Of a stretch of 64,000 nt of DNA, positions 1-64,000 are shown in pieces. The notes under the pieces are model-generated. The model was not told the DNA's origin, did no database searches, and saw only the letters and a list, made by a program, of their open reading frames with translations. Position 1 is the first letter of the stretch; every line of letters begins with the position of its first letter. Where the stretch lies: the IMG/VR virus record IMGVR_UViG_3300028840_006257, positions 149,011 through 213,010 of that record; one strand, given 5' to 3'. The position numbers and the translations under genes were made by a program.

Positions 1-485
1 AGTACACGGCCTACAACTCCGTGACGGCGCCGGGGGGCTCGAGGGCCTTCCGCCTGTTCCGCGGCGGCGGCTCGAGCTTCGTGCTCGGGGGCCGCAACCC
101 GGGCGGCCCATTGGACTGGTTCGCCGACTCGCTCGCGCCGGCACTCAACCCGGTCCTCAAGGGCGGGATGCTCGCCTGCAAGGCCATCCTAGTGAGGAAC
201 TTCGTGGAGGAGGCGTTCTCCACGGAGGACGTGACGACCGACGGAGACGAGATCCAGATGCTCCTTCTCACCAACGGAGTCTTCGGCGACGAAAACACGC
301 CGCGAGAGGGCGTGACGGTCGCTGGCATCGTGGGTCCCACGGGCTTCGGCGAGGGGACGGCTGCCGCCGACCGCTACCGCCTGAACGGCAAGCCCATGTT
401 CGTGGGTAGGATGCGCGTGACCCCGGACCCGGAGCAGGTCCCGATGGCCCCTTTCCCGGGCCGTGACCAGGTCGACCTCGGATGA
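1..485 (+). CDS. 3' end of a large, probably virion structural protein (starts upstream of the window)
   Basis: Frame open from the window edge to TGA at 483-485; Gly-rich, genome-typical codon usage; ATGA overlap with the next gene. Confidence 0.55.
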   Translation, partial: YTAYNSVTAPGGSRAFRLFRGGGSSFVLGGRNPGGPLDWFADSLAPALNPVLKGGMLACKAILVRNFVEEAFSTEDVTTDGDEIQMLLLTNGVFGDENTPREGVTVAGIVGPTGFGEGTAAADRYRLNGKPMFVGRMRVTPDPEQVPMAPFPGRDQVDLG

Positions 486-871
486 GACACCTCTCACAGC
501 AGATGCTCGCGGAGACGCTCCGGCGTCCTCACCTGAGGAAGCACCGCAGGCGTCTCCAGGAGTCTCTCCAGAACATGCACCTGAGCCCGGGGACGCGGAG
601 GCGCCTCCTCGGCGAGCTCGCGAGACTCGGACAGCCGAAGATCTACCGCGCCGAGGCGACGCCCCCTCCCGGGGCGCTCGATCCGGGTCCCATGCCCCGC
701 CCCGACATCGAACTCGACCTCGAGACGGCCACGGTCGAGTCCCTCTCCGCGACGCCGCACACGCGGCTCTACCTCTACGCGCGCCAGCAAGGTCTCGAGG
801 TGAACCCGGCCGACACGAAGGTCCAGACGATAGGCAAGATCCTGGACGCCATCCAAGGAGGAGACAGATGA
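482..871 (+). CDS. hypothetical protein
   Basis: 129 aa ORF with ATGA overlaps on both sides. Confidence 0.7.
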   Translation: MRHLSQQMLAETLRRPHLRKHRRRLQESLQNMHLSPGTRRRLLGELARLGQPKIYRAEATPPPGALDPGPMPRPDIELDLETATVESLSATPHTRLYLYARQQGLEVNPADTKVQTIGKILDAIQGGDR

Positions 872-1527
872 GGAAGCACTTCGCTCTGCTGCTGACATTC
901 CTGGCAGCACTCGCAATCACGAGTCCGGTCTACGCCGGGCCGACCGAGGAGGCCAAGGCCGAAAACACGAAGGCGGAGGACACGAAGGCGGAGGAGGCCA
1001 AGACGGAAAAGACCAAGGCCGACGAGGCCGAGGCAGAGGACACCGAGGCGAAGGAGTCCCCGGACGCGGAGGGGGATGCCGAAGCGGACGGACCCGCGAA
1101 GATTGAGGACGACGACGAGGCGGTCGCCGCCGTGAAGCAGCTCATCGACGCGGCCAAGAACGGGCACTGGAGCCTGGTCGTCGCGCTCGGCATCATGCTC
1201 CTCGTCTATGTGATTCACAGGTTCGGCCTCGCCGCCAAACTCGGCAAGAAGGCAGTTCCGTGGATCGCGGCCGCCACGGGCGTCCTTGGCTACGTCGCGG
1301 CCGCGCTCCTGGTCGAGGGCGCAACCATTCCGAACGCGCTGACCGGTGGACTGTTGACGGGAGCCGCGGCGGTCGGTCTGTGGGAGATGCTTTTCAAGCA
1401 TTTCATGGCGGCGAAGAAGGAGCCCGAGAAGGAGCCCGAGAAGGAGCCCGAGAAGGAGCCCGAGAAGGAGCCCGAGAAGGAAACCGGGGGGGACGGCGGC
1501 GACGCCGAGGGTGGCGACGGCGACTAG
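868..1527 (+). CDS. membrane protein with signal peptide, acidic linker and about 3 TM helices (holin-like)
   Basis: AGGAGGAG RBS; MRKHFALLLTFLAALAITSPVYA signal; three hydrophobic segments; KEPE-repeat tail. Confidence 0.65.
   Translation: MRKHFALLLTFLAALAITSPVYAGPTEEAKAENTKAEDTKAEEAKTEKTKADEAEAEDTEAKESPDAEGDAEADGPAKIEDDDEAVAAVKQLIDAAKNGHWSLVVALGIMLLVYVIHRFGLAAKLGKKAVPWIAAATGVLGYVAAALLVEGATIPNALTGGLLTGAAAVGLWEMLFKHFMAAKKEPEKEPEKEPEKEPEKEPEKETGGDGGDAEGGDGD
1417..1476 (+). repeat. 5 x 12-bp perfect tandem repeat AAGGAGCCCGAG (KEPE)
   Basis: Read directly from the sequence. Confidence 0.95.
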
Positions 1528-1548
1528 CGGCGTTGCGCGCTGGATGCG

Positions 1549-1578
1549 CAGGCCCGGCCTCGGTCGGGCCTGTTTTTT
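1549..1578 (+). terminator. intrinsic terminator
   Basis: CAGGCCCGGC-CTCG-GTCGGGCCTG stem followed by T6. Confidence 0.85.
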
Positions 1579-1639
1579 GCTCCGAAAAGCCACTTTCGGG
1601 ACGTTTCTGTAAAAACCGCACGTCTTCCGTGCAGAGGGC

Positions 1640-1975
1640 ATGACGATCATGCTGACAGCCAAGGGCCTGTTCTTCGGGGTGCTGACCGCGGGCGCGCCCG
1701 CGCCGAGCACGGCCCCGACCGCGGTAGGATCTTCGACAGTGACGGAGAAGACGGTCACCATCCTGTACGCGGAGAGCCTGCTCCCCAAGGAGCGACGCGA
1801 CCACATCGCCGGGTTGCTCAGGGTGAACTTCGAGATCACGGAGACGAAGTACCTGGTCTCGGACTCGAAGGACGCCGACGTCGTGGTCATCGAGGTCTCG
1901 GAGGGCGTCGACCGTGCCGCCGTGGCCGAGATGGTCGACTGGTACGCCTTCGAGTACGACCCGTGCCCTGACTAG
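1640..1975 (+). CDS. hypothetical protein with N-terminal hydrophobic segment
   Basis: GAGGG RBS; 111 aa ORF. Confidence 0.6.
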   Translation: MTIMLTAKGLFFGVLTAGAPAPSTAPTAVGSSTVTEKTVTILYAESLLPKERRDHIAGLLRVNFEITETKYLVSDSKDADVVVIEVSEGVDRAAVAEMVDWYAFEYDPCPD

Positions 1976-2029
1976 ACGCGCGCGAGTAGAATGGGGGATC
2001 GAACTCGTTCCCCCGCTTGCGCTGTGAAG

Positions 2030-3703
2030 ATGCCCAGGACACCCGTGGAGGTCGCGACGGGAAACGACCTGCGCCGGAGGATGCTCGACGGAGTCGCGGA
2101 GATGGTCCGGGCGGTCGCGGCGACTTACGGCCCGTGCGGCCGTACGGTGATGCTCGACCGTCCCGGTGGCCTCCTCTCCACGAAGGACGGGGCGACCGTG
2201 GCGTGGGAGATCGAGCCCGCCGACCCGGCGCGGCGCCTCGGGACCCGCGTCGTGCAGGAGGCGTGTGCCGAGGTTGACCGTGCCTGCGGAGACGGCACGA
2301 CGACGACGGCCATCCTCGTTCATGCCATCCTCGAGGAGAGCTTCCGGTGGGTGGCTGCGGGCGCGCATCCGGTCCTCCTCGCGAACGACCTCCGGGTGCT
2401 GGCCGAGAACATGGTGAGGTGCGACCTCTTCGACGTCGCGTGTCCCGAGCCCGTGGAGGACGAGGCCCAGATGCGGGAGATCGCTCTCGCGGCCTGCGAC
2501 GCGGACGCGGAGCTGGCCGACGCGGTCGTTGACGCCCTCGGTCGAGCGGGCTCCGAGGGCATGGTGATCATCGAGCAGGGAAGGGGGCGTGGAGTCGAGG
2601 TCGAGCACAGGCGCGGCACGGAGCTCGACCGGGGATGGGAGAGCAGCGACCTAGCTGGCCCCGACGGATCCCCCAGGCTCCTCGAGGTCCCCCTCGTCGC
2701 TCTGGTCGACGGCGTGCTCGACTCGCTCGAAGACGTCCGCACGCTGCTTGAGGAGGCGACCCAGTTTCCCCACCCCCTCCTCATCGCGTCGCGCGGGTGC
2801 TTCGGGCCGGCACTCCAGACCGTCGTGACGAATGATCGCAGGTTGATGCGCTCGGACGGGGGGACGTTCGAGGTCGTCGCCGTCAGGATTCCCGGACACG
2901 AGGGGGGCGCGCGTGACCTCCTCGAGGACGTCGCGGCGCTGGCGGGCGCGACCGTGGTCGACCCGAGCGTGACCTCGCCGGGCGCGTTCCGGTCGGAGAT
3001 GTTCGGCTCGGTCCAGACGGCCACCGTGCGGGCCGAGAGCACCACGCTGATTGCCTTCGAGGACAGGTTCCCGCTGATCGAAGCGCGCGTCGAGCAGCTG
3101 CGTCGCGCCGAAGGCGAGGCGGTGCACACTCATGACGCCGAGGAGATCCGCACCAGGATCGCGAAAATCACGGACGGGCTCTGCGTGATGAGAGTGGGAG
3201 GATCGACCGACGCGGAGATTCGTGAAAAGAGAGGACGAGTCGAGGACGCGCTGAGCGCCGTGCGTCTCGCGGTCGAGCGCGGCGTCGTTCCGGGCGCCGG
3301 AGTCGCGTACCTGGCGCTGGGCGAGTTCTTCGCGGGGGCGCTTCGGTTGTCGGAGACGACGGCAGCGCATGGACGCCCTGACCTGAGCGTGGCGGGTCTC
3401 GGGGCGAAGGTGCTCGCCAGGGCGCTCAGGGAACCCCTCAGGAGGCTGGCCCGAAACGCGGGTCACGAACCCTCGGTCGTCGAGCGACGCGTCCTGAGGG
3501 CGTCTGAGGAGCCTGGGATGTCTCCGTGTCCCTCCTGGGAGGCGGGATGGGACGCGACGACCGACGAGATCCGAGATTTGCGCCGCGCACCGGCTCTCCG
3601 AGACCCTCTCGGCGTGGTCGAGTGCGCCGTGCTCACCGCGATCTCCGCCGCCTCGACGCTGCTCACGGCGGAGGTCGCGCTCACCCGGAAGGAACGATCA
3701 TGA
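2030..3703 (+). CDS. groL: GroEL-like (Cpn60) phage chaperonin
   Basis: TYGPCG, TKDGATVA, GDGTTT, VGGST..E, VEDAL, GVVPGAG and DP..V motifs; divergent, no GGM tail. Confidence 0.9.
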   Translation: MPRTPVEVATGNDLRRRMLDGVAEMVRAVAATYGPCGRTVMLDRPGGLLSTKDGATVAWEIEPADPARRLGTRVVQEACAEVDRACGDGTTTTAILVHAILEESFRWVAAGAHPVLLANDLRVLAENMVRCDLFDVACPEPVEDEAQMREIALAACDADAELADAVVDALGRAGSEGMVIIEQGRGRGVEVEHRRGTELDRGWESSDLAGPDGSPRLLEVPLVALVDGVLDSLEDVRTLLEEATQFPHPLLIASRGCFGPALQTVVTNDRRLMRSDGGTFEVVAVRIPGHEGGARDLLEDVAALAGATVVDPSVTSPGAFRSEMFGSVQTATVRAESTTLIAFEDRFPLIEARVEQLRRAEGEAVHTHDAEEIRTRIAKITDGLCVMRVGGSTDAEIREKRGRVEDALSAVRLAVERGVVPGAGVAYLALGEFFAGALRLSETTAAHGRPDLSVAGLGAKVLARALREPLRRLARNAGHEPSVVERRVLRASEEPGMSPCPSWEAGWDATTDEIRDLRRAPALRDPLGVVECAVLTAISAASTLLTAEVALTRKERS

Positions 3704-4524
3704 CGACGACTCTCGTACAGCACAGAGCTGGGGCGTTCACCCCTGACTTGGCGGCCGCCCTCCGACAACTCGAGCACCGCGTCAGCGCGTTGAAGGCTCG
3801 AGTCAAGATCGAGGGCCGCTCTCCGGCCAAGATGGCGTGGGACGACGTGCGCCAGGATCCGGGTCCCACAGGACTCGCGCCCGAGTGGTCTGCCGTGCCC
3901 ACGGGCCGGGAGGTCCGTCTCCAGATCCAGATTCTTGAAGAGGAGGACGACGAACCGTCCGTGTCGAGGAGCGAGCGCGAGCTCGCGATGCTCTGGGGAC
4001 TGGCGGTCCCACTAGGCCTCACGCCGTTCAGTCGCTACCCGCTGCCTGGACCCCACGAGTCCGTGTTCCATTTCGTCGGACCGTGGGCATCCATGATGGA
4101 CCAGCTTCTTGGAGCTGGTCGCGGCGAGGTCGCGTGGCCGAGTTTCTGCTGCGCCGCGCAGATCGACGTCGGTCGGTGGGAGGGAGGACGCACGATGGAG
4201 CGGCTCGTGCAGGCGCACCTTCACCGGCTCGGCTACAACGTGGGTCCCCTCGACGGGATCGTCGGCAACAAGACGCAGGGAGCCCTGAGAGCCGCGAACC
4301 TCCACTCCAAGTCGATGACCGAGGTGGCCGAGCACATCGTGAATCTTTCGCCCGAGGTTCCGAGGGAGTTCGAACCCGCCGTGCAGGGGCGTCTTGAGCT
4401 CCCCGACGCTAGTTTCTCTATTCACCCCTATGGACAGGTGCGCGCGTCGCGAACCATCCGAGGGGCCGATCTTCACATCACGGGTCCCGGTCGCGTCGTG
4501 GTCGACATCCGGGAACCGACGTGA
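3700..4524 (+). CDS. protein with peptidoglycan-binding domain
   Basis: VQAHLHRLGYNVGPLDGIVGNKTQGALR matches the PG-binding signature; ATGA overlap with groL. Confidence 0.65.
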   Translation: MTTTLVQHRAGAFTPDLAAALRQLEHRVSALKARVKIEGRSPAKMAWDDVRQDPGPTGLAPEWSAVPTGREVRLQIQILEEEDDEPSVSRSERELAMLWGLAVPLGLTPFSRYPLPGPHESVFHFVGPWASMMDQLLGAGRGEVAWPSFCCAAQIDVGRWEGGRTMERLVQAHLHRLGYNVGPLDGIVGNKTQGALRAANLHSKSMTEVAEHIVNLSPEVPREFEPAVQGRLELPDASFSIHPYGQVRASRTIRGADLHITGPGRVVVDIREPT

Positions 4525-5180
4525 TGCTCTCAGCCGCCACCCCGAGCCACCAGCGAGTCGCCTGGGCGTGGCTCGAGAAGCTCGTGAGTCAGCCGCCCCC
4601 GCGAGCACCGAGTCCACCGCCTGCGCTCAAGATGACGGCCCGGGAGCGCGAGAGACTCCTCGAGAGTGCCTACGAGAGCATCAAGCAGGAGCTCATCGCG
4701 GCCGTCAAGCAGGAGATCCCGAAGCTCGAGCGGGCTCAGGGGCAGATCGCCGGGCGGCATGGCATCGATCCACTGTTTCTCGACTGGTTCATCGTCAACG
4801 GCAAGCACTGGCCACCGATGTCGCCGAGGCAACGTCGCGCGCTCCGGGCTTTGCAGAGCACGAACATCTGGTTCGGCGCGCTGCCCGACACGTGGCGCAA
4901 CATGGTCGTGCCCGAACTCGACCAGATGCGCGAGCGCGACCAGGCGTTGCGCGAGCTCGCGGACTGGTTCGTGAAAAACAGCCTCGCCACGATCGAACGC
5001 AAGTACGTGAACGCGATCTGGAAGCACTCGCGCGACCTCGTCCGGGCGTTTCGCGGAGGCGGTGCTCCGACCGACCCGAAGGCGTCGCTGCTGCTCATGA
5101 GGGAGTTCAAGAAACGCCTCGTCGGAGACAGATTTCAGCTTCAGCCGTCGGTCCAGAAGATCGTCGATCTCTTCGACTAG
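4521..5180 (+). CDS. hypothetical protein
   Basis: 219 aa ORF, GTGA overlap. Confidence 0.65.
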   Translation: MMLSAATPSHQRVAWAWLEKLVSQPPPRAPSPPPALKMTARERERLLESAYESIKQELIAAVKQEIPKLERAQGQIAGRHGIDPLFLDWFIVNGKHWPPMSPRQRRALRALQSTNIWFGALPDTWRNMVVPELDQMRERDQALRELADWFVKNSLATIERKYVNAIWKHSRDLVRAFRGGGAPTDPKASLLLMREFKKRLVGDRFQLQPSVQKIVDLFD

Positions 5181-5210
5181 CACCCTCGCGGGGATGCGTA
5201 TAACGGTGGC

Positions 5211-8200
5211 ATGGACGCACGCCTCAAGTCCGCGCACGCGAAGCTCCGAGAGCTGCGCGAACGTACCGACCTGTCGCTCAGGCCGACGCCGCTGCTGAAG
5301 CAGACGTTCACGGACTTCGACGGCGAGGAGAAGCCGCTCAGGATCCGCTACTACCAGGTGCAGGGCATCCTGCACCTCGTGGCGATGAACAGGTTCCTCC
5401 TGGGCGACGACACGGGGTTGGGCAAATGCGTCGTCGGTGACACGTTGGTGAAGACGGATCGCGGTCTCGTCCCGATTCGCGATCTGAATCCCGGCGTAGA
5501 GGAACCGGACTCCTTCGCCGCGTTGGAGGGGGTGCGTTTTCAGGTCGGAGTTTCCGAGGTTCAGGGGCGGTATTTCTACTACGGCGGCGAGAAGCCGACC
5601 GTCAGACTCCGTACCCGCTCGGGCTACGAGCTGGAAGGGTCACAGATTCATCCTGTCATGGTGCGTCGCGACGGCACGGACCAGTGGGTCCGGCTGCGAG
5701 ACCTTCGGGAGGGTGACTTCGTTGCGGTGGAGCGTACCGACGACTTCTCGGTGTGTGAAGGACGGCCGGAGCCTGCTCTTCCGGGGCCTGGTTCGGGCGC
5801 CCCGCACGAACGCAGGCACAGGATCCCTTCCAAGATGTCGCCTGACCTCGCCCGGTTCCTCGGTTATCTCATCGGGGAGGGGTGGTTCCGACGACACGAC
5901 TTCTTTACGCTCAGCCAGCATCGCGAAGTGAACCCTGAAGTCTACGGGGACATGGAGGAGCTGGGACGTGTGTTGTTCGACGTGAAGATGCAGCCGGCCG
6001 AGGACGGGTTCACCATCGCGAGCACACAGATCGTTCGGTTCCTGCGCGGGATCGGCTGCGACCCGAGTCTGGCGCCGGACAAGGAGGTGCCATGGTCGGT
6101 GCTTCAGGCATCTCCCGCGTCCATGCGAGAGTTTCTTCGGGGATTCGTGGATAGCGAAGGGTCGGCCAGCGAGTTGGGGATTGAAGTGAGTTCGTCCTCG
6201 GAGAAACTTCTTCGCCAAGTCCAGGTCATGTTGCTGTCCTTTGGAGTTGTCTCGCAACGCAATCCGAAGCTGATCGAAGGGCGTGACCGCGTCTACTGGA
6301 GACTCCAGATCCAGGGCGATGACGCACGCATTTTTTCTCGACGCATCGGCCTGGTGTCTTCCCGCAAGACCGCGGCGCTCCGGCCGCTGCTGGAACAGGA
6401 CTCAAATCCGAACTATGACGTGGTGCCAGATGCGTCAGCAGAGATCGAGGACCTGCGTGCTGAGGTCTATGCCCGAGCGGGGCGCCACGGTTATAAAGGC
6501 GTAGGAATGACGGAGCGCTGGGGTTCGGCGTTTTACAACACGCTCGGTCATGTAAGGGCTGGGCGTCGGAATCCCACCTACCAGTACCTCAGGCGCTTCC
6601 TTGAGATCGCTCGTGAGGTTGGGATCTCCGAGTTGAATCCTGCGTACGCACGCGTCCAGGCCCTTGTGCGGCGCAAGTGGTTTTACGACCCTGTGGATGC
6701 CTTGGAGGACGGGTGGGCAGAGGTCTATGACGTTGAGGTCGATGATCCTCGGCATGCGTTCATCGGGAACGGCCTCGTCAACCACAACACGCTCATGGGC
6801 ATCGCCTCCCTCTGCTACATCTGGGCGAAGGCGCCGGAGACGAAGGCCGTCATCTTGACGAACAAGTCGCTGGTCCAGCAGTGGGCCGGGGAGTTCGACA
6901 AGTTCTGCGCGCCGGGCGAGATCAACGTCATCGTGTGCACCGGGGTTCCGGCAAAACGGCGGAAGATCTACCAGGAGTTCGAGGCGTCGACGGGGCCGAC
7001 CGTGCTCGTGATGGGCTACGCGACGGCGCGCCGCGACATCCGGCAGATCCAGGAGTGGTCCGGGCACGTGCTGATCACGGACGAGTGTTTCCAGTATCAC
7101 ACTCCCATTCTCCTGGCAGACGGTACTCAGGAGTTGATCGGGCGTCTGGTGACCCGAAAAACACCTGCCGAGGTTCTGTCGTGGAACGCCGAAACCGGGG
7201 AGATAGAGCCCCGACGGATCGTGGGGTGGTATCGAAAACCGATGCCGGGGATTCACGGGCGTTCTCCGAGCAAGCGAACGGCCGCCATGCTGAAGCTGGA
7301 GTTCAGGTGGGGGGGCAACCTCTTGAGCACGCCAGACCATGAGTTCTATCGCATGGATGGGACGAAGGTTCGGGCTCGTGACCTCGGGTCGGGGGACCGC
7401 ATCGTTCACTTCGATCGGAACATTCCTTCGCCGGACCAGATGCAGGTCCTTCTCGGAGGGCTTCTGGGAGACTCTTCTGTTTCACACCCACGAAAAACAT
7501 GGGCCGTCGCGTTCGGGCACGGGACGGCTCAGAAGGCGTACCTTGAGTTTAAGCGGGACGTGCTTATGAGTTTGGGAGTTTCGGAGGTCACGGAGACCCG
7601 AAGTGGCTACGCCAGGAGCAAAAAAATCTGGCGCTTTCGCATGAAGGCCAACGAGGAGTTCACCCGCGTCGCGCAGGACGACTGTGGCTTGCTTGTTCCG
7701 TACAGCGGGCCGCGTACGGATCGAAGGTACAGGAAACGAATCACGCACGAGTGGTTGAACCGGATAGGTCCTCTTGGGCTGGCGATCTGGTATGCCGATG
7801 ACGGAAGCCTGACTCAGTACCGTAGAAAGGACGGCTCGAAGGGGTACCAGGTTCGCATCAGCACAGACGACTTCACACAGTCAGAGGCTGGCATGTTGGC
7901 GGGTTGGCTTTACTGGGTGTGGGGGATCAAGGCCGAACCCAAGATTGAATACCGCAAGTCAGGAGGAAAGAGGAAACGCCGACGCCTGCCGTACCCTCAT
8001 CTGTTCCTTGGGGATGAGGCGGCTCGTTCCTTTTTTGAACTTCTTCCGGGCGCTTTCCCGGGGGTTCAGGCCAAGTTTCCAGACGGCATGCGGGTCCTTC
8101 GACCCCAGGATCTGGATCTGTTGTCGCAGACACAACTTCGGGACGACAGGCTAGTCCGTCGGTCTCGATGGAAAACCACGAAGCCAGCCGAACGGTACGT

Positions 8201-9359
8201 TTACGACCTTGAGGTCGAAGGAAATCACAACTACTTCGCCAACGGCACCCTCGTTTCCAATTGCAGCGCGTACAAGAACCCGAGCACCCAGACCTACCAG
8301 GTGGTTCGGCATCTCGGCCATCCTGAGCGCGCGGCCCGACACTGGGGGCTCACGGCCACGCTGATCAAGAACAACCTCATCGAGGGCTTCGGCATCTACT
8401 CGCTGCTCGTTCCCGGCCTGTTCCCGTCGTCCAAGAACAGGTTCATGAACGAGTACTGCCTGACGCGTCTTCAGCCCATCCCGAACAGCAGGCGTCAGAT
8501 CCCGGTCATCGTCGGCTACCGGCCCGACCAGATCGCCCGGTTCCGCGAGAAGATCGATCCGTACTTCCTCTCGAGGGCGAAGTTCGACGTGGCCAAGGAG
8601 CTGCCCGTGCTGACCATGCGGGAGCACAAGGTCGGCATGACGCGCGAGCAGGAGGACAAGTATCGCGAGGCCCTCTCCGGGTTGCTGGAGATCGACAAGA
8701 CGGGGGAGGAGAAGGAGATGACGAAGCTGACGGCGCTCACGTACTGTCAGGAGATCGTCGACCATCCCGAGCTCGTGGACTGCGAGGGCGACAGCGAGAA
8801 GATGGACGCGCTGTTCACCATGCTGACCGAGGGAGACTTCGCGGACGAGAAGGTGATCGTGTTCAGCCGGTTCAGGAAGATGGTGGACAAGCTGGAGGCC
8901 GTCGCCAAGTCCAAGAGGTACGGGTTGAGCACCGTCCGCGTGACGGGCAAGGAGGAGGAGGACGAGCGCCAGGAGGCCATGCGGCGGTTCCAGGACCCGA
9001 ACGACGCCGCCCGGATCTGCTGGATCACGACCGCCGCGAAGGAGGGCGTCAACCTCCAGGCGGCGAAGGTCCTCATCTTCTACGACTCCCCCTGGTCGGC
9101 GGGCGATTTCCTGCAGGTTCTCGGCAGGATGATTCGAATCGGCTCGCTGCACGACAGGTGCTACGCGGTACACCTGGTCGCGCGGGGGACGATCGACGTG
9201 CACGTGATGGCCGTCCTGCGCAAGAAGATGAAGCTGATAGAGCAGGTCATGGGGAGGCGCCTCAAGGGCGATGACATGAGCGACGTCGTGGTAGCCTCCC
9301 AGGACAGCATCGACGACCTGTTCGCGGCGATGAGCCGGGACGCGAGGAGGGCGGTGTGA
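5211..9359 (+). CDS. SNF2-family helicase/ATPase with two inteins (about 536 aa after splicing)
   Basis: DDTGLGK|T Walker A, ITDE|C Walker B, LTAT, KVIVFSRF, KEGVNLQAA, QVLGRMIRIG. Confidence 0.92.
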   Translation: MDARLKSAHAKLRELRERTDLSLRPTPLLKQTFTDFDGEEKPLRIRYYQVQGILHLVAMNRFLLGDDTGLGKCVVGDTLVKTDRGLVPIRDLNPGVEEPDSFAALEGVRFQVGVSEVQGRYFYYGGEKPTVRLRTRSGYELEGSQIHPVMVRRDGTDQWVRLRDLREGDFVAVERTDDFSVCEGRPEPALPGPGSGAPHERRHRIPSKMSPDLARFLGYLIGEGWFRRHDFFTLSQHREVNPEVYGDMEELGRVLFDVKMQPAEDGFTIASTQIVRFLRGIGCDPSLAPDKEVPWSVLQASPASMREFLRGFVDSEGSASELGIEVSSSSEKLLRQVQVMLLSFGVVSQRNPKLIEGRDRVYWRLQIQGDDARIFSRRIGLVSSRKTAALRPLLEQDSNPNYDVVPDASAEIEDLRAEVYARAGRHGYKGVGMTERWGSAFYNTLGHVRAGRRNPTYQYLRRFLEIAREVGISELNPAYARVQALVRRKWFYDPVDALEDGWAEVYDVEVDDPRHAFIGNGLVNHNTLMGIASLCYIWAKAPETKAVILTNKSLVQQWAGEFDKFCAPGEINVIVCTGVPAKRRKIYQEFEASTGPTVLVMGYATARRDIRQIQEWSGHVLITDECFQYHTPILLADGTQELIGRLVTRKTPAEVLSWNAETGEIEPRRIVGWYRKPMPGIHGRSPSKRTAAMLKLEFRWGGNLLSTPDHEFYRMDGTKVRARDLGSGDRIVHFDRNIPSPDQMQVLLGGLLGDSSVSHPRKTWAVAFGHGTAQKAYLEFKRDVLMSLGVSEVTETRSGYARSKKIWRFRMKANEEFTRVAQDDCGLLVPYSGPRTDRRYRKRITHEWLNRIGPLGLAIWYADDGSLTQYRRKDGSKGYQVRISTDDFTQSEAGMLAGWLYWVWGIKAEPKIEYRKSGGKRKRRRLPYPHLFLGDEAARSFFELLPGAFPGVQAKFPDGMRVLRPQDLDLLSQTQLRDDRLVRRSRWKTTKPAERYVYDLEVEGNHNYFANGTLVSNCSAYKNPSTQTYQVVRHLGHPERAARHWGLTATLIKNNLIEGFGIYSLLVPGLFPSSKNRFMNEYCLTRLQPIPNSRRQIPVIVGYRPDQIARFREKIDPYFLSRAKFDVAKELPVLTMREHKVGMTREQEDKYREALSGLLEIDKTGEEKEMTKLTALTYCQEIVDHPELVDCEGDSEKMDALFTMLTEGDFADEKVIVFSRFRKMVDKLEAVAKSKRYGLSTVRVTGKEEEDERQEAMRRFQDPNDAARICWITTAAKEGVNLQAAKVLIFYDSPWSAGDFLQVLGRMIRIGSLHDRCYAVHLVARGTIDVHVMAVLRKKMKLIEQVMGRRLKGDDMSDVVVASQDSIDDLFAAMSRDARRAV
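5427..6788 (+). mobile_element. intein with LAGLIDADG endonuclease (454 aa) in SNF2 Walker A
   Basis: Begins CVVGDTLV, ends GLVNHN|T; LGYLIGEG and LRGFVDSEG blocks; shifted codon usage. Confidence 0.93.
7086..8261 (+). mobile_element. intein with LAGLIDADG endonuclease (392 aa) in SNF2 Walker B
   Basis: Begins CFQYHTPI, block B TPDH, ends NGTLVSN|C; LGGLLGD and IWYADDG blocks. Confidence 0.92.
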
Positions 9360-10648
9360 CGGTCGAACCCGCGGTGATCAGGCGTCCTCTGGGTGACCGG
9401 GCCCGGACGGCGATCCTCTACTACGGTGCGAGCTGTCTCGAGACCCTGCGCTGTCTGGCGGACGAGTCGGTCCACTGCTGCGTGACTTCTCCTCCTTACT
9501 GGGGGCTCCGGGACTACGGGACCGAGGAAGATCAGATTGGGCTCGAGGAGAGGCCGGAGAAGTACGTCGATAACCTGCTGAACGTGTTTCGTGAAGTCCG
9601 GCGCGTCCTCCGAGACGATGGAACCGTGTGGCTCAACCTCGGCGATTCGTACGCACGGGGGCGTACAGGACGGGATGATGCGGGACGCACGGTGGCAAAG
9701 AAGGACGCCTGGAAGGACACGATGCCACACGAGCGCCGTGATCGTGGCATCCCTCAAGGCCTGAAGAACAAGGACCTCGTGGGCATCCCGTGGATGGTGG
9801 CGTTCGCCCTGAGGGCCGACGGGTGGTACCTCAGGTCGGACATCGTCTGGGCCAAGTCGATCAGCGGAGACACGCGGACGGGTACCTGCATGCCCGAGTC
9901 GGTAACCGACAGGCCCACGCAGTCCAAGGAGTACGTCTTCCTCCTGTCGAAGTCCCCGACCTACTTCTTCGACATGGATGCGGTACGGGAACCCCACACG
10001 ATGCGCCCACAGGCGCGTCCATCGGGCCACAAGCGCGGGAGACCGGGACCCCTCTTGCCGGAGCACACCTGGTCTGGGACTGCTCGCAACGGGCCCGGCA
10101 TCGACGGCGACCTCTCCGGTCGCAATCTCCGGTCCGTCTGGCACCTGAACCCCAAGCCTTATCCGGGGGCCCACTTCGCAGTCTTTCCTCCGACGTTGCC
10201 CCGTCTCTGCATCCTCGCAGGCACGTCCGAACGGGGTTGTTGTCCCATGTGTGGGACGCCCTGGGTTCGGGAGGTCGAGCGCTCTTCCATGAAGGTGCGG
10301 GAAGGCCCTGGACGAGCCGGCCTCATGGGTGCCTCGACTACCGCCACCTCGCGGACGGCCTGCACCGGGACCGTCACGGAAGCACCCGTTTATCGCATGC
10401 TAGGATGGCGCCCGACCTGCGGGTGTCCCGAGCACGAGCCGGTCCCGTGCGTCGTGCTCGACCCATTCTCCGGCAGCGGGACGACGGGGATGGTCGCCCT
10501 CGATCACGGACGCAACATCGTGGGACTGGACCTGAACGGAGACTATCTCGAGCTCGCTAGGGCTCGGATCCTCGGTGAACCCGTGCCAGATCCGCACGAG
10601 GAGGACGACCTCGGGATCTTGAATTTCCTGGGAGTAGAAGATCCGTGA
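9356..10648 (+). CDS. N4C/N6A DNA methyltransferase (beta class)
   Basis: VTSPPYWGLRDY, HFAVFP, DPFSGSGTT. Confidence 0.92.
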   Translation: MTVEPAVIRRPLGDRARTAILYYGASCLETLRCLADESVHCCVTSPPYWGLRDYGTEEDQIGLEERPEKYVDNLLNVFREVRRVLRDDGTVWLNLGDSYARGRTGRDDAGRTVAKKDAWKDTMPHERRDRGIPQGLKNKDLVGIPWMVAFALRADGWYLRSDIVWAKSISGDTRTGTCMPESVTDRPTQSKEYVFLLSKSPTYFFDMDAVREPHTMRPQARPSGHKRGRPGPLLPEHTWSGTARNGPGIDGDLSGRNLRSVWHLNPKPYPGAHFAVFPPTLPRLCILAGTSERGCCPMCGTPWVREVERSSMKVREGPGRAGLMGASTTATSRTACTGTVTEAPVYRMLGWRPTCGCPEHEPVPCVVLDPFSGSGTTGMVALDHGRNIVGLDLNGDYLELARARILGEPVPDPHEEDDLGILNFLGVEDP

Positions 10649-11535
10649 GCCGGGAGTACGCCAGGCCGGACTGCATCCACTGTCGGGGCAGCGGGTTCAT
10701 CTACGGCGAGTCCATGTTGGACGGAGGGCACTACTGCGAGTGCACCTTCGACGGGATGCGCCTGGAGAACATGGAGAAGGTGTGGAGGCCGCTTCCGGCC
10801 GCGCGTGAGATTCCTGGCCTTCGGCAGAGGGCGCCTCTGCGGCAGCTCGTGGGCACGGACGTCTGGATAACGGCCAAGACTCCCGTCTTCCAGGCGCACC
10901 TCAAGGCGGTCGCGTTCAGCTGTCCCACGATGTGGGACTGCCGGGTGTTCTCCGACAAGGACCTCCTGACCGCGTGGCTCAACACGGCCCGAGCACAGGG
11001 GCACAAGATCTACGACGCCGAGGTCGAGGCCATGCGCATCGGGGCGATGGACGTCGATGAGCTGGTCGAGCCGCCCGAACTCGTCATCCTCGTGCTCGGT
11101 GTCAAGCAGGCCCCGAACAAGGAGACGCCTAGCGTCCTGCTCGAGGCCATCGGGGTGCGACGGCATCTCGGAAAACCCACCTGGCTCGTGGATCAACCCG
11201 ATCATCCCGTCGATCAGATGAGGCATCTCTGCTACAGCGAGACGCTCGAGATGTGGCTCTCTCACTGGCCGCACCTCGAGCTGCACGGCCCGAACGTGAA
11301 AGTCGTCGGCGGCGTGGTCGAGAAACCCTCAGCCGCGGCGGAGACGGATCCTGAGGAGATCGTCGAGCCGTCGGACGAGGCCGAGGAGCAAGTCGAGGAG
11401 GCGCTCGAGGACCTGGACGGGGCCGAGTCGGCGACGACGAACTTCATGGACGAGATCCTCCAGAACGAGGAGGCTCAGGAGAAGAAGGCGCGGAGAAAGT
11501 CGTTCTCCCAGAGGAAGAAGGGAGGGCGTTCGTGA
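10645..11535 (+). CDS. Zn-finger protein, degenerate DnaC/IstB-like helicase loader
   Basis: CxxC...CxC N-terminus; PELVILVLG resembles a decayed Walker B; directly upstream of the helicase. Confidence 0.5.
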   Translation: MSREYARPDCIHCRGSGFIYGESMLDGGHYCECTFDGMRLENMEKVWRPLPAAREIPGLRQRAPLRQLVGTDVWITAKTPVFQAHLKAVAFSCPTMWDCRVFSDKDLLTAWLNTARAQGHKIYDAEVEAMRIGAMDVDELVEPPELVILVLGVKQAPNKETPSVLLEAIGVRRHLGKPTWLVDQPDHPVDQMRHLCYSETLEMWLSHWPHLELHGPNVKVVGGVVEKPSAAAETDPEEIVEPSDEAEEQVEEALEDLDGAESATTNFMDEILQNEEAQEKKARRKSFSQRKKGGRS

Positions 11536-13100
11536 AGAACCTGCTGCGCTCGTGCTTCCTCGCCGACCCGACGGACAGCGCCGAGCTGCACGCCCAGAAC
11601 TACCACGCGATGGTGGACTCGGGCCTCGGCTTCGAGCTGCCCGAGGACAACATCATCTGGGCGTTCGTCCAGGACTTCTTCAAGAGCCACGGGCACGTCC
11701 CCCTCGTCCAGTCGATCCGGTCGCACTACGAGGCCGTCCACGAGAACGACGTGGTCGACCGCCTCGAGCGACTCGCGATGATCAAGCCCAGGACTCGGGG
11801 CGACTTCCTCACCTACCTCGAGGAGAAGGCCAGGGACCGTCGCAACCGGGTCGTGCTCGAGCTCGCCAAGGAGATGACCCAGATCACCTCTACCGGGCTG
11901 GAGGTCAAGGGTCCGCGCGGGAAGTCCGAGAAGCTGTTCGGGGCGATCGACGCTATCCGTCACGTGCTCGACCGCAGCCACGACATCGTGGCCCCCACGC
12001 TCGGGACCAAGCTGTCGGGAAACCTGATGCAGGACGGCGACGACTTCATGGCGCGGTACGATCGCGTGAAGGCGGACCCGAAGTACGGCATCGGGCAGTA
12101 CTGCGGGATCGCCCAGATCGACGCCGCGATGAACGGCGCCAAGCGCTACGAGCTATGGGTCCACGCCGGGTTCACGGGCGCCCTGAAGTCCACGACGGGG
12201 CTCCACTGGGCCTACATCCAGGCGGTCTACTACGGCTTCTCGACGGTCTACTTCTCGCTCGAGATGCCGTACCTCCAGTGCCGCAACATGATCTACACGA
12301 TGCACAGCGCGCACGAGGACTTCAAGCCCGTGCGCGAGGAGCTGGGAATCGAGGGCATCGGGCTCGACTACGAGAGGGTCCGCGACGGAAACCTCGCCCC
12401 GAACGAGGAGAGGTTCCTGCGCGAGTACGTCGTGCCCTCGCTGAACAAGCAGCGGGTCGTCCCGCCCCGGGGCAGGCACGCCCTGGATCCCCGAGACTAC
12501 GGGGACATCCACATCGAGGTCGCCGATCCCGACAAGACCGACTTCACGGTCCCGGACCTGCGCGCCAAGGCCGAGCTGATCTTCTCCAAGACGCCGTTCT
12601 CCATGATCGTCGTGGACCACGGCGGCCTCATGAGTGCGAGGCAGCGGTACTCGAACACGACCGAGAAGCTCAACGAGGTCGTGCGCGACCTCAAGCGGCT
12701 GGCGATGAGCTTCAACCGCGGCATGGGCATCGCCATCCTCCTCCTGTTCCAGATTAACCGCGAGGGCTACAAGCAGGCCGAGAAGAACGGCGGCCGCTAC
12801 AACCTCGCGGCCCTCGCCTACGCGAACGAGTGCGAGAGGAGTGCCGACGTGGTGACGGCGACCTGGATCGACGACGCCCTCCGCAAGATGAACCGGGCCG
12901 TCTTCCAGTGCCTCAAGTCACGCGATCAGAAGCCGTTCGACCGGATCCCGGTGAAGGTCGAGTTCTCGTGCAGGCGCCTTCTGACGGACAAGACGACCTC
13001 GATCGAGGAGATCGACCAGAAGATGAGGGACGCGAGAGGTGATGCCCCGCGCATCGTCGAGTCGAGTCAGCAGGTTCCCGACCTGGGGTTGCAGACATGA
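11532..13100 (+). CDS. DnaB-like replicative helicase
   Basis: AGFTGALKST, YFSLEM, IVVDH, LFQINREG, ERSADVV. Confidence 0.88.
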   Translation: MKNLLRSCFLADPTDSAELHAQNYHAMVDSGLGFELPEDNIIWAFVQDFFKSHGHVPLVQSIRSHYEAVHENDVVDRLERLAMIKPRTRGDFLTYLEEKARDRRNRVVLELAKEMTQITSTGLEVKGPRGKSEKLFGAIDAIRHVLDRSHDIVAPTLGTKLSGNLMQDGDDFMARYDRVKADPKYGIGQYCGIAQIDAAMNGAKRYELWVHAGFTGALKSTTGLHWAYIQAVYYGFSTVYFSLEMPYLQCRNMIYTMHSAHEDFKPVREELGIEGIGLDYERVRDGNLAPNEERFLREYVVPSLNKQRVVPPRGRHALDPRDYGDIHIEVADPDKTDFTVPDLRAKAELIFSKTPFSMIVVDHGGLMSARQRYSNTTEKLNEVVRDLKRLAMSFNRGMGIAILLLFQINREGYKQAEKNGGRYNLAALAYANECERSADVVTATWIDDALRKMNRAVFQCLKSRDQKPFDRIPVKVEFSCRRLLTDKTTSIEEIDQKMRDARGDAPRIVESSQQVPDLGLQT

Positions 13101-13807
13101 GCCGCGTCGTTAAACTCTGGAAGGGAGACTGCCTGGAGCGGCTGCTCGAGATCCCAGACGGCACCGTTGGCGCCTTCATCTGCGATCCTCCCTACGACCT
13201 GACTCAGGCGAGTCGGCGAGGAAGCCCGCGACCGCCAGGATCGGGGCCCTTCGGGCGGCACACGCTGGCCACCCACGGACACGACCGCGGAGTCGGGTCC
13301 TCGGGGGGTTTCATGGGGAAGACGTGGGACGCGACGGGCATCGCGTTCGATCCCGAGTTCTGGCACCTCGCGTTCCGCAAGCTATGTCCCGGCGGCGTCG
13401 TCAAGGCATTCGGTGGGACCAGGACGCACCATCGGATGCTCCGCGTGGTCGAGCAGGCCGGCTTCGTGGACGCGTGCCTTGAGGCGTGGGTATACGGGTC
13501 TGGTTTTCCGAAATCGACGAACATCTCGAAGCAGATCGACCGGCGAGCAGGGGCACCGCGCGAGGTCGTCGGCTACAAGCGGGGAGTAGGGGGAGAGAAC
13601 CTGAACGATCTGGTGCGGGGCTCGGAGATTCGACAGACGACGGACGCTGGCGGCCGGGGAATGGGCGCCTACGGCACGGGGGCGAGGCAGGTCCCCGTGG
13701 ACGTGCCCGTGACCGTGCCCACGACCGAGCTGGCGAAGCTGTGGTCTGAGTATGGAACCGCGCTCAAGCCGGCTTGGGAACCAGTTGTGATCGCCAGAAA
13801 ACCATGA
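13097..13807 (+). CDS. N-terminal (catalytic DPPY) half of a beta-class adenine methyltransferase
   Basis: GDCLE, ICDPPY, GFMGKTWD, WVYGSGFPKS, ends GTALKPAWEPVVIARKP; no FxGxG. Confidence 0.85.
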   Translation: MSRVVKLWKGDCLERLLEIPDGTVGAFICDPPYDLTQASRRGSPRPPGSGPFGRHTLATHGHDRGVGSSGGFMGKTWDATGIAFDPEFWHLAFRKLCPGGVVKAFGGTRTHHRMLRVVEQAGFVDACLEAWVYGSGFPKSTNISKQIDRRAGAPREVVGYKRGVGGENLNDLVRGSEIRQTTDAGGRGMGAYGTGARQVPVDVPVTVPTTELAKLWSEYGTALKPAWEPVVIARKP

Positions 13808-14298
13808 GCAAAAGAACGAAAAGAAGGCACACATCACGTCCAACAACGCTGACGTGTGCCAATGCGTTGTGCGGGAAAGAATTCCAATCCTACGAAGGAC
13901 CGGCGCATCTCAAGCGAAGCAAACGGCACTACTGTTGTCGGTCGTGTCAGAACACGACCCATGGTCTGGGGGGCACCGAGCGCCATAAGATCTGGGAACG
14001 CCTCAGGAAACGGGCACGGCAGCAAAAAATCCCGTTTGAACTCACCGTGCACGACATCCCGGAAATCCCGGTACGATGTCCCGTTTTGGGCATCGAGATC
14101 AAGGCAAACTCCGAGGCTGGTCCTCTGGATACCAGTCCTTCGGTCGACAAAATCAACCCGTCCCAAGGGTATGTCCCCGGCAACATCCGCATCATCAGCA
14201 ACAGGGCTAACCGTATTCGCTCAGATGCCACGGCAGAGGAACTCTACAAAATCGCCCAAGATGCCGAGACATTGGAGGCCCGTAAAGCGGCGAGGTAA
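13804..14298 (+). CDS. free-standing HNH-type endonuclease
   Basis: CPVLG...PSVDKINPSQGYVPGNIRIISNRAN; N-terminal Cys cluster; lower GC. Confidence 0.75.
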   Translation: MSKRTKRRHTSRPTTLTCANALCGKEFQSYEGPAHLKRSKRHYCCRSCQNTTHGLGGTERHKIWERLRKRARQQKIPFELTVHDIPEIPVRCPVLGIEIKANSEAGPLDTSPSVDKINPSQGYVPGNIRIISNRANRIRSDATAEELYKIAQDAETLEARKAAR

Positions 14299-14307
14299 GG
14301 TGAAGAC

Positions 14308-15099
14308 ATGCCGAACAGGCGACAGTTTCTGCAGATGCTCGGCCTCGGAGGAGCCTCCCTGGCCGTGTCCGCCGCCGTCGAGGCGAGCCCCATCGTCCCG
14401 CTGTTCTCGGGACGTGAAAGCAAGGTCTGGAGGCCCGAGCATGCCAGTTTGACGCGGAGTCACCTCGTCCTCACGCGTCCGAAGGAAACGTCGTGGACGC
14501 AATCTCCCACTCCCCGAGGCGCTCTTCTGGGCATCCAGCGGCTCGGCAAGAAGCGGTGGCCCATCGTGGGAGGAATGCGCCTTCCGATGATCGATGACGC
14601 GGAAATCTGGTCCTCACCATGGAGGACGCGTCCTGAATCCGCCTTTTCCAACATCCGCGATGTCAAAGTCTTGCTGGAGAAGGGCGACGATCCGCACGAG
14701 GCGTTCTACCGAGCCGCGATGAAGATGCGAGACGAGTTCGCCACGCAGTCGCGTCGGCGATTTGCCCAGGTTCCCGAGCCCCGACGACCCTACTCCCTGC
14801 TCGTCACCCTCGTGGACACTCCCATCTTCGCGGGTCCGTTGACCACTCCGGGGCCCTACGAGCCGGAAGACGCCGAGCGAGGTTTCTACCTCGAGATCAG
14901 CTACACTCCGCACCTCGTCGAGAACGGAGATCTCGAGCTCAACGGCTGGGGAATCTACTCCGAGAACGGCGAGTATCCGATAGAGGTTCCGACCGACGTG
15001 GACTTCGACCGCCTCCTGACCCTCGACCGCCTCGTTCTCGCGGGGGACGCCGATCCCCTCAGGTTCGCGGGCAAGCTGATCTCGGCCGCGCAGGATTGA
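14308..15099 (+). CDS. hypothetical protein with twin-arginine (Tat)-like signal
   Basis: MPNRRQFLQMLGLGGASLAVSAAVEA. Confidence 0.65.
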   Translation: MPNRRQFLQMLGLGGASLAVSAAVEASPIVPLFSGRESKVWRPEHASLTRSHLVLTRPKETSWTQSPTPRGALLGIQRLGKKRWPIVGGMRLPMIDDAEIWSSPWRTRPESAFSNIRDVKVLLEKGDDPHEAFYRAAMKMRDEFATQSRRRFAQVPEPRRPYSLLVTLVDTPIFAGPLTTPGPYEPEDAERGFYLEISYTPHLVENGDLELNGWGIYSENGEYPIEVPTDVDFDRLLTLDRLVLAGDADPLRFAGKLISAAQD

Positions 15100-15102
15100 T
15101 CC

Positions 15103-17661
15103 ATGCGCATCGTGACGATGACGCGCAAGCCGTGCTCAGGTGGCAGCGCGACGAACAACGTCATCGGGCACCAGGCGGGAGCGCTGAACATCGACGGCTG
15201 CCGCGTCGGGTACCTGTCCACGCGAGATTTTCGGGAGACGGTTAGCCGCAATCCGGGCACAGATCGCCGATTCGTCTCGAACCTGTACGACACACAGAGC
15301 AAGACGAGGCCGATGCAGAGAGTGGACACGTCGGGAAGGTGGCCCGCGAACGTCGTGCTCGTCCACCGCCCAGAGTGTCATCATGTCGGCGCCGTCGCCG
15401 GACCTGGCTACACGATCAACCGCTGGACCGACGGGGCCAAGCCCTTCGGGGGCGGTGCGGGCCACGAGTACGAGAGCAAAGAACGGTCCGAGGAGCGCAT
15501 CCCCGTCTGGGATTGCGTGGATTCCTGCGCTGTGGGGAAAATGGACGAACAGAGCGGGGTTTCTCGAAGCGGTGCCATGAGGCGGTACGTCGGCGCCTAC
15601 GAGGGCGACTCCGTAACGGGATTTCTCCGTGGAAATTCAGGGCCGCACAACCAGAGGGATGATGTGGGAACCGCGGCCCGCTTTTTCAAGCAGGTGCAGA
15701 GCGAGGAGGACGCCATGAGCAACGTCCCACGGGAACTCTGGGACTACCTCTACACGATGATCGCGCCGCCACTCAGCTGCGAACCCATCATCATCATGGA
15801 CGCCGACCTGGCGGCCCTCGACCTCTCGCAGTTCGAGGACTCCTCCGTCCACGGCATGATCACGGTCGGGAACCCGGAGCTCTACATGAAGGAGATCGAC
15901 CGGGTGCTCAAGCCAGGGGCACACCTTCTCCTGATCGCCCCCGACACTGAGCCGACGGGACACACGGGAGCCTGTGCCGTGGAGGACTTCGGCTACGAGA
16001 TACGCGATGCCATCGCCCTCCTGGATGCTCCCGCCGAGTTCCACTACGTCGCGAAGGCGAGCACGAGCGAGCGCAACGCGGGCGTCCCCGAGTTCAGGCG
16101 CACGGTCGAGGTCGCGCGGCTGTTCCCGGCGGACGGCGTGGACGTCGAGGACCTCGCGGAGGACATGGCCGAACACCTCGAGGAGGAGCAGGCGCGCACG
16201 TGGCTTGAGGAGGGGCTGCCTCCGCACGCGGTGCCCGAAGATTTGAAGGACAAGTTCGTGGAGCGCAAGGTCAGCGTCGAGAAGGTGCGCCGCAACGATC
16301 ACCCTTGTTTGCATCCTGATGACTTAGTGATGACCGCGAGGGGGTACCGGCCGTTGACGGAGGTTCAAACGGGGGATCTCGTATACTCGCAGGACGGTAG
16401 GTTCCACGTTATCGAGGAGGTCACCCGTCATCCGTATGCAGGCCCCTGTCTTTACGAGATCAGGGTGATCGGAACTAACTACACGACGAGAGCGAGCAAC
16501 AACCACCCTTTCCTGGTCTGGCGGCCCGTGCGCGAGAGACGGTACATCCTGGGGGGGCACGTTCTGTGGCTTGATGCGGCAGATGTCCAACGAGGGGATT
16601 ACACGATGACTCCGATCATGGAGGACGAGCCTCTTGGAGACGGGCGCTCGGAGGAGTTGGCGGCACGAGCCGACGACGAAGAGTTCTGGTTCATGTTTGG
16701 TCTCTACCTGGCCGAAGGTTCAATCCATACTGCCGGGCCCGGGAAAGCCGCCTATCCGTCCTATGGATTGGGCGACCATGAGGACGATTTGCATCTGCGG
16801 ATTGACGAGTACTTCGCACATGTCAAAGTCGGAATCTATGAGAAGGAATCGGGTACCGCCGTCGCAATCATTCCTTTTGATGCTGAGGCAGGACGAATTT
16901 TCCTCTGGCTCGGGGGAAAGGGAGCCGCGACTAAGAGTCTTCGTCCTGAGTTCTGGAGTCTCTCTCGGAGCGCACGAGAGGCAGTTTACGAGGGTTACAT
17001 GGCCGGAGACGGAGGAGACGTCAGGAATCACAGGCAGTGCAAAACAGTATCGCAGGACCTCGCCTCTCAGATGTGGCTTCTTTCCGAGGGACTGGGCTAC
17101 AAGGCCAATCTGTTCCGGTACCCCGGAACGCCAGGTGGGATTGGAGATCGCGTCTTCAAGAGTGTAAGCCCTGAGCATCAGATGCACTTTTATAGTCGGA
17201 ATCAGGCGCTCCAAAGGCGACAGCCTTCCAGGCCCACGCATCTTGAGCATGAAGGTCGACGGTATCTTCTGCGCTACGTCAAGGAAGTCCGAGAAGTCCC
17301 CTACGAGGGAGACGTGATGAACCTCAGCGTGGAGGGGTCTCCGACTTTCATGACACCTGTCGGGATGACCCACAACACCTGCAAACCCGTCGGCGTGATG
17401 GAACGGCTCCTCGCCGACGTCCCCAAGGACGCCCTCGTGGTCGATCCGTTCGTGGGTTCGGGCACGACCGGCATCGCGTGTCTCAGGACGGGACATGACT
17501 TCGTCGGCATCGAGCAGGACGCCGAGTACCTGAAGATCGCGGACCAGCGAATCCGGTACTGGGATCGAGCGGAGGCCGCGTGGCAGAACGCTGAGATCGA
17601 GAGCGAGGCCGAGCTCGAGGAGGACGAGCCGATGACTCTTGAGGACCTGTTCGGAGGCTAG
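15103..17661 (+). CDS. methyltransferase middle module fused to SAM-binding C-terminal half, with intein (possible internal start at 15715)
   Basis: RKP..GALNIDGCRV..GRWPANV..AARFF; AKAS..ERN..NDHP|TCKP; DPFVGSGTT; DPPY absent. Confidence 0.8.
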   Translation: MRIVTMTRKPCSGGSATNNVIGHQAGALNIDGCRVGYLSTRDFRETVSRNPGTDRRFVSNLYDTQSKTRPMQRVDTSGRWPANVVLVHRPECHHVGAVAGPGYTINRWTDGAKPFGGGAGHEYESKERSEERIPVWDCVDSCAVGKMDEQSGVSRSGAMRRYVGAYEGDSVTGFLRGNSGPHNQRDDVGTAARFFKQVQSEEDAMSNVPRELWDYLYTMIAPPLSCEPIIIMDADLAALDLSQFEDSSVHGMITVGNPELYMKEIDRVLKPGAHLLLIAPDTEPTGHTGACAVEDFGYEIRDAIALLDAPAEFHYVAKASTSERNAGVPEFRRTVEVARLFPADGVDVEDLAEDMAEHLEEEQARTWLEEGLPPHAVPEDLKDKFVERKVSVEKVRRNDHPCLHPDDLVMTARGYRPLTEVQTGDLVYSQDGRFHVIEEVTRHPYAGPCLYEIRVIGTNYTTRASNNHPFLVWRPVRERRYILGGHVLWLDAADVQRGDYTMTPIMEDEPLGDGRSEELAARADDEEFWFMFGLYLAEGSIHTAGPGKAAYPSYGLGDHEDDLHLRIDEYFAHVKVGIYEKESGTAVAIIPFDAEAGRIFLWLGGKGAATKSLRPEFWSLSRSAREAVYEGYMAGDGGDVRNHRQCKTVSQDLASQMWLLSEGLGYKANLFRYPGTPGGIGDRVFKSVSPEHQMHFYSRNQALQRRQPSRPTHLEHEGRRYLLRYVKEVREVPYEGDVMNLSVEGSPTFMTPVGMTHNTCKPVGVMERLLADVPKDALVVDPFVGSGTTGIACLRTGHDFVGIEQDAEYLKIADQRIRYWDRAEAAWQNAEIESEAELEEDEPMTLEDLFGG
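16306..17376 (+). mobile_element. intein with LAGLIDADG endonuclease (357 aa) in the methyltransferase HP|T motif
   Basis: Begins CLHPDDLV, NNHPF, FGLYLAEG and EGYMAGDG, ends GMTHN|T. Confidence 0.92.
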
Positions 17662-17664
17662 GCC

Positions 17665-18312
17665 ATGCGCGTCGTGACGGTGGCCCGAAAGCCGTGTTCG
17701 GAGAGCAGCACGGTGCGGAACGTGGTCAGGCACCAGGCGGGTGCGATCAACGTCGACGGCACGCGAGTCGCCGGACCTGCGTGGGTTCGGAGCACGGAGA
17801 CGCTCGAGGACATCCGAGGAGGCCGGTATGGGGCCGCATCGAAGGACCGGATCGTGACGGAACCTCGAGAGATGCCCGAGGGAGGGCGCTGGCCCTGCAA
17901 CGTCGTTTTCGTGCACCGTCCCACGTGCCAGGCCGTCGGGACGCGGAAGGTCTCGACCGGGACCGCCGTCCGACGCAACGTGGGGCACTCGACCAGGGGC
18001 CTGATCAGCTACGCGCGAGGAACCAAGGACGCCGAGATGAAGGACGACGTGACCTACGGCGAGAGAGACGGGAAGGAGACGGTGCTCGACTGGCGCTGCG
18101 AGTCCGGCTGTCCCGTGGCCGAACTGGACCGACAGAGCGGGTTTCTCGCCTCAGGAGCGGGGGCCGTCAAGCGGGCGAGCTCGCAGGACCGAGAGGATAA
18201 CAGGAGCGCGACCTACGGCGCCGAGAACCGTCGGGACGGCGAGCCCCAGGTCTGCTACGGAGATAGCGGGGGTGCCTCCCGGTTCTTCCGGCACTTCAAG
18301 GCCAGCTCCTGA
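17665..18312 (+). CDS. stand-alone paralog of the methyltransferase middle module
   Basis: MRVVTVARKPC..HQAGAINVDGTRV..GRWPCNV..GASRFF is collinear with the N-terminus of 15103-17661. Confidence 0.8.
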   Translation: MRVVTVARKPCSESSTVRNVVRHQAGAINVDGTRVAGPAWVRSTETLEDIRGGRYGAASKDRIVTEPREMPEGGRWPCNVVFVHRPTCQAVGTRKVSTGTAVRRNVGHSTRGLISYARGTKDAEMKDDVTYGERDGKETVLDWRCESGCPVAELDRQSGFLASGAGAVKRASSQDREDNRSATYGAENRRDGEPQVCYGDSGGASRFFRHFKASS

Positions 18313-18420
18313 TCCCCCGTCGCCCCCTCTTGAGCCTCTGGCATGGTCGGGGACCCCTCCGGCTGGTCCGCACACAGTCGGGCCCTTGAAGGGCGTAAAA
18401 GCAGGGAGGAGGTCGATGGC

Positions 18421-19344
18421 ATGAGCTACACGGAGATGTACGCGGTCCGCGAGGACGGGGAGGTCGTGTCCTTCGCCGAGTTCGCGAACTCGCACGGCGG
18501 CGGCATGGCCGTCTGGCGCATCCTCATCAAGAAGTACTTCGGCGTCACCGGGGTTGGGCTCATAAAGATGATGGACGGCGGCTTCAAGGGACTGTTCGAG
18601 TTCCAGAAGGAAGGCAAACTTCAACCCTGGGAGGACGTGGTGCTGACCACGACCTGCGATAACGTGATCGTCCCCATCGAGTGTGTCGAGACCGTGGCTT
18701 CCGCGATGGAGGTTTTCGACGACACCTACGGGCCCGTCGAGAGGACCGAGCAGCGCGCCTTCTCCATCGGGCAGCAGGCCAAGGAGCTTCGTCGGATGCT
18801 GGCCGAGCGCGAGGAGCACGGCTGGCGAGGCGTCTGCTGGAACCAGACCTCCGTGAACGGAGACGCCCTCTGGTACGGCAGATGGGTCGAGTGTTCCGAG
18901 TGCGATTCCGTGGAGAGGGAACACGACGAGGAGGGGGAGAACGTTCCGTACAACGTCGACGAGCATGACGACCACTGGTTCTACAAGCCCGAGAGGATCG
19001 AGGGCGGATACGCGAGACCCAGGTCGAGCAAGGAGAGCGTCTACGACGAGCGGATTTCGCCGCTCATGACGGAGATTTTGAAGGTCTGCAAGGAGCACGG
19101 GATCAACATGGCCGCGACGTTCTCCCTCGACCCGTGCCAGGACGAGGAGAGCGAGAGCTACGGTGAGCCTCTCCTGTGCACTTCGGTCCTCGCGGTCGAC
19201 GAGGCCGACGCCGCGGGTTTCGCGCTCGTGAACAACGTCCGACGCGTCGTACGCGACGGTTGGAAGGTCCAAGGGCCGCTCACGACGACCATGACCATCC
19301 TTTCGCGCGACCCGCGCGGCTCCGGGGAGGACGGGGGCGAATGA
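18421..19344 (+). CDS. hypothetical protein
   Basis: GGAGGAGG RBS; typical codon usage. Confidence 0.7.
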   Translation: MSYTEMYAVREDGEVVSFAEFANSHGGGMAVWRILIKKYFGVTGVGLIKMMDGGFKGLFEFQKEGKLQPWEDVVLTTTCDNVIVPIECVETVASAMEVFDDTYGPVERTEQRAFSIGQQAKELRRMLAEREEHGWRGVCWNQTSVNGDALWYGRWVECSECDSVEREHDEEGENVPYNVDEHDDHWFYKPERIEGGYARPRSSKESVYDERISPLMTEILKVCKEHGINMAATFSLDPCQDEESESYGEPLLCTSVLAVDEADAAGFALVNNVRRVVRDGWKVQGPLTTTMTILSRDPRGSGEDGGE

Positions 19345-19402
19345 GGCGCGTCTGCGCGCCCCGGAGCGTGTAAAAACTTCACGATCATCGTGCAGAGAGC
19401 GT

Positions 19403-21361
19403 ATGGCTAGCCGAAACATCCCGGAGATCGTCGAGCAGCTCGAGCAGTGGCGCGAGGCGTACTACAACGCCGAGCCGCTCGTCGACGACGCCGAGTACGA
19501 CGCGCTCCTAGACGAGCTGCACGAGCTCGACCCCAACAACCCGTTCTTCAAGCACGTCGGCGCGACGCCGAAGGCTTCGACCAAGTGGAAGAAGGTCCGG
19601 CACGGCGCGCCGATGGGCTCCTTGAACAAGGTCCAGACTCCAGCCGAATTCGATGCCTGGGAGCAGGACGCCATCGCGAAGATCCGGGCAGCCGAGCGCG
19701 CCGGAGACCTCGACGGCCCAACGCGCGACTTTGTGATCAGCGAGAAGCTCGACGGCATCTCGGTCTCCATGCACTACGAGCAAGGCAGGCTGGCCGAGGC
19801 GATCACGCGGGGCGACGGCGAGACCGGCGAGGACATCACGCGCAACGTCCTGCTGATGAAGGGCGTCGTGAAGAAGGCGCGCGACTTCAGCGGGTACGTC
19901 CGAGGCGAGATCATCCTCACCAAGTCCGCCCACAAGAAGCACGTCCCCGACTACAAGAATCCTCGCAACGCGGCCTCCGGCATCGCAAAGCGCGAGTCCG
20001 ACCCGGAGCCCTGCAAGCACCTCACCGTGGTCTGCTACCAGGTCATCAGCGACAAGCACAACATCGAGCGCAAGAGCCACGAGTTCAGGCTGCTCGAGGC
20101 CCTCGGCTTCGAGACCCCGAACTGGGAACTCCTCAAGGCAGGTGATGCCAGGGAGGTCCAGCAGGTCTACGACGAGTACGTGGCGAAGAGGCGCGACGCG
20201 CTCGACTACGAGATCGACGGCCTCGTCATCGAGTTCGACGATCTCGCCGCGATGGAACATCTGGGCGAGCACGACGGGCGTCCGAAGGGCGCGCGGGCCT
20301 TCAAGTTTCCGCACGAGGAGCAGGCGACGAGGCTTCGAGAGATCGTCTGGCAGGTCGGCAACTCGGGTCGAGTGACCCCGGTCGCCTACTTCGATGGCGT
20401 GAGCCTCGCGGGCGCGACGGTGTCGCAGGCGAGCCTGCACAACGAGTCCAACGTCCGGCGCCTCGCCGCCAGCTGCCCCCAGGGCCTCCTCGGCAAGTCC
20501 GACAAGATCCTGGTCAGCCGCCGCAACGACGTGATCCCCTACGTGGAGAGGGTCATAGCTGCCTCCAAGAGGGAGCGCCTGGCCGTTCCGAATGAGTGTC
20601 CCTCCTGTGGCACGAGGCTGACCAAGAAGGGCGAGTACCTCGTCTGCGCGAACGAGAAGAAATGCCCCGCGCAGCGGAGCGGCGCCGTCAAGCGATGGGT
20701 CAAGAAACTCGACATCAAGGGATGGGGCGACACCCTCGTCGAGGCTCTGTGCGAGTCGGGGATGGTCCGCGGCGTGGCCGACCTGTACGGTCTCGACGCG
20801 GACGAGCTGGGCGACCTGACGCTCTCGGGCAAGAAGGTCGGCAAGAGCACGGCCACCAAGGTCCTCAAGAACCTGCGGGCCAAGATGAACCTGTCCATCG
20901 TGGACTTCGTCGGTTCCTTGGGCATCGACCTTTGGGGTCGCAGCATGGTGAAGTTCATCGTCCAGGCCGGGTTCGACACCCTGGAGAAGATGGAGGACGC
21001 CTCGGTGGCCCAGATCGCGGCCGTGCCTGGCGTCGGTGACACGAAGGCCACGGCCTTCGTGGACGGGTTCAAGCACCGCCGGAAGGTGATTGACGAGCTC
21101 CTGGCCGCGGGCGTGAAGATCAAGAAGCCGGTGACGGGCGGCAAGCTGAGCGGCGTGTCGTTCTGCTTCACAGGAGTGCGCGACCGCGCCTTCGAGACGC
21201 AGATCGAGGAGGCGGGCGGCACCGTGAAGAGCGGCGTTGGTAAGGGCCTGACCTACCTAGTCGCGAAGTCGAAAAGCGGCTCTTCTGCCAAACTCAAGAA
21301 GGCTAAGGCTCAAGGAGTCCAGATCCTCACTTTGGAGGAAGCGAAAGGGTTTCTGAAATGA
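19403..21361 (+). CDS. ligA: NAD+-dependent DNA ligase
   Basis: YYN..DAEYD, MGSLNK, EKLDG, RGE, NPRNAASG, DGLV, C4 Zn finger, HhH, BRCT (FCFTG). Confidence 0.95.
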   Translation: MASRNIPEIVEQLEQWREAYYNAEPLVDDAEYDALLDELHELDPNNPFFKHVGATPKASTKWKKVRHGAPMGSLNKVQTPAEFDAWEQDAIAKIRAAERAGDLDGPTRDFVISEKLDGISVSMHYEQGRLAEAITRGDGETGEDITRNVLLMKGVVKKARDFSGYVRGEIILTKSAHKKHVPDYKNPRNAASGIAKRESDPEPCKHLTVVCYQVISDKHNIERKSHEFRLLEALGFETPNWELLKAGDAREVQQVYDEYVAKRRDALDYEIDGLVIEFDDLAAMEHLGEHDGRPKGARAFKFPHEEQATRLREIVWQVGNSGRVTPVAYFDGVSLAGATVSQASLHNESNVRRLAASCPQGLLGKSDKILVSRRNDVIPYVERVIAASKRERLAVPNECPSCGTRLTKKGEYLVCANEKKCPAQRSGAVKRWVKKLDIKGWGDTLVEALCESGMVRGVADLYGLDADELGDLTLSGKKVGKSTATKVLKNLRAKMNLSIVDFVGSLGIDLWGRSMVKFIVQAGFDTLEKMEDASVAQIAAVPGVGDTKATAFVDGFKHRRKVIDELLAAGVKIKKPVTGGKLSGVSFCFTGVRDRAFETQIEEAGGTVKSGVGKGLTYLVAKSKSGSSAKLKKAKAQGVQILTLEEAKGFLK

Positions 21362-21840
21362 ATCAGTGCCCGGTCTGTCACCAAGATTTCCAGAATGTGT
21401 GGGGGCATGCCAGGAAGCACCGCGACGTGGCTCATCGGTCGTTTGTGGAGGAGATGGTGGAGGAAGTTATCCAGGATTTCCACTCTCGCGAGACGGCAGT
21501 ACAGGTCGCACAGCGATTTCCGTTCAACCCGGAGGTAGTGAAACGAATTTGGCGCGACCACTACACTGTGGAGGAACGTACCCACAGGCGTCTTTCGTTG
21601 CTGGCTCGCGAGCGACCATCGTGTAAAAGGTATGGGAAACCTGTGAAGGAAATGAGGGGCAAATTCTGTTCGGTTCGGTGCTCCAACATGGTGAACGGTC
21701 AGAGGAGCGATTTCCGAAAGCGTCGTTCGCAGAGTTTGAAAGGACGCCCCAAGACGGAAGTCCACCGCCAGAGGATCTCGGAGACTTTGAAACGTGAAGC
21801 GGAGCAGGGAACTCTGGCGCCGCCCTCAGAGCCCCTATAG
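21358..21840 (+). CDS. NUMOD3-like DNA-binding protein, probable truncated homing endonuclease
   Basis: C2H2-like start, KFCSVRC, SLKGRPKTEVHRQRISETLK; lower GC; no nuclease domain visible. Confidence 0.6.
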   Translation: MNQCPVCHQDFQNVWGHARKHRDVAHRSFVEEMVEEVIQDFHSRETAVQVAQRFPFNPEVVKRIWRDHYTVEERTHRRLSLLARERPSCKRYGKPVKEMRGKFCSVRCSNMVNGQRSDFRKRRSQSLKGRPKTEVHRQRISETLKREAEQGTLAPPSEPL

Positions 21841-21906
21841 CACTCCTTCAGCGTGGGATCGATGCTCACGGTGGGTCGGCGTCCCCTGCGGGCGTACAAG
21901 GGAGGC

Positions 21907-22563
21907 ATGAAGCTCGCGGATGCCTACGAGCGCATTCGGCTCAAGCCGCTCGTCCCGTTCGAGCGAGGAGAGGGCGTCCTGGTGCGCCGCGCCGTCGGCG
22001 GGGTGGGGATCAGGGGCATAGGTTCCTCGGTTCACATGCTCGTCGAGCTCTACCTCGATCTGGCCGACGCCCTCCGAGAAGTCGCCTTGTGGGAACGGCA
22101 TCGGGTCAGGTTCTTGGTGGTATGTCTCGACCATCACCAGGCTCGGGATTTCCGCGGAGTGCTGGAGCAGATCCACGGCACTCTCGACCAGGATGTCGCC
22201 CTCGACCAGATCAGCTTCTTCCCCGAGACCTCCGACGAGCAGCGTCTCCGTGGATACGAGTGGCACTCGTGGGGCGTGTTCTGCGACCACGCCGTCAAGG
22301 AGAGGCACGACCTGGAGAGGTCGGTCGGTCCCTACCGCCTGGTACGGTCGCTCGAGCGTGGCTCCTCGGCGTGGGTGGCTCGCGACCGCGACGGAGGGCT
22401 CGTCTGTCACCTGACCGACGATGGCATGCGGGATCTCGTCGACGCCAGCCCGTGCCCGATCACCTACCGTCCGGACCCGAAGGTTGTTCCCGTCACGTAC
22501 CCGGCGTGGTCTAGCTTCGGTGATCGGATCGACATCAGGCTGACGAGGGCCTTTCAGCTGTGA
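21907..22563 (+). CDS. hypothetical protein
   Basis: GGGAGG RBS before ATG 21907. Confidence 0.6.
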   Translation: MKLADAYERIRLKPLVPFERGEGVLVRRAVGGVGIRGIGSSVHMLVELYLDLADALREVALWERHRVRFLVVCLDHHQARDFRGVLEQIHGTLDQDVALDQISFFPETSDEQRLRGYEWHSWGVFCDHAVKERHDLERSVGPYRLVRSLERGSSAWVARDRDGGLVCHLTDDGMRDLVDASPCPITYRPDPKVVPVTYPAWSSFGDRIDIRLTRAFQL

Positions 22564-23147
22564 GCACGTCCAGACTTCGGGCTAGGGCCGACAGGGTCAA
22601 TCAGGAGTGCGACCTGGGCGCGCTCCTGCAGGAGTACGGCTACGCGGTCGTCCCGGATCGCCAGCGCGAGCAGCAGTTCTCGTGCGACCTGCACGGCGTG
22701 GACGCGAAGCCGTCGGCCCGGCTCTACGGCGCGACCAACTCGACGTACTGCTGGGTCTGTCAGAAGACCCGCGATCCCATCGCCTACGTCATGGAGAAAG
22801 AGCACGTCGGCTTCGTCGAGGCCGTCGACATGCTCGAGAGGCGCCTGGGGCTTTCCCCGCTTCCGTGGAAGGACGAGGAGGAGCGGCCGAGGGACCTGGT
22901 CGACGAGCTCGAGGACCTAGCCTCTGCCGACGGGGGCTATGAGGTGGAACGTGGTCGCGCGCGCCGTTTCCTCGATCAGCTCACCCAGGAACGCGAGCTC
23001 GACGTGCTCACGCTCCTCGCTTTCTGGGAGGCGTTCGATCGGGTCGAGTACGCGGTCGCCAGGCAGGGTTGGCCCGAGAGGAAGGGCGCCGAGGCGATGG
23101 CGAAGATCAGGGAGCGCGTGATGGCTCGTCTTCGGGAGGCATCGTGA
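22560..23147 (+). CDS. CHC2 zinc-finger (primase Zn-binding domain) protein without TOPRIM
   Basis: SCDLHG.D.KPS..YCWVC..DPIAYVME.E...FVEAV. Confidence 0.8.
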   Translation: MSTSRLRARADRVNQECDLGALLQEYGYAVVPDRQREQQFSCDLHGVDAKPSARLYGATNSTYCWVCQKTRDPIAYVMEKEHVGFVEAVDMLERRLGLSPLPWKDEEERPRDLVDELEDLASADGGYEVERGRARRFLDQLTQERELDVLTLLAFWEAFDRVEYAVARQGWPERKGAEAMAKIRERVMARLREAS

Positions 23148-23599
23148 TTCGCGGGTTCCGCTACGTCGTTCTCGACGACCCCGACCGTCATGCTCGGCTC
23201 CCCGTGATGTTCCCGACGCCGCGGCGCGACGAGCCGTGGGGGGTACTGGCACCCCTGCGCGGGACGAAGTGGGGCGAACAGATTCCCGTCGTCACGGGCG
23301 AGGCGCTGTCGCACGCGCTCCACGGACATCCGAAGATGCTTCGTGAAATGTGGGGCAACCCTCCCCGGACGCGCGCCATGCGACTCGAGGCGAAGCACCG
23401 ACTATGCCACGAGCACCAGCACGGCATCTGCGCGATCAGGACCCCCGACTGCCACCCGGGTTCCGCGCAGATGCCCGACTGCTACGTCGCTCCCCTTCAG
23501 GACCAACACGTCAGGCGCCTGGCGGACGTCGTGGCCCGCGCCTGGGCCGAGGACCGGCACGTGTTCGTGGTCGAGGGACCCGAGTTCGTCGTCACGTAG
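23144..23599 (+). CDS. hypothetical Cys/His-containing protein
   Basis: GGGAGG RBS, GTGA overlap. Confidence 0.65.
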   Translation: MIRGFRYVVLDDPDRHARLPVMFPTPRRDEPWGVLAPLRGTKWGEQIPVVTGEALSHALHGHPKMLREMWGNPPRTRAMRLEAKHRLCHEHQHGICAIRTPDCHPGSAQMPDCYVAPLQDQHVRRLADVVARAWAEDRHVFVVEGPEFVVT

Positions 23600-23641
23600 G
23601 AACGTGAAAACCGAGGCGGGTAGAACCAGAAGAGAACACCC

Positions 23642-26600
23642 GTGAACCTGAGTTTCCTGGACAGCCTTGAGGAGGCGACTAGGCCCGACGTGGAACGCCG
23701 CGCCTGGATCGACGACGTGCACCTGGAGCTCGTGACCGAGAAGACGCTGGACGGCGTCGTGGACGACTGCATCGCGTCGGGGCGTTTCGGTTGTGACCTG
23801 GAGACCACAGGTCTCGACAACCGGGTGTTCGACGGACGCACCAAGGACCAGATCGTCGGCTACTGCCTCAGCCCGGACGTGAAGCGGGGTTACTACATCC
23901 CCGTCCGGCACCGGAAGGGAGAGCAGCACAACCTCCCGATCCAGCGGGTCGAGACGGCCATCCGTCGCCTGGTGAGCTCCGAGGCCGTGGCAATCTTCCA
24001 CCATGCGAAGTTCGACCAGGAGTTCCTCCAGTTCTGCGACCTCGGCCTCTGGGACGAGCCGCGCCAGTTCGACGACACGATGATCCTGGCGTACCTGTGG
24101 AACGCCAGGAACAAGCAGAAGGGCCTGAAGTACCTGGTCAGGACCCTCCTCGGCGTCGACATGATCGAGCTGGACGAGCTGTTTCCGGGCGATCACAAGG
24201 GCGCCAAGGACTTCTCCGAGCTCGACCCGTCGTGGGACCCCTGCGTCTGGTACGCGGCGGCGGACCCGCTGTTCACCTACCGGCTGTACGAGCACCTTCA
24301 TCCCCTCGTGGCCGCGCCGGACGGGGACCGCGGGAGGGGGCAGGAGGTCGTCTACAACCTCGAGAAGATGTGCCTGCCGGCGACGCGCTGGATGGAGCGG
24401 TGCCGGGTCTACATTGACCAGGACAGGGTGACCGAGTTGATGCAGCTCGGACAGCAGGAGTACTTCGACTCGATGCGGGAGATCTACGACTTCTCCAACG
24501 AGTCTCTCGGGCGGCGCATCGAACCAGGGTGGTTCAGGCTGCTGCGCGAGAAGTTCGTCGCGGACAATCCCGACTACAACATCAACCAGCAGATCCACGA
24601 CTGTCGGCTCGAGGCGAAGAGGAAGGGGTTCGACGACCTGGACGGCAAGGGGCACTACTTCAAGACCGAGAAGGGGTGGCCCGAGCGCTGCGACGTGTTG
24701 AGTCGAGAGCAGCTCGGTCCCCTGTTCGAGGAACTCCAGATACCGGACCTGCGCAAGACGGAGAAGAAGGAGCAGGTTCAGACGACGCAGGCCGAGATCG
24801 CGCGCCTCGAGGAGCAGCATGGCGAGAAGTACCCGTTCCTGCCCAAGATCAAGCGCCTCGGCGAGCTGCAGAAGGCCCTGGGGACCTACCTCATCTCGCT
24901 CCGCAACGACGTGGGCCCCGACGGGACCCTGAAGATCGACTACAACCAGTGCGGGACGGACACGGGTCGCTTCACGACTCCCTCGTCGCAGAATCCTGCG
25001 TCCGACGGCGGGACGAAGTTCCCTATGCACGGGACCCCGGCCACCTACGACAAGTCGCGTCCTCAGTGTCTCCTGCGAGCTCGCGAGTGCGTCAAGGCGC
25101 GGCCCGGCAAGGCGATGGTCGCGTGCGATTTCGGTGGGGTCGAACTCAGGATCGCCACCATCCTGTCGGGCGAGCCCCTGTGGCTCCGCGAGTTCTTCCG
25201 GTGCAGCACGTGCGGCCAGACGTTTGACCGCGGCGACGGCAAGAGCACGCCGCCGGCTCCTCCGGCCTACTGTCCCAAGTGCGGGGACGACCGTATTGGA
25301 GACCTGCACACCCTGACCGGCATCACCTTCTTCGGCGAGGACAAGGTCGGCACGAAGGAGTGGAAGCAGCTGCGGAACCGAGCGAAGAGCGCCAACTTCA
25401 GCATGGCGTACGGAGGGGGGCCCTCCTCCATAGTCCGCACCATCAAGTGCGACGAGCAGGAGGCCTCGCGGCACCATCTGGCCTTCAACCGAACCTACTC
25501 GACGCTGAAGGCGTGGTGGGACAGCGTAAAGGCGTTCGGCCGCGCGCACGGATACGTCAAGACGGCCTTCGGGCGCCACTACCCTATCCCCGACATCCAG
25601 CTGCCGACGAACGCCCGCGGCGTGCAGAAGCAACTCGCGGAGCAGTACAAGGCGAGGGTCGCGGCCGGGAAGAAGGCGACGCCGCCTGACGAAGCGGCCA
25701 TCCGGCGCCAGATGGACTGGAACCGAAAGTTCCGAGCGAAGGCCGAGCGCAACGCGACCAACGGACCGATCCAGGGCTGTCTTCACGCGGACTGTCGGAT
25801 TCCGACGTCTCTTGGGACTTGTCGGATCCAGGACCTCTGGGAACTCCGTGAACGAGGAGTTAGTAGATTCAAGGTATGGACCGGGCGAAACTGGGAGGCC
25901 GCGTGCGCCCTCTACTCAGGATTGAAGGAGCTCGTCGTCACGGAGTTCGAATCGGGACAGACCATCAGGACGAGCCCCGAACACCTGTTTCGCGTGTATC
26001 GGGAGGGGGCGTTCGGCTGGGTTCGGCAGGACGAGCTCACGCCGGACATGTGGGTGGCGACGAATTCAATGCCCGTGATCTCAGAGGGAGAACCCGTTTA
26101 CTCGTACGACTCGACGACGTTCGACCTAGAGGGGGACCCGGTCAAGATTCCGAATTTTCCCCACAATCGAAAGCCGTTCGTCTTCAAAGGAAATTCCCCA
26201 ATCTTGTGGGAGTTTCTCGGAATGGTTTACGGAGACGGGACCATCCAGACGGATTACTTGCTGGTCCACGTCGGGGAGGCGCCGAAGCACCTTACGACCG
26301 ACTTCTCCGCCGAGCGGCTTGCTCGCGAATGCGCGGAGGAACTCAACGACGCGCTGGAAATTGGAGCCATAGCCCGGAAAAGATGTCGAAGGGAGGGCGA
26401 CGCTCGGCGCCCTACCTGGCAGATCAAGGTCCACAATAAGTCGTTTCGCGACTTTTGCCGGATCGTGTTGGGCGTCGAAGATCAGAACACCTGGACCAAG
26501 CGGTTCCCCCGCGCCGTGTGGTCGGAGAGCTACGAGAACCGCAACGCTTTCCTTCGGGGGTATTTTTCGGCCGACGGTGGCATCAACTGCGAAAGCGTGA

Positions 26601-27910
26601 TCGATGTCCGGAGCGTGAACGAGGGTCTTCTGCGAGACGCGCACCAGCTGCTTCGCTCGGTCGGCATTCGTTCCACTCTCCGGCTGGCCTCTCAACGGGT
26701 GTCCGTCAAGGATCGACGAGCTTTTCGGGATCGAGTGGGATTCCTTCATTCCTACAAGCGCGACCGCATGGCCGCCATGACCGAGAATCCGTACTTCGAT
26801 CAGTGGCACCTCTGTCCTCCAGATCTCGTTGGACGAGTGGGTCAGTGCGTTCGAGAGTCCTCGCTGTGGCTGACCCTGACCAAGGACGAGAAGTCCGCCG
26901 TCTACCGGCTGATGAAGGGTTCGGGAAGCAAGTCACAGTGTCTTCGTTTTCTCAACCGAGTGAAGGGCGCCGAGGTTCCGCAGAGCCTGCGGGACGCCCT
27001 AGTATACGACTTCGAGCGCATCGTCGATTCTGAGCATACTGGAGAAATCGTCGAGATGTATGATGTCGAGGTGTTCGACGACGAGCACGCGTTCGTGGCC
27101 GACGGTTACGTCGTCCACAACACCTCGGCGGACATCACGAAGCTGGCGATGGCCCTGATCTACAAGGAGTGCAAGAAGCGGGACTGGCTCGACAAGGTCT
27201 ACATGATCATCACGATTCACGACGAGCTCGTGTTCGAGATCGATCTCGACATCCTCGCGGAGGCCGTCGAGGTGTTCCAGGAGATCATGACCCGGAACAG
27301 GACGATCACGAAGATGTGCTGGTCCGTGCCCCTCACCACCGACTGCGAGATCGGGTTCGACTGGACCGTCCCGTACGACGTGAAGGACTTCAAGTACCGT
27401 CGGGTGCGGCCCGACGGCGTCCAGGTCAACGAGAAGGGGGAGCCGACCAAGAAGGTGTGGCCCGAGGAGTTCGTGAAACTCTTCGGTCCGGTGTACGGGT
27501 TTGCCGGGGACGCGGAGGCTCCTCCGGCCCCGGCTTTCAAGCCCCTTCCCGCACCGCCCGCGGAGGCGCCCCAGAAGGCCCAGGAGGCGCCCGCACCCGT
27601 CGAGGCCCCGTCGCTCCCGGAACGCGTCGTCGAGGCTCCCGAGCGCTCTGAGACGCCCTCGACGCCTCTCCCGGCGCCGACCCTCCCGTCGGCGCCCCTG
27701 GAACGTGGTCAGGTCTATGAGTACCGGCTGCGCGCCCTCGGGGTCGGCGTCGCGGACCGCCTGGCGCGCGCCATCGTACAGTGCCACGGTCGGGGGTCGC
27801 ACCCGCTGCGCGTCGTCGGTCCGACGGGCGAGGAGGCCCTATGGGCCGGCGCGGAGATTCTGGTAAACCCCATTGAGTTCGAGACCGTCGCCGGCATGTA
27901 CGGAATCTGA
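23642..27910 (+). CDS. family A DNA polymerase with 3'-5' exonuclease domain and intein
   Basis: DLETTG, HAKFD, YAAAD; TGR; motif A DFGGVELR; motif B R..AK..NF...YG; NGPIQG|TSAD; motif C IHDE. Confidence 0.95.
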   Translation: MNLSFLDSLEEATRPDVERRAWIDDVHLELVTEKTLDGVVDDCIASGRFGCDLETTGLDNRVFDGRTKDQIVGYCLSPDVKRGYYIPVRHRKGEQHNLPIQRVETAIRRLVSSEAVAIFHHAKFDQEFLQFCDLGLWDEPRQFDDTMILAYLWNARNKQKGLKYLVRTLLGVDMIELDELFPGDHKGAKDFSELDPSWDPCVWYAAADPLFTYRLYEHLHPLVAAPDGDRGRGQEVVYNLEKMCLPATRWMERCRVYIDQDRVTELMQLGQQEYFDSMREIYDFSNESLGRRIEPGWFRLLREKFVADNPDYNINQQIHDCRLEAKRKGFDDLDGKGHYFKTEKGWPERCDVLSREQLGPLFEELQIPDLRKTEKKEQVQTTQAEIARLEEQHGEKYPFLPKIKRLGELQKALGTYLISLRNDVGPDGTLKIDYNQCGTDTGRFTTPSSQNPASDGGTKFPMHGTPATYDKSRPQCLLRARECVKARPGKAMVACDFGGVELRIATILSGEPLWLREFFRCSTCGQTFDRGDGKSTPPAPPAYCPKCGDDRIGDLHTLTGITFFGEDKVGTKEWKQLRNRAKSANFSMAYGGGPSSIVRTIKCDEQEASRHHLAFNRTYSTLKAWWDSVKAFGRAHGYVKTAFGRHYPIPDIQLPTNARGVQKQLAEQYKARVAAGKKATPPDEAAIRRQMDWNRKFRAKAERNATNGPIQGCLHADCRIPTSLGTCRIQDLWELRERGVSRFKVWTGRNWEAACALYSGLKELVVTEFESGQTIRTSPEHLFRVYREGAFGWVRQDELTPDMWVATNSMPVISEGEPVYSYDSTTFDLEGDPVKIPNFPHNRKPFVFKGNSPILWEFLGMVYGDGTIQTDYLLVHVGEAPKHLTTDFSAERLARECAEELNDALEIGAIARKRCRREGDARRPTWQIKVHNKSFRDFCRIVLGVEDQNTWTKRFPRAVWSESYENRNAFLRGYFSADGGINCESVIDVRSVNEGLLRDAHQLLRSVGIRSTLRLASQRVSVKDRRAFRDRVGFLHSYKRDRMAAMTENPYFDQWHLCPPDLVGRVGQCVRESSLWLTLTKDEKSAVYRLMKGSGSKSQCLRFLNRVKGAEVPQSLRDALVYDFERIVDSEHTGEIVEMYDVEVFDDEHAFVADGYVVHNTSADITKLAMALIYKECKKRDWLDKVYMIITIHDELVFEIDLDILAEAVEVFQEIMTRNRTITKMCWSVPLTTDCEIGFDWTVPYDVKDFKYRRVRPDGVQVNEKGEPTKKVWPEEFVKLFGPVYGFAGDAEAPPAPAFKPLPAPPAEAPQKAQEAPAPVEAPSLPERVVEAPERSETPSTPLPAPTLPSAPLERGQVYEYRLRALGVGVADRLARAIVQCHGRGSHPLRVVGPTGEEALWAGAEILVNPIEFETVAGMYGI
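25778..27121 (+). mobile_element. intein with LAGLIDADG endonuclease (448 aa) in PolA IQG|T
   Basis: Begins CLHADCRI, SPEH, LGMVYGDG and LRGYFSADG, ends YVVHN|T. Confidence 0.93.
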
Positions 27911-27941
27911 CCGTCGGTAGAGTAGACCCAGGACACGACCC

Positions 27942-28553
27942 ATGCTCAAACCGCTAGAGACCGAGTTCAAGGGACGGCCCCTGTCTCTCGAGTGCACCCA
28001 CAGGCGCAACTTCCCTCCGCCTCAGATGTACGGACATACGATCGAGGACATCGACGTGCTGTGGAAGCAGGGGAACCTCGATCAGAATCAGCACCAGCTG
28101 CTCAAGACCTGGGCCGAGAACTGTGGCCTGATGGTCATGGGACCACGCTGCCTCGACTGTCCTCTCGCCCTCAAGCGGAATCCGCGTCCGGGTCGCCCCG
28201 AGGTCATCGAGACGGAGAACTGGCTCGAGGCCAAGCGCAGGATGCACTGGGAGGACATGAAGGCGGCCAAAAGGTCCGAGGAAGGTGACGACCTCGAACA
28301 GCAGGAGGTCTCGGTGAGCGCGGTCGTGGACGACGTCGACGAGCCGCCACAGCCCGAGGACCTGGAATCCGTTCCCTGGACTGACAAGGAACCCGTCGGC
28401 TTCAGGGACGTCGACGTGCCTGCTCCGCTCGGTGAGGCCGGGGACGAGGAACCCGAAGCTGCCGAGGAGGCCGACAAGGCGAGCGAAAAGTCGTCGGCAT
28501 TGAAGGAGCCGGTCCTCTCCCAGGACATCATCGAGGCGCTCGCGGACGACTGA
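27942..28553 (+). CDS. hypothetical protein with acidic C-terminus
   Basis: 203 aa ORF, TGATG-coupled to the next gene. Confidence 0.7.
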   Translation: MLKPLETEFKGRPLSLECTHRRNFPPPQMYGHTIEDIDVLWKQGNLDQNQHQLLKTWAENCGLMVMGPRCLDCPLALKRNPRPGRPEVIETENWLEAKRRMHWEDMKAAKRSEEGDDLEQQEVSVSAVVDDVDEPPQPEDLESVPWTDKEPVGFRDVDVPAPLGEAGDEEPEAAEEADKASEKSSALKEPVLSQDIIEALADD

Positions 28554-29500
28554 TGGTGAAGCCGAGGCGTCTTGAGCTCGACCCGAACGACCGGGTGGTC
28601 GGCGTCCGTGCTCGAGAGAAGCGCGACCTCTTCGCGGGCTGCAACGAGCCCGGCCAGCGGTGGTTTCAGCGCGACCCTCACGAGTTCGAGCGCATCCACT
28701 GCCGCATCTGCAAGAACGCGGACTGCATCCGGGCGAAGGGAGCGGTCAGTCCTTGGGCGACTCGGATGCAGGAACAGGTGGACTACCTGCTCAACGCCCC
28801 GATCTTCTCCGACATGACCTCTCCCGAGCACAAGGCCCTGGCAGAGATGGCGTTCGAGTCGATCAGGGCGAAGGCCGAGCGCCTGGAGATCGCTCGTGAG
28901 CGCCAGGACTGGACGATCCCCGACGACGGCCCGACCGACGGCTACGATAGGGTCTCGCAACCCGCGACCACGGAGGGCTTCGACGACGCCGTCAAGGCGC
29001 TGGCAAAGGCCAAGGGCAGGCCCGAACCCGAGCTGCCCACCGAGCGTCGGGAAGAGGGCCCAGCCCACTTCACGCCGGGTACCGACGAGGAACCCGAGTA
29101 CGAGACTCGGTACCCGTCCTCGGACGGGAGCCGGACCTACCACGTGATGCTCGCGAGAGATGGTGCGTGGTCATGTGAGTGCGAGGGGTTCAGGCATCGC
29201 GGCAAGTGCAAGCACCTGGCGACCGTGCGCGCCTGGTACGAGGAGGAGGTGCGCAAGATCGAGGAGACCGAGCGGCGTCGGGAGGAGGAACGGATCTCGC
29301 CTCCGCCTCCTCGGCCCACGGCCGACCCTCGCGTGCCCGTGAGCCGACCGCACAACACTCCGATGCCTCCCGGCGGCGTGATGGTGGGGGGAGCAGACTC
29401 GTCGGCCTCCTCGAGGGTCGAGAGGGATCCCTGGGAGATTCCCGACGAGCACGTGGTCGAGCCCGGGGCGACGGTCACGGTGAGGAGGAGCAAGAAGTGA
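28553..29500 (+). CDS. SWIM zinc-finger protein
   Basis: WSCECEGF....KCKH. Confidence 0.75.
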   Translation: MVKPRRLELDPNDRVVGVRAREKRDLFAGCNEPGQRWFQRDPHEFERIHCRICKNADCIRAKGAVSPWATRMQEQVDYLLNAPIFSDMTSPEHKALAEMAFESIRAKAERLEIARERQDWTIPDDGPTDGYDRVSQPATTEGFDDAVKALAKAKGRPEPELPTERREEGPAHFTPGTDEEPEYETRYPSSDGSRTYHVMLARDGAWSCECEGFRHRGKCKHLATVRAWYEEEVRKIEETERRREEERISPPPPRPTADPRVPVSRPHNTPMPPGGVMVGGADSSASSRVERDPWEIPDEHVVEPGATVTVRRSKK

Positions 29501-30570
29501 CCGAAGACTCGGAGATGCTCGCCGCCATCGAAAGGTTCAGCCGGGAGATGTTCGGGGAGGAGCCCGCCCTCGACGACCTCGTCCGGCGAGCGCGGTCGGG
29601 CTCCATGACCCTCCAGGAAGTCGTCAGGGAAACGTGGAGGATCGCGGCGATCTACCCCAACTTCGACAGCGAGCTGAAAGACGCGCTCTGCTCCGCGTTC
29701 GGCCTAGAGACGGCCTCGACGGAACTCGCCCGGTTCCCGGATAGGGACAGGCTGCTCGAGCGCTGGGGTTTCGCCGAGGAGGACCTGATCTACCAACCCT
29801 TCGAGGAGCGCCCCGACTACAAGATGCTCCATCCGCTGCTCATGGGCATGATCGTCGAGCTCATCCAGTTCGATGGCGACGTGCCGGAGCTGCGGACCGG
29901 CCGGATGCCCGAGGGAGGCAGCCCGGCCGTCCCGGTCGAGACGACTGCCCGCGATCCCGTCATGATAGGGGCCATGCTGCGGACGGCCAGCGCCGAGGTG
30001 GCCGGAGAGCTCCGCGCCGCCGAGGAGACACATGACCGGAAAGTGGGGAAGCTCGCCGAGGCACTCAGCGGCGAGGAGGGAGGAACGGAGTTGGTACGTC
30101 AGGAAGCCGAGCGCGCCGTCGGAGTCCCGGGTTACGAGCCGGGGAGGCGAGCACGTCCTCGTCGGGTCGACGCTCCGTTGTCCTCGGAGCTGGCCCGTCT
30201 GCCCTTCAGGGAACGACAGGAGCTTGCGCACAAGACGCTGACGAGCACGCAGGGACGTCGGTCGGCGGCTCCGGTGATCGCGAGCGGGGTCCTGGAGGAG
30301 CTCCACGAGCGGGGGTTCACAGGCGTGGCGATAGGAGAGGGATCCGAGAGGTTCGCGGAGGCCGAGTGGATCGTCTCCATCGACGGAGGACGAGGCGAAC
30401 GCAACCCAAACTTCAACTTCATCGAGACGGCGACGAGGGCCATCGCGGCCAAGCTAGGGAACGAGCTGAGCGGCAATGCCAGCCGCTACACCCGCTTCCG
30501 TCTCCAGGTCAGGCCCGTGAACGAGGTCTCGGAGCGCCGCGTCGGTTGGCGCGCGGTCCTGTGCGAGTAA
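29497..30570 (+). CDS. hypothetical protein
   Basis: GAGGAGG RBS, GTGA overlap. Confidence 0.7.
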   Translation: MTEDSEMLAAIERFSREMFGEEPALDDLVRRARSGSMTLQEVVRETWRIAAIYPNFDSELKDALCSAFGLETASTELARFPDRDRLLERWGFAEEDLIYQPFEERPDYKMLHPLLMGMIVELIQFDGDVPELRTGRMPEGGSPAVPVETTARDPVMIGAMLRTASAEVAGELRAAEETHDRKVGKLAEALSGEEGGTELVRQEAERAVGVPGYEPGRRARPRRVDAPLSSELARLPFRERQELAHKTLTSTQGRRSAAPVIASGVLEELHERGFTGVAIGEGSERFAEAEWIVSIDGGRGERNPNFNFIETATRAIAAKLGNELSGNASRYTRFRLQVRPVNEVSERRVGWRAVLCE

Positions 30571-30652
30571 GGAGGGATCACGAACGGGGCTGGAGACGGC
30601 CGACGGCGCGCCCTCGAGACGGGAGCACTGTTCTTCGTGTATTAAGAGCAGG

Positions 30653-31015
30653 ATGGATCTCGAGGTCACCCACATGCTCGTCCTCGGTCGGATGATCGAG
30701 CACGCGCGACGCACGCGCGAATGGCTCGTCGTCGTGGCGCCGGAGCGGTCATTTCGCGGGCTCCTGCGCGTCCTCCCGGGGATCGCGCCCGCCGAAAGCC
30801 GCGTCCTGGGTTGCACGGTGCTGCTTTCCGACGGAGGGCGCGTGACCCTGACCGAGACGTCGCGCCCGGTGCATGGAGACGGTTACCGGGTCGCCTTCCT
30901 GGGCGTCGACGGTGCCGGGACGCCCCGCGAGGAGATCGCCATGCACGCGTGGCGCGAGGCGGCCCGGGGAACTCTCAGCCTGGGCGACAGACCCGGAGAA
31001 CTGAGGATCGGATGA
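30653..31015 (+). CDS. hypothetical protein
   Basis: ORF in a coupled gene run. Confidence 0.55.
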   Translation: MDLEVTHMLVLGRMIEHARRTREWLVVVAPERSFRGLLRVLPGIAPAESRVLGCTVLLSDGGRVTLTETSRPVHGDGYRVAFLGVDGAGTPREEIAMHAWREAARGTLSLGDRPGELRIG

Positions 31016-31452
31016 TGGCCCACCGCGAGTTCTGGATCTTCGAGGTCCTCGGCGGCCAGTCCTTCGACATGCGGGTGACGGGCAACCCGACCATGCGTCA
31101 CGACGGGAACCGCTCGATTGTCCGCTGTCTATGCACGGACGAGCAGGCGGCCGAGCTCGAGGACGAGATGCGGCGCCGAGGATGCCGGGTTCGGTCGAAC
31201 TCGCCCAGGGAGGACGACGAGCAGGCACACGAACGCGAGAACCTGCTCGCCGTGCTCGGAGGGGAGCGGGCGTTCCCGTGCGAGCGCTGTCCCGAGTGTG
31301 CATGGTTCGACCCCCACTTGGAGAGCTTGTGCGGAGCCGGGTTCGCCGTCGCGGGTCGGGGTTGGGAGACTTCGGCCCGCGACGGTGCCATGACGAACCA
31401 GAAGTTCCGCGACGACTGCGAGGCATGTCCGCTGCGGAGGGAGAGCTCTTGA
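31012..31452 (+). CDS. hypothetical Cys-rich protein
   Basis: GAGG RBS, ATGA overlap; CxxCxxC and CxxC. Confidence 0.65.
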   Translation: MMAHREFWIFEVLGGQSFDMRVTGNPTMRHDGNRSIVRCLCTDEQAAELEDEMRRRGCRVRSNSPREDDEQAHERENLLAVLGGERAFPCERCPECAWFDPHLESLCGAGFAVAGRGWETSARDGAMTNQKFRDDCEACPLRRESS

Positions 31453-32078
31453 GCGACGAGACGGAACGCAAGAACCCCGTCCTGGAGGTGAAGGACGGTG
31501 GCTACCCGGGCCGGGAAATGCTCGACTCGCTCAAGAAGACGTTGTTCGACACGGGCGGCGACAACTACCTCGGCAGCGGGATGACCTTTCACGACTGGTT
31601 CGCCATGATGGACCTCCTGCGCTACGACCGATGGCAGGCGACGCAGGCTCCCCACGAGAAGCGCAGGCGCATGAGATACCTCATCTCGCTCTGCGCCGAG
31701 CAGGCTCGCCTCGTGGAGGAGAGCATCCAGGCCACCGGCATCTCCGAGATGCTGATCGAGGATCTGATCGCGGGAGACTGGAAGGGGGTCGACTGCTGCA
31801 TCCAGAGCTTGAAGTTCGAGGGAGAGCGCCCGGAGTACCGACAGCCTCAGGCCGAGCGGTTCGCCCGCTTCGTAAAGATCGCCCAGGAGGCGTACGACAC
31901 GCGCCCCAAGGTGTTCTGTCCCGTGTGCATGCGCCCCGCCCCGAAGGAACACGTCGGGGCGTTCCACGACGGACGCCACGTATGTCCCTGGTGCGAGGTC
32001 GTCCACGACGACGAGGGAAACTACGAGGACAGGGCCAAGGCCAACCTCAGGCCCGTGAAGGAGTCCGAGGATGGCTGA
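31449..32078 (+). CDS. hypothetical protein with C-terminal Zn ribbon
   Basis: TTG start after GGAGG; CPVC...CPWC. Confidence 0.6.
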   Translation: MSDETERKNPVLEVKDGGYPGREMLDSLKKTLFDTGGDNYLGSGMTFHDWFAMMDLLRYDRWQATQAPHEKRRRMRYLISLCAEQARLVEESIQATGISEMLIEDLIAGDWKGVDCCIQSLKFEGERPEYRQPQAERFARFVKIAQEAYDTRPKVFCPVCMRPAPKEHVGAFHDGRHVCPWCEVVHDDEGNYEDRAKANLRPVKESEDG

Positions 32079-32460
32079 GCAGCTCCCGCTCGGCACGCGC
32101 CTCGATCCTCCGTGTCCCGAGTGCGGGGAACCGATGGTCCTGCGCGACAGCAAGTACGGGCTGTTCTACGGGTGCAGTGCCTTCCCTCAGTGCAGGGCGA
32201 CGCACGGCGCCTATCCCGACGGTCGTCCCCTCGGGACGCCAGCCGACAAGGAGACGAAGAAGGCCCGCATCCGAGCTCATGACTGCTTCGACCAGTTGTG
32301 GAAAGGCAGGCACATGGGCCGTGGCGAGGCGTACGCCTGGATGCAGGAGGCGATGAGTCTCTCCCCGGAGGAGGCCCACATCGGGAGATTCACGATCGAC
32401 CAGTGCGACCGACTCGAGCTGCTCGTGGACGAGTACCTCGAGGAGAAGGACGACAAGTGA
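32071..32460 (+). CDS. topoisomerase C4 Zn ribbon plus DUF3268-like domain protein
   Basis: CPECG.PMVLR..KYG.FYGCS.FPQC; LGTPAD..AH..FD.LW..AY.W..HIG. Confidence 0.75.
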   Translation: MAEQLPLGTRLDPPCPECGEPMVLRDSKYGLFYGCSAFPQCRATHGAYPDGRPLGTPADKETKKARIRAHDCFDQLWKGRHMGRGEAYAWMQEAMSLSPEEAHIGRFTIDQCDRLELLVDEYLEEKDDK

Positions 32461-32717
32461 TGGACGCGGACACGCTCACCATGCTGCTCCTGGGCCACTG
32501 GACCATCGAGACCGACTGCGGCCCATGTCTCCGCCTCGTGCGCCATACGAGGTACACGGACCTTCCCGACGTCGAGGGGCCGTGGGTCTACCCGGAGGAC
32601 GCCGGGCTGCCTCGCTTCTGCGACGACTGGGACGCCACCCTTCGGGTCCTTTTGCCCTTGGCCGTTGACTCAATCATGGAACATCTCAGGAAGGAAACCC
32701 ATGGAGAGACCATATAA
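32460..32717 (+). CDS. hypothetical protein
   Basis: Coupled small ORF. Confidence 0.5.
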   Translation: MDADTLTMLLLGHWTIETDCGPCLRLVRHTRYTDLPDVEGPWVYPEDAGLPRFCDDWDATLRVLLPLAVDSIMEHLRKETHGETI

Positions 32718-32997
32718 GCGGTGGGTTCAGAGCTTCTTCACGCCCGAAGGGCGAATGGGGGCGTGGGTCGTCGTCTGCGACTCCGAGGAGCAGGCGGACG
32801 CCGTGCTCGACGCCTTCGGGAAACCTCGGGACGGCGAGTCCGAGCTCTCGCTAGACCAGCAGGCCGGGCTGGCCGGGCACCGGACGGGGACCGGACTTCC
32901 GGGGTTGTCGATGCAGCGAGAGGCCGAGCTGGCGCAGCCGGGGGTGCACGAGCCAGCGCCGAAGGGTGACGATGGATCGCGTCGGTTCCCTAGGTGA
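32701..32997 (+). CDS. hypothetical protein
   Basis: AGGAAGGA RBS. Confidence 0.5.
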   Translation: MERPYKRWVQSFFTPEGRMGAWVVVCDSEEQADAVLDAFGKPRDGESELSLDQQAGLAGHRTGTGLPGLSMQREAELAQPGVHEPAPKGDDGSRRFPR

Positions 32998-33187
32998 GCG
33001 TCTGCGCTGGCACAGACAGGCGACCGGGATGACCGGCGCCGAGGTCGCTGCGGCGCTCAAGGTCTCGCCCGCCACGCTGTCTCGTTGGGAGAACGATCTG
33101 TTGTCACCCCCCGTGGTTCAGCTCCGACTCTTGGCGCGCGTGCTGGTCATTCCCGACTACTGGAACCTGCTGAGGGGCCCGGACTGA
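32972..33187 (+). CDS. XRE-family HTH regulator
   Basis: LGERLRWHRQ..GMT..EVA..LKVS..TLSRWEN. Confidence 0.85.
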   Translation: MDRVGSLGERLRWHRQATGMTGAEVAAALKVSPATLSRWENDLLSPPVVQLRLLARVLVIPDYWNLLRGPD

Positions 33188-34005
33188 TGCCACACGAAAT
33201 GAGATTGAAAGATGCTTTGACGGGCCTCCGCGAGATGGGCGACGGGTCTGCCAATCTTATCGTAACCGATCCTCCGTATGAGTCCTTGGAACGCTGGCGT
33301 GACATGGGGACGACCACGAGGCTCAAAAAGTCCAAGATGTCGAACAACCCGTGGTTCCCGACGGTCCCCAACGACTATTTCGTGCCGTTCTTCGTGGAGT
33401 GCTACAGGGTTCTGGCGAGCAACACGCACATGTACGTGATGTGCGACGAGGAGACATCCGAGGCGCTCAGGCCGATGATCCGCGCCGCCGGGTTCAGCCT
33501 CCGCAAGTCGCTCATCTGGCACAAGGTCGGGAAGCTGGAGAAGGTTTCGTGCCCGAGGTGCGGGACGCACGTCTGTGACCGTCGCGCTCCGGGGACGCCC
33601 GGCATGGGCTATCCGTACCGCTCGGCCTACGAGATGATCCTGCTCGCCGAGAAGGGCAAGAGGAAGCCTCCGGAGGACAGGTCGGTCCGCAACGTGCTCG
33701 AGGAGGGCTGGATCGACGAGGCGTGGATCAAGAGCCAGGACGCGTACCCGACGGAGAAGCCGGTCGCGCTCTGCCTGCCTCTGATAAGGATCTCCTCCGA
33801 GAAGGGCGACCTCGTGCTCGATCCCTTCGCGGGCAGCGGCTCCGCGGGCGAGGCGGCGTTCGAGCTCGGGCGCGACTTCCTGGGTTTCGACGTGCAGCAG
33901 GAGGCCCTCGACAGGTTCGAGGAGCGGCGGCAGCACTGGACCTACGAGAACCCGGAGGAGGCCCCGAAGGTCACGGGGGGCATCCTCGATTTCCTGTCAC
34001 ACTAG
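33187..34005 (+). CDS. N6A DNA methyltransferase (beta class)
   Basis: VTDPPY, YPTEKP, DPFAGSGS. Confidence 0.9.
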   Translation: MPHEMRLKDALTGLREMGDGSANLIVTDPPYESLERWRDMGTTTRLKKSKMSNNPWFPTVPNDYFVPFFVECYRVLASNTHMYVMCDEETSEALRPMIRAAGFSLRKSLIWHKVGKLEKVSCPRCGTHVCDRRAPGTPGMGYPYRSAYEMILLAEKGKRKPPEDRSVRNVLEEGWIDEAWIKSQDAYPTEKPVALCLPLIRISSEKGDLVLDPFAGSGSAGEAAFELGRDFLGFDVQQEALDRFEERRQHWTYENPEEAPKVTGGILDFLSH

Positions 34006-34010
34006 GAACG

Positions 34011-34692
34011 TCACCACAGGCGCCGGAGATCTCCCTTCTGGTATGCCTCCCAAGTGGTGCGTTTTCGGGTGCGATGGTCCACGACCTGGTTGCGTTGGAC
34101 GGCGATCGTCCGTCGTTTGTCCCCACGCGCTCCACGACCCACCTGGGCCTTCCTGTCGGCGTTCCGCCCCCGCGTCTCCCTAGCGTCGATCTTGGCCTTG
34201 AGACGCGCCCTCAGGACGGCCAGGGCCGTTTGACGGTTGACGTGCTGGCTGCGACCGCCGTCGATCCTCACGGTGATGTCCGAGGGGCGGTGCGACAAGA
34301 CCACGCAGCTGTCGGTCTTGTTCCGATGCTGGCCTCCCTTTCCGCTCCCGCGCGTGAACGACTCCTCGAGGTCGCGAGGGTCGATGTGGAGCTCGTGCTC
34401 CTCAGGCTCAGGAAGGACGGCGATCGTCACCGTCGACGTGTGGACGCGTCCGCGCTTCTCGGTCGGAGGGACCCGTTGGAATCTGTGACCCCCGGCCTCA
34501 TGGCGGAACGCCGCCACGGCCCCACGTCCTGCGACGCGCATCAGGAGGAAGCCGGGTCTCGCCTCGAGGATCTCGTGGTCAAAGACCCTCCTGGGCCATG
34601 AACTTCTCGTACACCCGGTACTGGACGCGCACGAGGTCCTTGGAGTCGTCGCCGCCCTCGGCAGCCCTGATTTCCACGATCACTCGTTCCAT
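34011..34692 (-). CDS. class I peptide chain release factor (RF1-like PxT, GGQ, lacks domain 1), made via +1 programmed frameshift, about 226 aa
   Basis: ORF1 MERVIVEIRAAEGG..EGL stops at TGA 34581-34579; the +1 frame continues DHEIL..EAGGHRFQRVPPTEKRGRVHTS..GSGKGGQHRNKTDS..RSQH.N. Confidence 0.9.
34578..34592 (-). promoter_or_regulatory. prfB-type +1 frameshift cassette AGGAG-GGT-CTT-TGA-C
   Basis: Internal SD 3 nt before CUU UGA C, the same layout as bacterial RF2. Confidence 0.88.
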
Positions 34693-34772
34693 TTCGATTT
34701 GTCTACTTCCTCTCGCGCTCGGGCGCAAGATGCCGTTGATGTTCGTGCTCGTGTGGACGTGCGCGAACCTGG

Positions 34773-35193
34773 CTAGAGGAATCCTGGAAACGAACCCTGA
34801 AACTCGTAGTCCGATGCAAGCCTGATTCGCTTAGCCTGTTTGTTGCGGGAGGGTGCGACACGCAGAGAAGCTTTCCTTGTTCCAACATGTTCGACCGGTA
34901 CTAAGTACACGGCATCCAACTCTGGTGAGTACACGGCAAAAAACTCGATTTCTTCTCGGTAGGCTCTCGTCTCGCCCGTGTTCCAGTTGTTGGAACATGT
35001 CGAAAAATTGAGGGCTCCTTTGAAGACCTTGCCGGTCTTGCACTGAATACGAACGAAACGACCATCCTGATCCACGACCAAATCGTACCTCTGTGAGTCT
35101 CCGAAGGGAGTCAGAACAACCAACCCTGCCCGCAAAAAATCTAGCAATCATTTGCGCTTCAGACCGTTCTCCGATCTCCTTTGGGGTTGCCAT
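34773..35193 (-). pseudogene. PD-(D/E)XK endonuclease (group I intron-associated type), frame broken at a T6 run
   Basis: MATPKEIGERSEAQMIARF joins LRAG..PFGD..RYDLV..IQCKT only if one T of 35134-35139 is removed; low GC. Confidence 0.75.
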
Positions 35194-35228
35194 AGAGCTA
35201 AGATATCACAACCCCCATCTCTTGTAAC

Positions 35229-35321
35229 TGGCGAGCGAGGAGGGATTTGAACCCCCGATGGGACTTGCGTCCTCTGGATTAAAAGTCCAGTGCGTTCGGC
35301 CAGGCTACGCGTAACTCGCCC
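35229..35321 (-). tRNA. tRNA-Lys(UUU) with long variable arm and encoded CCA
   Basis: GGGCGAG/CTCGCTC-G-CCA; CTGGA-CTTTTAA-TCCAG; GGAC-GCAA-GTCC variable arm; TTCAAAT loop. Confidence 0.85.
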
Positions 35322-35386
35322 ACAACTGATGGAGCAGGGCGCCGCGCGTTTGAGTCTGTGGTGTGTAACCGACATCGTCTTCTCGG

Positions 35387-35459
35387 TGAGCCGGGTGGGT
35401 CACGATCCCACGGCCTGCGGGTTAAGAGTCCGCCGCTCTGCCTACTGAGCTACCGGCCC
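35387..35459 (-). tRNA. tRNA-Lys(CUU)
   Basis: Cloverleaf, loop CTCTTAA, atypical T-loop ATCGTGA. Confidence 0.88.
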
Positions 35460-35509
35460 TGGAGACGCACTCCAGCGATGCCCGAGGGCACGCGAGGCGT
35501 CCCCCCAGG

Positions 35510-35539
35510 CTAGGTCTTGCGTTTCAGTCGGACAGTCAC
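35510..35539 (-). CDS. putative leaderless mini-ORF MTVRLKRKT
   Basis: GTG 8 nt after the -10 box; AAA and AAG codons; upstream of both Lys tRNAs. Confidence 0.4.
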   Translation of the reverse strand: MTVRLKRKT

Positions 35540-35547
35540 GGGAATCC

Positions 35548-35576
35548 GTTGTACGCGACGAGGGGCGCCCTGTCAA
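35548..35576 (-). promoter_or_regulatory. sigma70-type promoter
   Basis: TTGACA-17-TACAAC. Confidence 0.7.
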
Positions 35577-35585
35577 GCCTCGGGC

Positions 35586-36506
35586 TCAGACGATGCACTC
35601 GCACGGCCGGTTCTCGTTCTCCTCCTCCTGCTCCTGGAGGACCGGGGAGAAGTAGTCGAAGATCGTAGGGCGCCCGTGCCACTCGAGGGCCTCTCGAGCG
35701 TGGGCCCAGAAGAGGGACGCCTCCGTGTTCTCGGTCGCCTCCACCTTCGCCTCCCTCATGATCGCGAAGTCGGCCTCGAGCTCCTCTAGCCGGACGTTCC
35801 GCAGGATGGTGTGGCCGATGTGGGCCTCGGCCTTCTTGGCCTTCTCCCAGAGGTCGGGTCGGGTGCAGTAGACGATGTACCAGTGGCGCCTGCCGGCCCT
35901 GAGGCACGCCGTGCAGTTCGCGTGCTTGAAGACCCCGTAGGTAAGCGGCGGCTCTATCCCGATCTCCCTGGTGGACTCGATGGTGCGGCCGGTCCAGCGA
36001 GCGAGTGGGTAGTCGGTCTGGTATCCCATGTCCCCCAGGACGGCCGTGCGCCTCTCGATCCTGTGATCCTCGTACGCGTCGAACCCGTAGTAGACGACGC
36101 AGTTCTTCTCCGGTTCCATGTTCGCCGCGAGCCACTTGTGGAAGGGCTCCGTCTTGAACCTGTGCGTGCAGAGCACGGACGTGGCGCCGACCTTGAAGCC
36201 CGTGTGCTTGATGCAAACGTCGAACTGGTCCATCGTGTCCCAGCTCGGATAGTTCGCGTACGTGATCTCGACTCCGAGGTAGCCGGCGACCTCGCGCTTG
36301 AAGCGCTTGATGTCCGGGTCCTCGACCGACGGGTTGATGTCGTGGTTGAGGAGGATCAGATTCTCGGTCCCGTGGCGACGCGCGACCTCGACGGCCACGA
36401 GCGCCGAGCTGTGGCCCCCGCTGAAGCACACGACGTGCTTCGTGGTCTCGTCGATCCTCGGCATCATCTGGGGGTCTCCTAGAGGACGACCAGCGAGGTC
36501 GCTCAT
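35586..36506 (-). CDS. PAPS-reductase-like (PP-loop) protein
   Basis: VCFSGGHSS PP-loop; CT..FK.EP, YPL, HANCTAC; C-terminal PCEC. Confidence 0.75.
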   Translation of the reverse strand: MSDLAGRPLGDPQMMPRIDETTKHVVCFSGGHSSALVAVEVARRHGTENLILLNHDINPSVEDPDIKRFKREVAGYLGVEITYANYPSWDTMDQFDVCIKHTGFKVGATSVLCTHRFKTEPFHKWLAANMEPEKNCVVYYGFDAYEDHRIERRTAVLGDMGYQTDYPLARWTGRTIESTREIGIEPPLTYGVFKHANCTACLRAGRRHWYIVYCTRPDLWEKAKKAEAHIGHTILRNVRLEELEADFAIMREAKVEATENTEASLFWAHAREALEWHGRPTIFDYFSPVLQEQEEENENRPCECIV

Positions 36507-36534
36507 TCTACGCCCCGACGGACCTCGGTCCTTT

Positions 36535-36822
36535 TCACGAAAGGTCGAGTTCCCGCAGCTGCTCGTGAAAATCCAGCAGATGCCGCCGTTCCTGGCGCGT
36601 GAGTGCCTCGAAGCTGCGGCCGAAGACCGTGAAGCCGAAGTGGCGACGCGGATTCCCGCACGAGTAACACGAGCACCAGGCCAGGTTGTCGGCTAGGCGC
36701 AGGGCCGCCTGATGGAGCTCCTCCTCGGTGAAGCGGGCGCCGCTCCACCAGCGCCTCTGGATCCTCTTGACGTGGGCGATCATCCTCGCCCGGTGATGGC
36801 GACGCAGGGCTCTCTTGGACAT
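36535..36822 (-). CDS. small basic protein with CSCxxCGNPR motif
   Basis: GAGGAGG RBS; Arg-rich. Confidence 0.7.
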   Translation of the reverse strand: MSKRALRRHHRARMIAHVKRIQRRWWSGARFTEEELHQAALRLADNLAWCSCYSCGNPRRHFGFTVFGRSFEALTRQERRHLLDFHEQLRELDLS

Positions 36823-36946
36823 GACGGCCTCCTCGGCCCGCCCGGTCCCGAGAGCCTCCTGCTCCGGGCCGGGCTAGGTCGTGATCGGACCGCCGCGTGC
36901 CTTGTCGCGCATCACGCCCCCTCTATACATCAACTCGAGGCCCGTG

Positions 36947-37579
36947 TCACCGTTTGAAGGGTCGTTCGACCTCGGAGAGAAAGCGGTATCCGAGAGAGTC
37001 GATCTCCTCTCCGAAGCGACGCCGGACGATGGCCCTGGTCTCGTCGTCGTAGTAGGACGGCCACGGCATCTTCTCGGTCGTGACGTTCGTCCAGGAGAGG
37101 CGGACGGGCTCGATTCCGAACCTGTCGAGGAACATGTCGAGGTCGTCCTGGAGGCGCTCGTAGCGGAGGGCGTAGTCCGCGTCCTGCCAGAAGATCTTGC
37201 CGGTCCTGAGGTACGGACCTCCGGGCATTCCCTCGTCGTAGACCTCGACGAAGTGACGGAAGGTGACCTCTCGGTCCAGGTGCTTTTCGAGGACTTTCCT
37301 CTGTCGCAGCCACCAGGTCACGAGCAGGTCGTACGGGTTCCTGATCGTCGTGACGGCCAGCTCGACGCCCACGAAGGAGTCGGGTTGGCGCTTCCTCAGC
37401 TCGGCGCGCGTCGCGTGGTGGGTCGCCCTGGGAAACCAGTGCTCGATCTCGAGGTCGCGGACCTCGTTGATGTCGCTGACTACGGCCCCCTCTAGCGTCG
37501 CGAGGGCTCGCGTGGTGGCGATGGAGGCCGTGTGCGGGGTCGCCAGGTAGATGAACCTTCCGGGAAGTAGGACCGCCAT
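36947..37579 (-). CDS. sulfotransferase family 2-like protein
   Basis: FIYLATPHTAS, IRNPYDLLVTWW, RYERLQDD, YYDDE..LGYRF. Confidence 0.7.
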   Translation of the reverse strand: MAVLLPGRFIYLATPHTASIATTRALATLEGAVVSDINEVRDLEIEHWFPRATHHATRAELRKRQPDSFVGVELAVTTIRNPYDLLVTWWLRQRKVLEKHLDREVTFRHFVEVYDEGMPGGPYLRTGKIFWQDADYALRYERLQDDLDMFLDRFGIEPVRLSWTNVTTEKMPWPSYYDDETRAIVRRRFGEEIDSLGYRFLSEVERPFKR

Positions 37580-37665
37580 CGTGCGTCCTCGTGGGCGCGT
37601 GCGGCCCACGTCTAGGGGCCGTCAAAAGGGCGGTTATCGTCCCCCGAAGATCGGCGCGTGACCGC

Positions 37666-38358
37666 TCAGGCCCTGCGCCTCTCGTCGAGGATGGCTTGGA
37701 TGGCCCGGAAGCGACGGTTGCTCTCCTCGGCGAGCTCGTCGAGGCTCATGGGGACGATCTCGCGCTCGAGCCACGCCCCCAGGCTCTGCGGGGCCTCGGC
37801 CGGAGGGACGCCGAGGTGCAGATAGTGAGGTTTCACGGAGAGGAGCTGCCGCACCATCGGTCGGCTGTGGGTCGTGACGAACACGCCCCTCGTCTGCTCG
37901 GGAAGATCGGCCACGAACTCGGCCACGACCGTTCCAGCTCCGGCCGCGGCCGCCTCCCCCATGCCGATGTCGGGCTCGTCCCAGTAGAGGAGGTGCGAGT
38001 GCGTCCGAGCTCGGCACGTGCTGATGGCCGTCCTCACCGTCATTCCCGAGTTCTCTCCGGTGGAGCGGAAGCCCTCGTCTCCGTAGACGAAGCCCTTCAT
38101 CGCCCCCATCATGTTCATGCCGGCGCGGGCCTCCATGCTGAGGTGGATGACCTCCTTGATGGAGGTGTGGCTCTTGGCCGACGCCTGAACGCAGCGTCGG
38201 AAGAAGCTCTTCCCGCTCGCGTTCTCTCCGAGCACGAGGAAGAGGGGCGACGACCCCTTCACCCAGAGGGCCGGGATGGCGGGTTCGTCGCCGACGAAGT
38301 ATCGCCAGCTACCGAGGATGTTTCCGACGATCCAGAGGCCGGTGCTCGGCTTGCTCAT
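37666..38358 (-). CDS. stand-alone ABC-type ATPase
   Basis: GENASGKS, STGE signature, WDEPD, VTTHS. Confidence 0.8.
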   Translation of the reverse strand: MSKPSTGLWIVGNILGSWRYFVGDEPAIPALWVKGSSPLFLVLGENASGKSFFRRCVQASAKSHTSIKEVIHLSMEARAGMNMMGAMKGFVYGDEGFRSTGENSGMTVRTAISTCRARTHSHLLYWDEPDIGMGEAAAAGAGTVVAEFVADLPEQTRGVFVTTHSRPMVRQLLSVKPHYLHLGVPPAEAPQSLGAWLEREIVPMSLDELAEESNRRFRAIQAILDERRRA

Positions 38359-39197
38359 CGGTCTCCTCCGTCGAACAGGAGGATCCGGTCGAGCATGGCC
38401 GCCGGGAACCTGCGTCGCAGGATCTCCTCGGCCTCCTCGCGCGAGTGCTTCATGGACCTGTGCGTGAGCACGAGATAGTCGCCCTCGAATTTCTCGCAGT
38501 GCTCGGCCATCTCGGCCACGTGCGTGTGGCCGTAGCGCCGCGCGCCCTCGACGTTCGCGTCGTCCATCTCCCAGGTCGTGACCTCGTGGACGAGCACCTT
38601 GGCCCTCCGAGCCCTCTCGTGCTCCAGCAGGAAGTCGATCCGGGTGTCGCCCGAGACCACCAGGAGGGTGCTCACCACGTCGTCCGTGACCTGCACGCCC
38701 TCCCGACGGAGGCGCCCTATCTCGGAGCCCTCCATGCCGACGAACTCGGTCTTGAGCTTGCTCGTGGTGCGGTCGACGCCCCACCCGAGCGACGCCCCCC
38801 GGTGCCAGCTCCGCATCGCGTGTACGACCGCGCCGCGTCCGAGCTCGAAGAAGTAGCCGGGCCTCGCGGGGTAGAGGCGAACCTTCGCCTCGTGCTCGCT
38901 GTCCCGCTGCACGTCGCGCATCGCCTCGAGGAGCCTCTCCATCGGCTCGCCGAGCTCGTCCGGTAGGTAGACGCTCAGCGTCGCCTTGTTGCGCCGAATG
39001 GAGCGCAGGCTCACGATGTACGGGAGCGCCGCCACGTGGTCCGCGTGACCGTGGGTCAGGAAGACGTGGTCGACGGTCGCCCCTGGCACCGCGCCCGCGT
39101 CGAACACAGCGCGGATCTCGGGGACGTGGAACGCCGTCTGGCAGCCGCCCTGGGCGAACCCGTGCAGCGTCACGCCGCCTATGCTGATCTTCTCCAT
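38355..39197 (-). CDS. RNase Z-like metallo-beta-lactamase
   Basis: FDAG, THGHADH, SGDT, HEVT, GHTH, LTH.S. Confidence 0.85.
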   Translation of the reverse strand: MEKISIGGVTLHGFAQGGCQTAFHVPEIRAVFDAGAVPGATVDHVFLTHGHADHVAALPYIVSLRSIRRNKATLSVYLPDELGEPMERLLEAMRDVQRDSEHEAKVRLYPARPGYFFELGRGAVVHAMRSWHRGASLGWGVDRTTSKLKTEFVGMEGSEIGRLRREGVQVTDDVVSTLLVVSGDTRIDFLLEHERARRAKVLVHEVTTWEMDDANVEGARRYGHTHVAEMAEHCEKFEGDYLVLTHRSMKHSREEAEEILRRRFPAAMLDRILLFDGGDR

Positions 39198-39239
39198 GAT
39201 CACCTGCACGGGGCGTTCGTGAAATTTACAGAACCCCCG

Positions 39240-39431
39240 TCAGAAGGCGCTTGGAAACCTCTGATGGGACTGTCCGCGCGGAGGGCGCTTCGGGGGCGGC
39301 TGCGCGTCTTCGGGTTCGACACGAGCCCCACAGCGGGCACAGAAGCGTCTCCCGTTCTTGTCGGGGCTGGTCAGCATTCCGCGGTGGGTGCACAGCGACA
39401 TGCGGTCGTAGTGGGTGAAAAGCAGTGACAT
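39240..39431 (-). CDS. small Zn-finger protein
   Basis: CTH...CARC. Confidence 0.45.
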   Translation of the reverse strand: MSLLFTHYDRMSLCTHRGMLTSPDKNGRRFCARCGARVEPEDAQPPPKRPPRGQSHQRFPSAF

Positions 39432-39451
39432 CTTGGATTCTTTCGAGGTTG

Positions 39452-39524
39452 TGCCCCAGGACGGAGTTGAACCGCCGACACTCTGGACTTCAGCCAGATG
39501 CTCTACCGCCTGAGCTACCGGGGC
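39452..39524 (-). tRNA. tRNA-Phe(GAA)
   Basis: Cloverleaf; TCTGG-CTGAAGT-CCAGA. Confidence 0.9.
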
Positions 39525-39525
39525 G

Positions 39526-39601
39526 TGGTCCCTCGGGCGGCGCTTGAATCCGCGTCTCCTGGGCTTCAACCAGGCGCTTGAACCGTCTCAGCTACCGAGG
39601 G
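39526..39601 (-). tRNA. tRNA-Phe(GAA), divergent copy with CCA
   Basis: CCCTCGG/CCGAGGG-A-CCA; CCTGG-TTGAAGC-CCAGG; imperfect T-stem. Confidence 0.75.
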
Positions 39602-39646
39602 GCATGGCATTGCGCCGAGCCGCTCTCCCGAAGGAGACCGACCCGG

Positions 39647-39799
39647 CTAGGCGAACAGCTCCGCGGTGACGGGGTGCGTGACGGGGATCGAACCCGTAAC
39701 CTCCTGGGCCACAACCAGGCGCTCTGCCATCCGAGCTCCACGCACCATGAGATGATGGTGTGGGGCCTCGTCGGCGTCGGTATGTCGTCCAGCGAGCAC
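39647..39799 (-). CDS. His-rich leader ORF reading through tRNA-His (50 aa)
   Basis: AGGA..GTG; MLAGRHTDADEAPHHHLM.., open to TAG 39649-39647. Confidence 0.5.
   Translation of the reverse strand: MLAGRHTDADEAPHHHLMVRGARMAERLVVAQEVTGSIPVTHPVTAELFA
39673..39746 (-). tRNA. tRNA-His(GUG)
   Basis: G-1:C73 pair; CCTGG-TTGTGGC-CCAGG. Confidence 0.92.
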
Positions 39800-39821
39800 G
39801 GTCTCGGTTCCTGAAGTGTTG

Positions 39822-39849
39822 AAGATACCCGAAAATCTCCGGGTGTCAA
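39822..39849 (-). promoter_or_regulatory. sigma70-type promoter
   Basis: TTGACA-16-TATCTT. Confidence 0.7.
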
Positions 39850-39855
39850 GTGGAG

Positions 39856-39932
39856 TGGTAGCGGGGACAGGATTTGAACCTGTGGCCTCCGGGTTATGAG
39901 CCCGACGAGCTACCTGACTGCTCTACCCCGCA
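39856..39932 (-). tRNA. initiator tRNA-fMet(CAU)
   Basis: 1:72 mismatch, GGG/CCC anticodon stem, CTCATAA loop, CCA. Confidence 0.92.
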
Positions 39933-40090
39933 TCATAGGGGACTTGCCGTTTCCAGACACCGGGTTCGGTGGAGATCGTCAACCAGGGCTCGATTCTACA
40001 TATCAATCGTCGTCCCCTGCGCTGCTTGACTCCGTCCACTATCGGGCGGTGTTGGGCCGCGGGTGTTCGCCGCGGAGGTCTCCTTTCGTC

Positions 40091-40399
40091 TCAGTGGTAG
40101 TCGTCCCAGATCTCGATGGCCCTCTCCGGCATCTCGTCCCCTTGGACCAGGTCCCAGAAGTCGCGGATGCCATTCCTGGAGAGGATGATTCCGGAGAGGA
40201 ACCGCGAACCGTCACCCGCGCCGAGCTCATCGGCCCACTCGAGTACCTCGTCCAGGCTCTCGAAGTCTCGGACGTGCCACGCCAGCTCCTGCACCTCGTC
40301 GGTCTGCTTCTTGTGGCGGAAGATGCCCTTCTGCCCCGTGCAGCCGTCGGTGAGGACGGGGTTGCCGCTCGTTCTCTTGACCGCGAATCGCATCGGCAT
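40091..40399 (-). CDS. hypothetical protein
   Basis: AGGAG RBS; about 100 aa. Confidence 0.6.
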   Translation of the reverse strand: MPMRFAVKRTSGNPVLTDGCTGQKGIFRHKKQTDEVQELAWHVRDFESLDEVLEWADELGAGDGSRFLSGIILSRNGIRDFWDLVQGDEMPERAIEIWDDYH

Positions 40400-40414
40400 C
40401 TCCTGGGCTGCGTG

Positions 40415-40455
40415 AAAGGAAACCCCGGAAGCCTCTCTCGAGGGGGCGTCCGGGG
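40415..40455 (-). terminator. probable terminator closing the ncRNA cluster
   Basis: CCCCGGA..TCCGGGG hairpin followed by TTTCCTTT. Confidence 0.55.
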
Positions 40456-40466
40456 ACGGGAAAGTT

Positions 40467-40618
40467 GGTCAACGCCGAGTGAAGAACCTTGATCGCGTTT
40501 TCACGCCAGATTTACACGTCTGGTGGCTTTTCCAATTTGCCTACCCCGCCGTGTGGTGGCGGGGGCTGGACTCGAACCAGCAAGGTTTGCTTGTGAGGTT
40601 GATCTGCGGGCGTTGACC
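40467..40618 (-). ncRNA. motif RNA D enclosing a circularly permuted tRNA-Tyr-like body (Y-RNA-like)
   Basis: GGTCAACGCC/GGCGTTGACC outer stem; order T-arm, acceptor hairpin with ACCA loop, D-arm, anticodon arm, variable arm. Confidence 0.75.
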
Positions 40619-40626
40619 TAAAGGGT

Positions 40627-40758
40627 AGAAGCGACCGAGTTGAAAGGCTGTTTGATGCAAGGAGCAGGACTTGAACCTGCGACCTTCGGTTTGTCGAACC
40701 GACGCTCAAGCCAGCTGAGCTGTCTTTGCTTGTGAGCCTGACCTTGGTGGTCGCTTCT
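40627..40758 (-). ncRNA. motif RNA C enclosing a tRNA-Val(GAC)-like body (40656-40729)
   Basis: AGAAGCGACC/GGTCGCTTCT outer stem, AGGCT/AGCCT inner stem, full cloverleaf inside. Confidence 0.75.
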
Positions 40759-40890
40759 TGGTGGCGGACCCTGGAGTCGAACCAGGTTGCTTGTGGACCT
40801 TCAACGGGTGCCTCTCCGGGAGAGGTGAGTGTTGTTGTCGGTTTTACCGATTTACCGTCGGGTGACCCCCCGCCGGGGTCTTGGTCCGCC
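40759..40890 (-). ncRNA. motif RNA B: tRNA-like RNA (GTA loop) with about 60-nt insert in the variable region
   Basis: GGCGGAC/GTCCGCC-A-CCA; CCTGG-TTCGACT-CCAGG; CCGA-CGGTAAA-TCGG. Confidence 0.7.
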
Positions 40891-40902
40891 GTGTTGTAGG
40901 TA

Positions 40903-41014
40903 GTTCCGAGAGCGTGGTCTTGCTGGCTTCAAGACCCCGACCCTCTGGGGTCGGGGATGCGCTTGTAGGACCTGCGCGTTTGGCTTTGATCCTCGAGGGA
41001 GGTTAGCCAGGAAC
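40903..41014 (-). ncRNA. motif RNA A (no tRNA body)
   Basis: GTTCC/GGAAC ends, AGGTC-CTACAAGC motif, strong hairpins. Confidence 0.5.
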
Positions 41015-41026
41015 AGCCGAGAAAGG

Positions 41027-41055
41027 AGTCTGGGGCAGCGCAGAGCCGTTGTCAA
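41027..41055 (-). promoter_or_regulatory. sigma70-type promoter for the ncRNA cluster
   Basis: TTGACA-17-CAGACT. Confidence 0.7.
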
Positions 41056-41064
41056 CCCCCTTTC

Positions 41065-41637
41065 TCAGATTTTCTCGACCCGCGCCGGCGAGATCGAGTA
41101 CCCCACCTTCCGGCGCGTCTGGACGAACTGCTGGACCGCGAGCGCGAGGAAGGCGCTCACGACTTGGATGAAGGGGAGAAATTCCCCCTCTTCGCAGGTG
41201 GCAGCCCCCGCCACGTCCTCGTCGTCGACCACGAAGTCCTCCTCCCAGATGATCCTCCCGTAGCCACCGTCGGCCGCGAGGGCCCCGTGGAGGCACGGGA
41301 CTCCGTTCGCGCGGGCGAAACCCTGGACGAGCCTGCGAGCCTCGCCGTTGTCTAGGCAGTCGACGAGGAGCTCGGCGCCGCCCAGGAGCTGGGTCGTGTT
41401 GTCGGCCGTGAGCTTGTGGCCCACGACGTCGACCTTGCGACCGAAGCAGAACTGCATGGCTCCCCGAAGCGCCTCGGTTTTCTTCTTGCCCACGCCAGCC
41501 CTCAGGTGGAACTGCGAGGCGACATTCTTCATCTCGACCCTGTCGAAATCCACGAGGGTCAGAATCACCTTCTCGTTCCGCAGGGCCTGAACCAGGTGCG
41601 AGCCCAGGGCGCCGGCTCCGACGATCGTGATCTTCAC
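41065..41637 (-). CDS. ThiF/MoeB/E1-like adenylyltransferase
   Basis: IVGAGALGS, DFDRVE.KN..SQ, GK.K, VDCLDN..AR, ATCE. Confidence 0.9.
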   Translation of the reverse strand: MKITIVGAGALGSHLVQALRNEKVILTLVDFDRVEMKNVASQFHLRAGVGKKKTEALRGAMQFCFGRKVDVVGHKLTADNTTQLLGGAELLVDCLDNGEARRLVQGFARANGVPCLHGALAADGGYGRIIWEEDFVVDDEDVAGAATCEEGEFLPFIQVVSAFLALAVQQFVQTRRKVGYSISPARVEKI

Positions 41638-41849
41638 GGCACGGTCCTCGCGTTTACGCTCCGCAGCTTTTTCCACTCGCCCTCGTGGAAACGGCAGTAG
41701 TGATGTTTGACGTTCACCTCGAGGCCGTCCTCCGTGCTTCGGATGTCGTGCGTGGGGATGACGATCCTGTCTCCCTCGATCCTGGCGCCGAGCACGGCGA
41801 GCATCTCCTCCAACCCCGGAGTGCATTCTCCCAGACGTTCGATGATCAT
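41634..41849 (-). CDS. hypothetical protein
   Basis: AGGAGG RBS; GTGA overlap with the E1 gene. Confidence 0.6.
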   Translation of the reverse strand: MIIERLGECTPGLEEMLAVLGARIEGDRIVIPTHDIRSTEDGLEVNVKHHYCRFHEGEWKKLRSVNARTVP

Positions 41850-41859
41850 GGCTTCCTCC

Positions 41860-42216
41860 TTACTTGGGTTTCCCGCGTCTCAGTAGCTCGTCGGCGACCA
41901 TGCCGAGGAACTCCTCCTTGCGGCGTTCGCGGTTGGCCTCGGCGTTGCGGAGCACCTCTCGCAGGTGGTCCACGGTCGACTCCCGCTTTTCGTCCACCTT
42001 CGACTGGATGCGCTTGGCATTCTCGATGGCGTCGAGCACGGACGTAGAGGGCCCTTTGGCGGTGAATGTCAGGGTCTCCCCGTTCTTCACGAGCCGCGAG
42101 GTCCCTCCGGCGTCCCGGTGCAGCTCCCGCAGGGCTCGGAACGCCTCCCTCGCCTTCGGCCACATCGAGCTAGGGACCCGAAGGGTGACGGTGTGCTCGA
42201 TAGGGTCGCCGACCAT
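41860..42216 (-). CDS. hypothetical protein
   Basis: 118 aa ORF within the operon. Confidence 0.6.
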   Translation of the reverse strand: MVGDPIEHTVTLRVPSSMWPKAREAFRALRELHRDAGGTSRLVKNGETLTFTAKGPSTSVLDAIENAKRIQSKVDEKRESTVDHLREVLRNAEANRERRKEEFLGMVADELLRRGKPK

Positions 42217-42222
42217 GCTCGC

Positions 42223-42477
42223 CTACCGTCCGAACGCGGCCTTGGGACGAAGGTAGAGCCGATTGCCCTGGTCGTCCTTCGCAGTGAATCTGTCCACCAC
42301 GAAGTCCCCGAAGTTGACGTTCGGGTCGGCGTCGATTCCGGGGACGTGCCCGGCGGCGACGGCCTCGGTGGCCCACGCCTTGATGTCGGCGTCGGTCGCG
42401 TCGAACTGGACCGGGTCCGGGAGGTCACCGTTCATCCCGTTCACGGTGATGTTGAGACGTGCCTCATTCTCTTCCAT
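42223..42477 (-). CDS. ubiquitin-like (beta-grasp) protein, C-terminus ..LRPKAAFGR
   Basis: 84 aa; N-terminal beta hairpin then helix pattern; penultimate Gly; lies between JAB and E1 genes. Confidence 0.65.
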   Translation of the reverse strand: MEENEARLNITVNGMNGDLPDPVQFDATDADIKAWATEAVAAGHVPGIDADPNVNFGDFVVDRFTAKDDQGNRLYLRPKAAFGR

Positions 42478-42856
42478 TTTCCTTCTCCTGTTCTGAGTGC
42501 TTGCGAAGCTGTGCGGTCCAGTCGGGCTCGTTCGTGAGGATCGACAACGCGTAGTCGTGCTCGCCCGGTCCTTTCCAGCGCAGGGCGACGACGTTCGATG
42601 AGCTCGTGATCCACCAGGTGAGGCGCCGGCCGAGACCATGCTCGACGGCGGCGAAGGTGGTGATGTCTTCGTGGGAGGGCCCTGGGACCCCGTTGCCGGG
42701 ATGGCTGTGCGCGAAGCCGAGGCCCTCGTCCTCGCGGTGCTTCCACAGGACCAGCCAGAGGTTCCGCTTGTCGGGAATGTTCCCTCCCGTCCTGTCGGGT
42801 GGCAGGTGCCAGAACACGGGGCCCCCGGCCGTGACGACGACGCCGGTCTCGATCAT
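42464..42856 (-). CDS. JAB/MPN+ metallopeptidase
   Basis: N-terminal E, HSHP......PS..D JAMM motif. Confidence 0.85.
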   Translation of the reverse strand: MIETGVVVTAGGPVFWHLPPDRTGGNIPDKRNLWLVLWKHREDEGLGFAHSHPGNGVPGPSHEDITTFAAVEHGLGRRLTWWITSSSNVVALRWKGPGEHDYALSILTNEPDWTAQLRKHSEQEKENGRE

Positions 42857-43383
42857 GGCTTGTCTCCCTTCAGGATCGTCGTCCGTATCCCCGCAGGAAG
42901 AAGCGCCTCGGGGCGCTCGAAGAACCACCCGAACAGCGGGAAGGGGGTTTCCCAGTCACGCCGGACGAGCACGAGGTCTTCGCCGGGGGCCGTCCTGTCC
43001 ACGCTGATCTCGGCGAACTTCACGAAGGGCCTCTGCTCCCGCTGGAACATGACCACGATGCCTTCGAAGTCGAACATCACGTACTCGGCGTAGATGTCAC
43101 GCCAGAAGGGAATCAGGGCGGCTACGAAGGCTTCGATGGACGAGTAGTTCCCCACCGATCCCCACGTGAACATGTCGCCCCTGGGACCGGCCCCGACGCC
43201 GTGCCCCTCGACGACGTACCGGAGCATCCGATGGGCGTCCGCGTTGTACCCGTCCTCCGCCGAGGGATACGGCGTGGACTCTTTGAGCGCCTCCATGATC
43301 TTGAGCTGTCGGCGCGCGCACACGAAGAGCTTCGCGTCGCTTCTGACCTCGAACTGGACGGTGATGTTGCAGCAGACGCTCAT
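42853..43383 (-). CDS. hypothetical protein
   Basis: ATGA overlaps on both sides. Confidence 0.65.
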   Translation of the reverse strand: MSVCCNITVQFEVRSDAKLFVCARRQLKIMEALKESTPYPSAEDGYNADAHRMLRYVVEGHGVGAGPRGDMFTWGSVGNYSSIEAFVAALIPFWRDIYAEYVMFDFEGIVVMFQREQRPFVKFAEISVDRTAPGEDLVLVRRDWETPFPLFGWFFERPEALLPAGIRTTILKGDKP

Positions 43384-44192
43384 ACGCCTTTCTTCTTTCG
43401 CAGGGCCCTCTCAGGGGGCCAGCCTTTCAGGAGACGGTAGCGAATCGTGGTGCTGCTCAGGCCCGTCTCTTCGGCCCAAGCAGCGAGGCATTGAATTTTT
43501 CCGAAGGCCCGAATTTCCCGGTTGTTACGACGATTGCGTGCCTGTTCTTTGCGAGTCGCCCACCGGACGTTTCCAGGTCCGTAGTCCCCATCGATGTCTA
43601 GCCGATCGAGCGTGTGGTGGGGGCTCGGGGAAGGTCCCATGTCTCGTAAAAAGTTGGCGAACGACGTGATCCAGGGTTCGTGGATTCCAATCCCACGACC
43701 TCCGTAATTTTCGTACCCCATGGCTTGCGGATCTAGGCACCTCTTTTTCATTGCGTGCCATGAATTCCACTCAGGTCTCCCCCACCCGCCGTGGATAGTC
43801 GCCGTTTTCCTCAACCTCTCGGCGGCCACCTCCTTGTTCAGACAGCCGCAGGATTTCGTTTTTTCGGCAAGCAAATCGTATCGCCAGATCCACCTTTCCG
43901 CGCCACAAGAGTAGCGACACAGCACCCATTGACGTTCATTCCTGAGAACGGTGAGACGGTGAAAGACAGTGCCCTGCGGGATGGAGACGGTCTTCGAGTG
44001 CTTCTTCCACTTCTCCTGAAGTTGCTGACGTCGCAGGCATCCGCAGGACTTGCTCGCTCCCCTGACGAGATTGCAGCGACGAAACGTCATTGACGTTCCG
44101 CACTCGCAGAGACACAGAACGTCCTTGTAGCCTCGGTCTTCCATGACAGTCAGACGGCCGAAGCGCTCCCCGCTCTCTAAACGTGTCGCCAT
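43380..44192 (-). CDS. free-standing HNH homing-endonuclease-like protein
   Basis: Two G..F.RLTV..C..SKSCGCL repeats; W..MK.RC, YGGRGI, LDR.D.DGDY.P.NVRWAT..EQ..N; lower GC. Confidence 0.85.
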   Translation of the reverse strand: MATRLESGERFGRLTVMEDRGYKDVLCLCECGTSMTFRRCNLVRGASKSCGCLRRQQLQEKWKKHSKTVSIPQGTVFHRLTVLRNERQWVLCRYSCGAERWIWRYDLLAEKTKSCGCLNKEVAAERLRKTATIHGGWGRPEWNSWHAMKKRCLDPQAMGYENYGGRGIGIHEPWITSFANFLRDMGPSPSPHHTLDRLDIDGDYGPGNVRWATRKEQARNRRNNREIRAFGKIQCLAAWAEETGLSSTTIRYRLLKGWPPERALRKKKGV

Positions 44193-45106
44193 ATCACCAG
44201 CTTGCCTTCTCTCACGGCTTGCCGAATGATAAGGGGCAGGCTTTCCAATGTAAAGTAGGTGTCGTAGGACTCCTCCGTGGCGTGGTCGGTGAGGCACACG
44301 CCCGCGTCGATGATGTGGAGGTTCGTGTCGCAGACGCACTCGAGGCGCTGGCCGTCGACGCGGTACTTCACGGCCCACTCTCCGCGACGGACCCTGCGGT
44401 GGTCGAGGTAGTCGGCTCCTCCCACTTGGAGCGCGGCCCTCGCAGCCTCGGCGAAGTTCTCCTGAGCCATGGCGCGTCGGGTGGCGCCGTCCCCGAGTCG
44501 TTCGCGGAGCTCGGCACGGCGCTGCTCCCGGAGCCTCCGGGCCTCCTCCTCGGCACGTCGCCGGGCGATCTCCTGCCGACGCAGCTCGGCCTGCTCGCGT
44601 CGGTACGTCTCCATGCGGAAGGCGGCGTCGAGGGCCGGGACGACGCCGGGAATCCCGGTCACGTCCTTCTTCCCGTCGAGGTAGGCGTCCATGACCTCGT
44701 TCTCGGGACCGAGCGGGAACGCCTGCTCGAGGAAGATGAGGGGGCCCTCTGGATAGATCCTCCCGGCCCGCACTCGGGAGAACCTGTCGAGCTCCTCGGG
44801 GATGAGGTGGACCCTCTCCGAGTGTCCCACGATCGTGGCGGGATCCGGGTCCACGCGGACCTCGTCGGAGACGATCCGGTCCCCGACGAGGTACCCGGTG
44901 ACAGGATTCCTGAGGATCTCAGGCACCGGCTCGGCGCTCTCGAAACTCGTGGCCGTGTTGCCCTCGATCCTGAACCGATACCACCCGAACTCGCGCAGGC
45001 GGCTCCCCAGCTTGAAGGTGCGGGAGTCCGAGTGGAGGGACGCGCCTCCCGTCCAGGGAAGGGTGACGGTCTCCGCGCCGCCGGCCAAGAGGTCCCTCCA
45101 TCCCAT
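44177..45106 (-). CDS. protein with candidate C-terminal E2/UBC-like domain
   Basis: LHIIDAGVCL..YDTYFTLESLPLII resembles UBC G.ICL..W.P..T; operon context. Confidence 0.5.
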   Translation of the reverse strand: MGWRDLLAGGAETVTLPWTGGASLHSDSRTFKLGSRLREFGWYRFRIEGNTATSFESAEPVPEILRNPVTGYLVGDRIVSDEVRVDPDPATIVGHSERVHLIPEELDRFSRVRAGRIYPEGPLIFLEQAFPLGPENEVMDAYLDGKKDVTGIPGVVPALDAAFRMETYRREQAELRRQEIARRRAEEEARRLREQRRAELRERLGDGATRRAMAQENFAEAARAALQVGGADYLDHRRVRRGEWAVKYRVDGQRLECVCDTNLHIIDAGVCLTDHATEESYDTYFTLESLPLIIRQAVREGKLVIWRHV

Positions 45107-45113
45107 GACTACC

Positions 45114-47039
45114 TCAGGCCCACGCGGGTCTCACGAGCAGGTCCGTCCTGATGATCTGCTCCACCAGGGTGACACGACGGGGGCGCGCCCCCTGTTGGAT
45201 GGCGTCGCCCACGGGCGTCGCCGCGACCAGGTTCCTGACGATTCGGGGGATCGCGTAGGGGTCGTCGAACGTGTCCTCCTGGATCATGAAGCACGGGATC
45301 CCCAGCTTGGCCGCCGTGTCCCGGACGGCCGTGGCGTAGTCGTCGCCGTAGTGACGACGGCGCCACGCGGCCCCGCCCTCCTCGGCCACGACCTTGAGGA
45401 AGCCGAACGCCATGGGACGCAGGCCCGAGGCCTCGACCTCGCGCTCGAACGTCCTCTGCTGCTCCTCGTCGCCGGCGAACACGAACAGCGAGTCCTCGTC
45501 GTCCTTCGGCTGGTGGTGTCGGAGCGCCCAGACGCCCTGGCCGTAGTCGGTCGCCCCGCTCGCGTCGATGCCCCTGAAGGCGTGCTCTACGAGCTTGGTC
45601 GACAGCGAGCCGTCGAGCCCGTCGGCGCCCGCTGGTGCCCTGATGACGATCTCCTTCCCCACCGTGTTGAAGCAGGAGACGTGGACCCTGTCGGGCGGGA
45701 ACGACTGGAGGAACTTCGCGATCAGAGGCTTGGCGCGCTCGAGCGCCCCCTTCATCGAGGAGGAGCGGTCCACGATGAAGTAGGTGCGGATGTGTCGAAC
45801 TACCTCCTCGACGACCTTCTGGCTCGCCTTGTCGCCTCCCTCCTCCATCTGGTCTCTGAGCTCCTTCGACCGCACGTTGCGGGCGATGTTGGCCGCGCGC
45901 ATGTCCTCGGCGCGGGCCAGGGCCGCGGCGTGGCGCTCCTTGACGTCCTGCACCTTGAGGAGCCCTAGCTCCTCGAGGGTGGGCGTCATGATGATGATGT
46001 CCTTGTCGGACACGGAGCCCGCGTCGATGGCCGCGGCCACGACCGCGCGGGTGACTCCGATCTCCTTCGGGAGCAGGCCGACGATGCGTTTCCATCCGGG
46101 CCTGTCCTCCTCGATCTTGCGGCAGACGTCCTCCTCGCTGAGGTGCGCCCAGGACTCGGCCACCTTGACGTGCTTGCCGATCGCCATCTCGCGGCGTCCG
46201 TCCTCCGCCTGCTTCTGCTTCCACCGCAGTAGCTCGAAGAACCACTCGGAGCTCGGCTTGTAGCCGATCTTCCTGGCGAGGGTCATGACCGTGGTCCTGA
46301 ACCCGGCCTTCACGAGCCCCTCGAGCATCTTCGGGTTCTCCTCGCGGTACCGGAGCCACTTCTCCACGGCCTTGGGCCATCGGCCCAGGAAGGGACGCCT
46401 GGCCGACCGACCGAAGCCGAGCTCGCGGTTGATGGCCGCGATCTCGGGCACGGTCAGGACCTCCCAGATGCGCAGGAGCAGCTTCGGGTTCAGGTCCCGG
46501 TTCTTCTCCTGAAGGAGCATCATGGCCTCGCCCACGTCGCGGTAGTCTTCGTCCTCGAACAGGACCTCGCCGGCGTCGACGACGGGATCGCCCTTGCGAG
46601 ACTGCACCAGCATGAAGGCCGCGAGCACGACCTTCAGGTCCCGGTGCTCCTGACGGAACGCGTAGCTCGCCCAGCGCGCGGCGAACTCGTTGTCCATCTG
46701 CCACACGGCGGCGACCTGCCTGTAGAACCAGACGGCGACCTCGGGGAAGAGGCCGCTCTTGCGGTACAGCCCGATCTCACGGCCACCGTGGACGACCCTG
46801 TCGTCGCCGTCCATGGTGCCGATCTGGACGCGCTGCTGCTTCTTCCCGCGCCTCTCGAGGCGGTACACGACGCGCTCGCCATTCTCGCCCGCCTTGTGGG
46901 TGACGGGTTCCCACCTGACTCCGACAGTCGTACGCTGGTCGGGAACCACGATCCCGGGGCGTCCATGATATAGATGGTCCTGATGAGCGAGCAGTGTGTT
47001 GATGATCTGCTCGGCAGGTCCTAGACTTTCCTTTTCCAT
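45114..47039 (-). CDS. Ro60/TROVE-like helical protein with C-terminal vWA domain
   Basis: vWA MIDAS VDRSSSM, GATD, AGD; N-terminal FAARWASYAF..R, TLARKIGYKP, ESW echo TROVE motifs; GAGGAG RBS. Confidence 0.65.
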   Translation of the reverse strand: MEKESLGPAEQIINTLLAHQDHLYHGRPGIVVPDQRTTVGVRWEPVTHKAGENGERVVYRLERRGKKQQRVQIGTMDGDDRVVHGGREIGLYRKSGLFPEVAVWFYRQVAAVWQMDNEFAARWASYAFRQEHRDLKVVLAAFMLVQSRKGDPVVDAGEVLFEDEDYRDVGEAMMLLQEKNRDLNPKLLLRIWEVLTVPEIAAINRELGFGRSARRPFLGRWPKAVEKWLRYREENPKMLEGLVKAGFRTTVMTLARKIGYKPSSEWFFELLRWKQKQAEDGRREMAIGKHVKVAESWAHLSEEDVCRKIEEDRPGWKRIVGLLPKEIGVTRAVVAAAIDAGSVSDKDIIIMTPTLEELGLLKVQDVKERHAAALARAEDMRAANIARNVRSKELRDQMEEGGDKASQKVVEEVVRHIRTYFIVDRSSSMKGALERAKPLIAKFLQSFPPDRVHVSCFNTVGKEIVIRAPAGADGLDGSLSTKLVEHAFRGIDASGATDYGQGVWALRHHQPKDDEDSLFVFAGDEEQQRTFEREVEASGLRPMAFGFLKVVAEEGGAAWRRRHYGDDYATAVRDTAAKLGIPCFMIQEDTFDDPYAIPRIVRNLVAATPVGDAIQQGARPRRVTLVEQIIRTDLLVRPAWA

Positions 47040-47041
47040 GG

Positions 47042-47255
47042 CTAACTCCTCATGTGGGTTCGAATTCTGTGACAGACAGAGCAGACAAGGTCGCACTTGG
47101 CGATCTCAGCGAGAAGGAGAGGCACAGAGCCGCGGTAGACAAGGGCTGACACTTTGTCGATTTTCGTGGCCGGGTTACGGTGATCGAAATCCATCGCACA
47201 GGACGGAAAGGTCTTGCCGCAGTCAGCACACGGCCCTTGCTTTCTTATCGGTCAT
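47042..47255 (-). pseudogene. HNH endonuclease remnant
   Basis: PCADCG..P..MDFDH..EIAKCDLVCSVCHRIRT; the RBS-led ATG at 47255 is out of frame. Confidence 0.7.
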
Positions 47256-47414
47256 GGTCTTGTTCCTCTCTCATTCGTGCAAAGTGGAGCACCTCGGGCC
47301 TTCCCTTGTACTCCAGACGCAACGTAAAAAGCCGACCCTCCTGCAAACAGGGCCGAAATCCGTGTTTCGCTCCTCTTATGCCCTTGAAGGGCGTTTTTTC
47401 CGTTGATCCTTGGG

Positions 47415-47488
47415 TCCCGGAGGAGAGACTTGAACTCTCGACCTCCCGCTTATGAGGCGGGCGCTCTCGCCAGCTGAGCTACTCCGGA
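47415..47488 (-). tRNA. tRNA-Met/Ile2(CAU)
   Basis: Cloverleaf; CCCGC-CTCATAA-GCGGG. Confidence 0.88.
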
Positions 47489-47516
47489 GGTTGTGGACGC
47501 GTTTTCTGGGTCTCGG

Positions 47517-47590
47517 TAGCGGGGGTCGGATTCGAACCGACGGTACCCGGATCATGAGTCCGGCGCCTTACCTGACTTGGCTACCCCGCA
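47517..47590 (-). tRNA. tRNA-Met(CAU) with 1:72 mismatch
   Basis: CCGGA-CTCATGA-TCCGG. Confidence 0.85.
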
Positions 47591-47610
47591 TCGTGTTGCC
47601 GGGTTCCTTT

Positions 47611-47642
47611 TGGTGGATGTGGGAAGACTCGAACTTCCGAAG
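47611..47642 (-). pseudogene. orphan tRNA 3' half
   Basis: GGAAG-TTCGAGT-CTTCC-CACATCC-A-CCA with no matching 5' half nearby. Confidence 0.65.
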
Positions 47643-47650
47643 GCAGACGG

Positions 47651-47724
47651 TCGGCCCGGCTGGATTCGAACCAGCGATCTCCACTGTATCAGAGTGGCGT
47701 CCTCACCAACTAGACCACAGGCCG
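47651..47724 (-). tRNA. tRNA-Ile(GAU)
   Basis: CCACT-CTGATAC-AGTGG; Asp/Glu-style D arm. Confidence 0.82.
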
Positions 47725-47788
47725 AGCTGGGAATCGCAATCTCGCTGTCGGGAGCGCCCATCGTCTTCTCCTTTCCTGGTTGTCTCGG

Positions 47789-47862
47789 TAGGCCCGCCCG
47801 GACTCGAACCGGGGACCCCCCGTCGTGTCGAGACGGTGCTCTTCCTGCTGAGCTACGAGGCT
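47789..47862 (-). tRNA. tRNA-Val(GAC)
   Basis: CCGTC-TCGACAC-GACGG; one acceptor mismatch; C33. Confidence 0.8.
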
Positions 47863-47865
47863 GTG

Positions 47866-48054
47866 TCATTGTAGGCCCGCCCGGATTCGAACCGGGGACC
47901 CCTGTCGTGTGAAGGCAGTGTTCTCCCACTGAACTACGGACCTGCATGGGCGGGGTGAACGGGACTCGAACCCGCGACCTCCGAATCGACAATCCGGCGT
48001 TCTGGCCATCTGAACTACCACCCCAAGGCGATCGTCATCGTCATCATCAGCCAT
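47866..48054 (-). CDS. poly-Asp leader ORF reading through tRNA-Asp and tRNA-Val(CAC)
   Basis: AAAGGAGG RBS, ATG GCT, six Asp codons, CGC CTT, then the tRNA-Asp 5' end. Confidence 0.6.
   Translation of the reverse strand: MADDDDDDRLGVVVQMARTPDCRFGGRGFESRSPRPCRSVVQWENTAFTRQGSPVRIRAGLQ
47872..47943 (-). tRNA. tRNA-Val(CAC)
   Basis: Loop TTCACAC; 3' end nearly identical to Val(GAC). Confidence 0.85.
47951..48024 (-). tRNA. tRNA-Asp(GUC)
   Basis: CCGGA-TTGTCGA-TTCGG; G73. Confidence 0.9.
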
Positions 48055-48096
48055 TGGACTGTCCTCCTTTCGGTTGCGGATTTGAGGGTCTTGCTG

Positions 48097-48169
48097 AGCC
48101 GGAGGTGGGAATCGAACCCACGAGTTTCCTCTTTACCAAAGAGGTGCCTTTCCACTTGGCCACACCGGC
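48097..48169 (-). tRNA. tRNA-Thr(GGU)
   Basis: CCTCT-TTGGTAA-AGAGG. Confidence 0.88.
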
Positions 48170-48175
48170 GTCGGA

Positions 48176-48439
48176 TCAGTCCCAATGCGGTAGAACTTCA
48201 ACAGGGTCCTGGTCCTGAAGATGTTTCGTCAGGAGTTCAGTTGTCGCCGCGTCTTCTGAGTTCTCTGGAGCGGCACCTTTCAGCATCGCTTCGAACCATG
48301 TTCGATGCTCGGCTCGGAGACGTCCGTCTAGTGCCCGCTGAAGCCTCTCCATACGGTATGCGCCGCGCGGATTGCCGTTCTTTTCATCCGCATCGTCAAG
48401 ACTTTGCGTGTATCTGAGGAAATTTTTGACGGTGATCAT
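48176..48439 (-). CDS. hypothetical protein inside the tRNA array
   Basis: AAAGGAG RBS; lower GC. Confidence 0.55.
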   Translation of the reverse strand: MITVKNFLRYTQSLDDADEKNGNPRGAYRMERLQRALDGRLRAEHRTWFEAMLKGAAPENSEDAATTELLTKHLQDQDPVEVLPHWD

Positions 48440-48481
48440 GGATTTTCTCTCTCCTTTCAGTTCTGTAACCTGGGTACACTG

Positions 48482-48555
48482 AGCCCGCGGTCGGAATCGA
48501 ACCGACGAACCTGCCGATTACGAATCGGCCGCTCTGCCGACTGAGCTACACGGGC
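48482..48555 (-). tRNA. tRNA-Thr(CGU)
   Basis: GCCGA-TTCGTAA-TCGGC. Confidence 0.92.
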
Positions 48556-48590
48556 GCGTTTTTGTCTCTTCTCTCGATGAAAGTTCTCGG

Positions 48591-48662
48591 AGCTGGCGAT
48601 GGGAGTCGAACCCGCAACCGCCTGATTACAAATCAGGTGCTCTACCGTTGAGCTACGCCAGC
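48591..48662 (-). tRNA. tRNA-Thr(UGU)
   Basis: CCTGA-TTTGTAA-TCAGG. Confidence 0.92.
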
Positions 48663-48684
48663 AGGAGCTGACGAGGCCGCGGCA

Positions 48685-48847
48685 CCGTGTTGAGCATCCC
48701 CTCCGGGGTCCCCGGCGGGCTTCCTTCAGTTGGTCACGCGCCGGGAAATGCTCAACACGGGGTCGTATCGCCCGAAATGGGGCGTACGAAGGCCACGACC
48801 GCCATCAGGGCGGCTGTCGTGGCCGATGTTGTCGTGGAGCGTTTCAT
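48685..48847 (-). promoter_or_regulatory. attenuator-like leader: Thr-rich mini-ORF (48847-48752) plus 13-bp inverted repeat
   Basis: MKRSTTTSATTAALMAVVAFVRPISGDTTPC; its stop lies inside CCGTGTTGAGCAT/ATGCTCAACACGG. Confidence 0.55.
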
Positions 48848-48933
48848 GGCGTGTGTGTGCGCGTCGGTCCTGCGCTTTAACCCCCGTCCGTCAGGACGGT
48901 GCGCCGATCCTGCCAAGGGAACGACGCAACCCA

Positions 48934-48962
48934 TGTGTACGCCGTCTTTCGCCGCAAGTCAA
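48934..48962 (-). promoter_or_regulatory. sigma70-type promoter of the tRNA array
   Basis: TTGACT-17-TACACA. Confidence 0.55.
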
Positions 48963-48983
48963 GCGCCTTCTCGTCCGCGGCTC

Positions 48984-49247
48984 TCAGTCCAGGTCGTCCC
49001 AGGGGTCTTGATGCTCGTCAGGGTCGGGGGTGTCCTGGAGCATCTCCAGTCCGCGGAGCAGGAGCAGCAGGAGCAGCACGAGGATCGCGAACCAACCCAT
49101 CCCGAGCAGCGCGAGCACGAGGAAGGGACGCCATGGCGGGAAGGCCAGAGCGACGATCCCGAGGCTCCCGGCGAGGGCCAGGTACCAAAGCCCTCGCCTC
49201 TGCACGAGACGCCAGGTTTCCCGGATCTTTTCGCCGTGCGTGGTCAT
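48984..49247 (-). CDS. small 2-TM membrane protein
   Basis: Two hydrophobic helices; ATGA overlap. Confidence 0.65.
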   Translation of the reverse strand: MTTHGEKIRETWRLVQRRGLWYLALAGSLGIVALAFPPWRPFLVLALLGMGWFAILVLLLLLLLRGLEMLQDTPDPDEHQDPWDDLD

Positions 49248-49765
49248 CGGGAAGTCGGGAGGTCGTACACGGTGACGGGGATGTCGTTGGCGACGAAGTG
49301 CTGCTCGAGGAGGGGCTCGATCTCATCCCAGGAGCCGCCAGCCAGACCGCACCCGATCCGTGGCATGTGCACCGAGACTCGACGTTCGGGATGGCTCTGA
49401 GCGTACTCCGCGATCATCCGGAACCCGTAGGCTATCGCCTCGTAGCGGACGGGAGATTTTCCCTTCGGGCCCCTCTTGAGTCCGCGCTGCCCCACGATGT
49501 TCGCGACCCAGATGTCGTTCTCGACTGGGACGAGCTGCATCGCCCCGAGCAGCTTCTTCCCCCTCTCCAGGGAGTCCGCCACCCAGCGGCGGTACTCGAC
49601 CTCGGGCCTCTTCCACCTGTCGGAGAGCGCCAGCACGAAGCCCGCGCCCCAGGCCCCCTCGTCGTTGCAGCAGTGGGCGATGATCTTGAGCCCGTCGCCC
49701 TCGGGACGGGTGGCGTCGCCCGTGACGTACTCGATGGAGGTGGACATCTCTTCGGCAGCACTCAT
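49244..49765 (-). CDS. macrodomain ADP-ribose hydrolase (Poa1/TARG1/DarG-like)
   Basis: YVTGDAT, IIAHCCND.G.WGAGF, MPRIGCGLAGG.W; may start at 49747. Confidence 0.9.
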   Translation of the reverse strand: MSAAEEMSTSIEYVTGDATRPEGDGLKIIAHCCNDEGAWGAGFVLALSDRWKRPEVEYRRWVADSLERGKKLLGAMQLVPVENDIWVANIVGQRGLKRGPKGKSPVRYEAIAYGFRMIAEYAQSHPERRVSVHMPRIGCGLAGGSWDEIEPLLEQHFVANDIPVTVYDLPTSR

Positions 49766-49780
49766 GTTCGTTTTACTCGG

Positions 49781-50833
49781 TTACGTGTTGCCGCGGGCCA
49801 GGACCTCCGCGAAGGACACCTTGAACTGATGCTCGCCGATCACGGCCCAGCGACCGGGGTCAAGGTCGGCGTTGTACCAGTCCCACCAGACGATCGACTT
49901 CTCGGGGGTCGGCGTCCGAGAGAGGAGATCCCTCATCTCTGCTGGCGTCTTGTACGCCGTGCTCGCGGGCACGACCTTCTCGTAGCCGAGAGCCCGCCAC
50001 TCGGCCACGGAGCGTGTCGGGTAGTCCTCGGGCATCGAGTTCTGGGAGTCGTAGATCTGCGGGACCCCGAAGTCTGCCTTGGAGAATTCCGCGAACGGGA
50101 ATCTCGCGTGGTACCAGGGCGCTCCGTAGCTCGTCAGGCCGACGGGGCATCCGAGGCTCGTCATCTTGTCGATCAGGACCGTGGCCTGGGCGCCCTGGTC
50201 GTACCAGGGAGCCTCGCAGTCCATGACGATCCCCTTCGCCCCCCACTCCTGCCGTGTCTCCCACATGGTCGCGACGTAGTCGTCCTCGCGGTTCGGCACC
50301 GGCCAACCCCAGATCCAGAGCTCGCAGCCCGTGTCCTCCCACGCCCGCTTGTAGTCGTCGAAGCTCGACTCGTTGTAGTACTTGTCGTCGTTCGGGTCGT
50401 CGTACTGCCAGAGGCGTTGGACGCAGATCCACTGGATGCCGCGTTCGGTGATGTGCTGCTTCATGTTGTCGACGGTGCCGGTACCGGTCAGGCTCCGCAC
50501 GAACATCCCCTTCCCCCGCGGGATCCTGGCGTCGGGCTCCGGCTCGGGAGGCTGGGGTTCGGGCTCCGTGGGCGGCGTCGGGCCGAAGTCCACGCACACC
50601 TGGTTGAAGAGCATCGTGAGCGTGCGCAGGTCGACGGCGAGCGACAGGGTGTCGTTGTAGGAGTGGTCGATCTCGAAGCGCTCGATCGCCTTCCTGGTCT
50701 CGTCGCCGAAGATGCCGTCGACGGTGAGCTCGTAGCCGGCGAAGACGAGCGCCTCCTGCAGCGCCGTGATCTTGTCTCCCCGGGCGCCGTACTTGTAGTT
50801 GCGGGGATCGATCGTGAAGGGATTGGTCGCCAT
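49781..50833 (-). CDS. modular endolysin-like protein (PG-binding domain, Pro/Glu linker, glycoside-hydrolase-like domain)
   Basis: LQEAL..AGY..VDGIFG.ET..AI; DCE, GLTSY, PQIY. Confidence 0.75.
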   Translation of the reverse strand: MATNPFTIDPRNYKYGARGDKITALQEALVFAGYELTVDGIFGDETRKAIERFEIDHSYNDTLSLAVDLRTLTMLFNQVCVDFGPTPPTEPEPQPPEPEPDARIPRGKGMFVRSLTGTGTVDNMKQHITERGIQWICVQRLWQYDDPNDDKYYNESSFDDYKRAWEDTGCELWIWGWPVPNREDDYVATMWETRQEWGAKGIVMDCEAPWYDQGAQATVLIDKMTSLGCPVGLTSYGAPWYHARFPFAEFSKADFGVPQIYDSQNSMPEDYPTRSVAEWRALGYEKVVPASTAYKTPAEMRDLLSRTPTPEKSIVWWDWYNADLDPGRWAVIGEHQFKVSFAEVLARGNT

Positions 50834-50853
50834 CCCCCACACTACCGACCGTC

Positions 50854-51288
50854 CTACTGGGCGAGGATTTCGCTGACGGCCACGAGGGCGTTCGCGAACG
50901 AGTCGGAGGTCTCGCGGAGGCGCAGCTTCGGGTCCGTCACGTGGGCCCACTGACTTCCGGTCCACGAGATGGTGATGCCGTGGTGGACGGCCACGTCGCC
51001 CTCCTGGATGAGCTCACCGTAGACCGTCACGCTGCCCAGGCAGCGACACGCGGCCTCGCGCAGCTGGTCGTCGTCGAGCACGTCGAGCACCTCGCCGAGC
51101 TTCGAGCTGACGGCCCCGTAGCCCGCCCACAGCGTCTCGGAGGTGAGGTGCACGGCGTCCTTGAACTCGAGGCCCGTGATCACGAGCCACGGACGCAGCA
51201 GCTTGATGAGCGGGGTCGTCGCGGCGTTCCCCTCGAGCATCTGGGCGAGGCCCCCGATGACCGTCTTGAGTTCGGTGTCCTGTGTCAT
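50854..51288 (-). CDS. hypothetical protein
   Basis: GGGAG RBS. Confidence 0.65.
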   Translation of the reverse strand: MTQDTELKTVIGGLAQMLEGNAATTPLIKLLRPWLVITGLEFKDAVHLTSETLWAGYGAVSSKLGEVLDVLDDDQLREAACRCLGSVTVYGELIQEGDVAVHHGITISWTGSQWAHVTDPKLRLRETSDSFANALVAVSEILAQ

Positions 51289-51369
51289 GTCGTCTGTCTC
51301 CCTGTGCGGACGTCTTCGTGAAACTCCGGGCGCACTAGTCCCGGGGTCCCGAGACGCCGTCCTCGGATC

Positions 51370-51705
51370 CTACCCGCGCGAGAGACGATGTACCCGGGCC
51401 CGGCCGCCGATGGAGTCGATCAGGAGCTTCGCCGCGGCATCGGGGTTCACGTCGCCGCAGGTGAAGATGTCGGCCATCCACGCCGCGTGCTCGGGATACG
51501 TGTGAATGGTGGCATGAGACTCGGCCAGGATTACCCAGGCCGTCACTCCTTGCGGTTCGAACTTGTGGTAGTCGGAGGAGAGGACGGTCGCGCCGGTGGC
51601 CCTCACGGCCTCGACGAGAATCCCCCTCAGACGCTCCGGGTCGTCGAGCAAAGCGACCTCGGCGCCCCAGGCGTCCACGATGGCGTGGCGTCCCAGCTCG
51701 CGCAT
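51370..51705 (-). CDS. speD: S-adenosylmethionine decarboxylase proenzyme
   Basis: LGRH, KFEPQGVT, LAE-SH pyruvoyl site, IHTYPE, DIFTCG. Confidence 0.93.
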   Translation of the reverse strand: MRELGRHAIVDAWGAEVALLDDPERLRGILVEAVRATGATVLSSDYHKFEPQGVTAWVILAESHATIHTYPEHAAWMADIFTCGDVNPDAAAKLLIDSIGGRARVHRLSRG

Positions 51706-51784
51706 GTCACGAACCAGGAAGCGATAGACCCAAAAACCGGGGCCCCTTGGCGTGGTGCTTCGTCTATGGCCTCCCCCTCGTCGA

Positions 51785-52675
51785 ATGCCGAACGCGGTGC
51801 CAGGTTCCTCCCGTCTTCGCCGGGAGATCGTGAAGCTTGCGCGCGAGGATCGCGGATTCGCGCGGCTGCTCGTGGCCGAGTTCCATCGGCTCGCCGACCT
51901 GAAGCGACGGCAGATCACAAAGCTCGTCCAGGGCCCCCGGTCGTTCATGAGCATCTCCGCCTGGAAGGGCGACCGGAGTCGGTCCGAGAATAAGGCCGCG
52001 ATGGCCCGACTGCGTCGGGACCTCGAGAAGCAGGGGCTGCATCCCATCGACTCCTGGGCGACCTGGAAAGACGCGGAGACCGGCAAGCTATACGGAGAGG
52101 ACAGCTTCATCGTTCCGGGTGTCACCGCGCCCCAGGCGTTCGAGATAGGTCGCGAGTTCGAGCAGGACTCGGTGATCTACAGGTCACCGAAGGGCGTCCT
52201 GGCGATGTACGATACTCGAGGAGCCGAGCCCAAGGCGTACGTCGCTCACCGGGCGGACGGCTCTCCGGCCTACCGGGTCCAGACGGAGAAGTCTCCGAAG
52301 AGGGAGAAGGGAAAGGGACCGCGAGGGCGGGAGCGCGAGCAGGAGGAGCTGTTCAGTCGAACCCGCGGGGTCAACTTCGAGTTCGACTTCCTCTGGGACC
52401 ATCCCGTGCGGTTCGACGGCGAGACTCCCGTCACCCCGAAGCGGATGCGAGAGGTCGTCGGGCGCGCGTTCCGATCCGAGGGCGCTGGAATCAAGGCCCG
52501 GTGGGAGGAGTACCTGAAGCGCGAGTGGGAGGGCGGCAAGAAGATGGTCCGCAACACGAACCCGAAGAGCCGCGACGCGCACCCCAGGGTCACGATGCTC
52601 ACGCTGATGAGGACGGATCCGAAGTTCCGCGACGACGTCATCGCCCGCTTCAGACGAGAACGCCGGGAGGACTAG
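51785..52675 (+). CDS. hypothetical phage protein (DUF3293-like core)
   Basis: ISAW....EN....L..DL, E.SF, FEQDSV. Confidence 0.6.
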   Translation: MPNAVPGSSRLRREIVKLAREDRGFARLLVAEFHRLADLKRRQITKLVQGPRSFMSISAWKGDRSRSENKAAMARLRRDLEKQGLHPIDSWATWKDAETGKLYGEDSFIVPGVTAPQAFEIGREFEQDSVIYRSPKGVLAMYDTRGAEPKAYVAHRADGSPAYRVQTEKSPKREKGKGPRGREREQEELFSRTRGVNFEFDFLWDHPVRFDGETPVTPKRMREVVGRAFRSEGAGIKARWEEYLKREWEGGKKMVRNTNPKSRDAHPRVTMLTLMRTDPKFRDDVIARFRRERRED

Positions 52676-52962
52676 GCCTCTCCGCGGCTTCTCGTGTCGC
52701 GCTCGGCCGCCAGGACGGCCCGATGAGTCTCCTCGAGCGACTCGCTCGGACGCTCGGGGTCGAGGGCCCGCGCGGGGACAGGCGTCGAGTAGTCGAAGTC
52801 GATCAGCAGCGAGTTGTGACCGAAGCGGAAGCCGTGAAAGTAGCGACGTCGGAACGGCGGCGCGCTGACCTTCGACCAGGCGTGCCGATACGCCTCCCAG
52901 AGCCTGTTGCGGGCCCGTCGGGTCTTCTTCCGGCGCCTCTTCGTCTTGCTGTCTCGTGCCAC
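52672..52962 (-). CDS. hypothetical basic protein
   Basis: GGAGGT RBS before GTG. Confidence 0.5.
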   Translation of the reverse strand: MARDSKTKRRRKKTRRARNRLWEAYRHAWSKVSAPPFRRRYFHGFRFGHNSLLIDFDYSTPVPARALDPERPSESLEETHRAVLAAERDTRSRGEA

Positions 52963-53002
52963 GGGGCGCACCTCCGTCCCCTGGACGACTGGCTCGTAAA
53001 TT

Positions 53003-53194
53003 TTACATCTCGCGGCGGGACCGCGCGAGCTCCTCGGCCTCGTCCAGCGCCTCGGCGATGAGTTCCTCGAGCTTGTCGAGGTCGAGCCGGTGCACGTGAA
53101 TCGGAGAGGGTGACGGAAGGTAGCGCCGTTCGCGCCAGGCGTCGACGATCCGGCGAGCCTTCGCCTTCCTGTCTGTCGGTTCTCTCGTTTCCAC
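53003..53194 (-). CDS. hypothetical protein
   Basis: AAAGGT RBS; 63 aa. Confidence 0.55.
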   Translation of the reverse strand: METREPTDRKAKARRIVDAWRERRYLPSPSPIHVHRLDLDKLEELIAEALDEAEELARSRREM

Positions 53195-53305
53195 GATGAC
53201 ACCGTACCTTTCACGTCCTCGGCGCGGCGTCCGCAGAATGCCGTTGAGGGGCCGAAAGACGGCCGTTCGCGAGTTTGTCCCAGGAAAGGAAGGAGGAGAT
53301 CTGCC

Positions 53306-53485
53306 CTAGTCCTGGGATGGCGGGGTCAGCGCGGTCTCGATGGCCGAGACCACCGCGTCGACCTGTGCCTGCTCCTCCTCGGACAGCTCGCGGCCGCCCG
53401 CGTTCTTCCGGGCTACGTGGGGGAGGACCGTGGCGATCTTCGCCTTGGCCCTCGCGTCCGCCTGCCTGAGTGCTTCCGACGACAT
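53306..53485 (-). CDS. hypothetical protein
   Basis: Follows the UDG stop. Confidence 0.55.
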   Translation of the reverse strand: MSSEALRQADARAKAKIATVLPHVARKNAGGRELSEEEQAQVDAVVSAIETALTPPSQD

Positions 53486-53489
53486 GGTC

Positions 53490-54092
53490 CTACCCACGCG
53501 GAGACGATAGGCCCGCTAGCGCGAGGGCCCGTCTGAGGTCCGTGAGGGCCACGGGTTCCTTCTCGGCTCGTCCTCCTCGCAGGACGTAGCTCGGATGATA
53601 GATCGCGACGACGGGCGCCTCGACGCCGGTCTTCTCGTTCCGGTAGAAGAACTCGCTGTCTCGCAGCTCGGCCATCGTCAGCCTCTGGCCCGTCAGCGAG
53701 TTCGCCGCGTGACGCCCGAGTGCGACTAGCACCCTCGGCCTGATGAGGAAGATCTGCGTGTGCAGGAACGGAGCACAGGCATCCTTCTCCTGGGGGTAGG
53801 GATCTCGGTTGTCGAGGGGCCGGCACTTCACGACATTCGCGATGTAGACCTCCGAGCGTCGGAGCCCGATGACCTCGATCCAATGGTCGAGGCACTTGCC
53901 AGCCATGCCGACGAAGGGCCTGCCGGTCTGGTCCTCCTGGGCGCCGGGAGCCTCGCCCACGAACATCACGTCGGCCTCGGGGCTGCCCTCTCCGAACACG
54001 ACGTTGGTCCGGTTCATGTGGAGGGCGCACCGGGTGCAGTCGCCGATCTTCCGGACTCGGAGATAGTCGAGTTTCTCGACAACGGTGGTCAT
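53490..54092 (-). CDS. family 4 uracil-DNA glycosylase
   Basis: CTRCAL, VFGEG, VGEAPG.QED..GRPFVG, NVVKCRP, YHPS. Confidence 0.93.
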   Translation of the reverse strand: MTTVVEKLDYLRVRKIGDCTRCALHMNRTNVVFGEGSPEADVMFVGEAPGAQEDQTGRPFVGMAGKCLDHWIEVIGLRRSEVYIANVVKCRPLDNRDPYPQEKDACAPFLHTQIFLIRPRVLVALGRHAANSLTGQRLTMAELRDSEFFYRNEKTGVEAPVVAIYHPSYVLRGGRAEKEPVALTDLRRALALAGLSSPRG

Positions 54093-54160
54093 TGATTGGT
54101 CTCGTGTTCGCGCCGGGAGTTCCTGATGTGCTTTCTGAGCTTGTAGGCGCCGTTCTTCAT
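54089..54160 (-). CDS. 23-aa coupled mini-ORF
   Basis: MKNGAYKLRKHIRNSRREHETNQ; TGATG overlap upstream and ATGA overlap downstream. Confidence 0.5.
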   Translation of the reverse strand: MKNGAYKLRKHIRNSRREHETNQ

Positions 54161-54936
54161 CAGGGACCTCCGATCCCCCGTTCTCGCGCGATCTCCATCA
54201 TCGGGCTGACCTGAGGCCATCCGTGCCAGCTCACCACGTCTAGGGTCACGAACTCGAGCCACTTGTCGTGGTCCGTGAGTTCGTTCCAGACCGTGGCACG
54301 CCAGGCCCAGTCTTGCGACGTCACCTCCTCAGGTCGATCCGAGTTGTTCCAGTACGAGAAGTCCTCCAGGCGCCCGTCGGTCTGCATGAACTCGAGGCAG
54401 CCCGCGAGCAGACACGCCCGGTCGCAGTAGGGGATCAGGTAGAATCTGTCGCGGAATCGCCTCGCGGCGACGCACGTGTCGAGCGCCCAGGCGTTCCGCT
54501 CGAAGCGCGCGAGCTGCTCCCCGTACTTGGCTAGGGCCCACGCGTCCACGTCGAAGATGCCCGGCCGCATACCCTCGGCCGCGTCGCGCCTCGCCGCCGT
54601 GAGCACCTCCTCGTTCGATGCCGGGTAGATCCCGGCCGCGACCCGAAACTCCGGGGGGCAGTGCTCCTTCTCCCACTTTGCGTAGAGCGAGAGGGAGAGC
54701 GACGGCGTCTTCTCGAGCTCCTCTCCGTGGTTCTCCCGAGCCCACGCCGTGAAGAGGCCTTGCTGCTCCCTGATCTGGAGGTGGGCCGTGTGCGAGCGTC
54801 CCTCGAGCACGTCCTCGAAGATCTTCCTGAGGCGTTCTCGGGCGCGGCGCTGGCCCTCCCCCTTCAAGTCCCAGAGGAGGGGAAAGGGGTCGACCTGCTT
54901 CTTCAGGCGGTACGCCTCGTAGATCTTGATGCTCAT
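54160..54936 (-). CDS. hypothetical protein
   Basis: 258 aa ORF, Trp-rich C-terminus. Confidence 0.7.
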   Translation of the reverse strand: MSIKIYEAYRLKKQVDPFPLLWDLKGEGQRRARERLRKIFEDVLEGRSHTAHLQIREQQGLFTAWARENHGEELEKTPSLSLSLYAKWEKEHCPPEFRVAAGIYPASNEEVLTAARRDAAEGMRPGIFDVDAWALAKYGEQLARFERNAWALDTCVAARRFRDRFYLIPYCDRACLLAGCLEFMQTDGRLEDFSYWNNSDRPEEVTSQDWAWRATVWNELTDHDKWLEFVTLDVVSWHGWPQVSPMMEIARERGIGGP

Positions 54937-55033
54937 GCCCGTTCTACGCCCGCGACCAGGCTGGCCGGGGGCGCGCCGTCAGGATGCCGCGGCCGCAGGC
55001 GTGCCTGATCCTCCGGGATGGTAGGATGTCTCG

Positions 55034-55228
55034 ATGTCCGAGGAGCTCGCGCGCGTCGAGGTGCTCGACCCGGAGCGGCGACCCGTCCGGCGTCGCAGGT
55101 CGCTCGGTCCGACGAACGCGGCGATGTTCGTGCTCGCCGTGTTCGCCGCGTTCGGAATCCTGCTCCTCGCCGTGGGCACCGTCCTTCGCGAGCGGGCCCG
55201 GGGGTTGACGGGCCGGAGGTCGCCGTGA
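55034..55228 (+). CDS. small membrane protein
   Basis: One TM helix. Confidence 0.55.
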   Translation: MSEELARVEVLDPERRPVRRRRSLGPTNAAMFVLAVFAAFGILLLAVGTVLRERARGLTGRRSP

Positions 55229-55488
55229 AGAGGACTCCGCGCTCGCTCACCCTCCACTTCCCAGGAAAGCTCCGCGAGCGCATGGACAGGCTCGTGCGGG
55301 AGTCGGGGTGTCGGGAGGCGAGGGACGTGGTCGTCGCGGCGCTCGAGCTGTACGAGTACGTCGTCGACCGACGGCTCACGGTGGACGCTAACTTCTTCTG
55401 GCAGGCACCCGGCGGCCCGCTCGTGTCTCTCGAAACTCCGACGGGCCCGTTGACTTGGGACGCCGGGTCGGCCGAGGACGACGCCTGA
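55225..55488 (+). CDS. ribbon-helix-helix-like protein
   Basis: SLTLHFP..LRERMDRL..VV.AAL.LY; GGAGG RBS. Confidence 0.55.
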   Translation: MKRTPRSLTLHFPGKLRERMDRLVRESGCREARDVVVAALELYEYVVDRRLTVDANFFWQAPGGPLVSLETPTGPLTWDAGSAEDDA

Positions 55489-55550
55489 GCTGGCGGGTAT
55501 CGTGGCATACTTTTCCTATGGGGACGGCGTAGGAGACAGGAGAAGATCAC

Positions 55551-55760
55551 ATGGCAGTTCGTTCCACGAGTTCTGAGTATCAGCCCTCCCCACCGAACTA
55601 CGTGCAGGGCGCGACCGGCGTCTGGCACAACATCGGGCACTACCGCGCGGTCACGTCGACTCCGACGACGCAGACCCCGGTGAGTGCGAACATGTGCACT
55701 TCTCCGGTGTGCTCCGTCACGCATCGTCAGTTCCAGTACATCCCCAGGATCAACGGGTAG
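55551..55760 (+). CDS. hypothetical protein
   Basis: AGGAG RBS. Confidence 0.6.
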   Translation: MAVRSTSSEYQPSPPNYVQGATGVWHNIGHYRAVTSTPTTQTPVSANMCTSPVCSVTHRQFQYIPRING

Positions 55761-55936
55761 TAGGTCGAAAAACCCTCCGTTCAAGGAGAGCCCGCCGGGC
55801 GTATAGTGCGTGGCAGGGCTCTTTTTGTGCCTTCGGAAACGCTACAGATGGCCGAACCGGGGTTTCTAAGGGACTTTCACTTCTCTACCCTGGGAACGGG
55901 ACTCGTGGACGAGCTTCTGGGGGGATCGAGCGTCCG

Positions 55937-56473
55937 ATGTGGCTGAACTTCAAGTTCGGGGTGAGCCCGGACGTGAGCCATCGCTCTACCCGGTTCACGA
56001 CGGACGTGGTGATCAGTCCGAATTTCAGGTTCCCCGTCGCGCTGCCGGAGGGCGACGAGATCGTGGTGAGCACGAGGAGCGGGCGCCGCCTGCACGCCGA
56101 GTTCGCGCTCCCCGACGACCTGGTGCGGAGCTCGCGGGGTGACCTGGGCAACGTGGTCCGCGACGGGTTCAGGAGCAGCCTGCTCTCGGGCGCGCATCGC
56201 CTCTACGAGTTCGATCCGCGAATCGGGTGGCGATGGGACGGCACGAGAGACCGGGTCGAGCTGCCCGTTTCGCGGCTCTTCGACCCGCCCGAACCGTTCT
56301 CGCGCCACGGAGTGCCTCTCATCCTCGACCGGGACGGCTCGGAGTATCGGCCTCAACAAATTCACGAACCGCGCTGCCCGTTCTGCCGGAGGGCCCACGA
56401 GTTTGACGATCCGCCGATCTGGGCCGGGGCCAACCTGATGTGGGTCCACAGGCGCTGCTGGAGGCGGTCGTGA
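55937..56473 (+). CDS. hypothetical protein with C-terminal CxxC/HxxC
   Basis: GGGGG RBS. Confidence 0.6.
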   Translation: MWLNFKFGVSPDVSHRSTRFTTDVVISPNFRFPVALPEGDEIVVSTRSGRRLHAEFALPDDLVRSSRGDLGNVVRDGFRSSLLSGAHRLYEFDPRIGWRWDGTRDRVELPVSRLFDPPEPFSRHGVPLILDRDGSEYRPQQIHEPRCPFCRRAHEFDDPPIWAGANLMWVHRRCWRRS

Positions 56474-56964
56474 GCGCGGACCTGCTGGCCGACGAGCGAG
56501 TAGAAGAGTGGAGGCGTCTGCATCCGCGAGAATGGTGGGCCTTCAGACAGCTAGACCAGGACGACGACCTGCGAGCGCGCGTGCTCGCGGCCGTCCTCGG
56601 ACGTCGGACGGCCCACGACCCGGCCCTCGACGACCTCGTGCGGTACGCCGACGCCCTCGAGAACATGCAGCGAGCTCGGCGAGAAGGGACGCTCAAGGCT
56701 CCCCCGGGCGACGGCGAGCGTCGTCCCTTCCCGGCTCGCGTGACCAGGATGGTCCACTTGCAGTCCGGGGGGCGCACGTTCTACCGGGTAGACTTCGCGA
56801 CGCCCCACGGATGGTCGGGGACGTTCGACACCACCAACCCCGACCTGGTCGAGCGCGTGTCGAAGCAGCGCGACCCCAGGAAGCCGGTCACCCTGGTCGG
56901 CGAGATCACGCGGCGTCCGTACGAGTTCCTCGTGGAGCTCGACGCCCGCGTCCGAATCGTGTGA
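56470..56964 (+). CDS. hypothetical protein
   Basis: GGAGG RBS, GTGA overlap. Confidence 0.6.
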   Translation: MSADLLADERVEEWRRLHPREWWAFRQLDQDDDLRARVLAAVLGRRTAHDPALDDLVRYADALENMQRARREGTLKAPPGDGERRPFPARVTRMVHLQSGGRTFYRVDFATPHGWSGTFDTTNPDLVERVSKQRDPRKPVTLVGEITRRPYEFLVELDARVRIV

Positions 56965-56971
56965 GGAGCAG

Positions 56972-57766
56972 ATGCCCAAGGCCAAGCCGTATTCCGGTCC
57001 GATCGATGCAAACCTAGCAGCACAGCTGCTCAACAGCAGCGGGGTGACCGTCGACGACGTCCCTCTCGGAGACGCGCTCCGGGCGGGAGCCGAGCACCTG
57101 GAGAGCCTCGTCTCTCGAGCCCGGAAGGCCCTCGACGCCAGCGAGTTCGCGCAGATCGTGGCGGACCACCTCACCGCCAAGATGAACAGGCGCGGCACCT
57201 CGACGCTCACGGTCTCCGACACGGGCCAGGTGACCCTCGAGATCAGCTACGAGGACGCCCCCGTCCGGCACGCCCGACAGCAGCGCACTCGTCGAGTCCC
57301 GCTCATGGAGGAGCTCAAGGCGAAGGCCGACGAGCTGGGCGTGGACATCAGCGAATTCGGAATTAAGCGCAAGAAGATCTGGGAGCACCTTCAGGAGGTC
57401 GAAGCGAAGCGGGCGCAGAGGCCCAGGTCGAAGCGCGAGTCTCGGCGAGAGAAGCGCGCCGAGACCCCGAAGGTCAAGGAGACGGGCCCCGAGGACGAGG
57501 AGGATCGCGGCCCGATGTCCGCCGGTCCCGACGAGACCAGGCTGACGGATCCTCCCGACGACGTGAAGCCGCCGCGGCGAGGCTTCGTGAAAACTGGCGA
57601 CGCGGTCGAGGGCCCCGTCCTCGTGGAGCCCGAGGAGGGCGCGGAGGAGGCCAAGAACGGCCCCAAGGGGGGAAAGAAAGGTTCTCGGCCCTCCATGAAG
57701 CAGCTCGTGCAGGACTCCAAGGAGGTCGACATCACGGACCTCCTGACCTCCGACCCTCCCAAGTAG
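56972..57766 (+). CDS. hypothetical protein
   Basis: GAGGAG RBS. Confidence 0.7.
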   Translation: MPKAKPYSGPIDANLAAQLLNSSGVTVDDVPLGDALRAGAEHLESLVSRARKALDASEFAQIVADHLTAKMNRRGTSTLTVSDTGQVTLEISYEDAPVRHARQQRTRRVPLMEELKAKADELGVDISEFGIKRKKIWEHLQEVEAKRAQRPRSKRESRREKRAETPKVKETGPEDEEDRGPMSAGPDETRLTDPPDDVKPPRRGFVKTGDAVEGPVLVEPEEGAEEAKNGPKGGKKGSRPSMKQLVQDSKEVDITDLLTSDPPK

Positions 57767-57799
57767 TGGTTTTCCTTCTATGGCCCCGATCTTTGGTAG

Positions 57800-58249
57800 A
57801 TGGGCTGTGAGAACAACTGCCCCCAGTGTCAGCAGTTTCCGTGCACGTGCTCCACGAACTTCTGGATCCTGCCGTCGGGGGTGAACACGCTGAAGGGTTG
57901 CGAGTGCGACCCTGAGAACCCGATCCGGCTGGCAGACTGCTTCATCCTTCACGCCCTCCAGCACTCGATGAAGGCCCGCGCGGACTTCGAGGCCCTGTAC
58001 CCCACGCTCTTTCCGTGCGAGCAGGAGAGGTTCGAGCTCCTCATGGAGGAGTCTCCCTACCTCTTCAAGCTCGTACTCGACGAGAGGGACGACGCGGACG
58101 CCTTCCAGCGCAGGATGAACGACATCCCCGTACACGTGGCCGGTCCTCGAGGCGGCAGGCGGCTCCCCATCACCCACCAGGCCCAGGCGCTGACGCTGCC
58201 GCCGTGGTTCGCGCCGAAGGCCCAACCCAGGCGGTGCGAGGGCAGCTGA
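57800..58249 (+). CDS. hypothetical protein with Cys-rich N-terminus
   Basis: 149 aa ORF. Confidence 0.65.
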   Translation: MGCENNCPQCQQFPCTCSTNFWILPSGVNTLKGCECDPENPIRLADCFILHALQHSMKARADFEALYPTLFPCEQERFELLMEESPYLFKLVLDERDDADAFQRRMNDIPVHVAGPRGGRRLPITHQAQALTLPPWFAPKAQPRRCEGS

Positions 58250-58250
58250 C

Positions 58251-58598
58251 ATGGCGGACGCCGAGACCTCACGAACCGACACTCCGTGCCTGAACGGGCT
58301 CGACGTCGCCAAGGTGTACGAGAAGGCCTGGTGGCAGTCCAAGAAGTTCTTCGCGTTCCTGCTGTGCGAGGTCGGGTTCTTCGTGCTGATGGGCTCGATG
58401 ATCTACACGCAGGAGCTCGACAAGCTGGCGGAGAACGTGGCCTTCATGGTGCTGGCCGTCACGTCTGGGATGCTTGCCATAGGGTTCATTCTCGGACAGG
58501 GCGCCCTAGATCGTTACGTCCGCGTCGCCGCCCTCGCCATGGGGCGCGGGATAGAAAACGGGTCCTCGAAGGCTTCGGCACGAGAGGACGACGGCTGA
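58251..58598 (+). CDS. 2-TM holin-like membrane protein
   Basis: WWQSKKF followed by two TM helices. Confidence 0.6.
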   Translation: MADAETSRTDTPCLNGLDVAKVYEKAWWQSKKFFAFLLCEVGFFVLMGSMIYTQELDKLAENVAFMVLAVTSGMLAIGFILGQGALDRYVRVAALAMGRGIENGSSKASAREDDG

Positions 58599-58617
58599 TC
58601 AGGAAGGAGAGACAAAA

Positions 58618-59112
58618 ATGCCCGGAAGACCACCCCCTCCCATGTACGGAGCCGTCCGGAAGAGGCGCGTTCCTCAGCAGCACACGGTGACCGTCCAGCC
58701 GAAGACCGAGGAGCAGCGCCAAAAGGAGGCGGCCGCGGCGGAGAAGCAGGCCGAGAAGGCCCGCAAGGAGGTCGACAAGGCGCGCAAGGACGCCCTGAAG
58801 GCGGCCGCGCCTCCGAAGAAGGCCGCGCCTCCGAAGAAGGCCGCGAAGAAGGCGACGAAGAAGAAGGCGACGAAGGAGAAGGCGAGCAAGAAGGAGGCCA
58901 AGGAGGAGGCGCCCAAGAAAACGGCCAGCAAGGCCACGAAGAAGCCTCCCAAGAAGGCCAAGAAGTTCCCGAAGTGGTCTCCCGATGACACGCGCGACAC
59001 CCTCTACAGGCTCGCCAAGAAGCTCGAGCTCGACGTGAACTCGCGCGACCCGAAGGACTGGCTCGTCGACCAGCTCGAGAAGGCGGAGAAGAAGGCGGCG
59101 AAGCAGGCCTGA
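58618..59112 (+). CDS. Lys/Ala-rich histone-H1-like protein
   Basis: AAPPKK, KKAT repeats; AAGGAG RBS. Confidence 0.7.
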   Translation: MPGRPPPPMYGAVRKRRVPQQHTVTVQPKTEEQRQKEAAAAEKQAEKARKEVDKARKDALKAAAPPKKAAPPKKAAKKATKKKATKEKASKKEAKEEAPKKTASKATKKPPKKAKKFPKWSPDDTRDTLYRLAKKLELDVNSRDPKDWLVDQLEKAEKKAAKQA

Positions 59113-59144
59113 GGTCCCTCGTGACGACGCGGGTACAGTGGGCC

Positions 59145-59498
59145 ATGCTGCGCGCGCTCCTGGTTCTCACGCTCCTGGCCCCCGTGGGCTGCAAGAAGGT
59201 CGGGGTGGTGCTCCGCGATCCGGAGGTCTACAAGAACGAGATCGCGTTCTTCCAGATGGCCCTCGAGCAGGACACCGAGCTCCTCGAGAAGTACCTCGCA
59301 GAGGGATCGTGCTCCTGCGAGGAAGGGGCCTGGACCACGGAGGAGTGCGAGGTGGCCGCCTTGAACGTCCTCGTGGTGAGACACCGTCTCCAGTACCACG
59401 TGGACCTGATGCTCTACAACGCGAGGATGCGGGACGAGAGGCCCCCGAAGGAGCCTCCCGAGGTTCCCGATCCCTCGACGCTCTGCCCGGAGGGATAG
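59145..59498 (+). CDS. putative lipoprotein
   Basis: MLRALLVLTLLAPVG-C lipobox-like. Confidence 0.6.
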   Translation: MLRALLVLTLLAPVGCKKVGVVLRDPEVYKNEIAFFQMALEQDTELLEKYLAEGSCSCEEGAWTTEECEVAALNVLVVRHRLQYHVDLMLYNARMRDERPPKEPPEVPDPSTLCPEG

Positions 59499-59504
59499 CC
59501 GCCG

Positions 59505-59885
59505 ATGTCGTACAAGCGCAAACTGTCTGGCCTCGCGTCGAAGCTCGGTCAGGAGGGGGTGGACCGCCTGGCCGACCTGCTCGACGACGAGGCCGGGAAG
59601 GCCGACGAACCTTGGAAGAAGACGCTCCTCGACCTGCTGGCCGACGGGGCTCGCCGTCACGGGCCCGACGGTTTTCAGATGGCCCAGGACGCCGTGGAGC
59701 GGCTGCTCGACGGAGACGACGCGGACATCAGGAAGGTGACGAAGAACCTCCTGATCGCCAGCAACCTCCTCGCGCAGCTCCAGAACGCCGAGGCCGACCG
59801 CAAGGACCGGGCTCGCAAGTGGCTCAGGGCCGTCGGCGAGACCATCGGACAGATCCTGAAGGCGGTGGTCGGGACGGTGCTCTAG
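59505..59885 (+). CDS. hypothetical helical protein
   Basis: GGAGG RBS. Confidence 0.65.
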   Translation: MSYKRKLSGLASKLGQEGVDRLADLLDDEAGKADEPWKKTLLDLLADGARRHGPDGFQMAQDAVERLLDGDDADIRKVTKNLLIASNLLAQLQNAEADRKDRARKWLRAVGETIGQILKAVVGTVL

Positions 59886-59910
59886 CCGCGTCCGCGGCGG
59901 AACTCGTGTC

Positions 59911-60369
59911 GTGACGAGCCTGGTCCGCAAGCGGATGCGCGTAGCCCGGTACATCCCGGCCAAGCTCTATGGCTTCGTGATGGACGACGACGGCCTTCAG
60001 GTGTTCTTCCACGTCCGGGCGTTCGATTGGGGGACGTTCAAGACGCGTCCTCCGCCCATCGTCGGGGAGCTCGTGGACGTGGAGTACGACCCGGCCGGTC
60101 CCGTGAACGGCAAGGCTCCGAAGGCGCGCCACGTTCACCGTCTCGAGGAGCCCCAGGCGTGTCACGGGATCGTGGAGGACTTCAACGAGGGCCGTGGGTA
60201 CGGCTTCATCACGACGTCAGACGGCCGGTCGCACTACCTTCACAGGTCGGAGATGACGGACGGGAGCCTTCCGCGGCCCGGCATGGAGGTCTCGTTCTTC
60301 GAGGGCTTCAAGCAGGGGCGCACGAGGGCGTGCTACGTGTCGCTCGCGAACCAGGGAGCGAAGAGATGA
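59911..60369 (+). CDS. tandem cold-shock-domain protein
   Basis: YGFV..VFFH and FNEGRGYGFI..YLH. Confidence 0.85.
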   Translation: MTSLVRKRMRVARYIPAKLYGFVMDDDGLQVFFHVRAFDWGTFKTRPPPIVGELVDVEYDPAGPVNGKAPKARHVHRLEEPQACHGIVEDFNEGRGYGFITTSDGRSHYLHRSEMTDGSLPRPGMEVSFFEGFKQGRTRACYVSLANQGAKR

Positions 60370-60965
60370 GCCAGGACGAGAACCCCTTCGGCGGCAAGAA
60401 CCCTCACGGCATGTACGTGCCCATCACGGACGACGAGATGGAGGTCGTAGCCAGGATCGCGGAGGCGGGCGGCTTCAGGCTCGTGGTCGCGGACTGGGGA
60501 CGCGTCGACGGCTTCACGCTCGCCGTTCCCGGCGAGCGCTACACGGGCAGGCCGCTCGTCGTGATGGGAGACAAACGCGTCTCGTTCTACTTCCGCATGA
60601 CGTTCTCCGCGCCCGAGGTGCCGCAGCCGAACTGGTACTTCGACGTCGAGGTGTGGGCCTTCGACCGGCTCCTCTTCTCGAAGCGCATGCCCACGGAGCA
60701 GAACGGGCACCCCATCGAGATCGTCGCCGGGATGTCCATCGACCTGGCCCTCGACATCGCGCTCGACAAGATGGATCCCGCGTTCGTCAAGGAGGTCAAG
60801 CCCGGCGCGACCGGACTCACGACGCGCCACGGCAACCTGCATCTCGACCTGCATCGGCAGCGCCTCCTGCGCGAGACGCGGGCCGGGGAGAAGGCAGTTC
60901 GTGAAATATCGCGCCGCGAGGCCGTGGAAGCCACGCAGAAGGCCAAGAAGGCCACGGGACGGTGA
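60366..60965 (+). CDS. hypothetical protein
   Basis: GGGAG RBS, ATGA overlap. Confidence 0.7.
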   Translation: MSQDENPFGGKNPHGMYVPITDDEMEVVARIAEAGGFRLVVADWGRVDGFTLAVPGERYTGRPLVVMGDKRVSFYFRMTFSAPEVPQPNWYFDVEVWAFDRLLFSKRMPTEQNGHPIEIVAGMSIDLALDIALDKMDPAFVKEVKPGATGLTTRHGNLHLDLHRQRLLRETRAGEKAVREISRREAVEATQKAKKATGR

Positions 60966-60992
60966 CGGCCCTATGAGACGTCCCCTGACGAG

Positions 60993-61739
60993 ATGCCCGG
61001 CGCGCGAGAAGAGGCCCAAGATCATCGTCCGCAGCAGCCGTCCGAGGAACAGGGTCGTCGTGCGACCGAGGAACCCACTGAACCGCTACAAGGTCGTGAC
61101 GACGCTGCCCGCTCCGGGAGCGGTGGGACACCTCCTGATCTCGATCCGCGGCTCCTAGTGCGCCGAGCGCTGGCCGCCGAGAGGCCGAAGCGTCCCGACG
61201 ATGCCGAGGTCGACGTCGACGGCGAGGAGATGGACACCGAGTGGGACGAGCCCGCCGCGGCCTGGATGCAGGTCAAGCGGGCCGCGGTCAGGCGCGCCAT
61301 CGCGTCGCTCGTCAACGATCCCGAGAACCTCCCACAGGTCGGCAGGCGCGTCGACCGGATCGTCCGTCAGACGGGAGCCGCCGACATCTACTTCGACGAC
61401 GGCTCGTGGGTGTCCGCGACGGTGGACGATCCTGAGCCCCGCACGAGCGAGCAGGCTCGGGTCCTCGAGGAGGTGTACGGAGAGGCGTCCCCGGCGGCCA
61501 CGCGGCCGCTGGTCGTGGCCGCCAGGAACCGCAGGATGCTCGGGGTGCTCGACGCTCGCGCCCCCGGGGCGACCGACCCACGCCTCTGGCGACTCAGGCT
61601 CGAGGCACCCTTCGACCTCTACCTCGTCCGCGATCCGAGATTGGCGCCCGAGAGTTTCAAGATGCGCGACGCGTCGGCTCGAGACTGGAGACGCGTGCGC
61701 CGCCTGGTGAGGGCGAGCCTGGTCGCTCGCGTCCGCTGA
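60993..61739 (+). CDS. hypothetical protein (start uncertain)
   Basis: Best codon-usage frame. Confidence 0.5.
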   Translation: MPGAREEAQDHRPQQPSEEQGRRATEEPTEPLQGRDDAARSGSGGTPPDLDPRLLVRRALAAERPKRPDDAEVDVDGEEMDTEWDEPAAAWMQVKRAAVRRAIASLVNDPENLPQVGRRVDRIVRQTGAADIYFDDGSWVSATVDDPEPRTSEQARVLEEVYGEASPAATRPLVVAARNRRMLGVLDARAPGATDPRLWRLRLEAPFDLYLVRDPRLAPESFKMRDASARDWRRVRRLVRASLVARVR

Positions 61740-61916
61740 TTTTCACGACGCCGGTCGAGTTCCGCGGCCGAGCTCGGGGCGCGGGCGAACGCGCGCCTCG
61801 CACGGTGTCGCAGAAGCCCGAATCTCCGCGCATGGTGCGGATCTTCGCGTCGATAAGTTTCGTCGCCGGGCCTCGGTTTTCGTTCGATGGGGGCGCCCTT
61901 ACCAGAGAGGCGTCCT

Positions 61917-62642
61917 GTGACCACGCTCACCAACTTCAAGGCGATCGAGCTTTTCGGGGGAGGGGGAGGAGCTGCCGACCTCGCCACGACTCTCGGCATC
62001 GGGAACACGACCGGAGGCAACGACATCGTGTTCTCGAACGCCGGCGGAGGACTCCTCGACCAGATCGACTCCGAGGACAACGCGGCCGGGGCGGGCTACA
62101 CGTTCAACCTCAACGGAAGCGACGCCGGCGGCGGAGTCTTCGTCGGCGGCGACATCAACCTGAATCCGGGACTGGGTTCGGGGGGAGCCGCGGACGGCAA
62201 GGTCAACATCAACGGCGACCTCGTCGTGACCGGGAGCGTCACGCTGACGAACCTCTACAGTGGGACGGGCTCTCCCGAGGGCGTCCTGACTGCCGCCGTC
62301 GGATCGGTCTACACGAGGACGGACGGCCAGGACGGGAACTCTCAGTACTTCAAGCAGGCGAATGGTGCAGGGAACACGGGGTGGGTGCCTGCGGGACCGC
62401 AGGTCGTCGAGGAGTTCACGGCTCCGGGCGGCTCGGCGATCTTCACGACCGCGCGCGCGGTGTTCGACGCGACCGTGGTCACCACCGTCGACAACCTCGC
62501 CGTGTACTGGAACGGCGTGCTGCAGCGCGAGGGGGCCCTGAACGACTACACGGTCGTCTACAACCCCGCGTTCGCGTCGATCACCCTCAACCAGGTACCG
62601 CCAGCGAGCGACCCCATCACGATCAAGTACCTGCCCGAGTAG
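61917..62642 (+). CDS. probable virion structural protein
   Basis: Gly/Asn/Thr-rich; GTGSPEG..A.VGS.Y; VYWNGVLQ..DY. Confidence 0.7.
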   Translation: MTTLTNFKAIELFGGGGGAADLATTLGIGNTTGGNDIVFSNAGGGLLDQIDSEDNAAGAGYTFNLNGSDAGGGVFVGGDINLNPGLGSGGAADGKVNINGDLVVTGSVTLTNLYSGTGSPEGVLTAAVGSVYTRTDGQDGNSQYFKQANGAGNTGWVPAGPQVVEEFTAPGGSAIFTTARAVFDATVVTTVDNLAVYWNGVLQREGALNDYTVVYNPAFASITLNQVPPASDPITIKYLPE

Positions 62643-62669
62643 CGCAGGAAGCAACGCAGGAGCAGAAGC

Positions 62670-64000
62670 ATGACCGTCGCAAAGACCAACCTTGCACCCC
62701 AGGATCAGGTACGAGTCGTCTCGACCTACACGGACACCATCGCCGCGGGCCAGACGGCGCTCGAGCCGTCGGTGGCCTCGGGCGCGTCCATCGAGGACAA
62801 CGTCCACGGGATCATCTCGCAGATCAACAGGATCCTGAACGCGACGACCTCGGGCAACGACTGGTACGTGGACATCAACACGCCGAGCTCGTTCGAGGGC
62901 GGCGCGAAGCGCGGCGTCCGTGACCTGAACAGCGACCTGCACAACCTCGAGCGCAAGCGGATCCTGAAGCGCACGAGCATGGTCGGCGTCGACGTGCCGA
63001 ACCCCGGGAGCGCGCTCCTCTCCGTCCTCGGGGCTGGCGACCTGCCGACCAACACGACCGCGGCCATCGGCGCGGTCACGACCCAGGGCACCGTGCTGGC
63101 GACCGCGACGACGTTCGGCACGGCAGGTCTCGACGAGGTGGCGGGGAGCAACGCGTTGCAGCCGAAGAACCTCGCGATCCTGACGGACACGTCGACCGGC
63201 GAGGTGGTCACCCGCACGAGCGACGGCAAGCAGGTCTACGGCCTGTTCCAGTCGGAGAGCTCGACCGACGGCTCCACCATCACCGCCACGACTCCGAACC
63301 GGGTGCAGCTCAGCTTCGTCGTCCACAACGCGGCGAACGACGACCTCGAGCTCATCCAGGCCGGGGACATGAGCGGCATCGTCTTCGACTACGCCTACGT
63401 CGAGCGCGACGCCTTCGACGACCTCAACGAGCAGGACTTCCTCGGAGACGGCTTCACCGACATCGGCGTGTCCACCTCGGACCGGCAGACGGCCTACGAC
63501 GTGCAGGGGACGGCGGTGGTCACGACGACCACCAACGCCACGCTCGACCTCGGGACGGGCTTCACCTGGGAGATCGGCGACGCGGCCAGCGCCTCGCTGA
63601 TGCGGTTCACCGAGGCTTCTGCCGGAGGTACCACGGACCTCAGCATCGGGGCGGACGTCGACACCTACGTGAACTCCGCGGTGGACGTGGACTTCACCCA
63701 GGGCATCACGGTCAACACGGCCGACGCCATCAACATCGGCAAGACGACCGACCAGATCGACTTCACGGGGAACGCCACGATCACGGGCGGCACCTCGACG
63801 ATGACCCTGACCACGGACTCGAACTCCGTGACTGTCTCGACCACGACCTCGGGCAACATCAACCTCTCGTCGGTCGGCAACATCAGCAGCACGACCCAGA
63901 CGGGCGGGGCGACGGGAGGGGAGTTCGACGTCACGTGCGGGACGGGGACGACGACGGGCGGTGCCATCGACCTGAACGCGGGTGCCGGCGCGACGAACGG
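62670..64000 (+). CDS. large Thr/Gly/Asp-rich virion (tail or fibre-like) protein, runs off the window
   Basis: AGGAG RBS, MTVAKTNLAPQDQ.., no in-frame stop seen; absent from the ORF track because it is unclosed. Confidence 0.7.
   Translation, partial: MTVAKTNLAPQDQVRVVSTYTDTIAAGQTALEPSVASGASIEDNVHGIISQINRILNATTSGNDWYVDINTPSSFEGGAKRGVRDLNSDLHNLERKRILKRTSMVGVDVPNPGSALLSVLGAGDLPTNTTAAIGAVTTQGTVLATATTFGTAGLDEVAGSNALQPKNLAILTDTSTGEVVTRTSDGKQVYGLFQSESSTDGSTITATTPNRVQLSFVVHNAANDDLELIQAGDMSGIVFDYAYVERDAFDDLNEQDFLGDGFTDIGVSTSDRQTAYDVQGTAVVTTTTNATLDLGTGFTWEIGDAASASLMRFTEASAGGTTDLSIGADVDTYVNSAVDVDFTQGITVNTADAINIGKTTDQIDFTGNATITGGTSTMTLTTDSNSVTVSTTTSGNINLSSVGNISSTTQTGGATGGEFDVTCGTGTTTGGAIDLNAGAGATN

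What the first reader, a model, noticed from the sequence alone, without database searches (positions are those of the whole stretch)
35458..48962. tRNA genes preceded by mini-ORFs rich in their own cognate codon: candidate tRNA feedback system
Seen: (a) AAAGGAGG + MA-DDDDDD-RL ends at the 5' end of tRNA-Asp. (b) Promoter + MLAGRH..PHHHLM runs into tRNA-His, and the same frame ends ..LFA-TAG before the two tRNA-Phe genes. (c) AAAGGAG + MGAPDSE-I-A-I-PS with ATT codons runs into tRNA-Ile(GAU). In a-c the last cognate codon is 6-7 nt from tRNA position 1 and the frame stays open through the tRNA. (d) ATG ATG overlaps the start of tRNA-fMet, and AAAGGA..ATG overlaps tRNA-Met at 47590. (e) MTVRLKRKT with AAA and AAG precedes both Lys tRNAs. 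(f) A Thr-rich leader precedes three Thr tRNAs. Inference: with ample charged tRNA, ribosomes run through and unfold the precursor; when that tRNA is depleted, for example by host anticodon nucleases, they stall and the tRNA can mature. I know of no described system like this.
Basis: partly seen in the sequence, partly recalled or inferred. Interest (0 to 1): 0.92.

Follow-up and report, generated by a model that had tools for sequence, protein, structure and literature searches.

The report
Cognate-codon leader ORFs gating phage tRNAs
In this huge phage and about twenty relatives, the genes for Asp, His, Ile, Lys and Thr tRNAs are preceded by tiny translatable reading frames packed with the codons those same tRNAs read. 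This looks like amino-acid-operon attenuation rewired so that each tRNA gene senses its own supply, an arrangement I found described nowhere.

Summary
The core observation is real and well above chance. The window is part of a 213-kb IMG/VR phage contig with 16 tRNA genes on the minus strand.

- **Leaders in the window:** Shine-Dalgarno-led mini-ORFs rich in the cognate codon abut tRNA-Asp (MADDDDDDRL), tRNA-His (..PHHHLM) and tRNA-Ile. A 31-codon Thr-rich leader precedes the three Thr tRNAs, and a K-x-K mini-ORF precedes tRNA-Lys.
- **Enrichment across relatives:** among 596 tRNAs from about 120 related loci, cognate-codon enrichment is strong (z = 7.4). It is confined to Asp, His, Ile, Lys and Thr, and is absent antisense and downstream.
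- **Conservation:** the leaders differ greatly in sequence but keep the start signals, the reading frame and the cognate richness.
- **Predicted Thr switch:** an "anti-acceptor" segment captures the 5' acceptor strand of the tRNA. In all 7 orthologues, constraint folding lets the tRNA fold only when a ribosome sits on the Thr codons.

My best reading is ribosome-mediated attenuation whose output is tRNA folding and maturation rather than transcription termination: a stall means more tRNA.

The Met and Phe items are not supported, and "frame open through the tRNA" is not general. Rfam and five literature searches found no match. Everything here is computational; there are no expression data.

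The parts
48752..48847 (-). Thr leader ORF, 31 codons plus TGA (MKRSTTTSATTAAL..GDTTPC*). There is no canonical SD (CACGCC precedes the ATG), and the frame is also open upstream to the ATG at 48934.
   Evidence: a 30-31-codon ORF is conserved in 7 loci and its indels are in frame. ACA codons number 18 observed against 4.2 expected.
48685..48760 (-). Conserved branched hairpin directly after the Thr leader. The leader's stop codon lies inside its 5' strand.
   Evidence: RNAalifold on 7 sequences; the 5' strand is almost invariant, CGTGTTGAGC.
48667..48673 (-). Anti-acceptor segment (CGTCAGC), complementary to the 5' acceptor strand of tRNA-Thr(UGU) at 48662-48656.
   Evidence: Duplex energies in the 7 loci are -8 to -15 kcal/mol. 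For 596 other spacer/tRNA pairs the mean is -6.0 (sd 2.7), and 3% reach -12 or lower.
48589..48662 (-). tRNA-Thr(UGU), the first tRNA after the Thr leader. It is followed by tRNA-Thr(CGU) at 48481-48555 and tRNA-Thr(GGU) at 48096-48169.
48025..48070 (-). Asp leader: SD AAAGGAGG (48070-48063), ATG at 48054, MADDDDDDRL. The last Asp codon ends 6 nt before tRNA +1.
   Evidence: SD-led Asp-rich leaders occur before tRNA-Asp in 10 loci.
47947..48024 (-). tRNA-Asp(GUC).
47725..47774 (-). Ile leader: SD AAAGGAG (47774-47768), ATG at 47761, MGAPDSEIAIPS(S), with two ATT codons.
   Evidence: Orthologues read ME..SDISDIIY or ..DIGPIIY.
47649..47724 (-). tRNA-Ile(GAU).
39746..39849 (-). His unit: promoter-like TTGACA-16-TATCTT (39849-39822), GTG at 39799, and leader MLAGRHTDADEAPHHHLM, whose last codon overlaps G-1 of tRNA-His.
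   Evidence: Orthologous leaders are found in L002, L009, L081 and L004, with CAY synonymous variation.
39671..39745 (-). tRNA-His(GUG).
35510..35576 (-). Lys unit: TTGACA-17-TACAAC (35576-35548), then 8 nt, then GTG at 35539. The mini-ORF MTVRLKRKT* carries one AAA and one AAG and may be leaderless.
   Evidence: K-x-K(-x-K) mini-ORFs followed by a hairpin precede tRNA-Lys(CUU) in 5 loci. This is weaker evidence than for the other leaders.
35233..35459 (-). tRNA-Lys(CUU) at 35385-35459 and an 88-nt tRNA-Lys(UUU) at 35233-35320.

Best explanation
These are translated regulatory leader ORFs that make individual phage tRNA genes respond to the supply of their own aminoacyl-tRNA. In effect it is ribosome-mediated attenuation whose output is folding and 5' maturation of the tRNA, not transcription termination.

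Shown by sequence and comparison:
- SD-led (for Thr, ATG-led) short ORFs carry phased runs of cognate codons and sit directly upstream of tRNA-Asp, -His, -Ile, -Lys and -Thr.
- They are conserved in this character across diverged phages.
- They are biased towards the codon that depends most on the downstream isoacceptor.

Inferred mechanism, long form (Thr):
- Without a ribosome, or with a ribosome that has run to the stop codon, an anti-acceptor segment just upstream pairs with the tRNA's 5' acceptor strand. The cloverleaf, and hence the RNase P substrate, cannot form.
- A ribosome waiting at the Thr codons frees a downstream ORF segment. That segment pairs with the anti-acceptor, and the tRNA folds and matures.

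Inferred mechanism, short form (Asp, His, Ile, Lys-UUU):
- All cognate codons lie upstream of a roughly two-codon spacer before tRNA +1.
- A ribosome pausing on them holds the leader single-stranded without entering the tRNA.
- A ribosome that decodes them quickly moves onto or into the tRNA's 5' strand and blocks folding or RNase P access.

The net logic is that a scarce cognate tRNA yields more mature tRNA.
For: 1. Cognate-specific enrichment. Mean cognate fraction in label-blind SD-led ORFs is 9.4% against 5.8% after permutation, z = 7.4. By amino acid it is Asp 8.2x, His 4.2x, Lys 3.7x and Ile 3.0x. At least 3 cognate codons in the last 12 occur in 10/29 Asp, 5/15 His, 7/28 Ile and 9/40 Lys tRNAs, against 2-4% of other tRNAs. 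Thr and Asp are also enriched in a 210-nt scan. Antisense and downstream controls are null.

2. Signs of translation. All 10 Asp leaders have (A)AAGGAG(G) followed by ATG in frame with the Asp codons. Cognate triplets fall in frames 0/1/2 as Asp 55/0/3, Ile 18/0/0 and His 9/1/2 (the leaders were chosen for their in-frame cognate count). Peptides diverge (MADDDDDDRL, MNIENDDCDDVDDTY, MPRTNTEPLDQDSDEDDDTS) while composition is kept, with GAT/GAC and CAT/CAC interchange. Thr leader indels are multiples of 3, and ORF length and stop position are fixed.

3. Isoacceptor and rare-codon bias against the phages' own long ORFs. GAT is 39 of 55 (expected 23), ATT 12 of 17 (expected 3) and AAA 24 of 34 (expected 8). 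ACA is 18 observed against 4.2 expected in Thr leaders, whose first downstream tRNA is Thr(UGU).

4. Switch prediction for Thr. The MFE acceptor stem forms only with the ribosome A site within the Thr-codon run, in 7 of 7 loci. It never forms without a ribosome or at the stop. Anti-acceptor complementarity is far stronger than in other spacers.

5. Short leaders. With 60 nt of native upstream sequence the acceptor stem survives in the MFE fold for 31% of leader tRNAs against 67% of other tRNAs (Fisher p = 4e-4). In L002 the predicted ON window is exactly the eight Asp codons.

6. Geometry. The last cognate codon ends 5-6 nt before +1 in 10 of 10 Asp leaders and in both listed His leaders.

7. 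No minus-strand intrinsic terminator accompanies the leaders, so the readout is not classical termination.
Against: - No expression, ribosome-occupancy or tRNA-level data exist. The phage is uncultured and its host is unknown.
- The loci are relatives, so the counts are not independent events. The permutation z-scores overstate the number of independent origins.
- MFE folding of tRNAs with flanks is error-prone. The Thr pairing model was formulated after I had seen the alignment, and the ribosome footprint (-15 to +14 or +8) is an assumption.
- For Asp, His and Lys short leaders there is no significant direct complementarity to the tRNA 5' strand (only Ile, p = 0.02). ON windows are noisy, and weak for the window's own Asp leader.
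- A ribosome paused on the last cognate codon (5-6 nt from +1) may itself occlude the RNase P site. That would argue for the opposite sign.
- The Thr leader lacks an SD.
- The A/T-ending codon bias could partly reflect the lower GC content of intergenic DNA.
- Tightly packed arrays in relatives (Rctr197k, L123) and the unrelated Streptomyces phage Braelyn array lack such leaders, so the device is dispensable.
Confidence: 0.5

Rival explanations
1. The same translated sensor with the opposite sign. A ribosome stalled on the cognate codons, which lie only two codons from the tRNA, covers the RNase P site and the first acceptor base pairs. Scarcity of the tRNA then blocks maturation, giving a feed-forward or bistable switch or a timing device rather than a homeostat.
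For: The last cognate codon ends 4-8 nt before +1 in most leaders. By the known ribosome footprint (own knowledge) this puts the front of a paused ribosome at or over tRNA +1. In one search the last one or two cognate codons often fall outside the predicted ON window.
Against: The Thr element predicts ON precisely during stalling, in 7 of 7 loci. Most cognate codons lie 15-45 nt upstream, where a paused ribosome leaves the tRNA free. A circuit that makes less of a tRNA when it is scarce has no obvious benefit.
Confidence: 0.1
2. RNA-only sensing. The runs of cognate triplets pair with the anticodon of free (mature or uncharged) tRNA, like multiple T-box specifier codons, and translation is irrelevant.
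For: Cognate triplets are by definition complementary to the anticodon. In several Asp leaders the SD-ATG spacer (GACAACC, GACAGUCC) is also complementary to the tRNA-Asp anticodon arm (reading structures).
Against: A strong SD and an ATG in frame with essentially all cognate triplets are conserved. Indels are in frame. There is no T-box or other riboswitch hit in Rfam at E <= 1. Three-base pairings outside a ribosome are too weak without a T-box-like scaffold, and none is conserved.
Confidence: 0.07
3. The mini-ORFs are translated for a reason unrelated to sensing. They might load ribosomes to protect long tRNA/ORF polycistrons from Rho or RNases, help separate tRNAs during processing, or make small peptides. 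On this view the cognate richness is a by-product, for example local reuse of the tRNA being made.
For: About 40% of all tRNAs with free upstream sequence have some SD-led ORF under my lenient definition. ORFs and tRNAs are interleaved in these arrays. MK.K starts could reflect the general preference for AAA after ATG (own knowledge).
Against: This does not explain why composition follows tRNA identity and isoacceptor. It does not explain why peptides diverge freely except in the cognate residues. It does not explain the Thr alternative pairings.
Confidence: 0.13
4. Chance or shared-ancestry artefact: one ancestral Asp-rich or His-rich spacer inherited passively by related phages.
For: All loci come from one clade defined by a shared VWA-domain protein. 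No leaders were found in two outgroup arrays.
Against: Five different amino acids each match their own tRNA. Leader sequences have diverged beyond alignment while keeping SD, ATG, frame and cognate richness. Neighbouring protein identity falls to about 51% among leader-bearing loci. Passive inheritance would not keep third-position-only variation.
Confidence: 0.03

Closest known systems
Ribosome-mediated transcription attenuation of amino-acid operons (thrL, hisL, pheL, trpL, ilv/leu leaders)
   Same: Both have a short leader ORF with a run of 'regulatory' codons cognate to the controlled product, as described in PMC1183508 and PMC3082878. In both, ribosome position selects between mutually exclusive RNA pairings. 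The Thr leader here even begins MKRSTTT.., much like the E. coli thr leader (own knowledge).
   Different: The controlled genes are the tRNAs themselves, not biosynthetic or synthetase genes. No terminator hairpin with a U-tract is present. The predicted off-state is capture of the tRNA's 5' acceptor strand. The short leaders have no room for any attenuator at all and abut the tRNA. There was no Rfam hit to Thr/His leader families.
T-box riboswitches
   Same: Both are cis-acting leaders that read the status of one specific tRNA through codon-anticodon complementarity.
   Different: T-boxes are untranslated and bind tRNA directly through a specifier loop and a T-box/NCCA pairing. They control synthetase or amino-acid genes. 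Here the leaders carry an SD and an ATG, no T-box motif is present, and there is no Rfam hit.
Translational attenuation by stalled ribosomes (erm, cat leaders)
   Same: In both, a ribosome paused in a short leader ORF remodels the downstream RNA structure post-transcriptionally.
   Different: In erm and cat leaders the stall is drug- and peptide-dependent and unmasks a downstream ribosome-binding site. Here the stall would depend on tRNA supply and would unmask a tRNA fold.
Synthetic RNase P riboswitch (PMC7897497)
   Same: In both, the output is control of tRNA 5' processing by alternative pairing at the 5' end of the precursor.
   Different: The riboswitch is engineered, ligand-driven and acts on the single-stranded 5' leader, and no natural counterpart is cited there. 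Here the switch would be natural, ribosome-driven and would sequester the acceptor strand itself.
Phage lambda bar minigenes (own knowledge)
   Same: Both are very short phage ORFs whose translation interacts with the pool of one tRNA.
   Different: bar minigenes are two-codon ORFs that sequester a tRNA as peptidyl-tRNA and are not linked to a tRNA gene. There is no evidence here for that effect.

Membership tests
Classical leader-peptide transcription attenuator | Short translatable leader ORF upstream of the regulated gene | tested here: met
   An SD plus ATG/GTG ORF of 10-31 codons precedes tRNA-Asp, His, Ile, Lys and Thr. The Thr leader lacks an SD.
Classical leader-peptide transcription attenuator | Run of regulatory codons cognate to the regulated product | tested here: met
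   The label permutation gave z = 7.4. Per-amino-acid tables are, and codon bias is.
Classical leader-peptide transcription attenuator | Mutually exclusive RNA pairings selected by ribosome position | tested here: inconclusive
   This is met in silico for Thr in 7 of 7 loci. For the short leaders the result is noisy. There is no structure probing.
Classical leader-peptide transcription attenuator | Intrinsic terminator (GC hairpin plus U-tract) as the output element | tested here: not met
   There is no terminator-like site on the minus strand in 47300-49100 or 35150-40900. The hairpin after the Thr leader is not followed by a U-run.
Classical leader-peptide transcription attenuator | Regulated genes are amino-acid biosynthesis, transport or synthetase genes | tested here: not met
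   The next genes are tRNAs.
Rfam Thr/His leader families | Match to the covariance model | tested here: not met
   cmscan of 33000-51000 at E <= 1 returned only tRNA and weak unrelated hits.
T-box riboswitch | Specifier loop and T-box sequence; match to the Rfam T-box model | tested here: not met
   There was no hit at E <= 1. The leaders are 30-60 nt, too short for a T-box.
RNase P-gated tRNA precursor (design analogue, PMC7897497) | Alternative pairing at the 5' end of the precursor that hides the RNase P substrate in one state | tested here: inconclusive
   An anti-acceptor:acceptor helix of 7-8 bp is predicted in all 7 Thr loci, with one-sided and compensating changes. Cleavage was not testable.

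The most novel reading that the evidence does not exclude
This would be a previously unknown class of cis-regulation: each tRNA gene carries its own ribosome-read 'fuel gauge', a mini-ORF of its own codons. Decoding speed at that mini-ORF would directly gate folding and RNase P maturation of that tRNA. That would give product-specific feedback on individual tRNAs, which has not been described for any organism. Huge phages might use it to top up exactly those tRNAs (Asp, His, Lys, Thr, Ile) that run short or are destroyed by host tRNA-targeting defences during infection.
Probability: 0.4. Interest if true: 0.92.

Novelty: new variant of a known kind. Interest (0 to 1): 0.85.

Why it matters
- **A gap in tRNA regulation.** As far as I know, bacterial and phage tRNA genes are regulated only globally. 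No tRNA-specific feedback on tRNA production is known to me, and none turned up in my searches.
- **A new output for an old sensor.** If these leaders work as inferred, the classic leader-peptide sensor has been coupled to RNA folding and processing of a non-coding product. Phages would then tune their tRNA supply codon by codon.
- **A handle on why phages carry tRNAs.** The system offers a concrete way to separate two explanations, codon supply and replacement of tRNAs lost to host defences (PMC10264068).
- **A possible tool.** It is a compact natural part for tRNA-responsive control in synthetic biology.
- **Directly testable.** The units are 100-300 nt and can be tested in laboratory strains or in cell-free systems.

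Tried and rejected
- **DNA search in GenBank phages:** only tRNA bodies matched, so there is no close sequenced relative. A protein search found one uncultured relative (Rctr197k). Its tRNAs are tightly packed and lack clear leaders.
- **Relatives of the 87-aa ORF inside the Thr array:** the search found only the phage itself.
- **Met item:** an ATG at the tRNA 5' end is no more frequent at Met tRNAs than at others, so I rejected it.
- **Phe item:** no enrichment, so I rejected it.
- **Other amino acids:** a search for SD-led cognate-rich leaders found nothing convincing.
- **'Frame open through the tRNA' as a selected feature:** stop positions vary widely. For one tRNA-Asp sequence that I translated by hand (not a tool result), two of three frames are open anyway.
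- **Direct anti-acceptor complementarity in the short leaders:** not significant except for Ile. TIR-tRNA duplex ranks were only suggestive.
- **Outgroup test on Streptomyces phage Braelyn's array:** no leaders, so the device is not a general property of actinophage tRNA arrays.
- **Neighbouring 660-aa protein as a Ro/TROVE partner of the Y-RNA-like modules:** not supported by Pfam, PDB sequence search, an AF2 model with Foldseek, or BLASTP against the Braelyn Ro-like protein.
- **Five literature searches (one further narrow search):** no description of leader ORFs controlling tRNA genes.
- **A collection-wide DNA pattern scan for such leaders outside this clade:** considered and dropped, because poly-Asp gene starts would swamp it.

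Full report
**What the window is.** ARAGORN finds 15 tRNA genes, all on the minus strand between 35385 and 48662. Rfam adds a sixteenth, an 88-nt tRNA-Lys(UUU) at 35233-35320. GC content is about 65%. The left half of the window carries long plus-strand ORFs. The tRNA region is interleaved with minus-strand ORFs:
- an HNH endonuclease, a ThiF-like protein, a PAPS-reductase-like protein and a metallo-beta-lactamase-fold hydrolase;
- a peptidoglycan-binding, endolysin-like protein;
- a 660-aa VWA-domain protein.

The window is part of IMG/VR contig IMGVR_UViG_3300028840_006257 (213 kb). No sequenced GenBank phage is close at the DNA level. The only GenBank record encoding the VWA protein is the uncultured 'Virus Rctr197k'.

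**Checking the observation in the window.**
- **Asp.** AAAGGAGG, 8 nt, then ATG GCT, then six GAT/GAC codons, then CGC CTT, then tRNA-Asp +1 at 48024.
- **His.** A TTGACA-16-TATCTT promoter-like site is found by the scan, against 0.4 expected in shuffles. A GTG-started frame follows, MLAGRHTDADEAPHHHLM, whose last codon overlaps G-1 of tRNA-His.
- **Ile.** AAAGGAG, ATG, MGAPDSEIAIPS, with two ATT codons, running into tRNA-Ile.
- **Thr.** ATG at 48847 opens MKRSTTTSATTAAL..GDTTPC*, ending 89 nt before tRNA-Thr(UGU).
- **Lys.** TTGACA-17-TACAAC, 8 nt, then GTG ACT GTC CGA CTG AAA CGC AAG ACC TAG, ending about 50 nt before tRNA-Lys(CUU).
- **Met.** The ATG(ATG) overlaps at the Met tRNAs are there, as is the ..LFA-TAG end of the His frame.

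**Relatives.** Using the 660-aa VWA protein that follows the main array, I fetched 5 and then about 115 further loci from IMG/VR and JGI metagenomes, with protein identity from 100% down to 35%. Many come from contigs of 100-600 kb, that is, huge phages. ARAGORN on all loci gave 1181 tRNAs. Of these, 940 are unique, and 596 have at least 45 nt of tRNA-free upstream sequence.

**Is it more than chance?**
- **Test without any ORF model.** I took the maximum over three frames of the cognate amino-acid count in the last 12 codons. The cognate mean is 1.438 against 1.297 after label permutation (z = 3.9, 0 of 5000).
- **Which amino acids.** The signal comes from four amino acids. At least 3 cognate codons occur in 10/29 Asp, 5/15 His, 7/28 Ile and 9/40 Lys tRNAs, against 2.3%, 2.4%, 3.2% and 4.1% of the other tRNAs. 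The other sixteen show no significant excess, although Thr (8/39 against 14%) and Tyr lean upward in this 12-codon window.
- **Test with a label-blind ORF choice.** Choosing one SD-led ORF per tRNA without regard to its label, the cognate fraction is 9.4% against 5.8% (z = 7.4, 0 of 10000). By amino acid it is Asp 8.2x, His 4.2x, Lys 3.7x and Ile 3.0x.
- **Controls.** The reverse complement of the same regions and the regions downstream of the tRNAs show nothing (z = 0.6 and 1.6; 0-2 cases per amino acid).
- **Wider scan.** A 210-nt scan adds Thr (9/38 against 9%, p = 0.01) and confirms Asp (p = 3e-8).
- **Caveat.** The loci are related, so these numbers do not count independent origins.

**What conservation shows.** The leaders fall into families that keep the signals and the composition but not the sequence.
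- **Asp:** MADDDDDDRL, MPDDDDDDDDRL, MNIENDDCDDVDDTY, MNNNDSDDADDIY, MDDDDDVHDPN, MDSDDSDDRDLY, MDAPDDCDDR, MPRTNTEPLDQDSDEDDDTS and MDSPDSDD*. All have an (A)AAGGAG(G)-type SD and an ATG.
- **His:** ML..HTD.DE.PHHH(LM/TY), METQTHTDPEHHLH and ..LQHHH.
- **Ile:** ME..SDISDIIY and ..DIGPIIY.
- **Lys(UUU):** MK.K...P..(G/A)PK.., found in eleven more distant loci.
- **Lys(CUU):** M..RLKRKT* and MFCMK(L/R)KSKL*, followed by a hairpin.
- **Thr:** a 30-31-codon ORF in seven loci.

Cognate triplets are phased with the ATG. Counts in frames 0/1/2 are Asp 55/0/3, Ile 18/0/0, His 9/1/2 and Lys 34/11/10. These leaders were selected on the in-frame count, but the emptiness of the other frames is still informative. 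Third positions vary (GAT/GAC, CAT/CAC) while first and second positions are kept. Thr-leader indels are multiples of three, and the stop codon keeps its place inside a conserved hairpin. Leader-bearing loci reach down to about 51% identity in the neighbouring protein.

**Codon choice.** I compared the cognate positions with the long ORFs of the same loci.
- They prefer GAT (39:16, expected 23; p = 2e-5), ATT (12:5, expected 3; p = 4e-6) and AAA (24:10, expected 8; p = 2e-8).
- In Thr leaders ACA is 18 observed against 4.2 expected.
- AAA and ACA are the codons that depend on the UUU and UGU isoacceptors encoded immediately downstream. GAT and ATT are the wobble-read, rarer codons.
- Part of this could be plain AT-richness of non-coding DNA.

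**Geometry.**
- In the short leaders the last cognate codon ends 5-6 nt before tRNA +1 in all 10 Asp and both listed His cases. It ends 4 nt before in four Ile cases and 5-8 nt in half of the Lys cases. That is a spacer of about two non-cognate codons.
- Where the ORF ends is not conserved. It can end before the tRNA (TGA 2-4 nt upstream), at the universal U8-A9-G10 TAG (five Lys leaders), in the D-loop (four Ile leaders), or 80-260 nt further on (most Asp leaders and both His leaders).
- From what is known of the bacterial ribosome (mRNA must be single-stranded to about +11 from the P-site; own knowledge), a ribosome with the last cognate codon in its A site would have its entry just at tRNA +1. 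All cognate codons are therefore read before the ribosome must open the tRNA. This step is inference.

**The Thr element behaves like an attenuator in silico.**
- **Structure.** The seven orthologues align from the ATG to the tRNA. RNAalifold gives a hairpin inside the ORF, then a long branched hairpin whose 5' strand contains the stop codon, then a helix between a spacer segment (GGCCACGCTGGC; CGTCAGC in the window) and the first eight bases of tRNA-Thr.
- **Anti-acceptor pairing.** It scores -8 to -15 kcal/mol against -6.0 +/- 2.7 for 596 other spacer/tRNA pairs.
- **Constraint folding.** Without a ribosome the tRNA's 5' acceptor strand is held by the spacer (6-7 of 7 pairs) in all seven. 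The first trial placed one footprint on the Thr run. It released the strand in four of the seven loci, where the ORF segment GTCGTGGCC pairs with the spacer and the acceptor stem forms 7 of 7.
- **Codon-by-codon scan.** The acceptor stem forms only for A-site positions within or next to the Thr run, in all seven loci. It practically never forms later or at the stop.
- **Caveats.** I formulated the pairing scheme after seeing the alignment, and MFE folding is approximate. Still, the position-specific result is not built in.
- **No terminator.** No terminator-like site lies on this strand.

**Short leaders.**
- With 60 nt of native upstream sequence, the acceptor stem survives in the MFE fold for 31% of leader tRNAs against 67% of others (p = 4e-4). 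The 5' strand is captured by upstream sequence in 35% against 13% (p = 0.006).
- Scanning gives ON windows that overlap the cognate runs in several leaders. In L002 the window is exactly the eight Asp codons, and in L014 it is D-S-D-E-D-D-D. For both His leaders it spans the two residues before the HHH run and its first His. Other leaders are noisy, including the window's own Asp leader.
- Direct complementarity between leader and 5' acceptor strand is significant only for Ile. There the SD-ATG region (GACAGACCGA, or GACCATGG) pairs with the tRNA start and differs between subfamilies in step with the tRNA.

**Best explanation.** These are translated sensors of cognate aminoacyl-tRNA supply that gate the folding and maturation of the linked tRNA.
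- **Shown:** cognate-specific, phased, conserved, SD-led ORFs.
- **Predicted in silico:** the alternative pairings.
- **Inferred:** ribosome pausing, RNase P as the step controlled, and the sign (a stall means more tRNA).
- **Confidence:** about 0.75 that these are translated regulatory leaders reading the cognate tRNA, and about 0.5 for the full mechanism with that sign.
- **Rivals:** opposite sign, RNA-only sensing, translation for other reasons, and ancestry artefact. They are listed with their evidence in the Rival explanations section.

**Comparison with what is known.**
- The sensing half is the classical leader-peptide attenuator (PMC1183508, PMC3082878). The output half is not. There is no terminator, and the regulated genes are tRNAs, so two defining features of the family are not met.
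- T-box membership fails, with no motif and no Rfam hit.
- The nearest thing in output is an engineered RNase P riboswitch (PMC7897497).
- Five full-text searches found nothing describing leader ORFs that control tRNA genes, and one further narrow search was also negative.
- Work on phage tRNAs and tRNA-targeting defences (PMC10264068) gives a possible biological setting but no evidence for it here.
- The device is not universal. Rctr197k and Streptomyces phage Braelyn lack it.

**Verdict.**
It is not real for Met and Phe.
- I rate it a new variant of a known kind (attenuation logic with a new output), of high interest, resting on computation only.

Noticed in passing
window ~40810-40750 and ~40600-40480 (minus strand); L002 9070-9190 and 15050-15900; L004 7490-7620: Repeated modules that read like circularly permuted tRNAs: a T-arm, an acceptor hairpin closed by ..ACCA.., then UAG and a D-arm, each preceded by a CACAAGC motif. 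Rfam aligns 40525-40583 to the tRNA-like domain of the bacterial Y RNA YrlA (24.5 bits, far below the gathering score). This suggests several Y-RNA-like genes per phage, some placed between tRNA-Thr(GGU) and the Asp leader in relatives.
   Followed up: partly
window 45114-47096 (minus strand): A 660-aa protein is conserved next to tRNA arrays in more than 100 huge-phage contigs. Only a C-terminal VWA domain is recognisable. The N-terminal 430 residues are confidently modelled by AF2 (pLDDT 81.6) but have no PDB match. It is not detectably Ro/TROVE, although Y-RNA-like modules lie nearby.
   Followed up: partly
window 35233-35320 (minus strand): An 88-nt tRNA-Lys(UUU) with an aberrant D-arm and a long extra arm. 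ARAGORN missed it and Rfam found it at 38.9 bits.
   Followed up: partly
window 39856-39932 and 47515-47590 (minus strand): Met-anticodon tRNAs that start with U1 opposite U72. The first has the initiator GGG/CCC anticodon stem and an encoded CCA. The motif ATGATG overlapping its 5' end recurs in five relatives (L001, L002, L010, L081, L093), without an SD.
   Followed up: partly
leaders in window and in L002, L009, L010, L019, L036, L079, L101, L102, L112, L115, L116: A proline codon often sits directly before the cognate codons (P-HHH, GP-K, AP-K, P-II, P-DD). This may be a context that slows peptide-bond formation at the sensing codons. I did not test it statistically.
   Followed up: no
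L004 7345-7411: A tandem (ACCAAC)n repeat lies directly before tRNA-Thr(GGU). It reads T-N-T-N.. with ACC codons in one frame and P-T-P-T with ACA codons in another, but has no start codon or SD. It occurs in this locus only.
   Followed up: partly
L002 17025-17187: A 55-codon ORF with a CxH...CxxC (zinc-ribbon-like) pattern runs from just after tRNA-His into tRNA-Phe. It is not Phe-rich.
   Followed up: no
window 48176-48439 (minus strand): An 87-aa ORF with a good SD is embedded between tRNA-Thr(CGU) and tRNA-Thr(GGU). It has no Pfam or PHROG hit and no relative in IMG/VR other than the phage itself.
   Followed up: partly
window 35586-36506, 38355-39209, 41065-41826, 43380-44378 (minus strand): Genes interleaved with the tRNAs: a PAPS-reductase-like protein (PHROG 424), a metallo-beta-lactamase-fold hydrolase, a ThiF-family protein and an HNH endonuclease.
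   Followed up: no

What the first reader, a model, noticed from the sequence alone, without database searches (positions are those of the whole stretch)
40467..41055. Four-unit ncRNA array sharing one motif grafted onto tRNA bodies in different topologies
Seen (- strand, with its own promoter and terminator): the units share AG(G/A)TC..ACAAGC (CACAAGCAA in three: 40595-40587, 40734-40726, 40795-40787) and an opposing (A/T)CTC next to a closing stem. In C and D the outer 10-bp stems differ completely yet pair, and the inner stems covary (AGGCT/AGCCT versus AACCT/AGGTT). C wraps a whole tRNA-Val-like body, D wraps a permuted tRNA, B carries the motif permuted inside a tRNA variable loop, and A has no tRNA. 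The anticodon loops are non-canonical (C33, G33, 8 nt). Known: bacterial Y RNAs (YrlA) are tRNA mimics encoded near Ro60. Inference: a new Y-like RNA family bound by the TROVE-like protein, perhaps as decoys for tRNA-targeting defences.
Basis: partly seen in the sequence, partly recalled or inferred. Interest (0 to 1): 0.88.

Follow-up and report, generated by a model that had tools for sequence, protein, structure and literature searches.

The report
tRNA-mimic RNA array beside Ro60-like cassette
A jumbo phage carries a small operon of four structured RNAs that graft one conserved stem-loop module onto tRNA-shaped bodies in three different ways; the family recurs in dozens of related phages and in a myxobacterial chromosome, always next to the same four uncharacterised genes (a Ro60-like protein, a partner, a ubiquitin-like protein and an E1-like enzyme), so it is probably the RNA part of a new RNA-protein machine.

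Summary
Four units lie on the minus strand at 40467-41014, between a TTGACA promoter and a hairpin-plus-T terminator.

All four share one module:
- an outer stem P1 closed by an almost invariant C-G pair;
- an internal loop whose 3' strand ends in CUC;
- an inner stem P2;
- single-stranded YACAMGC.

The module closes over the acceptor end of a tRNA-like body (unit C). It also forms a giant variable arm (B), forms the same arm in a circularly permuted tRNA with a closed acceptor stem (D), or stands alone (A).

In alignments of 48 C-type, 24 B-type and 22 D-type units from related jumbo-phage contigs and Myxococcota assemblies, P1 and P2 show compensatory changes at nearly every pair. Rfam holds no such family. 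D units reach only 22-28 bits against YrlA, whose threshold is 69.

The array ends a conserved cassette: Ro60-like vWA protein, 309-aa partner, 85-aa Ubl-like protein, ThiF/E1-like enzyme, promoter, RNA. The best structural match of the vWA protein is the Ro60 of Thermus phage phiLo. The same cassette, with one C-type unit, sits among cellular genes in Paraliomyxa miuraensis.

Best reading: Y-RNA-like tRNA mimics of a divergent Ro60-like particle. Binding, the decoy role and the Ubl/E1 link are all untested.

The parts
41027..41055 (-). Promoter of the RNA operon: -35 TTGACA (41055-41050), a 17-nt spacer, then -10 CAGACT (41032-41027). It starts 10 nt after the stop codon of the ThiF/E1-like gene.
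   Evidence: Read from the sequence. TTGAC(A) sits at the same place in L002, L004 and L210. The strict sigma-70 scan did not list it.
40903..41014 (-). Unit A, the module without a tRNA body. P1 is GTTCC (41014-41010) with GGAAC (40907-40903). TACAAGC is at 40967-40961 and CUC at 40910-40908. Two internal hairpins are present.
   Evidence: Homologous A units were found only in the closest relatives (L002, L125, L130).
40759..40890 (-). Unit B, a tRNA-like RNA with free acceptor ends. The acceptor stem is GGCGGAC/GTCCGCC followed by ACCA (40762-40759). The module forms a roughly 65-nt arm at the variable-loop position: CUC at 40829-40827, the P1 hairpin at 40825-40811 and CACAAGC at 40795-40789. 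The anticodon-like loop is CGGUAAA (G33).
   Evidence: with covariation: acceptor stem 95% paired, P2 4 of 4 pairs compensatory.
40628..40757 (-). Unit C, where the module closes over the acceptor end of a tRNA-like body. P1 is 40757-40749 with 40636-40628. P2 is AGGCT/AGCCT. CACAAGC is at 40734-40728, and its GC forms acceptor base pairs 1-2. CUC is at 40639-40637.
   Evidence: The covariance model R1 scores it at 107.6 bits over its full length.
40656..40729 (-). The tRNA-Val(GAC)-like body inside unit C. It has C33 and an A-C mismatch in the acceptor stem, and no encoded CCA.
   Evidence: ARAGORN and Rfam tRNA at 55.8 bits.
40467..40618 (-). Unit D, a circularly permuted tRNA-like RNA. P1 is 40618-40609 with 40476-40467. 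P2 is AACCT/AGGTT and CACAAGC is at 40595-40589. The order then runs: T arm; acceptor stem closed by the loop ACCACAC; D arm; anticodon arm with an 8-nt loop; small variable hairpin; CUC at 40479-40477.
   Evidence: with covariation. A sub-threshold YrlA hit covers 40525-40583 at 24.5 bits.
40415..40455 (-). Terminator-like hairpin, CCCCGGA...TCCGGGG, followed by TTTCCTTT.
   Evidence: A clearer equivalent lies after the array in L004. The strict terminator scan did not list it.
41065..41826 (-). ThiF/E1-like adenylyltransferase gene, directly upstream of the array.
   Evidence: Pfam ThiF at E 1e-22, NCBIfam ThiF/MoeB/UbaA-like below cut-offs, and similarity to PADLOC E1-E2 domains. It ends within about 0.1-1 kb of the first RNA unit in 25 or more loci. 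Invariant residues include GxGALGSH, DxD and three Cys.
42223..42480 (-). An approximately 85-aa probable ubiquitin-like (ThiS/MoaD-like) protein. The likely start is M54 of the ORF 42223-42639. It carries an invariant C-terminal RPKTPFG motif.
   Evidence: It is always just upstream of the E1-like gene (78 of 91 loci). The fold was not tested.
44177..45106 (-). The 309-aa conserved partner, immediately downstream of the Ro60-like gene. Its fold has no known relative.
   Evidence: Present in 58 of about 60 viral loci and 81 of 91 loci overall. AlphaFold2 mean pLDDT is 85, and no PDB match reaches E below 0.3.
45114..47039 (-). Divergent Ro60/TROVE-like protein. It has an N-terminal beta domain, a helical-repeat region, and a vWA domain with a complete MIDAS motif.
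   Evidence: together with PMC12135203, which identifies 9kop.

Best explanation
The array encodes a family of small non-coding RNAs that work like Y RNAs.

- The conserved module is a docking handle for a cassette protein, most likely the ring-shaped Ro60-like vWA protein. The module comprises P1, an internal loop with CUC, P2 and single-stranded YACAMGC.
- The attached tRNA-shaped domain keeps the D/T-loop elbow, an anticodon arm and often an NCCA. It presents a tRNA look-alike to tRNA-binding enzymes.
- Candidate targets are an exoribonuclease such as PNPase, by analogy with Rsr-YrlA and phiRo60-Yrl, or host nucleases that attack tRNAs.
- Several units with diverged anticodon-like loops are transcribed from their own promoter as one precursor and probably cut into separate RNAs.

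Shown: the structures, their conservation and the gene linkage.

Inferred: which protein binds the module, what the tRNA domain recruits or distracts, and any role of the neighbouring Ubl/E1 pair.
For: 1. The module is under strong structural selection in all three topologies, so it is a portable functional domain.
2. The conserved single-stranded letters (ACA.GC, CUC and the C-G closing pair) are invariant in 48 units drawn from contigs of 32-65% G+C. This fits sequence-specific protein recognition.
3. Many tRNA bodies cannot be working tRNAs. Some C-type acceptor stems have only about 3 bp, D-type acceptor stems are closed, and anticodon triplets are nearly random although U33 and R37 are usually kept.
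4. D units repeat the YrlA plan of T arm, closed acceptor stem and D arm.
5. The best structural match of the 641-aa protein is phage phiLo Ro60. That protein binds two phage-encoded Y-like RNAs and host PNPase (PMC12135203).
6. The order Ro60-like, partner, Ubl-like, E1-like, RNA is kept in 73-91 loci. It also forms a 4.3-kb island among cellular genes in a cultured myxobacterium.
7. The covariance model separates these units (70-124 bits, full length) from ordinary tRNAs (52 bits or less, partial). It finds them in 44 of 58 viral loci, all on the strand of the Ro60-like gene.
Against: - No TROVE Pfam match was found.
- The fold match has low TM-scores (0.30-0.38), and classical Ro60 structures are not among the 50 matches listed.
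- The Rsr/Ro60 binding motif GNCGAAN0-1G (PMC4201824) is absent from the P1 strands, which vary freely.
- The RNA abuts the E1-like gene, not the Ro60-like gene. Known Y RNAs lie next to rsr.
- No PNPase or RtcB gene was seen among the window ORFs that were scanned.
- All loci were retrieved through the Ro60-like protein, so co-occurrence was not tested independently.
- Retained NCCA, U33 and R37 could instead point to real tRNA-type chemistry.
Confidence: 0.45

Rival explanations
1. The RNAs are substrates or cofactors of the adjacent Ubl/E1 pair, not of the Ro60-like protein. One version has the E1-like enzyme activate the C-terminal Gly of the Ubl as a sulfur carrier that thiolates the tRNA-like RNAs, as TtuB/TtuC and Urm1/Uba4 do for tRNA. 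Another has the activated Ubl handed to the RNA's ribose end or to a target held by the RNA.
For: - The array starts directly after the E1-like gene in 25 or more loci and in the bacterial island, with the promoter overlapping the end of that gene.
- The 85-aa protein has an invariant RPKTPFG followed by 0-55 unconserved residues, and it always precedes the E1-like gene.
- The E1-like protein keeps its nucleotide-binding motif and three invariant Cys.
- NCCA is retained after the acceptor 3' strand in many B and C units, and even inside D-type closed loops.
Against:
- No TtuA/Ncs6-type thiolase, E2 or JAB peptidase was recognised in the cassette.
- The minimal bacterial unit has a roughly 3-bp acceptor stem and no CCA.
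- No case of a Ubl being transferred to RNA is known to me.
Confidence: 0.2
2. The units are free-standing decoys or sponges for host enzymes that cleave or modify tRNAs, such as anticodon nucleases. The module only stabilises them or marks them for processing, and no dedicated cassette protein is involved.
For: - Each genome carries several copies whose anticodon-like loops are highly diverse while the elbow is conserved.
- The units sit beside large tRNA clusters in jumbo phages.
- C33, G33 and 8-nt loops in the window would block normal decoding.
Against: - Invariant single-stranded letters in the module argue for a specific partner rather than simple stabilisation.
- A single unit travels with the four genes in a bacterial chromosome, where a phage counter-defence role does not apply.
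Confidence: 0.13
3. The units are unusual but genuine tRNA genes. C units would be precursors whose conserved leader-trailer stem directs processing. B units, and D units after their loop is opened by RNase P, would be chargeable tRNAs with a giant extra arm.
For: - Unit C scores as a tRNA.
- Of 48 C-type loops, 42 are 7 nt long; 34 of those have U33 and 41 have a purine at position 37.
- NCCA follows the acceptor strand in many units.
- D units resemble permuted two-piece tmRNA genes in layout.
- The window encodes an RNase Z-like enzyme.
Against: - All C-type bodies share one acceptor sequence, GCAA(A)G, whatever their anticodon.
- Many have acceptor stems of 3 bp or stems carrying inserted hairpins.
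- Thirteen of 42 anticodons start with A34, and some loops are 5, 6 or 8 nt.
- The same phages already carry standard tRNAs for the same anticodons.
- Unit A has no tRNA body at all.
Confidence: 0.12
4. The module is a small self-cleaving ribozyme or the end of a mobile element that has been copied next to tRNA genes.
For: Its position flanking tRNAs recalls ribozymes that trim phage tRNAs. There is a chance-level Twister-sister hit (18 bits, E 1.6).
Against: - No ribozyme family reaches a meaningful score.
- Too few conserved nucleotides are available for any known catalytic core.
- The position inside one cassette is fixed, not scattered.
Confidence: 0.03

Closest known systems
Bacterial and phage Y RNAs of the YrlA type (Rfam RF02553) with Rsr/Ro60
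   Same: - They are small RNAs in which the 5' and 3' ends pair into a stem.
- Inside lies a tRNA mimic built from T arm, closed acceptor stem and D arm.
- They are encoded in the neighbourhood of a Ro60-type HEAT-plus-vWA protein.
- They also occur in phages (PMC4201824, PMC7824862).
   Different: - Scores are far below the family threshold (22-28 bits against 69).
- The module joins the tRNA body at the variable-loop or acceptor position, not at the anticodon stem.
- A full anticodon arm is kept.
- There is no GNCGAA motif. The conserved letters are YACAMGC and CUC instead.
- Each array has 4-8 units in three topologies.
- The RNA lies about 4 kb from the protein gene, directly after a Ubl/E1 pair.
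phiRo60 with Yrl1/Yrl2 of Thermus phage phiLo (PDB 9KOP, PMC12135203)
   Same: It is the best structural match of the window protein. It is a phage-encoded, very divergent Ro60 with a MIDAS site, and it binds phage-encoded Y-like RNAs with a stem-bulge-stem layout.
   Different: - Sequence identity is only 14%.
- The window protein has about 95 extra N-terminal residues that form beta strands.
- Yrl1 and Yrl2 carry CGAA and lie just upstream of the gene.
- No tRNA bodies, partner protein, Ubl or E1 are described for phiLo.
Permuted tRNA genes and two-piece tmRNA genes
   Same: Unit D has the 3' half (T arm, acceptor 3' strand, NCCA) upstream of the 5' half, joined by a short loop. Its outer ends pair with each other.
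   Different: - There is no bulge-helix-bulge motif at the termini.
- There is no tag reading frame, and ARAGORN finds no tmRNA.
- The ends pair through the conserved module, which also occurs in non-permuted units.
Ubl/E1 pairs used for tRNA thiolation (TtuB/TtuC, Urm1/Uba4) and bacterial Ubl conjugation operons (Bil, Bub, CBASS Cap2)
   Same: A small protein with a conserved C-terminal Gly is encoded immediately before a ThiF-family E1-like enzyme, and tRNA-shaped RNAs lie next to it.
   Different: - No thiolase, E2 or JAB protease was recognised.
- The motif is PFG with a single Gly.
- The pair is linked to a Ro60-like vWA protein and a partner with a new fold.
- No known defence system matches in PADLOC, apart from the E1 domain itself.
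Large ornate phage RNAs found near tRNAs (GOLLD, ROOL)
   Same: They are structured non-coding RNAs of phages located beside tRNA genes, sometimes with tRNAs embedded.
   Different: There are no Rfam hits to them even at E up to 10. Here the RNA consists of separate units of 110-150 nt, each closed by its own stem.

Membership tests
Rfam YrlA (RF02553) | Score at or above the gathering threshold of 69 bits | tested here: not met
   The window D unit scores 24.5 bits. D units in L002 and L173 score 22-28 bits. Only model positions 29-81 are matched.
Rfam YrlA (RF02553) | A tRNA-like core in the order T arm, closed acceptor stem, D arm | tested here: met
   Unit D and 21 homologues have this order. 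The acceptor hairpin is compensatory at 7 of 7 pairs and the T arm is 100% paired.
Rfam YrlA (RF02553) | 5'-strand Rsr-binding motif GNCGAAN0-1G (CGAA) in the terminal stem or bulge (PMC4201824, PMC12135203) | tested here: not met
   The P1 5' strands and the loop strand that follows vary freely in 48 C-type and 22 D-type units. CGAA appears only sporadically.
Rfam YrlA (RF02553) | Encoded adjacent to a Ro60/TROVE gene | tested here: inconclusive
   The RNA lies 3-8 kb downstream on the same strand, with conserved gene order, but three genes intervene. All loci were found through the protein.
Rfam YrlA (RF02553) | Bound by Ro60/Rsr | not testable with these tools
   This needs a pull-down or gel shift.
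Ro60/TROVE proteins | Match to the Pfam TROVE domain | tested here: not met
   There was no TROVE hit for the window protein or for any of 22 homologues, even at E up to 10. PDB sequence and profile searches found only vWA domains.
Ro60/TROVE proteins | Helical-repeat ring with an inserted vWA domain | tested here: inconclusive
   In the AlphaFold2 model (pLDDT 77, pTM 0.48) helices span residues 99-413 and the vWA domain spans 417-606. The top Foldseek hit is phiRo60 9kop at E 5e-9 over 547 columns, but TM-scores are only 0.30-0.38. Ring closure was not examined.
Ro60/TROVE proteins | MIDAS metal site in the vWA domain (DxSxS ... T ... D) | tested here: met
   D424, S426, S428, T497 and D524 are invariant in 22 sequences. 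The alignment to vWA domains confirms the site.
tRNA (RF00005), unit C only | Cloverleaf scoring above the threshold of 29 bits | tested here: met
   It scores 55.8 bits, and ARAGORN calls it tRNA-Val GAC.
tRNA (RF00005), unit C only | Features needed for decoding and charging: U33, an intact 7-bp acceptor stem, a CCA end, and aminoacylation | tested here: inconclusive
   The window unit has C33, an A-C mismatch in the acceptor stem and no CCA. Across the family, acceptor stems range from about 3 bp to 7 bp or more. Charging cannot be tested here.
Permuted tRNA or two-piece tmRNA genes | 3' half with NCCA upstream of the 5' half | tested here: met
   D units have the acceptor 3' strand, then (A/G/U/C)CCA in most cases, then a loop of 6-30 nt, then the acceptor 5' strand.
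Permuted tRNA or two-piece tmRNA genes | Bulge-helix-bulge at the termini (permuted tRNA) or a tag ORF with pseudoknots (tmRNA) | tested here: not met
   The loops between P1 and P2 are 6-10 nt on each strand, not 3-4-3. No tmRNA was found.
Ubl-E1 pair | E1-type adenylation domain | tested here: met
   Pfam ThiF matches at E 1e-22 and also in the bacterial copy. GxGALGSH, DxD, and R, K and Cys residues are conserved.
Ubl-E1 pair | Small beta-grasp protein ending in an exposed C-terminal Gly | tested here: inconclusive
   The conserved ...RPKTPFG is the exact C-terminus in 11 of 119 homologues and in about 17 of 73 locus copies. Elsewhere it is followed by 1-55 unconserved residues. There is no Pfam or PDB sequence match.

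The most novel reading that the evidence does not exclude
The RNAs may belong to a previously undescribed five-part system shared by Myxococcota chromosomes and their jumbo phages. Its parts are the Ro60-like vWA protein, a partner with a new fold, a ubiquitin-like protein, an E1-like enzyme and a tRNA-mimic RNA. In this reading, ubiquitin-type activation chemistry is physically coupled to a tRNA-shaped RNA particle. Three couplings are possible:
- the MIDAS site holds the Ubl while the ring holds the RNA module;
- the Ubl marks or thiolates the RNA;
- the Ubl marks a target captured by the RNA.

The phage arrays would be expanded, diversified versions of a single-unit cellular system.
Probability: 0.3. 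Interest if true: 0.88.

Novelty: new variant of a known kind. Interest (0 to 1): 0.8.

Why it matters
- It adds a well-supported, widespread structured RNA family that is absent from Rfam. About 80 full-length C-type units scored by the model, plus B, D and A units, come from about 60 contigs. The associated protein families have over 1600 and over 2000 members.
- It is a rare natural case of one RNA module transplanted onto a tRNA scaffold in three connectivities, including circular permutation. That helps in understanding how RNA domains evolve and in RNA design.
- If the Ro60-like link holds, it widens the Ro60/Y RNA paradigm to proteins that sequence searches miss, and to phages of Myxococcota.
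- If the Ubl/E1 link holds, it would connect ubiquitin-like activation with a tRNA-mimic particle, for which no precedent is known to me.
- A cultured carrier, Paraliomyxa miuraensis SMH-27-4, makes these questions testable at the bench.

Tried and rejected
- **Rfam.** Searches at gathering and at E-value thresholds on the window and two relatives gave only tRNA hits and sub-threshold YrlA hits. GOLLD, ROOL, ribozyme and tmRNA families did not match.
- **Collection-wide DNA pattern.** The pattern CACAAGCAA...GGTTCGA returned more than 117 stretches. One that I read lies in coding sequence (L008). I dropped this route as an independent co-occurrence test, because patterns specific enough would still yield hundreds to thousands of chance hits.
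- **Phage and plasmid databases.** blastn of the array against 50,697 phage records matched only the T-arm region of ordinary tRNAs. tblastn of the Ro60-like protein found one metagenomic record, Rctr197k, where the units are unannotated or labelled as tRNAs.
- **309-aa partner.** It has no Pfam, PHROG, NCBIfam or PADLOC match and no structural neighbour.
- **Small protein.** It has no Pfam or PDB match and no annotation among 2032 homologues.
- **Exact-sequence lookup.** The lookup for the Ro60-like protein failed because the ORF start I supplied was too long.
- **Known RNA motifs, by inspection.** The P1/P2 internal loop has no K-turn (no tandem G-A), no loop E, no bulge-helix-bulge and no GNRA receptor. 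I found no complement to YACAMGC within the units.
- **Literature.** Searches found no description of this RNA or cassette.
Full report
**1. What is in the window**

The window is part of IMG/VR contig 3300028840_006257, a 213-kb jumbo-phage contig of about 65% G+C. It carries replication genes: SNF2 helicase and PolA with inteins, NAD-dependent ligase, DnaB, GroEL and methylases. Two tRNA clusters are also present.

The minus strand between 41055 and 40415 has no credible ORF. It reads as follows:
- a TTGACA, 17-nt spacer, CAGACT promoter, starting 10 nt after the stop codon of a ThiF-like gene;
- four units, A (41014-40903), B (40890-40759), C (40757-40628) and D (40618-40467);
- a G+C-rich hairpin followed by a T-rich run.

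**2. The shared module**

Comparison with relatives gives a precise definition.
- P1 is a stem of 5-10 bp whose inner pair is an almost invariant C-G.
- On the strand leaving the P1 5' arm there is an A (in C and D units; A/U/C in B), then 6-10 variable nucleotides, then the P2 5' strand, then single-stranded YACAMGC.
- On the other strand an A-rich linker ending in C is followed by the P2 3' strand, then 1-6 variable nucleotides, then an invariant CUC, then the G that opens the P1 3' strand.

The module is used in four ways.
- **C units.** The GC of YACAMGC forms the first two pairs of the acceptor stem of a complete cloverleaf, so the module clamps the acceptor end.
- **B units.** P1 is capped by a loop. 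The whole module replaces the variable loop of a tRNA-like RNA that keeps free acceptor ends, often with NCCA.
- **D units.** The architecture matches B, but the chain ends lie at P1 and the acceptor stem is closed by a loop that usually begins with NCCA.
- **A units.** There is no tRNA body.

D can be derived from a tandem pair of B units, read from one P1 loop to the next. This explains why NCCA is retained inside a closed loop.

**3. Statistical support**

| Unit type | Sequences | Cells paired | Shuffled | Partners slid | P1 compensatory | P2 compensatory |
|---|---|---|---|---|---|---|
| C | 48 | 94.4% | 69.6% | 29-46% | 9 of 9 pairs | 5 of 5 pairs |
| B | 24 | 86.8% | 69.0% | not quoted | 6 of 6 pairs | 4 of 4 pairs (94% paired) |
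| D | 22 | 89.7% | 68.1% | not quoted | 8 of 10 pairs | 3 of 5 pairs |

The 48 C-type units come from about 40 contigs. No shuffle out of 500 reached the observed value for any measure in any of the three alignments. In B units the acceptor stem is 95% paired. In D units the closed acceptor stem is compensatory at 7 of 7 pairs.

A covariance model built from the C alignment scores true units at 70-124 bits over the full model. Ordinary tRNAs reach at most 52 bits over the central part only. The model finds 59 units in 44 of 58 viral loci, all on the strand of the Ro60-like gene, and 21 at 78 bits or more in the other assemblies: 20 in the genome loci and one in the GenBank record Rctr197k (L187). 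One more full-length hit, L192 at 55 bits, is borderline.

The 7-mer alone is not rare in the window, with 28 copies against 20 expected. The case therefore rests on structure and conservation, not on the word itself.

**4. Are the tRNA bodies real tRNAs?**

The elbow is conserved: GG in the D loop and GGTTCRA in the T loop. Of 48 C-type anticodon loops, 42 have 7 nt. Among those 42, 34 have U33 and 41 have a purine at position 37.

Several features argue against decoding.
- The anticodon triplets show 23 different sequences, 13 of them starting with A.
- All C bodies share the acceptor sequence GCAA(A)G whatever the anticodon.
- Many acceptor stems have only about 3 bp or carry inserted hairpins.
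- B and D loops vary in length and sequence.
- The phages already encode standard tRNAs for the same anticodons.

These are therefore tRNA-derived scaffolds. Some may still be processed or charged, but the family as a whole is not a set of decoding tRNAs. The window's C33, G33 and 8-nt loops are real but not typical of the family.

**5. The neighbourhood**

The 641-aa protein (45114-47039) belongs to a family of more than 1600 proteins, found mostly on contigs of up to 660 kb. Pfam sees only a vWA domain, and the MIDAS residues are invariant.

An AlphaFold2 model (pLDDT 77) shows an N-terminal beta domain, a helical region and the vWA domain. Its best PDB match is 9kop at E 5e-9 over 547 columns, with TM-scores of 0.30-0.38. 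All other listed matches cover the vWA domain only.

9KOP is phiRo60 of Thermus phage phiLo. It is itself only 16-18% identical to other Ro60 proteins. It binds two phage-encoded Y-like RNAs and host PNPase (PMC12135203). The top viral matches are 502-540-aa proteins. Canonical TROVE proteins with a tRNA-like partner are already known in a subset of jumbo phages (PMC7824862).

A 309-aa protein follows directly in 58 of about 60 loci. It has a confident predicted fold but no structural relative.

A tblastn survey of 91 loci shows a fixed core order: Ro60-like (91 loci), partner (81), an approximately 85-aa protein (78), ThiF/E1-like (73). The HNH endonuclease and the other small ORFs of the window are variable.

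The RNA array begins within about 0.1-1 kb of the end of the E1-like gene in at least 25 loci. The TTGACA promoter is conserved there.

The 85-aa protein starts with a VNITW-type strand and ends in an invariant RPKTPFG. That motif is the exact C-terminus in some homologues and is followed by 1-55 unconserved residues in others. Placed just before an E1-like gene, this is the signature of a ubiquitin-like or ThiS/MoaD-like protein. Its fold was not tested.

**6. An independent context**

In species-representative genomes, homologues occur almost only in Myxococcota assemblies, which points to the host phylum.

In the cultured Paraliomyxa miuraensis SMH-27-4, on a 799-kb contig of 70% G+C, a 4.3-kb island carries the following elements in order:
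- the Ro60-like gene;
- the partner gene;
- the Ubl-like gene;
- the E1-like gene;
- the TTGACA promoter;
- one C-type unit (86.7 bits, full length).

The island lies between a FAD-dependent enzyme gene and an Rpn/YhgA transposase gene, inside a region with a Ser/Thr kinase, YcaO and halogenases. No other tRNA genes and no recognisably phage genes among the ORFs scanned lie within 10 kb. The four genes and the RNA therefore travel as a unit outside the phage tRNA region. This is the strongest argument that they work together.

**7. Interpretation**

The anatomy is that of a modular RNA: a protein-type handle joined to a tRNA look-alike. That is how Y RNAs work. The D units share the YrlA core, and the nearest structural relative of the large cassette protein is a phage Ro60 that binds Y-like RNAs.

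I therefore rank a Y-RNA-like particle first, at confidence 0.45. Membership in YrlA itself fails on score and on the Rsr-binding motif, so this is a case of "works like", not "is a".

The main rival (0.2) is that the RNAs belong to the Ubl/E1 pair that directly precedes them. Three possibilities fit:
- a thiolation substrate, as with TtuB/TtuC or Urm1/Uba4;
- an RNA-linked conjugation step;
- both protein pairs acting on one particle.

MIDAS domains do bind Ubl domains in the MDN1 system, which appears among the weak fold hits.

The remaining readings score lower for the reasons given in their entries: free decoys for tRNA-targeting nucleases (0.13), genuine tRNAs with a processing cassette (0.12) and ribozymes or mobile ends (0.03).

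**8. Novelty and limits**

I found no Rfam family, no annotation in the one GenBank record that carries the units, no defence-system model and no paper describing the RNA or the cassette.

The limits are these.
- All loci were retrieved through the Ro60-like protein.
- No expression data exist.
- The Ro60-like assignment rests on one remote fold match.
- The Ubl assignment rests on sequence pattern and gene order.

Noticed in passing
window 42223-42480 (-), and homologues in L124-L215: An approximately 85-aa protein family has more than 2000 members and no Pfam domain. Its invariant C-terminal RPKTPFG is followed by 0-55 unconserved residues, and it always sits just upstream of the ThiF/E1-like gene. 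It looks like an unrecognised ubiquitin-like protein.
   Followed up: partly
L210:10001-14260 (Paraliomyxa miuraensis SMH-27-4, NZ_JAOVZF010000163.1): A compact chromosomal copy of the cassette with a single C-type RNA unit. ARAGORN calls the unit tRNA-Arg ACG. It lies beside an Rpn/YhgA transposase and a YcaO/halogenase cluster, and this is a cultured organism in which the system could be studied.
   Followed up: partly
loci L188-L215: Homologues of the Ro60-like gene in species-representative genomes are almost all in Myxococcota assemblies (Kofleriaceae, Polyangiaceae, Sandaracinaceae). This suggests that these jumbo phages infect Myxococcota, or that phage contigs were binned with those genomes.
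   Followed up: no
window 38355-39209 (-): A metallo-beta-lactamase-fold protein with sub-threshold RNase Z matches. Its homologue in L185 carries the Anti-Pycsar Apyc1 Pfam family. It lies just downstream of the tRNA cluster at 39451-39932.
   Followed up: no
window 34011-34541 (-): A 176-aa ORF corresponds only to residues of about 160-320 of release factor 1, that is the GGQ domain region. It may be a truncated or stand-alone release-factor-like protein.
   Followed up: no
window 5211-9359 (+) and 23642-27910 (+): The SNF2-family helicase and the family A DNA polymerase both carry inteins with LAGLIDADG endonuclease domains.
   Followed up: no
window 43380-44378 (-): An HNH endonuclease gene is inserted inside the cassette, between the partner gene and the Ubl-like gene. 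It is present in only 6 of 91 loci, so it is probably a homing element.
   Followed up: partly
window 35233-35320 (-): An 88-nt tRNA with a long variable arm and the anticodon loop CUUUUAA. Rfam finds it at 38.9 bits, but ARAGORN does not.
   Followed up: partly
L187:20490-20965 (GenBank KX853510.1, Virus Rctr197k): The only public annotated phage record with the cassette. The Ro60-like gene is annotated as a misc_feature, and a D-type and a C-type unit downstream of the ThiF-like gene are unannotated.
   Followed up: partly
window 40826 and 40810 (unit B): In the window's unit B, an A and a C replace the otherwise conserved G-C pair that closes P1 after CUC. P2 there has only 3 pairs, so this copy may be slightly degenerate.
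   Followed up: no
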